A stretch of 64,000 bases of DNA, from NCBI RefSeq assembly GCF_036588685.1, contig NC_086379.1, forward strand, positions 62,310,001-62,374,000, read 5' to 3'. This DNA is from Mytilus trossulus (lineage: Eukaryota). Both the position numbers and the translations under genes were made by a program. Each line of letters opens with the position of its first letter. Position 1 is the stretch's first letter. Below are positions 1-64,000 of this stretch, piece by piece. A model generated the notes under the pieces. It searched no databases. It was not told the DNA's origin and worked only from the letters and a program-made list of their open reading frames with translations.

Positions 1-716
1 TATCACTTTATAAATCATTGTTTTAAAGTCGTGTATTGCATGTTCATTCTTTGACGTAGTTTTAATTAAGATAATGGGTACAGATACCCGAATTAAATAA
101 AAGACTTTAATTAATCTCGTTACAACCACTAGACTTCAAAGTTGATGCCATCTTCTGTTAAGGTCACGAAGAAGAAAGATTTGTTCTTAATTACCTTTGG
201 TCATTTAAATGCATGGAGATTTAAATGCTACTAATTATGACAGATTTGATAACTAAATATGTGAATTTATGAACAACCTGTAATCTGGCCATCTGCTAAC
301 AAGGGCAACACATATGTGGTTCAATCCATGTCTAGATCGAACCAGTCTTTAAAATTGGCATAAAACGCATGCTTATAGGTGTACAAAATAGAACAGGTTG
401 GCTAGGACAGTGACACTGTGAGCTATTACGTAAATGATTCGTCCGGGCGCTTCCGTTTTGTCTGACATATGGTTCTGCAAAGTAGTTCGAGCGGGAGAAA
501 GTATTCGAAATTGCCTCTGAAAAGATGATGAATTTTGCCTTACGTAGGTTTAGTTACGATAATGGGTACAGATACCCAAATTAAACGTTCTCGTTCTAGC
601 TGAACGTGTTTACGTATTTATGCATCCCTATCAGATTAATATAACGGAAGTCCATCTTTAACGTGCTTTTTACTGCCGGATAGTTTAGCATCTATATATA
701 TATATATATATATATA

Positions 717-1100
717 CAACTCGTCTAAACATCAACCCAACAATGTTAGATCTGTTAATTTGCTTTCGCAAATTTTTGGTTCTTCCCTCGCCGGGATTCG
801 AACCCATGCTACTGTGATATCGTGACACCAAATCGCCTGCACTGCAGCCGTCCCGCTAGACCACACGACCACCTGAGCTCTCAAAAAAAGAGCTTTCGGT
901 GGGCATGTGTTACCTTTCTACGTCAGTTTTAATCTAGCGGCGTACTACAGTACATGATATATAAGGCATGAAGATGTTATTGTTACAGATCAGCTAAATT
1001 ATCTATAGTAAAGGATCCTACAAATTAATGTAATATACAGTCACAGAAAATAATTATATTCATAAGTACGTCTGAGTCAGTGACAACTCTACAACAGATG
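717..1100 (-). mobile_element. tRNA-derived SINE-like element embedded in a (TA)n microsatellite
   Basis: Minus strand has a Pol III A-box-like TGGTCGTGTGG (861-871) and a B box GGTTCGAATCC (794-804) separated by too long a non-cloverleaf spacer for a tRNA; bounded by (TA)n at 693-716 and 1101-1115. Confidence 0.65.
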
Positions 1101-1757
1101 TATATATATATATATCGCAGTCAATGTTTCACTTTTTTTTCCATGTAACGTAATTGATAGATTAACATTTAGTTAAAATCTCCATAAAATAAAAAAAATA
1201 TAGTTTCTCCCAATAAATCCGAAATTTCTCTGATTTAGTTTCTTAAAAGATTATAAGATAAAAGATGAACCTCTTTGTTTTCATGGAAATGCACAAAAAA
1301 TAATCGAATCGATCATTTCTATTACAATCTATACCTATCGTATTTACTTATTACGGTTACTACAATTTTTTTCTCATTATCACTACTTTTAAATATTGAA
1401 ACAGTGTTCAAATAATGATATCCATTCTGTAACTATACATTAAAAACAAAGAGTCAACATTTATTGACAACTGATTTTTCCTTGGATTGATAGAGTTTGA
1501 GTTCGTCAATGTTTATGAACTTCAAATTTTTGAATTTGCCTTGAAGTTCAATATTTTTGTTTATTTTTTTTTCTCACAAGAAATGATTTAGAGCTCGAAA
1601 TTGTCTGTACACCTATACCGTCATTTGATGTGTTATGATTGCCAATGAGATCAAATGACTGACTTCAATCAGTCTTAATGGTTTCTACCAAGAAGTCAAC
1701 AAAATATCACCAATTTATCACTGATGAAGTGTATTCAAATATATAGAAGACAACATT

Positions 1758-2486
1758 TTAGGTTTCTGCAAAAGCTAATGGAAAATAAAAGAAAATGGCC
1801 ACAACAATTGTCATAATCAGGAACAAAAGGAAAAATGTCCAGTCTAAAACACCTCCTACATCTTGCCATTGCATCTCATCCCAGTCTGTGTATTCTTCTG
1901 TCACACTCTCATCGTCGTCATCTTTATCAAACTCGTCATCTCCCCATTCATCAGAACTATCACCTATTTTACTCTTTCGTTTCTTTTTAGAACAACAATT
2001 TTTACCCTTCTGGCATTTAAGGAAGGCTGTAACATGTTTAAGCCAAACTGGAATGGCTGTAGCCTCTTCTTGAGAATATACTCTCAAGGTCAAGGTCGCC
2101 ATGGCCATCGATAGTGAGCTCATAACTAACATTAATGTCAGATAGATGCTCAAAATTGTGATTGGACTTGACGAACGTGGAATGTTATCAGCTATCATTG
2201 TAATATAAATAACCAGAGATAAGAAGGTAACAACCGAGTAGGCAATTCTTTCTCCCGATTCTGCTGGCATCAGGTATGAAAGACTGCTTAAAATACACAA
2301 TATCAGAACCGGTAAGGCGTAATTGATGAGAACATTTCCGGGACGTCTGGATATTCGTAGATTAAATGTTAAATATGACGCTCCATTTATTGTACTTGTT
2401 GATATAGAGGTTTGGTCAATCCACCACTGAACGTTTTCTGCGAAGTAGGTCAGCTCTATTGCAGAGGTAGAGTTCTCAAGTTTAAC
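1758..2486 (-). CDS. Cys-loop ligand-gated ion channel subunit 1 (nAChR-like, non-alpha), exon 2: loops F/C and M1-M4
   Basis: Acceptor ttttttattgctttaaAG|GTT at 2487/2486; joins in phase 0 to exon 1 giving FTPLGYLEDQ|VKLENSTS, collinear with paralogues; pre-M1 RRP, M2 PAESGERIAYSVVTFL, MA motif WQDVGGVLD. Joined protein 419 aa. Confidence 0.92.
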   Translation of the reverse strand, partial: VKLENSTSAIELTYFAENVQWWIDQTSISTSTINGASYLTFNLRISRRPGNVLINYALPVLILCILSSLSYLMPAESGERIAYSVVTFLSLVIYITMIADNIPRSSSPITILSIYLTLMLVMSSLSMAMATLTLRVYSQEEATAIPVWLKHVTAFLKCQKGKNCCSKKKRKSKIGDSSDEWGDDEFDKDDDDESVTEEYTDWDEMQWQDVGGVLDWTFFLLFLIMTIVVAIFFYFPLAFAET

Positions 2487-2625
2487 CTTTAAAGCAATAA
2501 AAAACCATAACATATTAGCTTGCTTAAATAAGAAGCACAAGCACGTTTTCATTTTGAATCGACAATAAAAGAAAAAGGTGTACTAGGTTTATTACATCTA
2601 ATATTGATATACGATATAAACTGTA

Positions 2626-3060
2626 CACAGCCAATTTTGAATAGGTACTTAGTCTGTACCAAAAATCTGTAATACTGGAAATCTACTTTTCATATTCAGT
2701 ACTATTTTGTTACTTTAAAAGTATTGTAATATTTAGGTACCTGTATTTAACAGTACTTGATTTGTACTTGAAAATTTAAGTACTGCATATGTATGGTTAC
2801 AACGTTACATTTTAAGCATTTTGATAGTATGCCTGCTTCAAATCTCTTCATATTATGATATTTAAACATGGAATTTTGTATTCGCTTTTGGTATTATTTC
2901 TATACCAAATTTTAAGTACAAATCAAGTACTGTAAATTACAGGTACGTAAATAGTACAATAATTTTAAAGTAAAGAAATAGTACTAAATATCAAAAGTAA
3001 ATTTTCAGTATTACAGATTTAAAGCACAAAAATAGTACCTAATATGCAAAATTGGCTGTG
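2626..3060. mobile_element. MITE with long imperfect terminal inverted repeats (CAC...GTG ends, TA target duplication) in the intron of subunit 1
   Basis: TA|CACAGCCAATTTTG ... CAAAATTGGCTGTG|TA; arms stay complementary for about 150 bp; the empty site rebuilds AAACTGTAGTG, the motif of the adjacent minisatellite. Confidence 0.88.
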
Positions 3061-3084
3061 TAGTGTATATCATAAACTAATACG

Positions 3085-4040
3085 ATGTAAACTGTAGTGT
3101 AGCCTACACTTACACGATACATGTTTAATGTAAACTGTAGTGAGTTAAACACCTGTATGATGTTACCTGTAGTGAGTTTTACACTTCTATGATGTTATCT
3201 GTAGTGATTTATACACTTGTATGATGTAAGCTGTAGTGATTTATACACTTGTATGATGTAAGCTGTAATATAGCCTACATGTACGATGTATGTATGATGT
3301 AAGCTGTAATGTAGCCTACATGTACGATATACCTATAATGTAAACTGTAGTGAGTTTTACACTTCAATGATGTAATCTGATGTGAGTTATACCTTTGTAT
3401 AATGTAAACTGTAGGGTAGTCTACACTTGAACGATATTCGTATAATATAAACTGAAGCGAGTTATACACTTGTATTATGTAAACTGTAATGTAGCCTACA
3501 TGTTTATGATGTATGTATGACGTAATGTAAACTTTAGTGTTGTCAACACTTGTATGATGTATGTTTGATGTAAACTATAATGTAGCCTACACTTGTACAA
3601 AGAAGATTTGACGAAACTGTAGTGAGTTATACATTTTTATAATGTAAACTGTAGTGAGTTATATATTTTTATAATGTAAACTGTAGTGAGTTATACATTT
3701 TTATAATGTAAACTGTAGTGAGTTATACATTTTTATAATGTAAACTGTAGTGAGTTATACACTTGTATAATGTAAACTGTAGTGAGTTATACACTTGTAT
3801 AATGTAAACTGAAGTGAGTTATATTTGTATAATGTAAACTGTAGTGAGTTATACATTTTTATAATGTAAACTGTAGTGAGTTATACATTTTTATAATGTA
3901 AACTGTAGTGAGTTATACACTTGTATAATGTAAACTGAAGTGAGTTATACACTTGTATAATGTAAACTGAAGTGAGTTATACATTTGTATAATGTAAACT
4001 GTAGTGAGTTATATACTTTTATAATGCAAACTGTAGTGTA
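3085..4040. repeat. Minisatellite, ~32-bp unit AATGTAAACTGTAGTGAGTTATACATTTTTAT
   Basis: Tandem copies visible, most homogeneous at 3615-4040 and degenerate towards 3085. Confidence 0.92.
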
Positions 4041-4079
4041 GCCTTGAATTGTGACCTTCACTTGTACTTAGTGTAATGA

Positions 4080-4470
4080 AGCCTATACTTGTTCGATGTG
4101 AGTTTGTAGTCCTATAGTTTTACGATGTGAGTTTGTAGTCCTATAGTTTTACGATGTGAGTTGTAGCCCTATAGTTTTACGATGTGAGTTTGTAGTCCTA
4201 TAGTTTTACGATGTGAGTTGTAGCCTATAGTTTTACGATGTGAGTTGTAGCCTATAGTTTTACGATGTGAGTTGTAGCCTATAGTTTTACGATGTGAGTT
4301 GTAGCCTATAGTTTTACAATGTGAGTTGTAGCCTATAGTTTTACAATGTGAGTTGTAGCCTATAGTTTTACGATGTGAGTTGTAGCCTATATTTTTACGA
4401 TGAAAGTAGTAGCCTATAGTTTTATGATGTGAATTATAGCTAACACGATACGGTGTAAGTTGTAGCCTAT
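4080..4470. repeat. Minisatellite, 27-29-bp unit ACGATGTGAGTTGTAGCCTATAGTTTT
   Basis: Tandem copies visible; shares GATGT and TGTAGCCTA words with the neighbouring array. Confidence 0.92.
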
Positions 4471-4655
4471 TTTTGTTTAAGGCTACTGTTCATTACTTAC
4501 AAGTGAATGCTGTTCATTTCATAAATTAAGTGTAAAGTATTGTTCATTCCATGAAAGTGAAGACTTCTGTATATTACTAATAATGTAGACTATTATTCAT
4601 TCCTGATAAACTAGTGAGAGAAAAATAGTTGTAAATAAGTCTGTTAAATATTTAC

Positions 4656-5186
4656 CTGATCTTCCAAATAACCTAACGGTGTAAACTGGAGCTGGCATGT
4701 ATGTGTATCGAAAGGATAATGTGACATCGTAATTTTACAGCTAGTCTTTGATACTATTCCTACTTTCCATGTGTGCGTTCCGTCCTTATTTACTCGGATT
4801 TTATTACTCCTGTAACCTAAGGTTTGGAGTGTTTCAACTGTATTGTGTATGGAAATAGGTGGTAACCAAACGTTGTCTTGACCAATCATCATTTCATCTA
4901 TACCAGCAGCCCAGCCCGTCAACAAATCATTGGTCCAAGATGCTTCTATAAATCCAACTAAATGTATTTGTCCATGTGCTTCGTCCATCTTATTTATAGC
5001 AATTAGTGAATACTTCATTGAAACAATCATCTGATCTGATTGTGTTGCCTTTGGATAAATCTTTTTATTGTAAGATGTGTATTCCGTTCCTGATAGAAAT
5101 GACTGGAAATCTGTATTTGATGCACATAGAATGGTACTGAATAACGAAGTTATCAAAATAACACAAATATACATTGTTCTAAGCAT
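4656..5186 (-). CDS. Cys-loop ligand-gated ion channel subunit 1, exon 1: signal peptide and extracellular domain
   Basis: Hydrophobic N-terminus, WLPPISIHN (loop A), Cys loop CKITMSHYPFDTHTC; donor CAG|GTAAAT at 4656/4655 after 177 codons. Confidence 0.92.
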
Positions 5187-5664
5187 TTTTTAAAAATAAG
5201 ATTTTTGGTACATTCGGTTTTTAAAACAATAGAAAAATATAAGTATTAAAACGTTTGTAAATAAAAAGTAATAACTCTTTCGCTTCACTGGATGGGTTAA
5301 GATAAACTGTCATTGTTTTATGATTCGCGCTAATTATTTTGAATAAAGGATAGCGAAAAAACGACACCAAACAGAATAACTATTTAAAAAAAGAATAATG
5401 ATCATGTGTTGGTACCCAAATAGTTTATTTTTACTGACGACTTCATAAAGGCTTTAAAGAAATTTACGTGTAAATGAAAACGAAAAAAGTGGTGACCAAG
5501 GGGTTAAATTGGGAGCTTGATTTAAATAAACAGAAAATGTCCAACAGCTTGAACAATTCCTAAAAAAGATTGCTATCATGTTGTAAAAAAATGACAAAAT
5601 TACAAAGAAATATGGCAAACACTTACAAAACATGTTAGCAAAACAAAACAAAACTAGTATGATA

Positions 5665-6812
5665 TAAAAGAGGGACGAAAAATACCAAAGGGACAGTCAA
5701 ACTCATAAATATAAAACAAACTGACAACGCCATGGCTAAAAATGAAAAAGACAAACAGACAAACAATAGTACACATGACACAACATAAAAAACCAAAGAA
5801 TAAACAACATGAACCCCACCAAAAACTAGGGGTGATCTCAGGTTCTCCGGAAGGGTAAGCAGATCCTGCTCCACATGTGGCACCCGTCGTGTTGCTTATG
5901 TGATATAAAATCCGATGAATAGTCTAATTCGGTAGGTCACATTCATGAAAGGGAAGGGGATTGTAGTAACGACGTAAGGAACATATCCGATATCATTTTT
6001 GAAACGGTTATTCTATAACGGTCAACCAACTCGTGATGGCGTCCGTAAAATTTACGAAGGGGCGATTTCAACTTCACCATTTGAAACTCTTGGTTTAATA
6101 GCTTCCTTGTGAGCAGCAACCCTCTATCAAGAGAATCATGATATGAAATGCAAGCACGGGAATATCGTATCAATTGGGATATATACCCCGTATGCAGGTG
6201 CTGCTGGAATGTTGCTACTTAGAAATGGAAAGTTCACAATTGGAAAGCTGAAATCATCTCTTTTGTCGTAAAGTTTTGTTTTCAACCGACCCTCATTGTC
6301 AATTTCTAGATGTAAGTCAAGATATAAAGCCGACTTAACTTATCTGTAGTATCCTTTATCTCTAGTTCAATGGTATAGATGCGTTCCACATAGTCACCAA
6401 ATTTTGAATTATTTAGTGAAAGAACATCATCGATATAGCGGAAAGTAGAGTTAAAGGATATTGCTAACTTCTTATCTTTCTTCCTAAGAAGTTCCTGCAT
6501 GAAGTCAGCCTCATAATAATAAAGAAATAAGTCGGCAAGTAGAGGGGCACAGTTTGTTCCTTTTGGAATGCCGACAGTCTGTTGAAAAACACGTCCTCCG
6601 AAAGTAACAAATATGTTGTCAATCAATAAATCAAGCATCTTGATAATATCAGTTTCAGAGATTTTTTTGTTTGAATCAGAGTGATCCTTTACAAAGTAGG
6701 ATTTATTCCTTTCTAAGACAAGATACTTGTATCTACGTTGGCCATTCTTTTTTATGAAGCAAAGCAATACCAACTCTTTCAATTTGTCTTTTAATTTGGA
6801 ATGTGGAATACT
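5665..6812 (-). mobile_element. 5'-truncated Penelope-like retroelement: C-terminal RT region plus 3' module, frameshifted
   Basis: QTVGIPKGTNCAPLLADLFL and FRYIDD RT motifs, then after a frameshift near 6340 LYDKRDDFSFPIVNFPFLSSNIPAAPAYGVYISQLIRYSRAC, typical of Penelope-like RT thumb; no GIY-YIG domain follows; 3' module (about 5665-5940) recurs elsewhere in the window. Confidence 0.8.
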
Positions 6813-6839
6813 TTTTAATGAGTGTCAGCTAACCGTTTA

Positions 6840-8559
6840 GACGTTACGCACGATATTGCGTCCCATTGGTAACGTCAAAATTTGACGTTTTACGTCGGTT
6901 ATCCAGTATTCTTTGTTCGTTTTGATTGTATTCATTTTTGGTCGATATGGATACTTCAAAGTCTCGAATATGTATGAAATATTTGCTACTGGTAGATACG
7001 CAAGCAAATGAACTTTTCGGACTTCTAATTCGGCTTGTGTTGTATTTTTCTTTATATTCATTTTAACTTTTATTTTTTTACTCTTTTCTTTTTAGTTTCT
7101 TTATCTCTTAACAATATTTAATTCTCTCTGTCTCGGATATGAAATTCTTTTGTTCTGTAATTAATATTTTACCTATTTAAAGTATTTATTGACAAATTAC
7201 CATATGTTTTTTTTTTCATTTTAGATAGTTATTCATTTCTATTTGATTATAACTACTTTTATATATTGCAGTTCTTATCGTGGTTTCTATGATTCTATCT
7301 ATTTTCGAAATTTGTAATTTGGTTATTTTGTTTTGTCCTCTGATCTTAAAACATAAAATCGGACCGTACTTATTATTTAAAAACAATGAAATATCGTTCA
7401 TATATCATATGATAATACGAACTGTTTTCAAATTCGATGGCCTAGGAGGATGATTGGCCTAATGAGTTCATATAAAGTGATAAAAAGCATGGTAATTTTA
7501 AGATACGCTCGTGGCGAGATTTGTTCGACTCCGATCCTAATCGACAGTTATTGCAACTATTTTAACTTAAGGTCGCCTGATGTTCGGCTACTCCTACCTT
7601 TGATGACAGGTCAATAGAATACAACAAATGTCGCTTATACATGTAGTGGTGTTTACCACCAAAACAAAGAACAAACTTTTAGAAATAATTTGAAAACACA
7701 AAAAAGTCATATATGTATAGCGTCCCGAATCGAAAACGTTCAAAACGTAAGAAAATTGCTCAGTGGACAAACTTGCAAGACATTTGATTTGTAAAAAAAC
7801 GAAGTCATTTCGACTTAACAGCTTATCAAAAAGTATGTTATCGTATTGTGGGATGAGAGCACAATTACGAAAAAGCACTGTTTTATATGCTACAAATTGA
7901 ATATTTAATAAAATGACGTTGAAACTGACGGTGTTTTTGTAAAAAGCGGCGAAATTCGACAATGGACAATCTTGCAAGACATTTTCCCGAGGCCAATGCG
8001 TTTTTATTTGTGGTGCGAGTGCTGTAAAATTCCGGATTTGAAATGGTCTATCTAAGCACATTTGTAGGAATAATTTATAAAAACAAAATTTTATATCATC
8101 TGATATTTTAAAAAGCGATAAATTTTGATAACTTAGCATTTTCAGAAACCTGACCATGGCGAGGATTATTCATTTTTGAAAAAATAAATTTTTACCGTTC
8201 GATCAACACAAAAAACCGCAATGGCGTCATAAATTATATTAGACGTTTATCATTCATGCGAATTTTCGCGGATTTTAAACTTTTTATTAGACCACAAAAA
8301 ATCCCGCAAAAGTTATTTTGCGAATAATTTGTTACGTCTGACACGCATATTTTTGACGTTTTTGGTAATATTTGTATCATTATTTGAAACTATTATGAAA
8401 AGTTAAAGAATATTTTTAATATTTTTGGAAACAGTAATACCTGCCTTATCTATGGATATAAATTTCATAAAGCTGAACTAGTTAGTTTTCATAGAAAGAC
8501 TATTTATCAAATTGCTCTGTCGCATTTCACGGCATTGACGCAATAACGTGCTAAACGTC
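6840..8559. mobile_element. Non-autonomous TIR DNA transposon, PIF/Harbinger-like (TTA target duplication)
   Basis: 23-bp TIRs GACGTTACGCACGATATTGCGTC / GACGCAATAACGTGCTAAACGTC (20/23 complementary), flanked by TTA at 6837-6839 and 8560-8562; no transposase recognised. Confidence 0.7.
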
Positions 8560-10079
8560 TTAGCGCTCATGTTCAGCTTTATGTCACCTTTCATTCACAT
8601 TTTGATCTCCCTTTGGTATCCATAAACCAATTTTCTCTGTCCGCTTTAGATCTATAAATAAGGGTAATAAAATTCAGATAGTTCTGGTGACAATGCATTA
8701 TAATAAAAAAAATACATTATATATAATCTAAATGTATCTACTAGGAAACTACGTGTGGGTCGGGGGGTTGGGGTGTATCAATGAAATAGCTCGTGCAAAA
8801 TAATGATTTTTTTCATTTATCTAACAGACAAATTGAAAATATATCTTCCATTGAACTGTTACCTTGTAAACTGGCACCCGGCTTTGAAATGCAGACTAAG
8901 GTTAAAGCAGGGTTCTTATTCGTCTTATAGAGAAATATTCTCTTTTCTGATGTGCATGCCAAAAAAAATAACACTTTATGAATTTCATGCGTTCGAAGAG
9001 CTTTTCTGGATTTACATTCATCATGAACGCCCAACCAGCAGGGAGCGAAAGTAAGGGATTTAAAATTACGTAGACACGTTAGAAGATATACATTATATAA
9101 TTAGAATGGACAAAAACAGAATAGCTAAAAGCTAAGGGAAACGATGTAACTGAACGATAAAACCACGATTATCTGCATGTAAAATATAAAATGTCTAAAA
9201 TTGAGTAACACGTACCAATTAAATCATGCCAATGTGTTGAAAAATCGGCTTCTGTACGGCCAGTTCATAAAGGACAGATATTAACCAGCAGAGGCACCGA
9301 TCTGGAATCTAATAACTAATAATTAGTACTCTTCCAATAAAAATGAATAGAATAGTCAAAAATTCTACAGAGAGTAACCAACTCTATATTATCATATGTA
9401 GTCAAGTAAGTTGTCAATTTAAGGTTGAAGGATACTTTCATGAACAGGGAGATATCCTTGGTATTTGATGTTTTTTTTTATAATTGTATCTACTTGCACT
9501 TCTGCACGCACTTGCATCTTAACCGTTTTGCTGGTTTAATTAATGTTGTTGTGCTATGTAGCTGTGTCTTTTAGATACTCTACATCTATCTTAATTCATA
9601 ATGAATAGCGACAGAAAAATTATCTCCAATTTGTTGTAACACAACCTTATACATTTCTCACACTGCCTGTGACTTCTTTACACAAAATTCGTTGTGTATG
9701 TTTAAAGATTACATTTTAGTCTGAGAGAACACCATTTATCTATTAGTTGTTATTGGCATTGAAGGTTTCAGTAATTTCGAGTACTCTAATATCGGTGTTT
9801 TGTGTCTTGTTTATGCTAGTTATTTTTCCTCGTACTGATTGTGTGAGTAAATCATTTGAACTCGGATTTCTCATTGGCAATCATACCACATCTTCTAATT
9901 TATTTTCATATTAAAGAGCAGCTCCACACGATAAATGTGTTTTGGCATTCTTTGAGAAATGGTATATATTTAAAAGACCATAAGTCCTTCCATACATCCA
10001 AATAGGGGCAAATGAAATTTACAACACTTAACCTTTGCATAGTCTTTAGTTTTCTATTTTGTGTCATGTGAACTGTTGG

Positions 10080-10268
10080 ACCGTTGGTTTTCCCGTTTGA
10101 ATGGCTTTACACTAGTAATATTGGGGCCCTTTATAGCTTGTTGTTCGGTGTGAGCCAAGGCTCCGTGTTGAAGACCGTACTTTTTAACTTATAATGGTTT
10201 ACTCTTTAAATTGTTATTTGGATGGAGAGTTGTCTCATTGGCACTCACACCACATCTTCCTATATCTG
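10080..10268 (+). repeat. Interspersed SINE-like repeat, family B
   Basis: TTTCCCGTTTGAATGG...GGGGCCCTTTATAGCT...CACATCTTCCTATATCT recurs in reverse orientation at about 62864-63130; short tail fragments near 9870, 17810 and 51680. Confidence 0.7.
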
Positions 10269-10860
10269 TTAACTGTTTGTTTTTTTTCCTTTTATAACCA
10301 TGGCGTTCTCAGTTTATTTTCGATCTATGAGTTTGACTGTCCCTCTGGTATCTTTCGCCCCTCTTTGCAAACATGTTATCTATCATTCTATTCACGATAC
10401 TTTACTATTTCTTGTGGTATATTCTTCTTTATGATTAAAAAAGTGAAAACTCTTTCTAGATATTTTAATACGAAATTTTTAATAATAAAACATTTGATGA
10501 AATGTAGATAATATGTACGAAAACTTAATATGTATACCTATACAGAATTTAAAACGTCTTCTTATCTGCAAGTACATGTATATGGTTTTGTAATTAAGAA
10601 ACAATTATTTTTTAACTCTTTTTTGTCTGTCGAGTTCTGCATAATTTTACTGAAACACTTTTTTTTTAACGATTTTTTTTTATTTACTCCCCTTCAAAGC
10701 AAATTTTGGCACAGAAATTCAAGCAAATAAACTACATATATTTTGTCATGAAAAGACCTTAAAAACTGAAACTGGTTATGCCCGATATTTCTTAAATAAT
10801 GAACTTGAAACAAAATGTATAAGTAAACAAGAAAATAACAAACAAATCATTTGTGCCAGT

Positions 10861-12198
10861 CTACTGGTAATAATGAGCAAGCAATGGCGTCATAAAAATC
10901 ATAGTCAAAAGGAAATTGACAATAATAAATACAACAAAACATATTTTATCAAATGTCCTTGCTACATGTTTCCATGTAATTTCATAATCGTTCTTGTATA
11001 CTTTATCATCTTTCCGGATAACAATAGGAGCAAAATCTTCCTCGTATTCGGTTTGAAATTTCGGATGAGAAAAGAAGTTATCGTCGTTGTCATCATATTC
11101 CGATAAAGTCAGAGGAGTTACCTTGTTTTGGCGCGAAAGATCATGCTTGTGTTTGTTTTCATAGCAACCGCAACATGCAATAAAACGGACTATTCTCTGC
11201 GGAACCATATTTCGAGGATCTTTACTGTGAATAGTCAATGATAAAATAGCTAGATAAGTAAGAACAGAGACGACAAGAATCATCGTTGTAAAATAAAATG
11301 ACAAAATGGACATTTGTGTCGACGACTTTGGCAATGATCCGGTGACCATAGCCATAAGAATTGAGATTGAAAGGAAAACAAACATGGCGAATCCGACCCT
11401 TTCTCCAGAACCTGCCGGTACAAGGAATATGAGGTTACTCAAGAATACTAACATCAGAAAAGGTAAAAAATGCGTCAGCAAAAAGTACTTTGGATTTCTC
11501 TGCAGTGTTAGCTCGAAGTGTGCAAAAGACGTGCTCTCTTTGGTTTCTGTGTAAGGATCGTGCGATTTAAGGCGCCATAATTCATGCTCGTTATAGTATG
11601 AAGTGTCTAAACTTTCGTTGGTAATTGAAATATTAACTTCTGAATCCTTGAAACCCCAAGGAGTAAATGTAATGTTACATTTCTGAGTATCAAAGGGGAA
11701 ATAAGTTGAATCTACTTGACAGTTTGTTTTGGATACAATAGAAGGCGACCATTTCATTACTGCAGATTCATCTTTGGTTGGCATCGAGATCCTTACATCT
11801 GTATTGGCATCTCCAATCATTGAAATATTTGAATGTGAATTAAAAATGCTGATGGTTGGTACCCACACAACGTCTCGAGGCACAGAAATTTCAGTAACAA
11901 AAGGCGGACCGGATACAGCGGATATTAAGTCATCATCCCAAGTTATATCCATGAGTCCATTTACCTCTAAGTATCCATCTGCTTCATTAAATTCTCCTAT
12001 GCTCACAAGTGTGAAATTCACATCCACAGTTATCTGGTCACTTTGTTCTTTTTTAGGGAAGATTTCATCGACAAAACAAGTTGTACAAGTTATAGCATTT
12101 GTATAAAAATTTAAAATATCCTGATATGATGGCGCTCCAGAAACTGGATAAAAGTATAAAATCAAAGTTAAAATCAACACTGTTTTAACCGTAGCCAT
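10861..12198 (-). CDS. Cys-loop ligand-gated ion channel subunit 2 (nAChR-like, non-alpha), single coding exon, 445 aa
   Basis: Signal peptide; WVPTISIFN; Cys loop CQVDSTYFPFDTQKC; loop B PWGF; M2 GSGERVGFAMFVFL; four TM helices; WKHVARTFD. Confidence 0.96.
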   Translation of the reverse strand: MATVKTVLILTLILYFYPVSGAPSYQDILNFYTNAITCTTCFVDEIFPKKEQSDQITVDVNFTLVSIGEFNEADGYLEVNGLMDITWDDDLISAVSGPPFVTEISVPRDVVWVPTISIFNSHSNISMIGDANTDVRISMPTKDESAVMKWSPSIVSKTNCQVDSTYFPFDTQKCNITFTPWGFKDSEVNISITNESLDTSYYNEHELWRLKSHDPYTETKESTSFAHFELTLQRNPKYFLLTHFLPFLMLVFLSNLIFLVPAGSGERVGFAMFVFLSISILMAMVTGSLPKSSTQMSILSFYFTTMILVVSVLTYLAILSLTIHSKDPRNMVPQRIVRFIACCGCYENKHKHDLSRQNKVTPLTLSEYDDNDDNFFSHPKFQTEYEEDFAPIVIRKDDKVYKNDYEITWKHVARTFDKICFVVFIIVNFLLTMIFMTPLLAHYYQ

Positions 12199-13145
12199 AT
12201 TTCTTTTTCCTTATTAAATGAAGAACTTCGATCAAGCGAATGATAAAAAAGGCAAAACAATAGACAGCTTTCGAGCCAGTGAACCTATTGAATAAATCAA
12301 AATGTGACACTTACCTACTTAAAGTATTTGAAATAGAATTGTTGGTTGAAATAAGAACTGACATAAGGTTATATTAATAAACAAAACTAAGACTACAGGA
12401 CTAGGAGAAAGTAATCAGAGCGATCAAATATGGAACACAGGTTTGTGTCAAAAAGAATTGCCCGCATTAATTTAAAACAAATAAACCCCCATATAGTTAA
12501 ATATAAAACAACGTTCAAATGTACCAAATACAATTTGACCATTAATTGTCTCTAAAATTAGAAAAAAAACTTATATTTAGTCTTCAAAATGTAATTTATT
12601 ACAATATTTTTGTCAGTTCGAATTTTCAAGGTGAAACAGTTCCTAACCGCAGCTCCTCTTTTAATGTTAAGGTATGGTGAATAAAATGACAAGTAAGAAA
12701 AACGTTAAGGAAACAGCAATTCAAGAAAACACGAAAATAAAATGCAATCAGACGTAACCGTATTGTCCTAAACAAAATAAAAGTGTCTATTCTACCAATA
12801 GGAATTTCAACAGCAAACAAGGTTTCTGACTTTGAACAGGTGCACCAATTAGGCAATGACCGAAAAATAATATGAACACAATAACACATTTAAACAACTA
12901 ATTTTATTTGTGGCAAAAAGGACATTTTTGTAGTTTCCGGAATGTGCACGATATCTGAAAATTGTAACACATTAGATATTTCACCATTCAATATAATATG
13001 CTAGTATACTTAAAGACGTCATTGTGATTTGATGACGACTTCTGATAAAATGAACACAAAGAAGAAAACATATGGTAGAAATCAACATTGCGCTTGAATA
13101 AAATTGTTTTCAGGGAAAGAAGGCCAACAATCAAGTAGCTAGTCA

Positions 13146-14552
13146 TTATTCTGTTGTAACACCGGTTGTTCCCAATAAGAGGGGTAAAATGTAATAGCCT
13201 GAGATTATAAGTGTTCCAGACATGAAAATAAGGAACAATGTTTTATCAACAGTTCTCCCGACAACGGTCCATGTTATCCCGTATCGACATTCCTCTTCCT
13301 CTTCATCGTCGTCGGATACTTCATCGACATATTCCATTGGTTGCACCATCGACTCATCATCGGTCACGACAGAAGCGCCACTGGACAAATCGCGTTTGAC
13401 CTCCGTAATATCGTTCCCCGTCATTTCTTTGGTCAATGTCTGTTTACTTTCAGAACGTTTTCTGCGTTTAGGAGGCATGAACTTTGATTTCCGACACAAG
13501 CGACATGTCAAAAACCCAAATATGTAAACTAAAATCCATGGCACTGGGGTATTGTCCTCTTCCTTTGCATAAATTCTTAGCGACAAAATTGTCACGAAAG
13601 TTGTTAAACTGCTGATGGATAGCATTATCACAAGATAATATACCATATTAGACATAGGTTTGGATGTTTCGGGGAGACTTTGCGATACGATTGTCAAATA
13701 AACGGCAAATGTAAGAAATATATTCGTTGCAAATCCCATTCTTTCTCCTGCTGTCGGTGGAAGTACAAATGATAAAGAGTTAAGCACACCCAGAAGTACA
13801 ACCGGAATGATCATGTTTATCATGAAATAAATGGGTCGTCTTTTCACAGTAATAGATAGTGAGAGGATGGATCGATTTGATAGACTTGTTGTGTTTATTG
13901 TCGACGACAACAGCTCCCATTCCTGATTTTCAACGAATTGATCTGTACGAGCATATGTTGTCGTCGGTAGGAACTCGACCTCGTGACTCTGATATCCCCA
14001 CGGTGTGAACATTATTTCGCACGTCTGTTCGTCAAACGGAAAGTCAGTGGTATCTACCGTGCAGCCAGTTTTGGTAACAATACCAATATTTAAGTCTACT
14101 TGACCATTAGTTAGAGTCAACGTTGCATCATACCCACCTTTTATGAGTGGTGTTAGACTGGACACTGAATTAAACACGGTGACCGGTGGTAGCCATATAT
14201 CATCTGACTGAAGATCAATCTCCATCAGAAGATGAGTTTTAGGAAGATAATTAAGAACTATATACTCGTCCAACCATCTTACTTTCATTTTCATAATCAA
14301 TAATAATGTTCCCGCCACTTCGTCAAACTCCGGAAGTTGTATCAAGCTGAACTGCAAGTCCACATACAATGTTTCATTATTCCAAAGCATAGGAATCACA
14401 TTTTTGTCGTAAGATTTTAAAAATAAAGCACTCATCAACTTTCTCACGTGTGAAGCAGTTGGTATTGTTTGTGAAGAACAGTTATTACAATCTAACTGGA
14501 TGGAACTTTGTATCAGTGTTAGTAATAGTAGGCAGATCGGTAAAGCAGCCAT
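13146..14552 (-). CDS. Cys-loop ligand-gated ion channel subunit 3 (nAChR-like, non-alpha), single coding exon, 468 aa
   Basis: Signal peptide; WLPPVTVFN; CTVDTTDFPFDEQTC; PWGY; M2 TAGERMGFATNIFL; WTVVGRTVD. Confidence 0.96.
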   Translation of the reverse strand: MAALPICLLLLTLIQSSIQLDCNNCSSQTIPTASHVRKLMSALFLKSYDKNVIPMLWNNETLYVDLQFSLIQLPEFDEVAGTLLLIMKMKVRWLDEYIVLNYLPKTHLLMEIDLQSDDIWLPPVTVFNSVSSLTPLIKGGYDATLTLTNGQVDLNIGIVTKTGCTVDTTDFPFDEQTCEIMFTPWGYQSHEVEFLPTTTYARTDQFVENQEWELLSSTINTTSLSNRSILSLSITVKRRPIYFMINMIIPVVLLGVLNSLSFVLPPTAGERMGFATNIFLTFAVYLTIVSQSLPETSKPMSNMVYYLVIMLSISSLTTFVTILSLRIYAKEEDNTPVPWILVYIFGFLTCRLCRKSKFMPPKRRKRSESKQTLTKEMTGNDITEVKRDLSSGASVVTDDESMVQPMEYVDEVSDDDEEEEECRYGITWTVVGRTVDKTLFLIFMSGTLIISGYYILPLLLGTTGVTTE

Positions 14553-15136
14553 GTTGTTTTTGTTTTAGTCTAAACTGAATTAACTGTACTTATAGAATGA
14601 TATGTATTTAACATACAATATTTTGATAGAAATCACACTTCATTCAAATAGAACCATTTATTAAATGTCAATATAACATTAACTCCTTGAAGTTTAATTA
14701 AGATTCAACTGAAAAGATTGTGATAAAAGTCCGTTTAAAGGAATAGATGCGTAAAATAATGAAATCACGATCGTGTCCTTTTGCATTACCCAGTCTTATA
14801 CATTAAAAGGTGAAATGGTTCAACATTGAAGATAATTAATTAATCTTTTAAATCTTGATCTTAATAATGAGATAAGTAGCCATTTTAAAGATGAAAAAAA
14901 TGTACCTGAAATTTTCTCTGCTGCGTAAAATCTACACTCGGTTGTCCATACAGTTACCAAATGGGCATTTAGTTTTGTTTCATGGGTATGAGCCCGAAAA
15001 CTAGAAATTAAGCTAACGTAGCATAATCAGTCAGTTCGGAGTAAACTGAAAATAAGCGAGATCAATGACATTTTAATGTGTATAATGAAACTATATATGA
15101 GTATATCGGAGCAACATTCTGAGTAGGGTAGTTACT

Positions 15137-15239
15137 GTATATCTTCGGGTCTATTCAGGTCCACTTTGAGTTTCAGGTCTTTAGTGTAACCTTTGCACTA
15201 ATAACCTGAAAGTGAACCTGAATAGACCTAAAGATATAC
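15137..15239. repeat. ~100-bp inverted repeat (hairpin or MITE remnant)
   Basis: GTATATCTTCGGGTCTATTCAGGTCCACTTT versus AAAGTGAACCTGAATAGACCTAAAGATATAC, 28/31 complementary. Confidence 0.75.
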
Positions 15240-15314
15240 GACTCAAATGGATTTTCTTTAAGTTAGAATTTGATTAAATGTGAAGATCCATAAATGTTTA
15301 AAATATTTTAAAAT

Positions 15315-15830
15315 ATAAGAAAAAAACCAACTACCGAACTCCGAGGAGAATTCAAAATGGCAATTGCCTAAGCAAATGGCAAAAGCTCAAACACATCAAA
15401 CGAATGAATAACAACTGTCATATACCTGACTTGGTACAGGCATTTTCTAATATAGAAAATGATTGATTAAATCTTGTGTTATAGCTAGCTTAACTTCTCA
15501 CTTGTAGTACAGTCGCATAAAATTCCATTTTATTGATAACGATGTATGAACAAAACAGACGAACATAAGGTAAACATGTAAAAAATAGGAATGCAGCAGC
15601 CAACATTGTGTTATCATCTTAATCACTACAAAAACAAGCAAATATGTTTACAAAAACAAATAAAATAGCATATACAAAGAAAATTAGCAAAAACAACAGA
15701 CAACAATAAACAAAATAACCATATCACAACACATCGACGGGATGTACAAGTACCAAGCCACGTCAAATAGATACTGCTAAAAAAGGCTAAAAAGTAAAAG
15801 TAATAATTCTCTTAGACAAATAGGAGAATA
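15315..15830 (+). repeat. Interspersed repeat, family D (second copy at about 39760-40025)
   Basis: CAAATGGCAAAA...ATAACAACTGTCATATACCTGACTTGGTACAGGCATTTTC shared with 39810-39900. Confidence 0.65.
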
Positions 15831-15992
15831 CACTTTAAATATCGCTAATCCCGGCTGACCCGGCCGCTTGAACTTTTGACGCACACAACCTTCACTTTTT
15901 CATTGTGACTTCAGATATTTTGTTTTATGACGTCAAAATTTTACGGGGACCTGTGTGATATCCAGCAATGGCGGACTAATAGCGATCAGGTG
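15831..15992. mobile_element. Short MITE (CAC...GTG ends, TA target duplication) nested in a repeat
   Basis: TA|CACTTTAAATATCGCTA ... TAGCGATCAGGTG|TA; imperfect short TIRs. Confidence 0.6.
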
Positions 15993-17411
15993 TATACGAT
16001 AACACATCATGAAGATGTTCATGATGTACAGCGTCAGTACCTACCATCAATACTTAAAGACCATCGTGTATTATTTGTGAAACTGATACGGAATTCTTAT
16101 CAATGAGGTCTTGATATCTTATGATGAACATTATTTTAGAAAAAGGACAAGACGTCCTGGTTCATCACCTTTCTGCTCAGACGATGGAAACGTTTTACAA
16201 AAACCGAATAGCAGATATACTGAATTACTTAGAAAATGTATACCCCATGGGCAGGTGAAGTTGGTATAATGCTTCTAAGGTAAGGAAATTGATAATTTCA
16301 AATTTAAATTGTCTCGTTTGTTATAGATTCTGGTACTGAGATGACCGCTACGTCAAATTAGAGGCATACGTCTAAGTATGATGCAGAGGAAGTCGTGTCG
16401 TATTATCTTTAATTTCTAGTTCTGGATATATTAATGGAACCCATAAAAATAACATCATCAATGTAAAATTAAATGATCTGGTTTCTTCGATTTGTTTGTT
16501 TTTGGTAAGTGTCTGCAGGAAGTTCGAATCATATGATAATAGGAAGAGGTTGGCAAGAGGAGGTGTTCAGTTCGTTTCCATTGGATTGCCGACAATTTGT
16601 TAATTAAGTGTACCTGCAAATTTTTCAAAGATGTTGTTTAGAAGAATTCCAGTATATATAAACTGATCACTTGCACCTCTGTATAGTAGGTTTTACCTTT
16701 TTGTTCACTGTTACCAAGATATGCCGTTTGGCATCCCAAAGCAATAAATTCATGGCGTATGCTATCATTTTTATAATGAAAAGCATTGTGAATAAATTTT
16801 TTTAAACAATTTTTTAGACGAGTTTGAACCTCTTTTCTTGCATTTTTTTTGACAGATGGTGGATTATCTTGAAACAATATTAAAAAGAGGAGTAGGTTGC
16901 TTTGAAATTTGCAGTCTATAACATACAACAAAGAAAACTGAAGATTTGGTCCAAAACCTGGTGTTAACCCAAAATGTTCCGGAACGGGGTAATCAGTTTC
17001 TGCTCCCCTAGTGGCGTCTGTCATGATGCTCATGAAAAGGAAAATTCCAAGATATATATTAAAGTGAAATATGGGATGTCAAAATCGATGAAGAAACGGG
17101 ACACGACAAGTGGATTCAATACATGGTTTACTGTGACATAGATATTTCATAATTGTCACACAAAAGAACGATGTATCCGTAAAATAATGTAATGTAGAGG
17201 ATAAGTGAGAGAAGCTCAACCAATAATGGCATTATAGATTGTAAAATATACACTAGATAGATGTACAAATTAGTCATCTTATCATTGCAGTTTTCGTAAA
17301 AATACTTCCGTCTTATTCAACTAATTTCTTTCTTGAGGAATTATGTTTGTAATCATGGGAATTGAGGAGATTGTTCTGTTACCTCTTGGTGTGACCTCTT
17401 GATATTTATCA

Positions 17412-17583
17412 GATACCCCCAGTTTTTGGTAGGTTTTGTGTTGCTTATTCTTTAGTTTTATATGTTGTGTCGTGTGTGCTTTTGTTTGTCTGTTTGTCTT
17501 TTTCATTTTTTTGCCTTGGCGTTGTCAGTTAGTTTTCGATTTGTGAGTTTGACTGTCCCTTTGGTATCTTTCGTCCCTCTTTT
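17412..17583 (+). repeat. Solo fragment of the Penelope-like 3' module
   Basis: CCCCCAGTTTTTGG...GAGTTTGACTGTCCCTTTGGTATCTTTCGTCCCTCTTTT matches the reverse complement of 5665-5835. Confidence 0.8.
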
Positions 17584-17892
17584 ATGTGATGTAAGATTAC
17601 GTTTTCCTTAATTGTGATCTAATAATTCTTTCTTTTTAATTCTAAACTTAACATTTGCAAACATTGTACGAACTCAACACTACTTATGTTAATGATTTTA
17701 ATCAATTGTTTTTAAGTTACTGTACATACATTTTCGTTGCCAATTTCATTAAGAAAATAAGCGAATCCCTTTTGATCATTTCATTTCAAGTTTCAATACA
17801 AAAATAAGATGATGTGGTATGATTTACAATTAGACAACACTCCACCAAATGATATAGAAGTTATCAACTATAGACACAGTATAAGATTGTTA

Positions 17893-19296
17893 TCAAGTAT
17901 TCATTTGTTCCAGAAGTGGAACTAAGAATACAACGCATACAATGGCGTTTAGTCCTATGAAAACCAAGAAGAAAAGCATGTCTAGAGTAGAAGCGACGAG
18001 TTTCCAATCTACTCCCCATTTACGATTATGTTCTTCGTCCGAATCAGTCGTTACTATACTCCTGGTGTCAATTTTCCCTCTCTTTTGTAATTCAAAATTG
18101 ACAGGGTATTCTGGATCCTCAAACTCATCCTCGCTACAAATTCTACAGTTTAAGCAGCCTACTAAATTGGATAGCCAGTTTGGAACTATTTTTTTCTCGT
18201 CTTTATGGAAAATTCTCAGCGTGAAGATAGTCACAAAAGCAGTTCCAGCACTAATGGCTACCATGCACATTAGAAAATAGCACAACGTAGACATAGGATC
18301 GGAAGTTTTCGGTAAGTTATCAGAAATCATTGTAAGATACACAGCAAAGGTTAGGAAAGCGGTTACAGAATAACCAATTCGTTCACCAGAATTCCCTGGC
18401 AACAAAAATACAAGAGTACTAATCACAGCTAGTATCAAAATAGGAGTAACAAGATTTACTACAAAATACAAAGGACGTCGCGTAAATTTTAATTTTACAA
18501 GGATAAAAGATGAACCATCAATTTCTTCGACCTCGATAGCCGTACTGTCCAAAGTCCACTCCATGTTATCTTGATAGTCTGTTATATTTACTTCCGGTTC
18601 CAAAGCATTGAACTTGACCTCTGTACTTGGATGTCCAAAGGATATAAACCTCACTACGCACTCTTGTGAGTCGAAAGGGAAATGGGTGACGTCGATAAAG
18701 CAGGCGGACTTTGAATTTATACCTGGTTTCCACGTTACTAATGGTACCTCTTTGATAAGAGTTTTTGTAATAGTTCCTTCATTACTGTCATTTTTAATAC
18801 ATGTCGTATAGCCCATCTGAACTCGAACGTGATATGTAGAATCTGCGATCGGTATAATAGCTTTCACCGAGTTAAATACAGAAACAGGTGGTTTCCAAAC
18901 ATAGTTCTCTGGAATGAGAAATTTGGTAAGACTGCCGTGATCAACCTCATCAAATGAATCATCGAGAAGTTCGTCATGCCACAGAAGAGTAAGAAATCCT
19001 ACGATCTCTAAAGTTCCAGCGACTTCATTGAAATCTATTACTTGTAAAAGATCGAATGACATATTTACCTGAACAACAGACAAATCTGCTCTCGGTGGAA
19101 CCAGCGTGTTGTAGGAAGCTCTACTTCCGGTGAATGTTGTAGACAAAAAACTTTCAAACTGTGTTTTAGAAACTAAATTCGCATTAGGAGTACACTCTTC
19201 TGTGCAATTAAATTGCTCTTTACACGGCACCGCATGAACATGTTGATGTCGCAAGAAGCAGAAAGTTAAAACAAATATTTTCATTAAAATCTCCAT
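17893..19296 (-). CDS. Cys-loop ligand-gated ion channel subunit 4 (nAChR-like, non-alpha), single coding exon, 467 aa
   Basis: Signal peptide; Cys-rich N-terminal extension; WKPPVSVFN; CFIDVTHFPFDSQEC; M2 NSGERIGYSVTAFL; WKLVASTLD. Confidence 0.96.
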   Translation of the reverse strand: MEILMKIFVLTFCFLRHQHVHAVPCKEQFNCTEECTPNANLVSKTQFESFLSTTFTGSRASYNTLVPPRADLSVVQVNMSFDLLQVIDFNEVAGTLEIVGFLTLLWHDELLDDSFDEVDHGSLTKFLIPENYVWKPPVSVFNSVKAIIPIADSTYHVRVQMGYTTCIKNDSNEGTITKTLIKEVPLVTWKPGINSKSACFIDVTHFPFDSQECVVRFISFGHPSTEVKFNALEPEVNITDYQDNMEWTLDSTAIEVEEIDGSSFILVKLKFTRRPLYFVVNLVTPILILAVISTLVFLLPGNSGERIGYSVTAFLTFAVYLTMISDNLPKTSDPMSTLCYFLMCMVAISAGTAFVTIFTLRIFHKDEKKIVPNWLSNLVGCLNCRICSEDEFEDPEYPVNFELQKRGKIDTRSIVTTDSDEEHNRKWGVDWKLVASTLDMLFFLVFIGLNAIVCVVFLVPLLEQMNT

Positions 19297-19643
19297 GATG
19301 TTTGAACAGTTCCGTCTATTTGATATGATTTAAGAACAAATCGTTCTATGTGACAAGATTTGGCATCAAATTAAGAATATGCGATTAAATCAAAGTTTAA
19401 ATAGTTCAAAAGACAAAAGATCGACACCGTTACAGACTGATACTTTATATTTAATTAATTAGACAAATTCTAATGTGGTACATATGATAAAGAACTCAAA
19501 CAAGACACAACTAAGTTTACAAAAATGTTTGTCACGATTTGATAACTCGTTCGTTCGATATCAGTTGTTTTTAAAGGAGAAATGTTATCGCGATACATAA
19601 CAGGGTTAAATCAAGATAACGGAAAATAAATCGACAGAACATA

Positions 19644-19981
19644 GGCGCTTAAGGAAAGGATCCTGTTATGAGACTCCATAGTTCCTCAACCTCATTATCA
19701 TAAATATGGTATACAAATAAGTGATATTTAAAGATTATCGTTGATATCGCTATTTTACCTATGATGACGTGTCAATTTCGTGTCAATTTTAATGACAACG
19801 CTACGTGCCTCCTTAGTTTTTAGCGATAATTTTCCATCTCAAGCGAGTAGCATGATATGAAAAATAATCACAAGAAAAGATCAAAGGAAAAATGCACAGA
19901 ATAGCGATAAATTGACAACTCGAGGATTTATGATACTTATGGACTATGGAGGTTCAAAACAGTATCTTGTCCTCAAGCACC
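19644..19981. mobile_element. MITE with ~40-bp imperfect TIRs, TA-flanked
   Basis: TA|GGCGCTTAAGGAAAGGATCCTGTTATGAGACTCCATAGT versus ACTATGGAGGTTCAAAACAGTATCTTGTCCTCAAGCACC|TA. Confidence 0.72.
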
Positions 19982-22846
19982 TATAGACAAAACAATAACA
20001 TATGCAACTATTACAGTCATAATAACGTTCGATAACTCTGCATGTTACTGGTTCAATTAGGATTATGTAAAATTTACTGGTTACCTGATGAATGATTTAA
20101 AGAATATTGAAAAATATATTTATTTCACCTCGGTTTATATCCATACGAGGTCTTCTTTTATAAATATGAAAATAATATCGCAATGAAAGGCATTGATAAT
20201 CAGACAACACTAACCTGCATAGGTATTGTCAAAACTTACATCTACATAGATATTGTCAAAACTTATATCGTGATTAGGTGCCATGTTTGTTTTCTTTAAT
20301 CACGTTGATGTTATGACTTAATTAATAACACTTAATCTAGCTATGTCCAAGGCTATTATTATAGTGATAATAACGTGTCATATCTAATTGTAATATAAAC
20401 AGTGACATCAAATTGAATTATGTGCATGGACAAAACAAGTGTTGAACATCCTCCACGTTTTAAAATTATTTGGTCGCCATTTTTCAAAATTTTATGAAAA
20501 TAACAACAGCATGTTTAAGCTTAACAAATGGAACCAATATTCTGTTAGATGCTGCTTTAAGGTAAGACAAAGATGACTGAAAACGTGAGCATCCATCAGT
20601 TATTTGATTTTTTTTATTGAAAAATCTTACTAATTATATTTTTACCATGTCGCCCCACGCTGTCAATGTGGTCGCCATCTTGAAAAATAATACCAGATTT
20701 TCTGAAAATAGTCTATTTTCAAATCAATTTGGAAGGGACATAATAGAAAATTAAACTATTCCATATACGATATTTCAAATATTTATGAATATAAGAATAA
20801 GCATATAGACCCACAATTATTCCATCTGTTTTGTTTGAATCGCAATTTAAGTTTAAACACGACAGAAAATCCAATATTTATCGTAGTTGTATGATTTAAC
20901 AGTGTGAACTATCGAGGCAACGTAAGACAAATTTTCAAAAGCATTTGGAAGGGAGAAGATCAAAATTTAAACTTTTCCAAAAGGAATATTTATATTTCTA
21001 AATATATGAGGAATTACTATATAGACCCATAATTTTAGTATCATGAACTTAAAGTAATGTATTTCATCGATTTCAGAAAGCCCCTATGCATTTCTATACA
21101 TTTCACTTTGGCTTGGTACGGGTGATGCGTGACGTCACAACAGTCACGTGATGACTGCTATAGTTGGATATGAAAAAAAATCGAATAGTCATGGAAAATT
21201 AGATTTTGATAGACACTTAATACATCAAGATACCGCATAAGTTAATCGAGATTAAGAATCAATGAATGGTAGTTCGTTTTGACGGACATACACAAGTCAG
21301 AAATGTGTCCCTCTATAGGTATCCTGCAGTGATAAAAGTGAGAATGATCACAAGTAAATGTATACATAAGAGTGATATTAAATGTAAGTTTACTGTCATA
21401 CGTTTTTTTAAATCTGTTCTTTTAAAAGTGTATCACTAATTAGTAAATATTCAAATTGGAAAACGCACTTTGATGGACAGACAAAAAAATTGTGGATTGT
21501 GAAATATTCCGGGCTAAAGATTGTGAATTATTCCGGGCTAAAGATTCAAACGATATCGATGAAAATTAACGTCCTGATTTTTGGTAACCAGTTGCTATAA
21601 GATCACCCCTTTTGGTGGATTTGTTACATTATTAATTATCAGAAAAGGGGTTTCAGATTTTATTTGGTCATAACTTCAATCAAGTCCTTGTTCTACATCG
21701 AACGTCTAGACACTACATGATTTATCTCATGTTTATGTGAACGATTACAAACAAAACGGTTGATTCAATGTACTAGTGTGTGTGATACATTATTTTTCAG
21801 TTATTCCAGTCATGATTGTTTCTTCACTTCACGTTGGATAAGTCTATTAATCATCAGCACATGTGAGCAATATGAGCAAAACAATTTGTAAAAAGATTAT
21901 TGATGATATGGCATCGTACAGCTTTATTGAAAACATAATGATGTGTTGGCTATGCCCGTCAAACTAAAGCATTGTGGTAACTTACTTTCAGAAAAATCAA
22001 ACTATTATATATAGATTGACTGTGTTATGGAAATTTGAATAATACTATAAAGCTGAAAGACGTCAATCATTTGTCCTCGAAAAATGTAAAAATGAGTTAC
22101 TTAATAATGCTACAAAATCGTTATGTTTTGTATTTGAAAAGATATGATTGTTTGTGTTTGTTTTAAGGTACGTCGTTTGTCTTATCGACGTAAGTACTAC
22201 TGATTTATTTATTCATAATGGTCCACGGAAATTGGATTACACAAATCATCCTTAAGTTTTTCTATCATATACCCTATGTAACTGGTTTATTCATGAGAAA
22301 ACATGTCTTCATTATACAACCGAGGAGGTAAAGTTATTGTTAGAATTTCAACTGTGTAGTCTATTAGTTACAATTTAGGCGACTGTTTTACTTTACTTTT
22401 TCATGTTTTCCAACTAAGGTCCTGTGATTATTTTGTAAACAGTTGTAAGGTAACGAATGCAAAACAATATATGACGTTTAAAGATTTATATACACGACTA
22501 TTTCATTGAATACCCATATAAAGGCAACAACAGTATACCTGATACAGATTGTGAGAAAACAAATCCGGGTTGCAAACTAAAACCGAGTGAAACACAGAAA
22601 CTTTGAGAGGAAAACAACAAAACAACACAACAATACATATAGAGGTGCAACATTAAACTAACGACAATGTAACATACATAGAAACGAAGAGTTCCGACAG
22701 AAATAGGTATATAATTGTTGTAGATTCCAATTAATGTCAAATATCACTACTTATTTCGAGACGACACAGGGATCGCCTAAATTGAAATATAGTCTCTTTA
22801 GTTTGCAATTGAAGACATCTATAAATGTTCCATCAATGAGTTTTAA

Positions 22847-25740
22847 AGGAGTAACATGACGGCTGGTGTCACTTATAGAACAGGAACTGTTGACCCTCCG
22901 GTGAAGGAGTAACATGACGGCTGATGTCACTAATGGAACAGGAACTATTGACCCTCCAGTGAAGGAGTAACATGACGGCTAGTGTCACTCATGGAATAGG
23001 AACTGTTGACCCTCCGGTGAAGGAGTAATATGACGGCTGGTGTCACTTATAGAACAGGAACTGTTCACCCTCCGGTAAAGGAGTAACATGACGGCTGGTG
23101 TCACTTAAAGACCAGGAATTGTTGACCCTCCGGTGAAGGAGTAACATGACGACTGGTTTCACTAATGGAACAGGAACTGTTGAACCTCCGGTAAAGGAGT
23201 TACATGACGGCTGGCGTCACTTAAAGACCAGGAACTGTTGGCCCTCCGGTGAAGGAGTAACATGACGGCTGGCGTCACTTAAAGACCAGGAACTGTTGAC
23301 CCTCCGGTGAAGGAGTAACATGACGACCGGTGTCACTTATGGAACAGGAACTGTTGACCCTCCGGTGAAGGAGTAACATGACGGCTGGTGTCACTAATAG
23401 AACAGGAACTGTTGAACCTCCGGTGAAGGAGTAACATGACGGCTGGTGTCACTTATGGAACAGGAACTGTTGAACCTCCGGTGAAGGAGTAACATGACGG
23501 CTGTCGTCACTAATGGAACAGGAACTGTCGAACCTCCGGTGAAGGAGTAACATGACGGCTGGCGTCACTAATGGAAAAGGAACTGTTGACCCTCCGGTGA
23601 AGGAGTAACATGACGGCTGCTGTCACTTATGGAACAGGAACTGTTGAACCTCCGGTGAAGGAGTAACATGACGGCTGGCGTCACTAATGGAACAGGAACT
23701 GTTGACCCTCCGGTGAAGGAGTAACATGAAGGCTGGTGTCACTTATGGAACAGGAACTGTTGACCCTCCGGTGAAGGAGTAACATGACGGCTGATGTCAC
23801 TAATGGAACAGGAACTATTGACCCTCTTGTGAAGGAGTAACATGACGGCTGCTGTCACTTATGGAACAGGAACTGTTGACCCTCCGGTGAAGGAGTAACA
23901 TGACGGCTGCTGTCACTTATGGAACAGGAACTGTTGACCCTCCGGTGAAGGAGTTACATGACGGCAGGTGTCACAAATGGAACATGAACTGTTGACCCTC
24001 CGGTGAAGGAGTTACATGACGGCTGGTGTCACTTATGGAACAGGAACTGTTGACCCTCCGGTGAAGGAGTAACATAACGGCTGGTGTCACTAATGGAACA
24101 TGAACTGTTGACCCTCCGGTGAAGGAGTTACATGACGGCTGGTGTCACTTATGGAACAGGAACTGTTCACCCTCCGGTGAAGGAGTAACATGACGGCTGC
24201 TGTCACTTATGGAACAGGAACTGTTCACCTCCGGTGAACGAGTAACATGGCGGCTGCTGTCACTTATGGAACAGGAACTGTTCACCTCCGGTGAAGGAGT
24301 AACATGACGGCTGCTGTCACTAATGGAACATGAACTGTTGACCCTCCGGTGAAGGAGTTACATGACGGCTGGTGTCACTTATGGAACATGAACTGTTGAC
24401 CCTCCGGTGAAGGAGTAACATGACGGCTGCTGTCACTAATGGAACATGAACTGTTGACCCTCCGGTGAAGGAGTTACATGACGGCTGGTGTCACTTATGG
24501 AACAGGAACTGTTGAACCTCCGGTGAAGGAGTAACATGACGGCTGCTGTCACTTATGGAACAGGAACTGTTGAACCTCCGGTGAAGGAGTAACATGACGG
24601 CTGGCGTCACTAATGGAACAGGAACTGTTGACCCTCCGGTGAAGGAGTAACATGAAGGCTGGTGTCACTTATGGAACAGGAACTGTTGACCCTCCGGTGA
24701 AGGAGTAACATGACGGCTGATGTCACTAATGGAACAGGAACTATTGACCCTCTTGTGAAGGAGTAACATGACGGCTGCTGTCACTTATGGAACAGGAACT
24801 GTTGACCCTCCGGTGAAGGAGTAACATGACGGCTGCTGTCACTTATGGAACAGGAACTGTTGACCCTCCGGTGAAGGAGTTACATGACGGCAGGTGTCAC
24901 AAATGGAACATGAACTGTTGACCCTCCGGTGAAGGAGTTACATGACGGCTGGTGTCACTTATGGAACAGGAACTGTTGACCCTCCGGTGAAGGAGTAACA
25001 TAACGGCTGGTGTCACTAATGGAACATGAACTGTTGACCCTCCGGTGAAGGAGTTACATGACGGCTGGTGTCACTTATGGAACAGGAACTGTTCACCCTC
25101 CGGTGAAGGAGTAACATGACGGCTGCTGTCACTTATGGAACAGGAACTGTTCACCTCCGGTGAACGAGTAACATGGCGGCTGCTGTCACTTATGGAACAG
25201 GAACTGTTCACCTCCGGTGAAGGAGTAACATGACGGCTGCTGTCACTAATGGAACATGAACTGTTGACCCTCCGGTGAAGGAGTTACATGACGGCTGGTG
25301 TCACTTATGGAACATGAACTGTTGACCCTCCGGTGAAGGAGTAACATGACGGCTGCTGTCACTAATGGAACATGAACTGTTGACCCTCCGGTGAAGGAGT
25401 TACATGACGGCTGGTGTCACTTATGGAACAGGAACTGTTGAACCTCCGGTGAAGGAGTAACATGACGGCTGCTGTCACTTATGGAACAGGAACTGTTCAC
25501 CTCCGGTGAAGGAGTAACATAACGGCTGCTGTCACTTATGGAACAGGAACTGTTGACCCTCCGGTGAAGGACTTACCTGACGGCTGGTGTCACTTATGGA
25601 ACAGGAACTGTTGACCCTCCGGTGAAGGAGTAACATGACGGCTGCTTTTACTAATGGCACATGAAATGTTGACCCTCCGGTGAAGGAGTAACATGACGGC
25701 TGCTGTCACGTACGGAACAGGAACTGTTCACCTCCGGTGA
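22847..25740 (+). repeat. Satellite array, 58-bp unit GAGTAACATGACGGCTGGTGTCACTTATGGAACAGGAACTGTTGACCCTCCGGTGAAG, about 50 copies
   Basis: Head-to-tail copies with period 58 and no spacers; internal 926-bp (16-unit) duplication; unit resembles part of the Penelope-like 3' module. Confidence 0.97.
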
Positions 25741-26761
25741 ATATCCGGTTTTTGTGGTGATTAGGTTGCTATTTTTTTAGTTTTACATGTTGTGTTCAGT
25801 GTACTGTTGTTTTTTTCAAAGTGTTGTCTGTTGTTTATCTTTGATGTATGATTTCTTTATATCCCTGGAATGGTCTCCCCTTTTTAAGATACTGTAAAGA
25901 TGGAGAACAACAATAAAATATTGTTTCTATTGTCTCTAACTCATGATATTTTTATTTGCGTACATTTCAACCGTATTATTTCCATTCAAATAATTTTCTT
26001 ATGCTCTAATTGCATAAACTGCAATGACATTGGTTTTGTGTATTATATCATATTTTGGATACTTATTTTACTGATTTGCCATTAAAGACGAAATTTCACC
26101 ATAACAAGCTCATTATACAAAAAAACATGTATACCCTTTGTGTTGTGTATATAACATATTCTCGTTTGAAAACCTTAAATTTGATGCACTTGTGTCAAAT
26201 GGTAGGATAGTTTTGAAACAGGAGAAGAAACTAGAGATATTTCATACAAGTTAGATGTTTCATCAATCCTCAGTGACTTCCGACGTATGGAAGTCAGAGA
26301 AATTTTATATTAAATGTTGGATTTTGTAAAAAAGAAATTATCTGAAAGTTCATGTATTAAATCGTGGTATTGTTTTAGTTGATATCTTAATTGTAAGATC
26401 GTGAAATTACTATTAAGATTCAAGGATGCTTGTTAATTTTCTTAAAAAGCAGAAATACAAACAAAATACAAAACACATGTTTAAGCTCTTTTAATAAAAA
26501 AAATCAATTTTTTATTTAAGTTCCTTTCATAAAGGATACATTGTAGTTGAATAAAAAGTATGTCACAAAGTAAAACAAAGTCTCATTAAAAGTCTTTTTT
26601 TATTCTCTAATTGTTAATTGCATGAAAGAGGTTTAATTAATTGCTTCTTCGGAAATTGTCAGAGAATTGAATGCAAAGTGAAAATAAAATGCAAATACAA
26701 TCTTGATATCTTTCCGAGTAACATACCAGAACATATTGAAAACACACAATCAAATAGTCAT

Positions 26762-28168
26762 TTAGACATAACCCCCTTCCTTCAACATTGGATTCAAAAA
26801 TACGTATGCAAGGTATGAGTGGACAGCTATCGTGGCAAGAAAAAGTAAATAATCAAAAGCCCGCGAAACTGTTACCCATGTCATTTCTTCGGGAACCCTA
26901 CAAAACCAGCAACGTTCTGAGCATGTTAACTTCTTTGTATACGGTGGTGGTTCTTCAATTTCTTCACGTTTCTTCCATTTATCCCATTTTACATTTGAGA
27001 CCCCAAACTTGTGTTCTTGTGGTAGGTAGTAGACATCAAATTTTCGTTTTTTATCTTCAAAGTCATATGACGAAATAGAAATACCATCTGGGTGAATCGT
27101 TGCTTTCTTTTCCCGCTTACATCTGCATACCATGCAACACATTGTACCAACTACGAACGCTACAACAGACGGTACTTTAAGATCAACAGTCTTAAGATGT
27201 TGTCTGACAGTAAAAATAGAAACTATTGTTATTACACCACTAAAGGCCATTAAAATCACGATATACAATGACAAGGTAGACAGCGGATTAGATGTTCTGG
27301 GAAGATTATCACCAATAATTGTCAGGAAAACGGAGAATGTTAAATAAACAGTCATAGAAAATCCTACTCTACCATGATCTATTGGCATGAGGAATGCAAA
27401 TCCATTTATGATTCCTAATAATAAAATAGGTGCAGCTAAAACAATTACAAAGTACGTAGAACGACGCTTTAAGTGAATAGAAAACGACACATAGGTAGCT
27501 TTGCTTGTTGAGCTCGTGCTTACTGTCGTAGTATTCATATCCCAGATAATGTTTTGAGCGAAGTCTGTCGTGTCGAGACTTGTAGAATTAGTGGAAAGTG
27601 ATAATTCTTCCGGTGAATAATCAAGGTGCGACATATCAAATGAACACGTCTGTGAATCAAACGGAAATAGTTCGATATTCACATCACAACCAGCCTTAAT
27701 GATAAAAGCAGGCTTCCAGGTATGAGTGCCGTCAAATCTCACGTCAATTAGATCATTGTTGGTCCCTACGACGGAAAGTTGATCAACGCCATTGTATGTG
27801 AATATCGGTGGATACCAAAGATCAGAGCGGGGTATTTTTGCTGTAGTGATGACATCTGTTACTCCGACTGGTTTTTCGGTCCATGTTAGAATTTCACTTT
27901 TCCAGGAAATTATGAAATTACCAACTAAAGTTATTGTTCCATCCCTATCAGAAAACTCTTGTATGTTGTCAAGTTTCATTGAAATACTCACATTAAGTTG
28001 GTCGGACTGGTTGTTCATAGGGAAACTCAGTTTATTATAATCAGCAAATATCTTATTGTAAAAGAACTGCCAGTCTGATGCTAAAGTTCCTCCATTTACA
28101 GTTTGGAAACATAACAAAAAGATGAAAATTCCTCCGAAGTTAAACGGTGATAATTTCTTGTCCGCCAT
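26762..28168 (-). CDS. Cys-loop ligand-gated ion channel subunit 5 (nAChR-like, non-alpha), single coding exon, 468 aa
   Basis: Signal peptide; WYPPIFTYN; CDVNIELFPFDSQTC; M2 PIDHGRVGFSMTVYL (no -1' Glu); WVTVSRAFD. Confidence 0.96.
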   Translation of the reverse strand: MADKKLSPFNFGGIFIFLLCFQTVNGGTLASDWQFFYNKIFADYNKLSFPMNNQSDQLNVSISMKLDNIQEFSDRDGTITLVGNFIISWKSEILTWTEKPVGVTDVITTAKIPRSDLWYPPIFTYNGVDQLSVVGTNNDLIDVRFDGTHTWKPAFIIKAGCDVNIELFPFDSQTCSFDMSHLDYSPEELSLSTNSTSLDTTDFAQNIIWDMNTTTVSTSSTSKATYVSFSIHLKRRSTYFVIVLAAPILLLGIINGFAFLMPIDHGRVGFSMTVYLTFSVFLTIIGDNLPRTSNPLSTLSLYIVILMAFSGVITIVSIFTVRQHLKTVDLKVPSVVAFVVGTMCCMVCRCKREKKATIHPDGISISSYDFEDKKRKFDVYYLPQEHKFGVSNVKWDKWKKREEIEEPPPYTKKLTCSERCWFCRVPEEMTWVTVSRAFDYLLFLATIAVHSYLAYVFLNPMLKEGGYV

Positions 28169-29311
28169 GTTGGTGTATAATTAAATCATTTGGCAAAACA
28201 TCTCGTGTTATAGTTAAACTCCATATCTGATCAGGTATAATTATTTGTAATTAACTCGAAAACAAAAGAATTATTTAAATGATGTTTTTATATAACAATA
28301 CAACTAATGTATTAGTTTTTATTCAGCATTTTAAAGTTGTGCATCTTTTTAAAGCTGTGCATGTATGTTAAACATAGAGGTGATATAATTTCGTTAGCAG
28401 AATAGAAGGTTTAATGATTAAACGAAAGACATTAGTGGGTGCTTGCCATTTCACCTTTTTTTTTATCCATAATAAAAACAAGTGTAGGTACATCCAGTGC
28501 TTCAATCTTTTGACTAGACCGAAATTTGAATATTATTTTATTACTTCTATTTTATCAATTTATACTGACATAATGTATAACATGTTTTCCCTAAAGTATC
28601 CGTTGATGAATTAAGAAAATAATTATAATAAATAAATTAAACTTTCAACTGGACTTACTAAAACGTCAATAAGTGAAACAAGATTGATAAAAAAAACTTT
28701 AAGGAAATCAAAACAACAACGCACCACAACAACAACAGTCATAGCAAAATGAAGACAACAATAAACCAGAATTAAGCATACGCAAATTTTCGACGTACTT
28801 TTTCAACATCAAAACTGCTTGCAATTTATCAGTTTATAATTACGCAAATTTTAAAATAAACTCGATAAAACTATTTACTTGCCTGCGATTTCAAGAATGT
28901 CTAGCTGTATATTTCCCTATGAGTGACTGGCATGCTTGTTGACAGTGCCATTGGATTACAAACCATTATTATTTTTAGATATCAGAAATGTTATACTTCC
29001 CTTGTATCAGCTACCATCTGATCCTTTTACGGATGTTTTTCTGTTTTTTTTTTGCTATTTGTTAACGGAGTTCCATTTATCTGCATTTTGGCAGCTGTTT
29101 GAACTAAAAAGTATTTTTCAATTTAACCCTTATTATTTTCACTTATAACGATTTTGCTTTTGTTAATGAGAGAAAACTGTGATACAACTTTTAAATACTA
29201 TTTTATACCTTATGAATGTTTGTGCCATTTTGTCCTTTTCGATTGGTCCTTTTTTGTGCATATCTCTTCATAATTTTAATAAGCTTTGGATTTTTAAAAA
29301 ATTGGCCTCGG

Positions 29312-29355
29312 GCATCACTGAAAAGACATTGATTGTCAAAATGCTAATCTGATGT
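29312..29355 (+). ncRNA. Degenerate, probably inactive minimal type I hammerhead ribozyme
   Basis: GCATCA CTGAAAA GACA ttgat TGTC AAAA ... TC TGATGT: stems I and II retained, core G8 and G12 both A; followed by AATCTGGTACC like the intact copy. Confidence 0.6.
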
Positions 29356-29389
29356 AGAAAATCTGGTACCGTTTGTGTTTTTAGCTAAT

Positions 29390-29509
29390 TCATTTGCCAA
29401 GAAAGGTTTTATAATGATTTATAGACTGCGTCTATTTTGGAGAACGCGTCTCCATTATCTAGAACAGATGCAACGTATACCTCATTCTAAAATCTTTCTT
29501 GGCAAATGA
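29390..29509. repeat. 120-bp inverted repeat (MITE-like hairpin)
   Basis: CATTTGCCAAGAAAGGTTTTATAATGA versus TCATTCTAAAATCTTTCTTGGCAAATG, 25/27 complementary. Confidence 0.78.
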
Positions 29510-30869
29510 TGGGTGCACTTCAGAGAGTTTTCAGTGCCTGTATTTCATTATTATCATTTTGTGGATACCGATGGCGCTAATAGTAAAATGATCTTATTAA
29601 ATTAAATAAATTGATTGCTAACCATATGTTATTTTAGAATATTGTATTGTCTTGACGTTTTATGGTATATTGTAAACTGTCTGACTGTCAATCAGAACAC
29701 GTGCCCAGATAACTTAAGTTGCTAAGTATTCATATTCGTTTGAAAATTCTTACATACTGCTTTCATCAACGAAGAACATTAGATTTATTTCACTTTCTAT
29801 GAATTGTCTGTTTAATGCTTTGGCCTTTTTATTGAAAGCTGCTTTAAACGAATATTACGAATTTTATAAAATGCTTTTATAAAATCAAGCTCCCTTATTT
29901 TCTCCTGGCAGTAAGCATCAATCAATTAAAAATATCATTTTATTTGACACGGAAATACAGAATAAACTGTAATACAAGACGGAAAATAACAGTTTTGTTT
30001 TATTGTTTGTTTTGAAATCATGGCTAAAAGATAATGAAAATCACACGAAAATTTGCTCAATATGTATAGCATAACTAATCGCTAATTTGGTATCAAATCA
30101 AGACAAAAGAATGTTCATTCGTTTGAAACATATATTTCTCGCACGTATTCGACCTTCTGCTTTTTTAAATATGGCACGAAATGAGATAAGCAATTCAATT
30201 GTTAGGTACTTGTTTAAAGTCTTTCTCCACTGAACCAGAAGTATCAATGTTATCGACGGTGTAGGGGATATCATTGCAAATCTCTGTGTCAAAAACTTAA
30301 TAAAACAATAGTACTTTAATGGTGTAGTCACAGTAGTGACGTATATTTGATATTCTATAATCGTGTTGTACGAAACAATGAGGTTATCGAACTGGTCCTA
30401 AAATTAAAATATCATTGTTTAAGAAACACACCATGGTTTTATACAAATTGGTGTCATAATATCAAAACAAATACATTTTTTTTGTAGTTCAAACTGTAGA
30501 ACTTGCAGTGTAAATGTTACACCGGGCACGTGCATTATTTGATTTTAATATACATTGTAATTAACAAATAGATTAAAAAAAAATGATTAATAAGAACGAA
30601 AAAGCAACCAGCAAAATTCAAAGGCACTGTCAATATAATCGAACAAAGAGGAAATTAGAAAAAAAAATGAATGTGAATGGAGACCCCTCCCCCCCAAAAA
30701 AAAATACAACATGAAAAATCAACCTTACGACTAAAAAAACAACAATTGTTGGTTTTCTGTATTGTTATAATTTTTTCTAATAAGACAATAATGCAATATA
30801 ATAAGTAATTTAAGATAACGACAATTCATACTTGAACAAGTTTAAATGCAAAAGATAAAATGAATATTT

Positions 30870-32204
30870 TCAAGTTGAAACAAAGTTTTCCTTCGCAAGA
30901 TTGATCCAAGGATACATAAACATGAGATACACACAGAAATTAAGAAACAAAAATAAAAATAAGTAAAAAATGTCCATAGTCGATCCAACGGTTTTCCACT
31001 TTATTCTAGGAACTTTCTTCTCCTTTTCAATATCATCTTCCCCATCATCGTCTCTCCTGCGTTTGACTTTCACTTCTTTAACAAATGCCGATGCTGCTTG
31101 AAGTTTGAATCGTTTATTTAGAATGCCATATCCCGACGGTGGTTTCCAGTCGCCGAGTGTTTTTCCTCGACATGGGAAACACCACAACAACGAAACAAAA
31201 CATGACAAGCAGCCCGATACTTTAGATTTACCATGTCGGTGATAGATATGTAACGTAGACGATATATACGATAGAAGCATAATGTTCGTTAAAAACTGCC
31301 AATCAAGAAAATAAACGACAACCGGGATCGGCGATGTAGTTTTAGGTATTTCATCTGTGACAAGGTTTAAAACTATGGTAACGACAAGTGTTCCCGTAAC
31401 GATGTATCTTACTCTTGCTTGATCGTAGGGAATCATGAAAGCAAGAATACTCATAACACCCGTCAGAAGAACCGGAACAATAAAATACATAGCAAAGAAC
31501 GCCCCTCGACGCTGAATCTTTATAGTATATTCCACTTTTGAGTACAATCCTAGAACATATGATGAACTGGTTGACATAATGTTCCAAGAAGGGTTAATGG
31601 CATACTGAGTAAGATCTATTGTAGCGTTCTCGACAGACGGATAAAGTGTGATCATTTCGCTTGTTATTTGCCAAGGTAAAAATGATATAACACATTCATG
31701 TGTATCGAAAGGATAGTATGTCGCATCAACTGAACAATATACTTCGAAATCAAAGTTAGTTTTATAGTAAATACTCCCGTCAGGTTTTAATACCACAGGC
31801 GTTGACGTATGACCAACACGAACTAGGTCCTCTACCGAATTTGTCATGATAATAATAGGCATATAAACATCATCCTGTGATAAAGTGATATTTACACCTG
31901 TTATTCCGGCATTTGTCAGAGGTGTTCGTATTAATTCATCCGTCCATTCCATTTCAATGAATCCCATTAATTCCAACACCGCAGCTTCTTCGTAGTATTC
32001 CTTGATTGCTGTTAAACCGAGGTTTATTGTCACCTGCAGTGGGTCGTCCTGGATTGTTTTGGGACGTACTGCTGTATCGTACTTGGTTTTATCTGCTGGT
32101 GGCTGGACAATATCATCCAAAAAAGTCCCAACGTTCGTTGCAGTGTCTCCATAAATTACCGATGCAATTTCAAATGCTATCAAGAAGATAAGTTTATATT
32201 CCAT
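30870..32204 (-). CDS. Cys-loop ligand-gated ion channel subunit 6 (nAChR-like, non-alpha, atypical M2), single coding exon, 444 aa
   Basis: Signal peptide; Cys loop CSVDATYYPFDTHEC; pre-M1 QRR; M2 PYDQARVRYIVTGTL; WKTVGSTMD. Confidence 0.95.
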   Translation of the reverse strand: MEYKLIFLIAFEIASVIYGDTATNVGTFLDDIVQPPADKTKYDTAVRPKTIQDDPLQVTINLGLTAIKEYYEEAAVLELMGFIEMEWTDELIRTPLTNAGITGVNITLSQDDVYMPIIIMTNSVEDLVRVGHTSTPVVLKPDGSIYYKTNFDFEVYCSVDATYYPFDTHECVISFLPWQITSEMITLYPSVENATIDLTQYAINPSWNIMSTSSSYVLGLYSKVEYTIKIQRRGAFFAMYFIVPVLLTGVMSILAFMIPYDQARVRYIVTGTLVVTIVLNLVTDEIPKTTSPIPVVVYFLDWQFLTNIMLLSYISSTLHIYHRHGKSKVSGCLSCFVSLLWCFPCRGKTLGDWKPPSGYGILNKRFKLQAASAFVKEVKVKRRRDDDGEDDIEKEKKVPRIKWKTVGSTMDIFYLFLFLFLNFCVYLMFMYPWINLAKENFVST

Positions 32205-32527
32205 TGTGAAATCTGTCTGTGCGGTGGAATTGAGTTCCTACTTGTAAATTTATTCTGTTTTGATATAAAAACGACATTTAAAAACAAATACAATTTTAAA
32301 AATAGTAATGGCATGATCGCCTTAGAAAATCACAGTTCCATGTTAACAATTACCTAAAGAACAAGTTTGCCCAAACACAATAACTTTCAATTGATTACAA
32401 TAAAATTAATGTACTAAATAAAATAAAACAATAACGACATACCAAGTCACAAATTATAGCAACTTTATGATTTACAATTAAATTGGATAGTTTTGATTTT
32501 ATTATAACATTGTAAACTTTATAGGAA
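32205..32527. promoter_or_regulatory. Candidate bidirectional promoter between divergently transcribed subunits 6 and 7
   Basis: Only 323 bp of AT-rich DNA with no recognised repeat between the two start codons; no specific promoter motif identified. Confidence 0.5.
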
Positions 32528-33910
32528 ATGAAGTCTTCGTTCGTTTTTACTGTGATTCTAATAATGACCAAGTTTTCATTATTCAAGACACAGACGGAGT
32601 ACCATGATAAATTCAGAACCTACTTATCTGACGTCATAGAAGACGCCGTTGTGCACGATGCAAGGATACGCCCGATGACAGATCAAGCAAACGCCGTAGA
32701 CATTTCTGTGGAATTTCAGATCATATCCATAAGTAAGCTTGATACATTTTCCGGTTCCATGGATTTCGCTGGTAGATTAAAAATGAAATGGACAAGCGAA
32801 GAAGAAATAGTGCGGCCTGATGAACAGAGAAACTGGTTGGACTTTGATGCCAGACTTGTAGACCAAGATAGTATCTGGACACCCGACATCACTGTGTATA
32901 ACTCAATGGGCGAGCGGAAGCGACTTGGAGATTCGTCATTCCGTATTCAAATAGACATGGACGGTAGATGTGAATGGTTATTGGGAGTTGTGGATTCCAC
33001 TTCTTGCACGTTTGATGTGACTTTATTTCCGTTCGACAAACCAATTTGTAACATCGTTTTCACTACATGGAAATACAAAGCTGCTGAAGTTCTATTATCT
33101 GCTCTCAATGATAGTGTTGATATGTCATTATACAACGAAAATAGTGAATGGACGATAGTTAATACTACTTCAAATCTTACAATTCAAAACGAGGTTTCAT
33201 ATCTTAACTATACGATTTACTTTAAACGTGAAGCTGGGTTTGTTTTAGTGAATATGATTCTTCCCGTAATAGTAGTATCCTTACTAAATGCATTAGTATT
33301 TTTAGTTCCTGCAGAATCAGGAGAGCGGTTAACTTATGCCATTTTATTATTTTTATGGTTCGCGGTCTATCTTGATATCATTTCCACGAACTTGCCTATA
33401 TCGTCTGAAAATATGTCAAATTTATCTTTATTTGTTATTTCGATGGTTGGGTTAAGTATTTTAACGATATTTTTGGATGTTATTAGTGTAATGTTGTACA
33501 ATCGCGATGACAAAAAACAAGTGCCTTGGTGTATCGAAGGTTTTGTTCGATGTTTACGCTGTCGGTGTGGTGGTAGTAATCGTAATCGAATTATTCCTTT
33601 CGAAGACGTTGAATCATATGATCAGAACGGCGAAACGCAGATGCTAAACGGAAAGGCACCAACGACTGTAGCGCTTGGCACGAAAAGTAATAACAAAGTA
33701 GAATTAAGACTGAGAGACTTTGAAATGCCAAGAGATGATTTAAAAAGAAAAGAAAACATTGAAAATGAACCTAGGAAGAGAAAATCAGATGAAGTTGATT
33801 GGAAAGTCGTATCTGTTACATTTGATTATATATGTTTTGTATTAACCCTGCTTTGTACTTTAGGACTTTGTGGTTACTTTCTTGTTCCTTTAGTAACTGC
33901 GAATTCATAG
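32528..33910 (+). CDS. Cys-loop ligand-gated ion channel subunit 7 (nAChR-like, non-alpha), single coding exon, 460 aa
   Basis: Signal peptide; RIRP; WTPDITVYN; CTFDVTLFPFDKPIC; TWKY; M2 ESGERLTYAILLFL; WKVVSVTFD. Confidence 0.96.
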   Translation: MKSSFVFTVILIMTKFSLFKTQTEYHDKFRTYLSDVIEDAVVHDARIRPMTDQANAVDISVEFQIISISKLDTFSGSMDFAGRLKMKWTSEEEIVRPDEQRNWLDFDARLVDQDSIWTPDITVYNSMGERKRLGDSSFRIQIDMDGRCEWLLGVVDSTSCTFDVTLFPFDKPICNIVFTTWKYKAAEVLLSALNDSVDMSLYNENSEWTIVNTTSNLTIQNEVSYLNYTIYFKREAGFVLVNMILPVIVVSLLNALVFLVPAESGERLTYAILLFLWFAVYLDIISTNLPISSENMSNLSLFVISMVGLSILTIFLDVISVMLYNRDDKKQVPWCIEGFVRCLRCRCGGSNRNRIIPFEDVESYDQNGETQMLNGKAPTTVALGTKSNNKVELRLRDFEMPRDDLKRKENIENEPRKRKSDEVDWKVVSVTFDYICFVLTLLCTLGLCGYFLVPLVTANS

Positions 33911-34084
33911 AAAATAACTAATAATGATAGTCAATATTATCATCTGCAATTTGAGGGAACAGGGAAACGGGCAATGAAGAATGTAAAACATTTGTAGTTT
34001 TCTTTGTATTTTTCTAATAAAGACATTATTAAATATTCTGTTCCATCTTTTAAAATAAGCAACAGTTGTAAATCGCTGTACAAA

Positions 34085-34410
34085 AGTCATCAATCGAATA
34101 AGGGAAAACAAATTCGGGTTACAAACTTAAACCGAGGGAAACACATCAACTTTAAGAGGAAAACATAGAAACAACAAGAACACTGACTTACTAAAAAAAG
34201 CAAACGCCAACTTACATAGAAACAAACCATTTGATAACAACTTAAATATTCCTGACTTGGTATAGGACATTTTAAGAAAAAATGGTGTATTGAACCTGGT
34301 TTTATGGGTTGCCAAACCTCCCGCTTACATGGCAATTTTAAATTATCGCTAAAATGACAACAGTCATACAATGATTTTCCCAATACAAGTCCAAACAAAT
34401 ATGACAATTA
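34085..34410 (+). repeat. Interspersed repeat, family C
   Basis: AAATTCGGGTTACAAACTTAAACCGAGGGAAAC...CCTGACTTGG...AACCTGGTTTT...GCCAAACCTCCC; other copies at about 22515-22700, 38345-38745 (+) and 39205-39555 (-). Confidence 0.75.
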
Positions 34411-35060
34411 TGGCATTGAAAGGCTATTTTACAATTATTTGGACTACAAATGACAAAACATAACTCATTATCCAAACCAAAAAAGAAATATCTAAAATAC
34501 CGACACAAGTCTTATAGCATTCAAATTTACACTTGACAAAACAGTCATATTCGGGAATAGGTCACATTCGGTACTTAACAGATAGACGACATAGATGATG
34601 AACCACACTTCTGCATATGAAGTCATTTAGTGTGAACATACACGAGCATAACTTATCAATTGATGAAGGACGGACACTATATGAACACTGTTCTGCAGCT
34701 CATTGGTATCCTTTGTAGTAGAACCCTTGGTATTCTTAGCTTTAGGATCTTTTGATTACTTTGTATTAGGAAACTTGTTATCTTTTGTATTATAACCGTT
34801 GGTATCCTACGTATTTGGACCTTTTGTGTCTTTTTATAAATACCATTGGCTACTTCGTTTAAGGATCTTTGGTATCCTTTGTATAAAGAACCTTGGTAAA
34901 TTCGTATTAGCACATTTGGTATCTTTTGTATTGTATAAAGAACGTTGGTTTCGTTTGTACATCTGTGAGTTCTCAACCACCTCCACATTACTTAGGATAT
35001 GGTAGGACTAAAGAAAATCTCCATAATAGTTATCAAATGTACCAGGATTATAATTTAATA

Positions 35061-35102
35061 CGTCAGACGCGCGTTTCGTCTAAATAAGACTCATCAGTGA
35101 CG
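35061..35102 (-). ncRNA. Minimal type I hammerhead ribozyme (Penelope-like/retrozyme type)
   Basis: Minus strand CGTCA CTGATGA GTCT tattt AGAC GAA AC gcgc GT C TGACG: stem I CGTCA/TGACG, core CUGAUGA, stem II GTCT/AGAC, GAAA, short stem III with palindromic ACGCGCGT, GUC cleavage triplet (cut between 35066 and 35065). Confidence 0.88.
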
Positions 35103-36396
35103 CTCAGCTATAAGTTGAATACCCAAAAGTGCAAAAAAGAATGACAAAAAAAACCCAAAACAAAACTGCAGCTAATATTTAAAATATAGATTGCGTGGTG
35201 TATATGATAGCGGCCTGAATATATTAAGTAAAACTAGATATACAAACTTAATCCTAAGTATAAAAAAACTACCGCCTCGGCATTAAGTAATTGTTTAAAA
35301 TCAAATCACGATTATTAAACTTATTGATAAACTTCATATTAAATAATAAAAGTCTGTTTTTTTAACTCGCATTTACATTTTATGTATTAATCTTAGGCCT
35401 GAACACCTTTTTCGTGAATTCATCTTCAATCTAGGATTTAAGAATAATGCCTAACATTGTATAGACAGTTGGCCTACTTCCCTAGGCGTTAGGTTGTTGC
35501 CTAAGATTTAAGATTAATGATGCCTTAATTTACTCATTGTCGCGATCATATAGCTCGATTATTATTTCTTGCCGATAGATAAGTACTCAGTTTCGATTCA
35601 TTATAGAACTATTTGAATCAAAACGGTATTTTTTTTATATTAGTGCAGCGAAATGCGCGCTACACTTAAACCCGAAACATACAAACGTTATTACTAAAGA
35701 AACACTCAAGACGGACAAAGGCTAGAGGTTGATGACCATGGACATACGACAGGGTAAAACATGTTTTGTGATAATAGATCCTCTCCTATGATACAATGTG
35801 AAATAAACACAGACAGAAAATCTTAATTTAATTTTTTTTTAATTTTATTTTGTTTGTGTTTGTTTGAATAGTTTATTTTCTGTCAGTTTTACTATTAAAA
35901 AATATCACAAACTTATTCACTAATGTTACATAAAACCTATTTATTACATCAAATGAAAGTGTAGATATTATAATTGTCAACGGTAACTACCTGATGATCG
36001 AGGACACTTAATATATATATTAAAGATTTTTTTCTTTTTTTTCAATAAGCTTTTTAGGGCAAGGGGTTACGGGTAGAAGTGAACACAATTTGATTGACAC
36101 TTAAAGCAGCCAAATCCTAAACATATTTCAGGTGAATCCATACTTTAATCTTTCTATAATTTGAGTTGTTATTTTAGAATAATGCTAACATGTCAAGGTA
36201 ACTTGACCCAAAAAAATAAATAAAGACACCAGTCATAGTATTTGCATGAAAGTGTTTTCACTCTGATAATTATAAATTGACTTGGAATTTAATACCGTCA
36301 TTGTACTTGCCACATTATAACATTAAAAATTAAAAACAAAAGTTTAAAGCTATGTTAGAAACTGTTTAAAAAAGTTAAGTTGAAGTTTATATAAAC

Positions 36397-37680
36397 ATGG
36401 TTGCAAAATTAATTGTTTTCCTCCAAATCTTCACATATTTTGGATTAGCGGGATCAAAAGACTTGGGTGAACTGAAGGACTTGTTATACTTGTCACATTA
36501 TGGTCCTGACAATCCGTACGACTCAAGGATATTTCCATGCCACTTTGAGTACTGTCTTGTTGGAGTAGAACTAAGTTTCCAACCGAAGTCGATCACAGGA
36601 TTTGTTATGGAGACTGGGATTCTATCGCTGACTGGTAAAATATCTTTATCATGGGTTGATCAAAACATCGGAGAATGGATGATTGGTTCCGAGCATAGCA
36701 GCATTACGGAAATGATTTTACCGGAAGATTATCTATGGCTTCCTACAATAACTGTTTACAATACGGTGAAGGAATTCAAAATGATAAGTGATCCAAGTCA
36801 TAAAGTACGAATTTTGCCTATAGCAGGTACCGGAACTCAGTCCCCAATTGAATGGGTGACAACCCTTATAACAGATATACCATGCGTTATAAATGCTAAA
36901 TATTATCCGTTTGATGAACAGACATGCGAAATAGTTTTCACACCATGGGGTTATAACGTTTCGGAAGTATATCTTTACACAGCAGATGACGTGTTGAATA
37001 CCGCTCAATACGAAGTAAACGAAGAATGGACTATGCAAGCTGGAGCTGCATCTAACTATTCTGTTGATGGAATTTCGTACCTTAAATATGAGTTTAAACT
37101 TAAAAGGAAATATTTATGGTTCTTTATAAATATGGTAGCACCAATCATTCTACTAAGTATGTTGACAGCTTTTGTCAACATGATTCCTGTTGATTGTGGC
37201 GAAAGACTGACATTTCTTCTGACCATATTTCTTGGACTTGCTTTTTATATGGACATGGTGCAAAGAACAATACCGCGAACATCAAATCCAATGCCTTTTA
37301 TTTCATTCTATCTAACAGGTATGGTTTACCTCAATTCGTTTGCTATCATAATCAACATCTTCCTTATGAGGATTTACAACAAGGACCCCGATTCAACTGT
37401 TCCCGTGGCCGTTCGATGTTTCATTGCAACACTAACTTGGCGATGGTGCTGTCCCAAAAAAGTCAAACCGGATCCGGATGCTATCCAGCCAATCGAAACG
37501 GACAAGGAACACACCAGTCCAGTAGAAACAATCACTCTAGCACCTATGGAGAGAATAGACTGGCGAACAACAGGAATAGCATTAGACATTCTTTTCTTCT
37601 ACGTGTTTACTTTTATGCATGTTCTTTGTTCAATACTTTTTCTAGTGCCACTTTCGCAAGGGGCAATTTACAATATTTAG
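36397..37680 (+). CDS. Cys-loop ligand-gated ion channel subunit 8 (nAChR-like, non-alpha), single coding exon, 427 aa
   Basis: Signal peptide; WLPTITVYN; CVINAKYYPFDEQTC; PWGY; M2 DCGERLTFLLTIFL; WRTTGIALD. Confidence 0.96.
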   Translation: MVAKLIVFLQIFTYFGLAGSKDLGELKDLLYLSHYGPDNPYDSRIFPCHFEYCLVGVELSFQPKSITGFVMETGILSLTGKISLSWVDQNIGEWMIGSEHSSITEMILPEDYLWLPTITVYNTVKEFKMISDPSHKVRILPIAGTGTQSPIEWVTTLITDIPCVINAKYYPFDEQTCEIVFTPWGYNVSEVYLYTADDVLNTAQYEVNEEWTMQAGAASNYSVDGISYLKYEFKLKRKYLWFFINMVAPIILLSMLTAFVNMIPVDCGERLTFLLTIFLGLAFYMDMVQRTIPRTSNPMPFISFYLTGMVYLNSFAIIINIFLMRIYNKDPDSTVPVAVRCFIATLTWRWCCPKKVKPDPDAIQPIETDKEHTSPVETITLAPMERIDWRTTGIALDILFFYVFTFMHVLCSILFLVPLSQGAIYNI

Positions 37681-38344
37681 TGGATACTTTTTAAAATCTT
37701 TTAAGTTAGAACGACATCAAACTTAATCGAAGTATGGGGTGGGTTATGCAATTGGACTGTATAACATGAAAGAAAAGTATTTAGATCTTTGTTTTTCCTT
37801 TATTTTTATGATTCAAACATTATCTTTCGACAAGGAAGCTATTTATTTTTTCAGGGGAAGAGTACTAGTTTTTCATGTTTTTTTTTAATCTTATTATCTT
37901 AATACAATTTTAAATCGATCAATGGTATTGTTGCTGTCGACCTTATATAACCATAATAATGATGGAAGTTTTAGTAGCAAGCTATTTTAAAAGGTGAATG
38001 AAGCAATATTTGACATATTGAAGTTATCAGTAGGTAAATTTCGTCAATAGGCCAACACATTCTAACAACCTAATAGAACACATACAACAGTTATCTTGAC
38101 GATAATTTTACTTTTAACAAAACAATCCAGAATTCTATAACATTACTGTTGATATTTATCAAGAAGAATACTTTAAATAATATGATATTTACAGCAATAC
38201 GTTCCATTTTATTTCCTTAACATTAAGAAAAGAGACATTTTCGTTCCCAATTGTGAATTTTCCTCAAGCCTGTTCGTACGCTCGTTCGTATTTTCTGTGT
38301 CTGTAGTAACGTTTTAGATTTTAATGTTTTGGAACCTTATTGCA

Positions 38345-39555
38345 AGGGGACATCTACATAAAGGCAACATTAGTATACCGCTGTTTGAAATTCATAAATC
38401 GATTGAGAAAAAAAACCTAAATCCGGGTAACAAACTAAAACTGAGGAAATCATCAAATATAAGAGGAGAACTACGACACAACAGAAGCACAACTCTAAAA
38501 TGTAGCACACACAGAAACGAACTATAATATAACAATGGCCATTTTCTTAACTTGGTAGAGGACCTTATTAGAAAAAAAATATGGTGAGTTGAACCCGGTT
38601 TTCTGGCTAGCCAAACCTCCCGCTTTATGGCTATGTAAAATATAACATTAAAATGGCAACATTACATGACAGGACTGCAATACAAATAAATGGGAGAACA
38701 AATAGAACAAAGAAACACACAGATAAAAGCTATCAAAAGGTACCAATCCTTTTTTTCTGTTGTTAGTATTGATAGAGATGGTAAACTTAGATTCGGTCAC
38801 ATTCTGTTTGTGCATATCTTAAGTAACGATTACGGTTTAATTAAAATCATGTGGTTGTTGTTGTTGGTGGCTGTTCGTGATAAATTTTGTTATAAATACT
38901 TATTAACCACAAATCAAGCCGTGAATTAAAGTTTCCCCTTTTTAATTAGTTATCAATGGGGGCGTTTTGAAGCTTTCTATACATATAGGATTTTTATAAC
39001 TGTTTGAGGCCATGCGGTGACATGTAATCGTTCACATACTTGACTTGTGATCTAATAATAAAAGTTTAAACTAATAGAAAGAATATGCATACCGTCAAAA
39101 CACAAAACTGGACAGAAAACGTTTTATAAAAGACTTTGCTATTTTGATGTCTAATAATGCTAAACACTTCATGTGTAATTGTAAAGTGATCTTTGCTAAC
39201 ACACCTGTATGGTCGTTATGTAATGTAGTTCTGTCATGTAATGTTGACATTTGAGTCTTATTTTAACATTGCAATAAAATTGGGAGGTTTGGCTAGCCAC
39301 AAAACCAGGTTCAACCACAATTGTTTTCTTAAAATGTCCTGTTCCAAGTCAGGAAAATGGCAATTGTTATCTTGTAGTTCGTTTCTGTGTGTTTGTTGTA
39401 TTGTCGTGTGGCTTTTGTTGCACTTTAGTGTTTCTGTTGTTTCGTTGTTTCCTCTTGAATTTGATATGTTTCCCTCAGTTTTAGTCTGTAACCCGGATTT
39501 TTCTTCTCTCATTTGATTTATGACTTTGGAACAGCGATATACTAATTGCCTTTAA
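38345..39555. repeat. Two inversely oriented copies of repeat family C (38345-38745 +, 39205-39555 -)
   Basis: AATCCGGGTAACAAACTAAAACTGAGG at about 38420 versus CCTCAGTTTTAGTCTGTAACCCGGATT at about 39473; GGCTAGCCAAACCTCCC versus GGGAGGTTTGGCTAGCC. Confidence 0.78.
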
Positions 39556-41389
39556 TTATGTAGGCTACTTTCAACGGATGGAAACTGTGATTGAGGTCAG
39601 CAGAGTAGACTGCCTGTAATATTTTGATAAATAAGTTCGGCGCTTTTCCAAAAAATATTGTTCCATATTGCGTTAAAAAATTGTATCTAAATCCTGCTTT
39701 GGGGCCAAAAATAAACCAAACCAACTTTGATTTATTATGATTTTGTAAAAACGTGGAAAAAGTAAAATCACAAAAATACTGAACTAACTTCAAAACGAAT
39801 AGTCCCTAACCAAATGGCAAAAATGAATGGATAACAACTATCATATTCCTGACTTGGAACAGACATTTTCCTATGTAAAAAATGGTGGACTAAACCTGGT
39901 TTTAAAGCTAGTAAAACCTCTAACGTGTATGACAGTCGAATCAAATTCCATGTATTGACAACGACGTGTGAACATAGCAAACCGACACAATAGGTAAAAA
40001 TGTCATAAATAGGGGAAAAAAAGCAACACAAACTCTTGGTGATCTCAGGAAGAGTAAGCAGATCCCGCGACAGTCGTGTTGCTCTTTTTATTACAACGCC
40101 GGTAAATAGTCTTAAATCGATAGGTCACGTTCGTAAAAAGGAAACGGGATTGTTTCTTTTCTACAACAAAAAATTGACTTTAAGATCCTTGCTAAATCTG
40201 TCCTTTAGATGATAACTAAAACAAGGCTTAATATCCAATGAATAGACAAACAATGTAGTGTAAACATTCAAATCTTGGGTTAAGGGGAATAAGCGAAATG
40301 TCAAACAAAAAAAATATTTTAACAAAATCCTGTGGTGTCATCATGTATCACGTTTGGTCATTAAAGATCATTAAAGGTTTTAAAACAATTACATATATTC
40401 ATAGATATGAATCAACTTCGGCTTTTAACTTGTTAAGAACAAAAAAGAGTGACTGTTATCATTAAAGAAGTATGCGAACGTTAGACATTTAATTAAACGT
40501 ACTCATTATGACCACACGTGGACGCGTATTCATACATCCTACAAAACAAAACAGTCGCCTTCTCTTGCATAGGTTTTACTGCCTGATAAGAGAAGTCCAG
40601 TTAAAACATGTAACAATACTATAATCTAGTCAATATTTATGATTTACAAAGTGTTGTGAACATAACTGTTGGTCTTTTCACTACGGTATAGATCTCTTTT
40701 TCGTATGTATTCTATGCATCCTTCTCCATTTTTATAATCTTTGTGTTTTATTCATGACGAAACAATTATTGTTACTGGAAATTTTTTGTTGTCAAGATCA
40801 CAACCGGCATCTGGAATTTGTGTACTTTGAAAATACAAAAGCGTGGCGTATCAATTGAGATATGCAAACATTATACTATATCGGTCAAAAAGAAATGTTA
40901 CTGCAGAGAAATAGGATAACAGAAATTATCACGTTAGATTTTAACGTGTTGTCGTCCATTTGTGTCCAAATCAAGGATAAGACCAATAGAAAGCAGAGAT
41001 TCAAGTATGAGAAGCGTCTTCAATTTCGGGTTCCCTTTTATATATTAGATACAAGATCACCATAATATGTAGGTTGACCTGGCAACATGGATCTATCCGA
41101 AGGGATTAAAAGACTTGAACAATACATAATTATATGTCTTTAAGAACACTTTGTATAAATACTGTTCATGTAATTTGAAAACAATTCGATCAGTAGAGGT
41201 GTACAGTTAGTATCCATTGAAAAAAAAATCACTTTTATTGCACCAAATAAATTTAGATGCATTTTAAGAAATTGACGTTTATGCAACTTCTGACGTATCA
41301 ATCAAACTTTTTTCTTAAATAATCCTGATTATACAAATAACCCAAAAGTGAGACCAGATCTGCAGTCATTTAGCTTATATTAAATAAGC

Positions 41390-44300
41390 ACTAATCATCC
41401 TAATGCAGACCAAAACAACATCGATCACCTAAAAATCAAGCCAGAATAACAACCAGTCTCCATAAACTATGACAAAACAACAACAATCAATTATAAATAA
41501 GATCAGAATCCCAACCAATCATCCAACATTAGACCAGAACAAACAATCGATCATCCATGTTCAGACCATATCAACAACCAATCATCCTGAATCTGATAAG
41601 AACAACAACCAATCATCCTGAATCTGATAAGAACAACAACCAATCATTCCAAATAAGACCAGCACATCAACCAATCATCATGGTTCTGATCAGAACAACA
41701 ACCAACTATCCTGAAGCTGAACAGAGCAAAACCAATCATCATGAATCTGATCAGAACAACAATCAATCATCGTAAAGCAGATCAAAACAACAACCATTCA
41801 TCCTAAATTAGTTCAGAGCAACAACAAATCATCCTGCATCTAGATGGAACAAAAAAAACCCATCTGAAATAAGATTAGAGCAACAACCAATCTTCTTATA
41901 TCTAAACAGAACAAAAACCTACCATCTTAAATTACATCAGATAAACAACTAATCATCTTATATCTGAACAGAACAACAACCAATCATCTTGTATCTGATC
42001 AGAACAACAACCAATCATAGTATATCTGAACAGAACAACAGCCAATCATCTTGTATCTGATCAGAACAACAACCATTCATCTAATATCTGATCAGAACAA
42101 CAACCAATCATCTTATATCTAATCAGAACAATAACCAATCAATTTGTATCTGATCAGAACAACATCGAATCATCGTGTATCTGAACAGAACAAAAAACCT
42201 ACCATCTTAAATTAGATCAGAACAACCAATCATCTTATATCTGAACAGAACAACATCCAATCATATTATATCTGATCAGAACAAGCACCAATCATCTTAT
42301 ATCTGAACAACAACCAATCATCTTGTATCTGATCAGAACAACAACCAATCATCTTATATCTGAACAACAACCAATCATCTTGTATCTGATCAGAACAACA
42401 ATCAATCATCTTGTATCTAATCAGAACAATAAGCAATCATCTTGTATCTGATCAGAACAAAATCCAATCATCTTTTATCTGAACAGAACAAAAACCTACC
42501 ATCTTAAATTAGATCAGAACAACCAATCATCTTATATCTGAACAGAACAACAACCAATAATCTTATATCTGATCAGAACAACAACCAGTCATCTTGTATC
42601 TGATCAAAACAACAACCAATCATCTTATATCTGATCAGAACAACAAACAATCATCTTGTATCTGATCAGAACAACAACCAATTATCTTGTATCTGAACAG
42701 AACAAAAACCTACCATCTTAAATTAGATCAGAACAACTAATCATTTTATATCTGAACAGAACAACAACCAATCATCTTATATCTGAACAGAACAACAACC
42801 AATCATCTTGTATCTGATCAGAACACCAACAAATCATCTTGTATCTGAACAGAACAAAAACCTACCATCTTAAATTAGATCAGAACAACCAATCATCTTG
42901 TATCTGAACAGAACAACAAATCATCTCATATCTGAACAGAACAACAACCAATCATTTTATATATGAACAGAACAACAACCAATCATCTTGTATCTGATCA
43001 GAACAAAATCCAATCATCTTGTATCTGAACAGAACAAAAACCTACCATCTAAAATAAGATCAGAACAACCAATCATCTTATATCTAAACAGAACAACAAC
43101 CAATCATCTTATATCTGACAGAAGAACAACCAATCATCTTATATCTGATCAGAACAACAACCAATCATCTAAAAATCTGATCAGAATAACAACCAATCAT
43201 CTTGTATATGATCAGAACAACAACCAATCATCTTGTATCTGATCAGAACAAGCACCAATCATCTTATATCTGAACAACAACCAATCATCTTGTATCTGAT
43301 CAGAACAACAACCAATCATCTTATATCTGAACAACAACCAATCATCTTGTATCTGATCAGAACAACAATCAATCATCTTGTATCTAATCAGAACAATAAG
43401 CAATCATCTTGTATCTGATCAGAACAAAATCCAATCATCTTTTATCTGAACAGAACAAAAACCTACCATCTTCAATTAGATCAGAACAACCAATCATCTT
43501 ATATCTGAACAGAACAACAACCAATAATCTTATATCTGATCAGAACAACAACCAGTCATCTTGTATCTGATCAAAACAACAACCAATCATCTTATATCTG
43601 ATCAGAACAACAAACAATCATCTTGTATCTGATCAGAACAACAACCAATTATCTTGTATCTGAACAGAACAAAAACCTACCATCTTAAATTAGATCAGAA
43701 CAACTAATCATTTTATATCTGAACAGAACAACAACCAATCATCTTATATCTGAACAGAACAACAACCAATCATCTTGTATCTGATCAGAACACCAACAAA
43801 TCATCTTGTATCTGAACAGAACAAAAACCTACCATCTTAAATTAGATCAGAACAACCAATCATCTTGTATCTGAACAGAACAACAAATCATCTCATATCT
43901 GAACAGAACAACAACCAATCATTTTATATATGAACAGAACAACAACCAATCATCTTGTATCTGATCAGAACAAAATCCAATCATCTTGTATCTGAACAGA
44001 ACAAAAACCTACCATCTAAAATAAGATCAGAACAACCAATCATCTTATATCTAAACAGAACAACAACCAATCATCTTATATCTGACAGAAGAACAACCAA
44101 TCATCTTATATCTGATCAGAACAACAACCAATCATCTAAAAATCTGATCAGAATAACAACCAATCATCTTGTATATGATCAGAACAACAACCAATCATCT
44201 TGTATCTGATCAGAACAACAACCAATCATCTTGTATCTGAACTGAACAAAAACCTACCATCTTCAATTAGATCAGAACAACAAATCATTTTATATCTGAA

Positions 44301-45160
44301 CAGAACAACAACCAATCATCTTGTATCTGATCAGAACAAAATCCAATCATCTTGTATCTGAACAGAACAAAAACCTACCATCTTAAATTAGATCAGAACA
44401 ACCAATCATCTTATATCTAAACAGAACAACAACCAATCATCTTATGTCTGACAGAAGAACAACCAATCATCTTATATCTGATCAGAACAACAACCAATCA
44501 TCTAAAAATCTGATCAGAATAACAACCAATCATCTTGTATCTGATCAGAACAACAACCAATCATCTTGTATCTGAACAGAACAAAAACCTACCATCTTTA
44601 ATTAGATCAGAACAACTAATCATCGTATATCTGATCAGAACAACAACCAATCATCTAAAAATCTGATCAGAACAACATCCAATCATCTTGTAATTGATCA
44701 GAACAAAAACCAATCATCTTGTATCTGAACAGAACAAAAACCTACCATCTTAAATTAGATCAGAACAAACAATCATCTTATATCTGAACAGAACAACAAC
44801 CAATCATTTTATATTTGAACAGAACAACAACCAATCATCTTGTATCTGATCAGAACAACCAATCATCTTATATCTGAACAGAACAACAACCTACCATCTT
44901 CAGTTAGGTCAGAACAACCAATCATCTTATATCTGAACAGAACAACAAACAATCATATTATATCTGATCAGTACAACAACCAATCATGTTATATCTGATC
45001 AGAACAACAACGAATCATCTTGTATCTGATCAGAACAAGCACCAACTATCCTACATCAGACCAGAATAGCTTATCATCCTATATCAGTCAAGAACATCAA
45101 CCAATCATTTTGAATCTTGTCAATACAACAACCTTTCATCCTCAATAAGATCAGAACAGC
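41390..45160. repeat. Satellite array, ~31-bp unit TCTGATCAGAACAACAACCAATCATCTTGTA with variants
   Basis: Tandem copies with degenerate edges; palindrome TCTGATCAGA in many units; near-exact 967-bp internal duplication. Confidence 0.96.
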
Positions 45161-45558
45161 ATTAATAAGATGGCATACACAAATATTTATTTTATTGTTG
45201 TTTCTTTTAATCTCTGCATTTATAACTTTCCAGATAGTATAGTTATAATTTCATTCAACTTAACTCGTTATGATTATTCGATAAACTCTCAGAAAAACAA
45301 TTCTCATCTTTATTAACAATTATAACAAGGTTATATCATACATTTGTCAACAATAAAATATCTGAAATAAATGTCAAATTTCTCAACAGTTTCATGCCAT
45401 TGAATATCACTTTACAGATGCCCTTTTTGTCTTTCATTTATTAGACAAGTCACGTGTCTTCTTTTGACATCATCTGATCAATTCAATCAATCAACATATT
45501 ATAAAATGATATGATGAGTTATTTCGCACTTTTTAAAATTAAATGATTGTCGAACATG

Positions 45559-45911
45559 TCATTGAACTGCAATTGAAGCAGGTGACACTTGATCACACTC
45601 AATACGCGTGCGCAGCGAATGCCACTGCGCAACTGGAGACCTCTGTGAGTTTAACATACGTTTCCAGTGAGTGTATTCATGAGGTCCTGTCCCGTATTTT
45701 CCTAAAGAAATACGACCTACAAAATCGTCCTTTGTTTTAGAGTTGTGATCCCAGACAGTTATAACAACAGTTGTGTTTTCTAGCTGTTGTTGTGTCACGT
45801 TAAAACTGACAGATTCATTGAATATCGGATCAATGGTATTCTTTTTACAGGATGTCTTCTTCGTCTTGATTGGCTTTTCAAAGTGCACCAAGGTAATTTT
45901 GACAATTGGAT
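45559..45911 (-). CDS. SYT17: Synaptotagmin-17 last coding exon (C2B domain, C-terminus)
   Basis: Acceptor tttttcAG|AT (phase 1); DPIVKITL..KTKKTS..IDPIFNESVSF..HWKRMLNSQRSPVAQWHSLRTRIECDQVSPASIAVQ matches the SYT17 C-terminus as I recall it. Confidence 0.93.
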
Positions 45912-46541
45912 CTGAAAAAATACACACAAATGAATTAAATTTATTTTCGGTTTTATGTTGACGTCAAAGAGTTATATGCACATTTGGAAAATGATGGCGT
46001 CACAGTAATGAAATGCTAAAACTATTCTTTTATTAAGCATTTTGTCCAATAAGGCTGTTATCTTTCATCTTTTTCTCTTTTGTTTGTCTGAATTTTTATT
46101 CAACAAACAAGTTTGTTTATGGTTGATGTTTAATGATATTGTGGTGGTCAAAATCTTTAGAAATCGTTCGCACTGCCTTTCTTGCAACGCAAAAAGAAAA
46201 CACATAATCGATCTTGGGGAAAACAGCTTTAAATCAGAGATTCAACTAAAGTTTTTCAAATTGATGATCAGCCATACTTTTGCACTTGTACTTAACCTAT
46301 GAAAAAGTGCTTCCAAATGATTTATAAAACAAATCCATGTAAGAGTACAGAAAATTAATATATATTTTTCATCACAAAAGGAAAAATTATATGAGTATTT
46401 GTTGAAAATAATTGAATAAAATATGATCTAAAACGTTGGCAGATTGCCATCGTCATTGTAAGTTTTATAACATTGTAACACAGGGTTTTTAAGGTAAACT
46501 GCTGCAAGAAGAAATTTTGCAAAAAACAAAATGACTTCTCT

Positions 46542-46716
46542 CGCACCCGGAGGCGTCCTTCAACTGGCCCCTAAACAAATATATATACTAGTTCAGTGAT
46601 AATGAACGCCATACTAAACTCCAAATTGTATACAAGAAACTAAAAATTAAAATAATACAAGACTAACAAAGGCCAGAGGCTCCTGACTTGGGACAGGCGA
46701 AAAAAGGCGGCGGGGT
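46542..46716 (-). repeat. Interspersed SINE-like repeat, family A (fragment)
   Basis: CGCACCCGGAGGCGTCCTTCAACTGGCCCCTAAACAAAT...AATGAACGCCATACT shared with 59575-59810, 62446-62632 and 56978-57120. Confidence 0.8.
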
Positions 46717-47220
46717 TCAGACTGTCACGATGATAACACCTAGTGTTTCAAAGCATACATATATACCATCAATAGTATGTCAGACTGTATAAACACAAGT
46801 TTATGCCCGAGTGAATACCATTGAAGGCATGTCATACTGTATTATACCAGGATATGTCGGAGTGTATAACATCCAGGATATGCCATATTGTATATCTTCA
46901 ATGATATGTGACATATTGTATAACATCCACATTGCACAAAAACCATAACAACACGACATTAAGGGTATGTCCCTAATTGTCACTAATTAAATAACAGCTA
47001 GACTGTATGCTGGATATATCAGACTATGTCAGCGCATACGCTTAAGGTAAAAAAAAAAAGCGCTTTGGACATGCAACATTATTTTTTGACTTAGTTTCGT
47101 TCATTTACTGGTATGTTTAAATCATGGTTGTATTTAACATTACTATTGTTTACTATTTATTTATAAACTCTTTGTATCTGCAGTTGCCATATATACAGTA
47201 TTTACAATGTTTTTACCCAC

Positions 47221-47341
47221 CTGAACCTCCTATCATATCTGTTTGTATAAGTTGTTTGGCTTTGATGATGTCAACATTCAAACGTCCAGCACTAGGTAAA
47301 TAGTTCAGAGATAACAAAATCTCACCTAAATCCATTCTTTC
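47221..47341 (-). CDS. SYT17: Synaptotagmin-17 internal exon (start of C2B); not in the ORF track
   Basis: Acceptor ttgttatAG|GAA and donor G|GTGGGT; 121 nt encoding ERMDLGEILLSLNYLPSAGRLNVDIIKAKQLIQTDMIGGS(D); phases fit both neighbours. Confidence 0.93.
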
Positions 47342-47864
47342 CTATAACAAAAAACAACAACATTACAGTTGAATTTTCTGTGATTTTCCTTTTTTGCCGG
47401 CTAAGTTTGTAGTATAATATCTAAATAAGAGGACCTGTTTGTTGCATTGCTGTCTATTATGTATTTGTAAAATAACTTTTCCACGGGAACTTTTCTAACA
47501 TGAATCATTTCTATGGGTAAAAAAGATAGTTACACATTTTGTCTTTTCTTGGTATTTGATGTTATATCTGTTACAAAATCCCAATCGATTGTATTATTTT
47601 GTAATTTAATGTCTTCGTTTTTTTAGGGTTCTGTTTTTCTTCTGCTTATGATTTTTGATTGCCCCTTAGTGCCATTTTATTCAAAATATAATTCCAGTAT
47701 CTTTTTTATTATAGCTGAAACTGAATATACATTATTCCTTGAAAGCATGTATTGATAAACGGAAAAGGTTGCAAAGTCTAAATGAATTAAACTGTTAACC
47801 TTCCACATGTTTAACTGTAAATGGGTTAATCTGGGATTTTATTATTTTTAATCATTAGGCGAAT

Positions 47865-48040
47865 ACGTACAAACAGAGTTGAGGATATCACGTACAAACA
47901 GAGTTGAGGATATCACGTACAAACAGAGTTGAGGATATCACGTACAAACAGAGTTGAGGATATCACGTACAAACAGAGTTGATGATATCACGTACAAACA
48001 GAGTTGATGATATCACGTACAAACAGAGTTGATGATATCA
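47865..48040. repeat. Minisatellite, 25-bp unit ACGTACAAACAGAGTTGAGGATATC, 7 copies
   Basis: Near-perfect tandem copies; last three carry GAT for GAG. Confidence 0.95.
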
Positions 48041-48255
48041 AGGAGTCGTAACTCATTGTTGTGCATTCAAGACTGTCACCAAAAAAGATGTCTATAGAGT
48101 AAACACAACTTCTTGCTTTGTTAGCTTTACCATGTATACTTTGAAAAAAGAGGTAACTGTTTCTTACACGGAATCAATGGGTTATTGCGTATTTTGGTTA
48201 AAATGAAGAATTGATCAGCGCTTTTATTGGCCTGTATATCCGAGGATTTCTTATC

Positions 48256-48514
48256 GTCGAGTTGCAAGTTGCGAGTTAAAAAAAGTCGAGTTGCGAGTTA
48301 TAAAAGTCGAGTTTCGAGTTAAGAAAGTCGAGTTGCAAGTTAAGAAAGTCGAGTTGCGAGTTAAAAAAGTCGAGTTGCGAGTTACAAAAGTCGAGTTGCG
48401 AGTTACGAAAGTCGAGTTGCGAGTTACGAAAGTCGAGTTGCGAGCTACAAAAGTCGAATTGCGAGTTACAAAAGTCGAGTTGCGAGTTACGAAAGTCGAG
48501 TTGCGAGTTACAAA
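48256..48514 (+). repeat. 21-bp tandem array GTCGAGTTGCGAGTTACAAAA (left arm of a foldback-like element)
   Basis: About 12 copies; the reverse-complement array occurs at 49247-49372 and 51103-51392. Confidence 0.9.
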
Positions 48515-49064
48515 AGGTTCTCGCAGATACATAATGCATCTAGGGGTGAATTCTATTCTTTATTCAAACTCGAGTTTGGTTTGGAACCGTATCTATTGCG
48601 ATTATTACCCAAGGACAGATATTACATATCTCAACTTCGATGCTCGAATTTGAAGTTATCTATTGAGACGGGTAGATGGGCGGGGATCGGGAGGGAAAAT
48701 AGAATATGTACATTATGTAATGAGGGAATAGGGGATGAGTTTCATATATTGTTTACCTGTAAAAATGCTGATGTTTCTGCTCTTAGATCTAAGTTTATAC
48801 CAAATTACTATGTAATGAATCCAAGCAAGAACAAGTTCACTGGCTTGTTGTTCTATTTGTAACGTACAAGTTCAAAGGAATTTATCAATTTTTGTGAAGA
48901 AAATCATAAAATATCTAATTATACCAATCGTCTTTTAAAATATACTATGTATTTGTGTTTCGTTCGTCCTGTCTCGCTATGTATTATCTTAATATGTTTG
49001 TATATATTGTCCTCTTGTACACAAGTATGTGTCTGAGGTTATGAATAAAATCTTGAAAATCTTG
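48515..49064 (+). mobile_element. 3' end of a non-LTR retrotransposon (RTE-X-like C-terminal zinc-knuckle region)
   Basis: LRCSNLKLSIETGRW..RENRICTLCNEGIGDEFHILFTC; tail AATAAAATCTTGAAAATCTTG. Clade assignment tentative. Confidence 0.7.
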
Positions 49065-49375
49065 CTTCTTCAGAAAATACTATACTTAGTAATTATCTAG
49101 TCCATTTTATTTTTACAAGAGACTCCGATAAAGTCCAAACCACAAAAATAATCAACAACACTATGTACAATTCTATAAGCAATCATCATTCCAAAATGTT
49201 ATACAGTTACACCAAAAAATTAGAATATTTTAGTTTCCACATTTTTACGCAATTAGACTTTTGCAACTCGCAACTCGACTTTCTTAACTCGCAACTCGAC
49301 TTTTGTAACTCGCAACTCGACTTTTGTAACTCGCAACTCGACTTTTGTAACTCGCAACTCGACTTTTTTAACTAA

Positions 49376-51040
49376 TATCTTTTTTTTTTTTAGAGAGAGA
49401 GTAACTCATTTGGATTACACCAATTTTCAATAAGGCTCTCCGAATACAATAATAATTACATTACAAATAAACAATGCATCAATAATAATGGTAAATAAAG
49501 ATTATGTACAATTTAAAATACAATAAACAATTATGATATGGCATTACAGTAAAAATATGATGGTAATGTTAAAAGTACATAGATTTGTATTTATGTTTAA
49601 ATTCGGATACTGTATTTGATTTTTTTATTGAATTAGGAAGAGCATTCCACACTCTTGGTCCATTGTACGAGAAACTAGACTTATACAACTCTGTATTTGG
49701 TTTTGGAATAATAAAATTATCTGAGGATGAAAATCTCGTATTATATTTTTGGTTTGCAGAAGCTGATACAATAAGACTTGACATATATTCTGGAGCTAAG
49801 CCATGTTTTGCCTTATACATTAGTAATGATTTGTGATAAAGTATTCTTTGTGTGATTGGCACAATGTTACATTCGTGAAATAATTCTCTTGAAGGTTTGG
49901 TGTAATCATGTTCGTCTAAAATTATTCTTGCTGCCCTTTTTTGCAGTTTTAGTAAACTATCTAATAAAAAGTTATTACAGTTTCCCCATATTGAACAACA
50001 ATAATCTAAGTGAGGTAAAACGTAAGAGTTATAGTACATTTGTCTAGCTTTATGATTTAAATATTTCTTTATCCTTTTTAGTAAAGCTAAAGAAGAGTTA
50101 ACTTTTTTGATTATATAATCGATATGAGAAGACCAAGATAGAGATGCATCAATAAAAACACCTAGAACTTTTTCACATGTACTTTCTATAATTTGTTGTC
50201 CATTTAAAGCAAGATTAATGTTTTCATTTGATGTAACGGACAGCTTTTGTTTAGATCCAATGCATATAGCTTTCGTTTTAGATACATTTATAGCCATTTT
50301 ATTGTCATCACACCAGCGATCAATATCTTGTAAAACTGTATTAAGTTTTTGACTGATGCAACTTTTGTTTTGTCCAATGACTGATATGGTGCTATCATCA
50401 GCAAATAAATCGGTGTTATGATTACGATTAGACAAAGGAAGATCATTAATAGAAATTAAAAACAACACCGGTCCTAATACGGATCCTTGAGGTACACCCG
50501 TTTTTTGTTTTTGTACGTCTGATAATGTATTTGAAATAGATACTTTCTGATATCTGTCAGCCAAATATGATGTAAACCAACGTAATGAAGTATAAGCTTA
50601 TTTGTATTTGTTTAATTTTTGAATAAGCAGTTCATGATTGAGAAGATCAAAGGCTTTTGCTAGATCTAGAAATACTGCTCCAACAAGATCGCCATCATCA
50701 ATGGCTTTAAGCCATTTATCTATTAAAGCTGTTAAAGCAGTTTGACAAGAATGGTTTGCACGAAAGCCTGACTGCATTCTATACAATAACTTGTATTTAT
50801 TAAGATATTTTACTAAGTGTGTTTTCACATGTTTTTCAAGGATTTTAGAAATGAGTGGTAAAATTGCAATTGGTCTATAATTAAAAACATCCTGTTTTGA
50901 GCCTTTGTTCTTATAAACTGGTATGACTTTTGCCAGTTTAAATGAGGATGGAAAAATACATTTTTAGATACTCAAATTAAAAATATGACAAAGTGGTAGT
51001 GAAATAGCATGAGAAGACATCTTTAAAAATTTTGCACTTA
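49376..51040 (-). mobile_element. 5'-truncated L2/CR1-group (Crack-like) LINE, RT pseudogene in the SYT17 intron
   Basis: NYRPIAILP, QSGFR..HSC, FLDLAKAFD, GVPQGSVLGPVLF, FADD and KTK motifs; in-frame stops at 50598-50600 and near 50965; A-rich 3' tail at about 49380-49391. Confidence 0.9.
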
Positions 51041-51102
51041 TGGTATAAAGGTTTGTTGCTTTTGATTCATCTAGTGCTTTTAGTTGTAAACACACAAAAT
51101 CA

Positions 51103-51392
51103 TAACTCAACTATCGTAACTCGCAACTCGACTATCGTAACTCGCAACTCGACTTTCTCAACTCGCAACTCGACTTTTGTAACTCGCAACTCGACTTTTA
51201 TAACTCGCAACTCGACTTTTGTAACTCGCAACTCGACTTTTGTAACTCGCAACTCGACTTTCGTAACTCGCAACTCGACTTTTGTAACTCGCAACTCGAC
51301 TTTTGTAACTCGCAACTCGACTTTCGTAACTCGCAACTCGACTTTTTTAACTCGCAACTCGACTTTCTTAACTCGCAACTCGATACTCGACA
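51103..51392 (-). repeat. 21-bp tandem array AACTCGCAACTCGACTTTTGT (right arm of a foldback-like element)
   Basis: About 13 copies, reverse complement of the 48256-48514 array. Confidence 0.9.
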
Positions 51393-52691
51393 ACAAGTGA
51401 ATCATGTATATCCGACTTGCTGTGCTTTCGACTCGCGAGTCTTGTGTGTTCAGTGTCATTTATCATCTAATCTGATGAAAGCTAATAGTTTATGTAGAAA
51501 TCGGTCATGTTTAAAATTACAAGTCACCTAATATTTTCGTGTTTAATGGATTATTATAATAGTTTATTACATTTACAAACATGGAATGAACTTTTGACCA
51601 CTTCCTGGTCGATATCACGTGTATTTTGAAGAACACAAGTAAGGATTAAATAGAACCAACGTATTAGTCATTTATTATATAAAAAAGAAAATGCGGTATG
51701 ATTGCCAATGAGACAACTCTACACAAGAGACCAAATGACAAAGAAAATTAACAATATGAATGTTTCTAAAAAAACATGATGGTGTATCAAGCCAACAATA
51801 ATTTCGTCGAAACCTCATAAAAAATTGTAATAAATAAAGAATGTATCTAATGGACACAGATACCATCACTTGTTTGTGGTAAGGTCAATGTACCCGAATT
51901 CATACTTATTGACTTTTTATTTTTTGAAACTTGATGGCATTTGTTTTTGTATGCAGTCATTAGATATTTTGGCCGTGTTTGAGTGGTTTCATTGTTCTGT
52001 AATGGGGTATCTCGAGAACAGTGAAAGTAACGTCATCCAAATTTGAATTTGATCTATGATTGAATGAAATAAGCATTGTGTATAAGTTTTATAACATATG
52101 ATTGAGGGAAACTAAAGTTACAGTACAGAAATAAAATTCGGGACCCACGAACGCGCGAACGAAGACGATTGGTGTTCCATGCATATTTTAGAAACCTTGT
52201 AATAACTCATTTTTTGCGATAAAACTAGTTGAGCAGATACCTAAGATTATTAGCGGCGAACATGAAAAGTTCTCCGTAACAGAGACGTGAATAGAACTAG
52301 ATGTTTTTGAGAATATGATTATTTATTTAAAAAAAAAATAAAGGTCTCATCAGCTCTTTCGTTAACAAAGGTTTTACAATATTTCTGGGCAATATTTTCT
52401 ATTTAAAAGTGTGGTACTTCAATGTCGTATACTTATTTTGTGCACGATCAGCTGTGCTAAAATCTAATGAGAAATTAAATCTGTTATTAACCCTCTAAGC
52501 CTAGATCAATTAGTACTACATCACACACGTTTTGTCATTATCCCATTCTAAATCTATTTTATATATAGTTAATATATAATTGTACCTAATAAAAACTTAT
52601 GCATGATAATCTACCGATACTTTACGACATCTGCTGTCACAAAAACACGAACAAATCGTTTTAACAAATGACAGACTTAATTTAAACAATA

Positions 52692-53455
52692 CTAGATCAC
52701 ACCCGTGATATCACGGGCCAGTGACTGAATTAAAGTATATTACTATGCGCAAGCCTTATGTTAGTATTAGTATTGTCATCTGATAAAGTCATGCCGATTA
52801 TAAGATACACAGTTTTCTCTGCTTTCAAATCTTTTTGTTTTAACCCGTGGAACTGGAACTTATCAATTATTGGTAATATTAATTATTCGGAAAACAAAAG
52901 GTCTTGGAATGGAGTATTTTTTAATAAACAGCATTGTCATATATAAGTTATAAATAAAGTTGAATTCTTTGATTCGCTGTTTTCGTCATGCCCACTAACA
53001 AATTGAAAACTGTCCTTATACGCCTTATTTTTATTCCAGATTTTTAGTATTCGCATTGTTATCTAAGAAAGTCTTACTGATTAAAATACTACAATAGGTA
53101 ACACTTTGACAATTTAGTGGTGTCAACTCTGTGATTATGACCCGTGTATATACTATAGCATAATTATATTAATCCTGAATACACCGTTTGTTGGTGCGCC
53201 TGTCAGATGCGGAACGTACAGATAAGGTAATAGGTAACAGGTGAATATACTATTGGCATCGGTATCGGACTCGATCCGGAACTTCTTAATTATTGGCAAT
53301 ATTAATTACGTGGAAAACAAAAGAGCCTGGAGTAGTGTAATTCTTAATCTGCACCTTTGTACTATATTAGTTATATATAAAGTTGAATTTTGTGATTTGT
53401 CGTTTTTACGTGATGACGGCTGACAAATTGGACCTCGTAATTTTAGTATTATAGA
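52692..53455 (-). mobile_element. Non-autonomous Helitron
   Basis: Minus strand A|TCTATAATAC 5' end and 3' hairpin CCCGTGATATCACGGG followed 6 nt later by CTAG|T; inserted between A and T with no target duplication; internal ~150-bp direct repeat (52850-53000 versus 53278-53430). Confidence 0.85.
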
Positions 53456-53987
53456 TATAATCAAATTATACAGCATTACCCTCTAAGTCAGAGTGGATAA
53501 TTTTTTTGTTATCTTAATTTTCATATTTACAGCGTCATTGGAGTGATTTCATGTTCACAAGACAAAAGTTAGAAATATCTTAATGATTTTCGGATTTAAC
53601 CTTTTGTATGGATCGGATTAGTGTATTGGATGTTGTATTATACATGTACGTCATGGCCTACATGGATAAAATAAGATATGCGATATAAGATATAATTTAA
53701 GGTCAATATCCACTTCTCATCAACAGCAGTCGTTAAAATATGTCAAGCTCTAAATGGCTCAAGCACTAAATGGCTCAAGCACTAAATGGCAATGAGTCTT
53801 AAAAGTTGGGTTCACGTTCGGTACTGTGGCAATTGTTTGTTGTGATTTGTTTTAATTAAATGAAAGCAAGAGCGGTAAAGGGTTAGGTGTGATTATTCCG
53901 ATTTGAATTTTTGTCATTATATATAATATACATGTGTAACTACGACCAGCAAAAAACACAAGACGACATTATATCTTAGAAACTTAC

Positions 53988-54839
53988 CTTTGTACTCGGC
54001 AATACTGGCTTCCACATATGTCCTCCTTTAATCAAGTTCATGCCACCCAGAGGTAAATATACTTGGCCAATGATACAATGCCGGGAAAATTTATCAAAAT
54101 CTTTAATCAAAATTTCAAGCGTCCTCATTTGAACTTCACCGAACGGTATTTCAAACATGAAGTATTCATTCCATGTTGGATTTTGTGTCTTTCTTTGAAC
54201 CGATGTCTGTTGTGAATTTTTCTGATCTGGCAACAAGCTTACTTTACAGTAAGGATTCGAATGTGCCAGATCTTGTTTTGTGTCATCAAGAATAAAAGGT
54301 AACGGCAAGTCTTTAGCCTCAATTATTTTAACAACAAGGAAACGATTTACAACATCATATTGTAAGCCAATGTGAATTTGTCCAAGCTGAAATTTGGCCA
54401 GCTTTTCTTCATCGGTTAAACATGGTTCATTTATGACATCATCATACAAATCTCTTTGGAAATTCTCCACTGTAATTTCGGTTTCACTCGGTAATCTCCG
54501 TCGACCTGGTCGTGGCTGGACGTTTTCTTTGTTAGCCGTCCAAAACTCAATTGGCTTCATATCAATTATAGGAGTGGTAGTACCCTTCTTATAGTCACAA
54601 CTTATCTGAGATGCTGACGACACCGAATCAGTCCTTGACGTACTGTCAGACTCTATCCGTTCACGGAAACTTTTGTGACTTTCTGCACAAGAACTTGTAG
54701 AATCGAGTCGAGTAGACGATTCACGGAAAGAATGTTGAATGTCACTTTTTCTCAGTTTCTTTCGTTCCTCTTGACAACATTCACAACATACTTCTTTACA
54801 GCAGAAAATTTCGTATAGTTTTTCACAACACTTCTTTGA
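53988..54839 (-). CDS. SYT17: Synaptotagmin-17 large exon: Cys-rich N-terminal region, linker and C2A domain
   Basis: Acceptor ttttgcAG|TCA and donor AAG|GTAAGT, both phase 0; CCEKLYEIFCCKEVCCECC without a TM helix; LTDEE..QLG, QDLAHSNPY, LLPDQKNS, DFDKFSRHCIIG and KGGHMWK are SYT17-characteristic. Confidence 0.94.
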
Positions 54840-55509
54840 CTGCAAAAGTGAGAAAAAAAAAGAATTAAATGCATAAAGCTACAACGATTTTTGTAAGAAG
54901 AATGGATCTGTTGGATTAATGACTTCAGTAATTTGTGTTGTTTAAAAAAAGGTGACATTTTGGGTATGGTGTGAGAACGTGTCCGCATTTAATTGTTATT
55001 CCCTGGGTAAAAAAAAAATACAGCGATAGGGGCTGCTTCCTTGATATGTAAAGATTGTTTACTAGTATTGTGTAGTTATTTTGCTGTCTTGTGTGCATTT
55101 CAGCATCACCCTTTCCAAATTTGACCCGTGTTTTTAAAGCATAAAGTAAAATCTACTGGGACAATCTGTTTGATGAAAATATATTAAGAAATTACTTTTT
55201 CTATAAATGGCAGTCTGTTTTTATTTCCACGTTATAAAATGGCGAATCAAACATTGTATAACATCACATAATCGACATTGCAAATTGAAGTGTTTGATAA
55301 TTTCGACATGCGAGCAAAATAAATAAAGAGAAAAATATCAAATTATCGGCTGCTTGATGTTTGACAACCATCATTACTGGCGGTAATTACATAATTATGA
55401 AGTACACGACAGCTGGTAATTAAAGCCCATCATACTAACAATTCATTGTCTACAGGGGAAAATATAACACAATTAACTTTAACTAATCGAAATGACAAAA
55501 CAAGAATAA

Positions 55510-56660
55510 AATGTCGTGTCACTTGGGGTATAAAATGTCGTGTGACTTTCGGTATACAATGTCGTGACGTATCACTTTCGGAATAAAATTTCGTGTCGTA
55601 TCACTTTCGATATAAAACGTCGTGTCACTTTCGGTGTTTAATGTTGTATCTCTTTCTGTATGATCTGTCACATCACTTTCGGTATGATATGTCATGTCAC
55701 TTTCGGTATGATCTGTCATGTCTCTTTCTGTATGATATGTCGTGTCACTTTCGGTTTAAAAGTGGTGTCTCTTTCGGTTGATACATCGATTCGTAACACT
55801 TTCGGTATTGAATGTTGTCTCTTTTGGTATGATACGTCATGTCACTTTCGGTATGATATGTCATGTCTCTTTCGGTATGATATGTCATGTCTCTTTCTGT
55901 TTGAATGTTGTGTCTCTGTTGTTATCATGATACGTCGTATTATAAACACTTTCGGTATTGAATGTTGTATCTCTGTTGGTATGTCATGTAACTTTCGGTA
56001 TTGAATGTTGTGTCTCTTTCGGTATGATATATCGTGTCACTTTCGGGATTGAATTTTGTGTTTCTGTCGGTATGATATGTCATGTCACTTCGTAATTGAA
56101 TGTTGTCTCTGTCGGTATGATATGTCATGTCACTTTAGGTATTGAATGTTGTGTCTCTTTCGGTATTGAATGTTGTGTCTCTTTTGGTATGACATGTCTA
56201 TTCACTTTCGGTATTGCATGTCGTGTTTCTGTCGGTAAGACATGTCATGCCACTTTCGGTATTGAATGTTGTGTCTCTGTCGGTATGATATGTCATGTCA
56301 CTTTCGGTATGACATGTCAATTCACTTTCGGTATTGCATGTTGTGTCTCTGTCGATAAGACATGTCATGTCACTTTCGGTTTGAATGTTGTGTCTCTGTC
56401 GGTAAGACATGTCATGTCACTTTCGGTATTGAATGTTGTGTCTCTGTCGATAAGACATGTCATGTCACTTTCGGTATTGAATGTTGTGTATCTGTCGGTA
56501 AGACATGTCATGTTCCTTTCGGTATTGAATGTTGTGTCTCTTTCGGTAAGACATGTCATGTCACTTTCGGTATTGAATGTTGTGTATCTGTCGGTAAGAC
56601 ATGTCAGGTAACTTTCGGTATTGAATGTTGTGTATCCTTCGGTATCAAATGTCGTGTGAA
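55510..56660. repeat. Degenerate minisatellite, ~24-bp subunits forming ~48-bp dimers (CACTTTCGGTATTGAATGTTGTGT / CTCTGTCGGTAAGACATGTCATGT)
   Basis: Tandem copies visible; produces the periodic ORFs in the track. Confidence 0.9.
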
Positions 56661-57901
56661 ACGTTGAAACAATAGTCTACATAATGATTCCTAGTATATT
56701 GATACGAACACTATAGTTTAAGGATATGTATGAAATCGGAAGTGCCGACCATGCGAATTGTTCTGGCACCAGTCGAGTTGTTGTAAATTCTGTAAAATCA
56801 TGTGAACAAGTCATAATTGGTGGTGTCACAGAAGAAAATATGGCAAGATTTAAACGGAAGATGTACGATCCCTACAGTGCCCATTGTTCTTAGAACAATT
56901 AACTCCCTAAATTCACTCACCCACCTTTCAGTATGGACGAAACATGTACATGTTTATTTTCACAAAACTAATACAATTTTTATTTAGGGGCCAGCTGAAA
57001 CCCGCCTTCAGGTGCGGATTTTTTCCCTTTGTTGAAGACCCATTGTTTGCCTTTGGTTGCTTTCTGCTCTTTGGTGGGGTATTTGTCTCTTTGACATATT
57101 CCTCGTTTCCTTCTCAATATTGTAACCAATAAACATTAGAACACTCATCATATAATTTTTTTTAAGGTTATAAATCAAAAATTAATTTTACACATACATG
57201 ACATTTTTTTTTAGGAATAATGATTCCTCGATTTTGATGTCGTTTAATATAAATCCTCATATATCTGTATATTTCCATTTTGTTGCCCTTAGAACTTAAT
57301 TTTTAGAAAAAATCTACAGATACATGTAAACATTTTTTTTCATTTTTCTGTGATAGCGAGTCTCAGCATGAAAATGGTGCTTCTTTTTATTAGCAGACAA
57401 AACCATAATTGACTTGCATGTAACGTTGGTGAATTCAGTAAACTAAATTCTCATAAATATTTTACAAGGATTGCTGATGCTTGTTTAAACCTATACAAAG
57501 CATTCTGCTTCAAGTAATATAAAATTTTGCATGCTCTTTATTAGGATGTATAGAAGTTATTTTTACACGGACATTAAACCCTATGGACAATATCTTGTTG
57601 ATTAAACTATGATGCCAATATTGATCAGAATCCTTACATGTAACCTTAGATAGTTAGCGCCTCATTTAACTAGACATCTCTTTATTGATTCCTTCCCAAG
57701 TACAATATCATGGTTTTCCCTAAAAACACAGGCTGAAATTTTCAAATGTCACGGCTGATAATAAAAACACAACGACGACATTACCACAGTCTGAATTATT
57801 GATCGAGGTAGAGACATCAAATCCACTAATTAACAATAAATCAGAATAAGGAGAAACATATTTCTATAAAAGTTAATTAGAGAATTGAAAATTTGTCTTA
57901 C

Positions 57902-57922
57902 CACGGAAAATATGAAGGACAT
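57902..57922 (-). CDS. SYT17: Putative first coding segment of SYT17 (MSFIFSV), in a candidate exon 57902-57999
   Basis: Acceptor atttcAG at 58001-58000, ATG at 57922, donor GTG|GTAAGA in phase 0 matching the next exon; would give a 448-aa protein. No homology support for these 7 residues. Confidence 0.45.
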
Positions 57923-59574
57923 GATGTTGGTTTCCTTCCCGTGTCTATCGATTAATGCTTCGTTTCAGCGGCCATTATTTCCCTCGCCATCCTCGATCAC
58001 TGAAATATTGAATAAGATTTATTTTTTACCCAAATAAATGATTAAAGCACATATGTTACAACTATTTTTAATTGAAAATATTTACCACCTGTTGGGATTT
58101 TAAAAAAATACGTCCATGAATAATTATGAATTTCTATTACACGACAGATATACATGTATATGATAAATATGAGACAACAGGAGTTCAGAAGAAATACATT
58201 TGTAAGACAGTGGGTAAAATATATTTGTATGACAGCTGATAGAATATATATTATTTATCGGAAGAGGTGTTACAGTTTTTTTTATCTTACATTTTAGACC
58301 ATGTTTAAACGAACAAAGCAATGCATGTGCATATCAAAAACACCGGAAAGATAATGTTAAAGAAAGAAACCTCAGTGACACTATAAACAGAAAGTTAATC
58401 ATATCATAGAATTAATACCGGTATTGTAACTATACGTACGAAATGTGTTGCGTGAAAGTCCTAAATCTGTATCACATAGGTACAAAAAGGAGTATTTTTT
58501 ATTCTTTAGTATCTACTATTGATATTTTTGAATTTATGCAGTTACATTAAAATGACATATTGATTTGGTTGACAGATGTCCCATATAATGTTGATATATA
58601 TGAATGGAGTGAGGACAATCTAAACAAAATCCTCCTACTGATTTATATTTTTTTATAAAAATCTTCTTTATATTGATATTAACGTTGGTGTTTGTTTTGT
58701 AAACCTGAAAATGTATGCTAATTGTCTGATTACAGGGTTGTCATAACATAATATAACAAAAGCATTTATTTTATTCAATACATTAAAAAAGGAAAGATGG
58801 ACATATTCGATTTTATGAATGAACTGCCCATGTGAACCTTGGGCCATTCGAGGGGAAAAAGCGACATGAGACATTGTGGCGTGAATATATTAACTTTTGT
58901 CGACACTTTTTCTGAGTAAAAGAATCAAGTGGAAGATCATGTATTGAGACCTTGTCTTATTTCAAAGACTGCTGTCGTTTGCCTAATAGATGTTGTTTGG
59001 TAATTGTTTATAGCAATATACCGTATTTATTATCAAAATAAAATACTCACGCCATCATGTAAGAAATTGACCGCTATCTTTATGATTATTATTAACTTCG
59101 TACCATAATAAGGAAGATGATACATGATTGCCAGTTTCAATGAGCAATGTAGACTAGTACCCGACCGTTATTGACAAGCTTGACAATACTTGAATATTCG
59201 GTATGCCTTCGGAATTTATTTGTCAGTATATTTCGAAGGCATACTGCAAATTTTACGGAGGGAACCAACCTATGAACAATTGTACAACCTACCAATAGTC
59301 TAGAACTAACGGGGATTTAAGCAAGCATATGCCACAATACGACAAAGGCTATTCCTTATTGTCAAATATAAAAGACCCGACATGACAAAATGTCAAATAA
59401 TTCAAACGACAAAAAACTAACACCACCATAAACGATCTATTTATTGACAAAACAATAAACGAAAACAGACATAACAGACAGCAACCAACGGCAACCACTG
59501 CATATTCAGGCTCCTGACTTCGGAAAGTCACATACATAATATGGCGGGGTAAAACACATTGTGAGCGCTAATAT

Positions 59575-59810
59575 AAAATTGAGAATTGATATGGGGAATG
59601 TGCAAGAGAGTCAACAACCCGACAATAGAGCAGTCAACAGCAGAAGGTCACCAACAGGGCTGCAATGCAACGAGAAATTCCCGCACCCGGAGGTGTCCTT
59701 CAGCTGGCCCCTAAACAAATAAATACTTGTTCAGTGATAATGAACGCCATACTAAAGTCCAAATTTGTTCACAAGAAACTAAAAGTTTAAATAATTCAAG
59801 ACTAACAAAT
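59575..59810 (-). repeat. Interspersed SINE-like repeat, family A
   Basis: Reverse complement of 62446-62632. Confidence 0.8.
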
Positions 59811-62445
59811 ATTATAGTATAAACAATCCACCACAATTCACGGACAATCAAACTTAAGATTAACATTTTCGCAGTCATAATTCGAATATCAATTACACAT
59901 AATATTAGGACAAGTATCAGGTGTGTTGAGGCAATTTGTTGTCCCCTTATATCAGAAAATGCGGAAGTATGATATACCTATACCATTCAAATACCATCCT
60001 TATGTATAAGTTCAGATGCTCAGTCATTAGTATGTCAGATGTTAGTTTTTATGTTTTTGAATTATGTCTTTGCTTTTTAGTGCTTCACACTTGTTGATCG
60101 TAATGCCAAATAACAAACTATGCAAATTATCTCCTAATGTGATGTGGTCATGAATATTTAAAAATAAACCAAGGCCTTACTAAAAAAATATTCAAACCGA
60201 CGAGTTCGTGATCAGGTCAGATTTTGAAAAAGGGGCATTTATGAACCCCAGGATACATGGACTGAAGGTTAACAGGAAAATGCTCCTTCTATCCTAACCG
60301 TGATTACTCAGATACTTTCAATATTAATAATCAAATTTAGTGACAAATATCAATTATTCAGTGGTTATACTCATAACGGACGATAACTGGAACTCGTACC
60401 CAATACATTTCACGCGAATATCGCCACAACCGGTTACCCGCTTTCCGTTGTTTATAATAAGATTTGCAGGCCGATTTCTGGTACTAGGTTTCTAATAATC
60501 CTTTCAATAACATTTCAAAAAATAGATTTCACGACAATTTGTATAAATATAAGTCGTGGTTTCCCAATGCTGACAATGTTATTGTCCTTTTCAGTTATGG
60601 GTTCAGGATGGAAATGTCAAATATCAATAAAGCTGACCTACGTTGTGGTCATTGTTTTAAAAGTGGTACCAATGTGCCGTGTCTCATCATAAAAGACCAC
60701 GTGGTGCTAAAATAGGCTAAAGCTAGCACGATACTTTTATGTTGTTGAAATTTAATTGAAGAACATAAATGTGTTCGGTGAGAGGATAGAACGTTTACTT
60801 TTTAGCATAATGTTTTAGTTAAAAGTAATCAATTGATTTCCAATATTTAGCAAAATGATTGTTTTTAAAGAGTTAATTGGTTTTTACATGCATTGCACGC
60901 AGCTGCTTAGATTGTATTTTTTTTTTAAATTGCAAGAAAAGCTTATAACTGCAATGGACCGTGCTCAAACCAATACGCGTAAACGCATACAAGCAATCGC
61001 ACCACGTTTATAAAAATACAGCCTTTTTAAAGCGTACAATATTCTAAGAATACAATCAGTGACAACAAATGATTTTATCTTGGCGTCTATGCTATATTTA
61101 ATTGTATATTTATTCGGATTTTATGTATGTTTGTTTACACAATGAATGTTGGATCAAATTTATTGGCACGTTAACCAATTATGTCTGTCTGGACGGTTTG
61201 ATTTGTTAAAACAGGTTTTGTGAGATCTTAACCCTACTTCTTTACGTCTAGCCAATGTGGAACAACAAATTCGTGCAGTAAAAGACCTAGCTAAAATGAA
61301 CCCAGATTCTACTGTAAAAATAGGTAACAAAAGAAACTAAATAAATGACAATGCTAAACATAAATTACCAAATTACTTGTAGCAGTACCTGACATACCAG
61401 CTCCCGACTACATATATAACTATACCCCTTGTGAATAAGAATGTTTAAAGGTTTGAATCAATGGTGACATTTATGTGCTTTGTATAGAATATATCCATAA
61501 AAAGAGTATTTGAAATGCCGGAACGTCGAAGATGTCTGCACGTTGATTTACGTTTTCGAAATAGGTCCTTGTAGTAATGATAACATTTAGTTATTGTCAC
61601 TAATTGTATTCTTAGAATATGATATCACTTTTTCAGATAAATTCTGGGTTTGTGCGAACCCACATTGATAATAAATGTGTTTATATCCGTTTGTGATTTC
61701 CACTTACTTGTTCAAACGCTTGGTCCAAAAACACTGTTTACAGATAAAGTATAAGCACTACCCAGTTTTCATAGATTTCGTAAATGTTATGTTGTATTGC
61801 TATGTATTTTGTTTATCTATTGATATTGTGCTTTTTCTGTTCGCACGTAAGATACAAAACATGATCCTAATAAGCTGAAATATTAAACACGCCCATGGAT
61901 AGATAAAGATTAAATACTAGTGATAATCACCTACGATAAAAGACTAATAGAAATAATAATCGATAACCAGCTGCGATTGTTTTTATTACCAAAAAGTGTG
62001 CCATGTGTTTGGACCATGATTATGAGGGAGAAGAGCAAAAACATATAACTCTCTTCCTTATATGGAGATTAAATCAAAACAATACGTAGGATGTCTCACA
62101 GATTATCTACCAATCTATATATAGCTAGGTTATATGGTAATATGATTCGTGATTTAAAAGGTCAAACATTTCCACTGATTGAATATTCTTATAAATAAAG
62201 TTTGAAATTACACTGTCGTTTTTCTGTGCCATTAAACTGTCAAGTATAAATGTATGCATTGCCCACGATTATGTATACCTGAGTGTAAGTGTATATGACG
62301 TGATTACAAACAATCTATCTGAAGTACAGCTGCTGATATTAGAGTGTGGGACGTGATAAGCTTTTAAAGTTCTCTTTTACCAAATTGATTTTCTTTCTTT
62401 TGAATTTTACTTTTTAGTAACTACTAGTGTTTATTGGTACGGTAA

Positions 62446-62632
62446 TAATTAGTATGGCGTTCATTATCACTGAACTAGTATATATTTGTTTAGGGGCCAG
62501 CTGAAGGACGCCTCCGGGTGCGGGAATTTCTCGCTACATTGAAGACCTGTTGGTGACCTTCTGCTGTTGTTTTTTTATTTGGTCGGTTTGTTGTCTCTTT
62601 GACACATTCCCCATTTCCATTCTCAATTTTAT
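62446..62632 (+). repeat. Interspersed SINE-like repeat, family A
   Basis: AGTATGGCGTTCATTATCACTGAAC...GGGGCCAGCTGAAGGACGCCTCCGGGTGCGGG...CATTCTCAATTTT; four copies in the window. Confidence 0.8.
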
Positions 62633-62863
62633 AGTGTACTACTTATACTTTTGTATGTGTTGTTCATTTATAAACTGGTATACAATGATCAAAATACATT
62701 TATCGGAGACCCCATGTTTATAATTTTGTCACTGTTGACTGTACTATTTTTATTAAATTTATTATCGTTGTTCTTTTTTATAGTCTAGAAGTATTTTGTT
62801 TGTTATTCCGTAAATTATAAAAAAGAGAAAGATTAAGTATTTGAATACTATTTGAACTCCAAT

Positions 62864-63130
62864 AGATGTAAGAAGATATAGTATGAGTGCCGTATTTAGA
62901 CAACTATCCATCCAACTCACAATTTATAAAAGTAAACCATTATAGGTCAAAGTACGGTCTAGCTCAAACCGAACAACAAGCTGTAAAGGGCCCCAAAAAT
63001 ACTAGTGTAAAACCATTCAAACGGAAAAACCAACGGTCCAATCTATATACAAACAAGAAACGCAAAACAAAATAAACCACATCAACAAACGACAACTGCT
63101 GAACATCAGATTCATGACTTGGGATAGGTG
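62864..63130 (-). repeat. Interspersed SINE-like repeat, family B
   Basis: Reverse complement of 10080-10268 (GGGCCCC...ACTAGTGTAAAACCATTCAAACGG). Confidence 0.72.
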
Positions 63131-64000
63131 TAAACAATTGCAGAGGGTTTAAAGGTTTCAATGGTACAAAACCTTCATCTGAAACAATAGTGTAACATCA
63201 CAACATAGAAAGACACACTATAAAATATCAGTGGAAAAGGCTTAACTCAATAATCAAAAGACAAATTAACACAAGGAGACATGTTTTTGAAGGTTTGAAT
63301 GAGTAATTTTCATTTCCGTACTCAATATGTCGGATGAAATTTGATTAAAAAGGGAAGAACGTCGGCATTTTCAGAAATCATGGCCATGTATTAAGTTAAG
63401 CCTTCCGATCAACCGGGAAGTCTAATAGTCATGTTTATCCTTGATTTGATTAGACATTTTCCATAACATGTTGAAGTTGGACTTTTCGTGGAAATGTAAT
63501 ATGGTTTAGCAATTTATATACTTTCGTAGGTTTATTAGATAAAAAGTGATATGAATCAGAAGTTAGAAACTGCATGGCCTTCAATAGTGAAAAAACTCAT
63601 AGACAGCTGCAAAAGGTCTCGGTGTGACGAATGTAAAACTATTCAGACGAATAAACTTACGGCCTGATTTAAGTACAAAACAATAAATGAAAAAAACAAA
63701 TATTTTAACTACAAATGACAACAACTGAATCAAGGACTACCGACTTTGAAGAGGCACGTAAATAATGTGGCGGGTAAATTTTCAACATGTTTACAGACGC
63801 CCAAGCCTCTCCTTAACCCTGGGACAATTCAATTTTAACAAATGATATAGAAATAAGAATCGGATGGAGTATGAATGTCAACAAGCCAATTTAAGGGAAA
63901 AAAATGTACAGTTCAACAATGTGCAACACACATACCGTATAGCATGTAAACCATTAAAGACCCCCGAAACAACAAACAATCTGTCTTTAAAATAGATTCA

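Follow-up and report, generated by a model that had tools for sequence, protein, structure and literature searches.

The window analysed here, a 64,000 bp stretch of Mytilus trossulus DNA, contains eight intact Cys-loop receptor subunit genes (s1–s8) between positions 1758 and 37680. On balance, these are best explained as one ancient, conserved cluster within the known bivalve expansion of intron-poor nAChR genes, with conserved roles other than those of a sensory repertoire.

Gene content of the array

Seven of the eight genes consist of a single exon and s1 of two. Exon 1 of s1 (positions 4656–5186, reverse strand, 177 codons) encodes a putative signal peptide and the ligand-binding domain to just past loop B, and exon 2 (1758–2486, reverse strand, 242 codons) encodes loops F and C, M1–M4 and the stop. 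The phase 0 intron between them is 2169 nt long, with the donor CAG|GTAAAT at 4656/4655 and the acceptor TTTAAAG|G. The s1 domains are split, with PF02931 (E 6.8e-26) on exon 1 and PF02932 (E 3.6e-11) on exon 2, and this gene was compared exon by exon only. The array extends past the window edge, where a two-exon paralogue with the same intron position (L021) lies directly upstream (G000:C7:62307788-62309985). Five single-exon genes are also on the reverse strand, namely s2 (10861–12198, 445 aa), with a loop A Phe, a loop B Trp and GER at -1'; s3 (13146–14552, 468 aa); s4 (17893–19296, 467 aa), with Phe replacing the loop B Trp; s5 (26762–28168, 468 aa), with a loop A Tyr, a loop B Leu and no -1' Glu; and s6 (30870–32204, 444 aa), the most divergent member of the array, with Ala at -1' and Arg at 2'. 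The remaining two, s7 (32528–33910, 460 aa) and s8 (36397–37680, 427 aa), are on the forward strand and keep both the loop A Tyr and the loop B Trp. A 323 bp spacer (32205–32527) separates s6 and s7, which are transcribed divergently.

ORFs of 1.3–1.4 kb are open in all eight genes, at a GC content of about 33%, and tblastn with all eight proteins as queries found no extra fragments or pseudogenes in the window. The coordinates, ORFs and Pfam matches agree with the original prediction of eight full-length subunits, seven of them single-exon and none disrupted. Its description of intergenic DNA littered with transposable elements held only in part, as what was seen was one weak reverse-transcriptase fragment within the array and several satellites. 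The array is flanked by the exons of a C2-domain (synaptotagmin-like) gene (45559–54845, reverse strand; PF00168, E 7e-17 and 4.5e-24). In Tegillarca granosa, a fused nAChR-like model (KUTeg_004559) adjoins a C2-domain protein (KUTeg_004558).

Channel features and the binding site

Each gene encodes a Cys-loop subunit of non-alpha type in which the channel machinery is complete. PF02931 and PF02932 scored above the Pfam cut-offs in all eight (PF02931 E 7e-26 to 2e-33). A C-x13-C Cys-loop and four hydrophobic segments, both as had been predicted, were found in every subunit by alignment and hydropathy, and the Cys-loop contains [FY]PFD. All eight have the M2 9' Leu in the M2 alignment, the pre-M1 Arg and M2–M3 Pro are present, and the gating positions are invariant in the alignment. 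The cation-selectivity Glu at -1' (GEK/GER) is found in six subunits (s1–s4, s7 and s8); s5 (HG-R) and s6 (QA-R) lack it through a deletion that their orthologues share. A signal peptide had been claimed for all eight; with calls made by hydropathy alone, the signal-like N-terminal stretch passed the threshold in six and was recognized only by eye in s4 and s7.

Loop calls were checked against a canonical beta-type gene (L001) and YxCC alpha exons from the same genome, and against nAChR chains in the PDB. The vicinal Cys pair of loop C (Y-x-C-C) is absent from all eight subunits, with the YxCC exons of the same genome serving as positive controls. Compared with that of alpha subunits, loop C is short by about six residues; it includes an N-x-S/T sequon in several subunits, and Y190 is missing. 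The loop D Trp (W55/W57) is also absent from all eight, which have F, L, K, F, N, F, R and K in s1 to s8, and from all of the orthologues, whereas L001 has Trp in this column. The loop B Trp (W149) is lost in s1 (Leu), s4 (Phe) and s5 (Leu) and kept in s2, s3, s6, s7 and s8; the change to Phe in s4 is found only in Mytilus, and s4 orthologues keep the Trp. The loop A Tyr (Y93) is present only in s5, s7 and s8, so that it occurs together with the loop B Trp in s7 and s8 alone. The original prediction had reported this pattern at each of the four loops (a short loop C without YxCC, no loop D Trp, loop B Trp lost in the first, fourth and fifth subunits, loop A Tyr only in the fifth, seventh and eighth), and the alignment bears it out. 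Because YxCC, Y190 and the loop D Trp are all missing from the predicted proteins, a canonical acetylcholine site could not be formed on either subunit face. The gating and pore elements are conserved, and the label 'orphan-ligand', which had been proposed, is therefore a fair one.

Loss of the site is generic. At least 150 PF02931 copies were scored among 438 candidates in the genome, most of them single ORFs of about 400 aa in tandem arrays, and many canonical YxCC alpha exons were located elsewhere in the genome. Of 16 members sampled from other arrays in the genome, none had the vicinal Cys pair or the loop A Tyr, and only one had the loop D Trp. Pocket loss is also ancestral to every orthogroup of the array. 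Most of the at least 150 family members have likewise lost it, so that the loss does not set the window array apart.

Orthologues in other bivalves

Paralogues within the cluster share only 23–33% identity, apart from the s1/L021 pair (45%). Six of the seven single-exon subunits (s3–s8) have a 1:1 orthologue in an oyster, pearl oyster or scallop, at 36–47% identity, and these pairings received SH-aLRT values of 97–100 in the trees. The orthologues of s3 in Pinctada and Saccostrea are 41–44% identical over the whole protein and 47% over the columns kept for the tree. s5 grouped with P0074 from Pinctada imbricata, s6 with P0063, s7 with P0065 and s8 with P0060 from Saccostrea (SH-aLRT 99–100 for each of the last three). 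For s2, which is 98% identical to the Mytilus cluster P0048, no well-supported non-mytilid orthologue was found in the trees (SH-aLRT 82 at best). A clade consisting only of the window paralogues was rejected by the AU test (dlnL 298, p-AU 7e-68). Saccostrea, Pinctada and Ylistrum supplied the named orthologues. For the s1/L021 pair, the nearest named relatives, identified by BLAST only, are from Argopecten and Tegillarca. Sequences from Unionida and Venerida fall in the sister subclade. All of the named relatives are bivalves. Automatic names vary; the RefSeq M. trossulus model for s2 is a 256 aa partial called 'betaine receptor acr-23-like', and s8 is 98% identical to an M. edulis 'beta-4-like' protein.

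M. coruscus and M. edulis have the genes in collinear order, and the orthologues have consecutive accession numbers in these two species and in M. galloprovincialis. In S. echinata and S. cucullata the accession numbers are near one another. Several orthologues are on contigs of the same size, and linkage in oysters, including Saccostrea, was deduced from accession order and contig size. In another bivalve the orthologues of s6 and s7 are on one 14,486 bp contig, and on one 48,739 bp contig. The flanking C2-domain gene is a possible synteny marker. The duplications that gave rise to s3–s8 are older than the divergence of mussels from oysters, pearl oysters and scallops, and since then the genes have been retained as separate orthogroups, in linkage. 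Paralogues at 23–33% identity and 1:1 orthologues at 36–47% in conserved linkage are the opposite of what lineage-specific birth-and-death evolution would give.

Constraint is also evident over shorter distances. Ectodomains are 95–100% identical between Mytilus species, with 100% identity between that of s3 and its counterpart in M. coruscus. Among mytilids, variation is greatest in loop C (41–55% identity, against 77–92% for loops A and B, in s3 and s6 only), and conservation is good in loops A, B and E. The intracellular loop of s6 is 96–100% conserved. The pocket and pore signatures are specific to each orthogroup and conserved out to oysters, which for the pocket residues suggests that the pocket is still in use.

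Comparison with known receptors

The top 42 distinct PDB sequences in a profile search were nAChR subunits, with beta4 (E 8e-67), alpha6, alpha1, alpha3 and alpha7 as the best matches. An AF2 model of s3 (pLDDT 75, helices present) gave muscle nAChR (Z 30.8) and alpha7 (Z 30.2) as its best solved matches; Z values were 28.5–30.8 for nAChR, 27.9 for 5-HT3 and at most 26.3 for GABA-A. The nAChRs are nearer to the window subunits than are the 5-HT3, GABA-A, Gly or GluCl receptors. Two cephalopod chemotactile receptors (CRs), CRT1 from octopus and CRB1 from squid (PDB 9e6b, 8eiz), are no closer to the window proteins than are vertebrate nAChRs or 5-HT3, with Z values of 22.8 and 23.3, respectively, at 21–25% identity. 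The CR chains ranked 16th and 20th by structure and neither was among the best 60 PDB sequence matches. CRT1 and CRB1 share with the window subunits an nAChR-derived pentameric fold, predicted here from the genes, intronless tandem genes and the lack of both the vicinal Cys pair and the acetylcholine cage. However, CRs are described as mainly a cephalopod, lineage-enriched expansion (PMC13174522), whereas the window genes are old 1:1 orthogroups.

Alpo4 from Alvinella pompejana (PDB 8bx5; PMC10338036) is another lophotrochozoan nAChR-like subunit without the CC tip, and was matched with Z 24.3 at 21% identity. Screening of Alpo4 gave no agonist, and its authors cite the CRs as a precedent (PMC10338036). 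It forms homopentamers and its aromatic cage is intact, loop D Trp included; the window subunits lack this Trp and have a shorter loop C. Vertebrate non-alpha and accessory subunits (beta2/beta4; beta1/beta3/alpha5) also lack YxCC, and the vertebrate CHRNA5-A3-B4 cluster likewise consists of conserved orthogroups that were kept together. The vertebrate genes differ in being intron-rich, and beta2 and beta4 contribute a loop D Trp to the acetylcholine site, which no window subunit can.

The closest correspondence is to the bivalve expansion described by Jiao 2019 (PMC6896357), with which the window genes share two introns or fewer, a tandem array and relatives restricted to bivalves. That study reported tandem arrays of up to 8–12 genes with one intron or none, the arrays being common to oyster and pearl oyster, and found the genes to be mostly non-alpha with a principal acetylcholine site that is not conserved (PMC6896357). 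In C. gigas, 99 of 132 genes were non-alpha and the complete principal site was found in only 13 (PMC6896357). There is no difference of kind between those arrays and the one in the window, which represents such an array in Mytilus. The original prediction had itself said that the expansion was not new. Broadened ligand specificity and environmental monitoring were already proposed by Jiao 2019 (PMC6896357), and the broadened-ligand or sensory idea is also in Perez-Moreno & Katz 2026 (PMC13174522).

Interpretation

The original prediction saw in the array a diversified sensory repertoire like that of the cephalopod CRs, and this is unsupported, given generic loss of the site, ancient 1:1 orthologues and ectodomains that are 95–100% identical. 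If the genes were CR-like chemosensory receptors, their remodelled pockets would sense waterborne or contact cues (algal, biofilm or predator) in exposed epithelia or settling larvae. They do share with CRs the scarcity of introns, the tandem arrangement and the lack of an acetylcholine cage, and loop C, which caps the pocket, is what changes fastest among mytilids. The bivalve family is also expressed most highly in gill, a water-facing organ (PMC6896357), and a reported 'CR-like' clade includes bivalves (PMC13174522). We nevertheless consider this explanation unlikely, as the duplicates are ancient and 1:1 in linkage across bivalve orders, the ectodomains are nearly invariant within Mytilus, pocket loss is found in most of the family, and CRT1 and CRB1 fall below vertebrate nAChR and 5-HT3 and outside the best 60 sequence matches. 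Deep conservation is in itself compatible with a sensory role; insect antennal ionotropic receptors are likewise conserved 1:1.

The subunits might instead be structural or accessory components of acetylcholine-gated heteromers. They would then sit next to canonical YxCC alpha subunits from other loci, at positions that do not bind the ligand, and modulate conductance, trafficking or desensitization in the manner of vertebrate beta1, beta3 and alpha5. Their non-alpha character, the loop A Phe that s2–s4 have in common with L001, the numerous canonical alpha exons in the genome and automatic annotation as beta-3, beta-4 or alpha-5-like are consistent with this. So are the conserved 1:1 orthogroups, which would be expected of dedicated heteromer subunits, and the highly conserved s6 intracellular loop, which fits a role in trafficking or scaffolding. 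However, non-alpha genes far outnumber acetylcholine-competent alphas in C. gigas (99 of 132 against 13; PMC6896357), and conservation of orthogroup-specific pocket residues suggests a pocket in use, so this explanation too seems improbable. It is very unlikely that the genes are decaying, functionless retrogene relics. Little or no expression is reported to be more common among intron-poor than intron-rich genes (PMC6896357), but the eight ORFs are open, as they are in orthologues across bivalve orders, and the gating residues are invariant. Full-length copies are also present in many independent assemblies on contigs of 1.6–3.9 kb (including four of the s3 copies, on contigs of 2.77–2.90 kb), which is suggestive of transcripts though not proof of them.

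We therefore favour, on balance, an ancient conserved cluster with conserved roles. It comprises the eight window genes and at least one more just upstream, and the subunits would assemble into pentameric, mostly cation-selective channels, together, with other family members, or both. Gating would probably be by a ligand other than acetylcholine at a non-canonical site, and the ancestrally conserved loop B Trp makes a small cationic ligand possible. Such channels would have conserved physiological roles rather than forming a fast-evolving repertoire of environmental chemoreceptors.

A more specific and rather doubtful possibility is that the genes, having stayed in one cluster in pteriomorph bivalves over several hundred million years, specify subunits dedicated to one or a few non-cholinergic, ligand-gated heteromeric channels. 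Such channels would answer to a conserved cue of external or endogenous origin, for instance one that controls settlement, feeding or cilia. If so, it would be the bivalve counterpart of the cephalopod chemotactile receptors, of independent and much earlier origin.

Structure of the subunit array

Eight long ORFs encoding Cys-loop receptor subunits (s1 to s8, numbered along the window) were identified at 1758-37680 by ORF calling in the window. Seven (s2-s8) have one exon each and encode 427-468 aa. The two exons of s1, on the minus strand at 4656-5186 and 1758-2486, are separated by a phase-0 GT..AG intron of 2169 nt lying directly after loop B, and were handled separately in all analyses. 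Neur_chan_LBD and Neur_chan_memb domains were detected above Pfam's cut-offs in all eight genes, and every subunit includes C-x13-C with [FY]PFD, four hydrophobic segments and the M2 9' Leu. The seven full-length paralogues do not differ at the sites linking ligand binding to channel gating, namely the pre-M1 Arg, the M2-M3 Pro and residues of the Cys-loop. ORFs, Pfam domains and alignments therefore agree with the original prediction of eight intact subunits with this loop and four helices. The signal peptide it had assigned to all eight was recovered in six, which have an N-terminal signal-like stretch above the hydropathy threshold; the remaining two did not pass. The possibility that the array consists of pseudogenes was rejected because every ORF is intact, as are the orthologues. 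A tblastn search of the window found no further fragments or pseudogenes of the family.

An AF2 model of s3 (pLDDT 75) matched the structures of the muscle nAChR (Z 30.8), alpha7 (30.2), beta2 (28.5) and 5-HT3A (27.9), and a sequence profile of all eight subunits gave nAChR beta4, alpha6, alpha1, alpha3 and alpha7 as the top PDB matches. RefSeq and GenBank annotations of genes in the array exist for five Mytilus species. The RefSeq M. trossulus model for s2 (10861-12198), XP_063447057.1 'betaine receptor acr-23-like', is a 256-aa partial and looks truncated, as the ORF runs uninterrupted for 445 aa; a literature search with the name 'acr-23-like' in Mytilus gave nothing specific to the array. 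In public assemblies many full-length copies were found on contigs of 1.6-3.9 kb, four s3 copies being on contigs of 2.77-2.90 kb, a hint rather than proof that these are transcripts.

The DNA around the genes includes a satellite of 58 bp in 50 copies between s4 and s5 (22846-25741; local GC up to 0.41), a second of 31/62 bp in 59-117 copies with strong strand skew at 41501-45158 (GC skew -0.32), and minisatellites of 27-32 bp inside the s1 intron (3128-4440). Two reverse-transcriptase fragments lie on the minus strand, one weak (6306-6782; RVT_1 E 0.001, below Pfam's cut-off) and one clear (49569-50564; E 1.6e-13) and outside the array. Exons of a C2-domain (synaptotagmin-like) gene, also on the minus strand (45559-45927 and 53976-54845), adjoin the array. 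An nAChR-like model of Tegillarca granosa, KUTeg_004559, also has a C2-domain protein as its neighbour, a hint that synteny reaches beyond the array.

Loss of the classical acetylcholine site

The pockets of the eight subunits were compared with a canonical beta-type gene of this genome (L001), with 16 of its LBD exons from multi-exon genes (15 with YxCC, one beta-type), and with PDB nAChR chains. None of the eight has the vicinal Cys pair of loop C, which has some six residues fewer than that of alpha subunits, and none retains the loop D Trp, the residue there being, from s1 to s8, F, L, K, F, N, F, R and K. The loop A Tyr is present only in s5, s7 and s8, and the loop B Trp is retained in s2, s3, s6, s7 and s8 and lost from s1, s4 and s5. 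The residue calls of the original prediction (no YxCC, no loop D Trp and this pattern in loops A and B) hold in alignment with these comparators. With these residues missing, neither face of a classical ACh site, principal or complementary, can be built from the subunits.

A cation-pi ligand site may nonetheless be possible, since the loop B Trp is ancestral for the whole clade and its losses are confined to Mytilus s4, mytilid s5 and s1. The descending strand of loop C has a conserved Tyr or Phe, which may or may not stand in for Y198, as the shortened hairpin can be aligned in more than one way, 1-2 residues apart; for the Tyr of the 'SY' pair in s1, s5, s7 and s8, equivalence to Y198 hinges on a one- to two-residue shift. 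The loop C tip of s3 (13146-14552) carries an N-R-S glycosylation sequon, kept from Mytilus to Saccostrea and Pinctada, and N-x-S/T sequons were also found in loop C of s5, s7 and s8. A glycan at loop C could cap or reshape the pocket.

The array is not special within the Mytilus genome, and the loss of the pocket is family-wide. A six-frame search of the 1.30-Gb assembly with PF02931 gave at least 150 scored matches of 438 candidates, mostly full-length domains in open frames of about 400 aa, grouped into many tandem arrays. Of 16 members sampled from other arrays, none had a CC pair or a loop A Tyr and one had a loop D Trp. Pfam scores put the window genes towards the divergent end of the family, at 92-116 bits (hmmscan) versus up to 160 for other intronless genes and 229 for the canonical gene (both from the six-frame search).

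A ninth, two-exon member of the array, L021 (L021:7788-9985; G000:C7:62307788-62309985), lies just upstream of the window and is 45% identical to s1, with an identical phase-0 intron position. Two intact nAChR-like genes that flank the cluster, L002:6762-8033 (G000:C7:62296762..) and L022:7013-8197 (G000:C7:62411013..), fell in a different clade of the family in the tree, one shared with members from contigs C4, C12 and C15. Elsewhere on the same contig, canonical YxCC alpha-type exons at 83.35, 78.35 and 85.30 Mb (L031, L032 and L033) have PPESPAK instead of SGEK as the M1-M2 linker, and in this resemble the anion-selective molluscan nAChR type.

Antiquity, linkage and constraint

The window paralogues are only 23-33% identical to one another. 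An exhaustive profile search retrieved 24,310 representatives at E<=1e-3; it supplied the oyster-side orthologues of s6 and s8, for which a word-based homologue search had found mytilid orthologues only. Two trees, one of 96 sequences and one of 41, paired six of the seven single-exon subunits with non-mytilid sequences of their own, namely s3 with Pinctada and Saccostrea (SH-aLRT 97-98), s4 with Ylistrum and Saccostrea (98-99), and s5 with Pinctada, s6 with P0063, s7 with P0065 and s8 with Saccostrea (each 99-100), P0063 and P0065 being homologue clusters from the protein search. The exception was s2, which had no settled place. Nearest to s1 and L021 were a Saccostrea model and an Argopecten protein, to which L021 is 51-54% identical and s1 just 35-38%. 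A sister subclade contains unionid and venerid sequences. Forcing the seven window genes, a group chosen after a tree had been seen, into a single clade was 298 log-likelihood units worse (p-AU 7e-68), and a recent Mytilus-specific expansion was rejected on this test. The 'diversified' repertoire originally predicted is thus better described as a set of old linked orthogroups than as a young or diversifying one.

Linkage was assessed from the order of accessions and from contigs of identical size, not from inspected DNA. Orthologues are numbered in order in M. coruscus (CAC5417394 for s8, then 396, 398, 399 and 400 for s6, s4, s3 and s2) and in M. edulis (CAG2248233, 234, 235, 238 and 240 for s2, s3, s4, s6 and s8). 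The corresponding pairs were XP_061175587 (s3) and XP_061175590 (s8) in S. echinata and, on a 262-kb contig, XP_062607806 (s8) and 807 (s4) in S. cucullata. In another bivalve, orthologues of s3, s6 and s7 and the homologue cluster P0056 are on one 48,739-bp contig. From this numbering and contig identity we infer that linkage of the cluster is conserved.

The ectodomains of s3 and of its M. coruscus orthologue are 100% identical, and those of s6 and s8 are 95-98% identical to Mytilus orthologues. Between mytilid genera, conservation of loops A, B and E roughly equals that of M1-M3. No element of s3 or s6 varies more than loop C (41-55%); in s8 this loop has higher values (64-73%) than the Cys-loop (53-67%) and loop B (60-70%). 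Signatures of single orthogroups extend to the oysters; these are a loop A Tyr in s7 and s8, an N-R-S sequon on loop C in s3, and absence of the -1' Glu from s5 and s6. Judged by these alignments, constraint on the cluster subunits is strong.

The -1' selectivity Glu is absent from s5 (26762-28168; HG-R) and s6 (30870-32204; QA-R) by a one-residue deletion, and s6 also has Arg at 2'. The deletion is common to all orthologues of both groups, Pinctada imbricata included, and is thus ancient and maintained; it may change ion selectivity. The intracellular M3-M4 loop of s6 is 96-100% identical between mytilid genera, compared with 75-76% for the whole protein. Normally the pattern is the other way round, which suggests that the loop has a conserved partner within the cell.

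Interpretation and significance

The array consists of intact, constrained subunits of a known bivalve expansion that lack the canonical ACh site and lie in an ancient linked cluster. That they are chemosensory receptors in the manner of the cephalopod chemotactile receptors (CRs) is possible but less likely than the reading given below. The variable loop C and the gill-biased expression published for the bivalve family (PMC6896357) favour such a role, and a 'CR-like' clade that includes bivalves was reported in a 2026 preprint (PMC13174522). Against it stand the 1:1 orthology, ectodomains that are near-invariant within the genus and a pocket loss that is family-wide. The CRs were compared through PDB sequence and structure rankings only. 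The s3 model matched squid CRB1 with Z 23.3 (21% identity) and octopus CRT1 with Z 22.8 (25%), both ranking under vertebrate nAChRs, 5-HT3 and even GABA-A chains, and neither was among the best 60 PDB sequence matches. We favour a reading in which the subunits would build mostly cation-selective pentamers opened by a ligand other than ACh, or would serve as non-binding partners, probably in conserved physiological roles.

Much of this is already known. Jiao et al. 2019 (PMC6896357) described the expansion and intronless tandem arrays of up to 8-12 genes, common to oyster and pearl oyster and with intact ACh sites scarce, and suggested a broadened ligand specificity for environmental monitoring. 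Ionotropic chemosensory roles have been proposed for divergent molluscan nAChR clades (Perez-Moreno & Katz 2026, PMC13174522), and the CR analogy was drawn for the orphan Alpo4 (De Gieter et al. 2023, PMC10338036). The original prediction had rightly called the family expansion 'not new', the intronless arrays and the loss of ACh residues both being in Jiao et al. 2019 (PMC6896357). With both the expansion and the sensory idea in print, and RefSeq models in place for the genes, the array is a further member of a known family.

The modest addition here is that the array comprises old linked orthogroups with subunit-specific pocket and pore signatures, its interest being mainly this deep conservation, which trims the range of hypotheses in favour of conserved ligands or fixed heteromers. 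The result also points to genes tractable for expression cloning, with a single exon each and orthologues in oyster, pearl oyster and scallop. A defined non-cholinergic ligand would establish a bivalve system of ionotropic signalling or sensing beyond the cephalopod case, and would go some way to account for the 100-200 nAChR-like genes that sessile molluscs retain.
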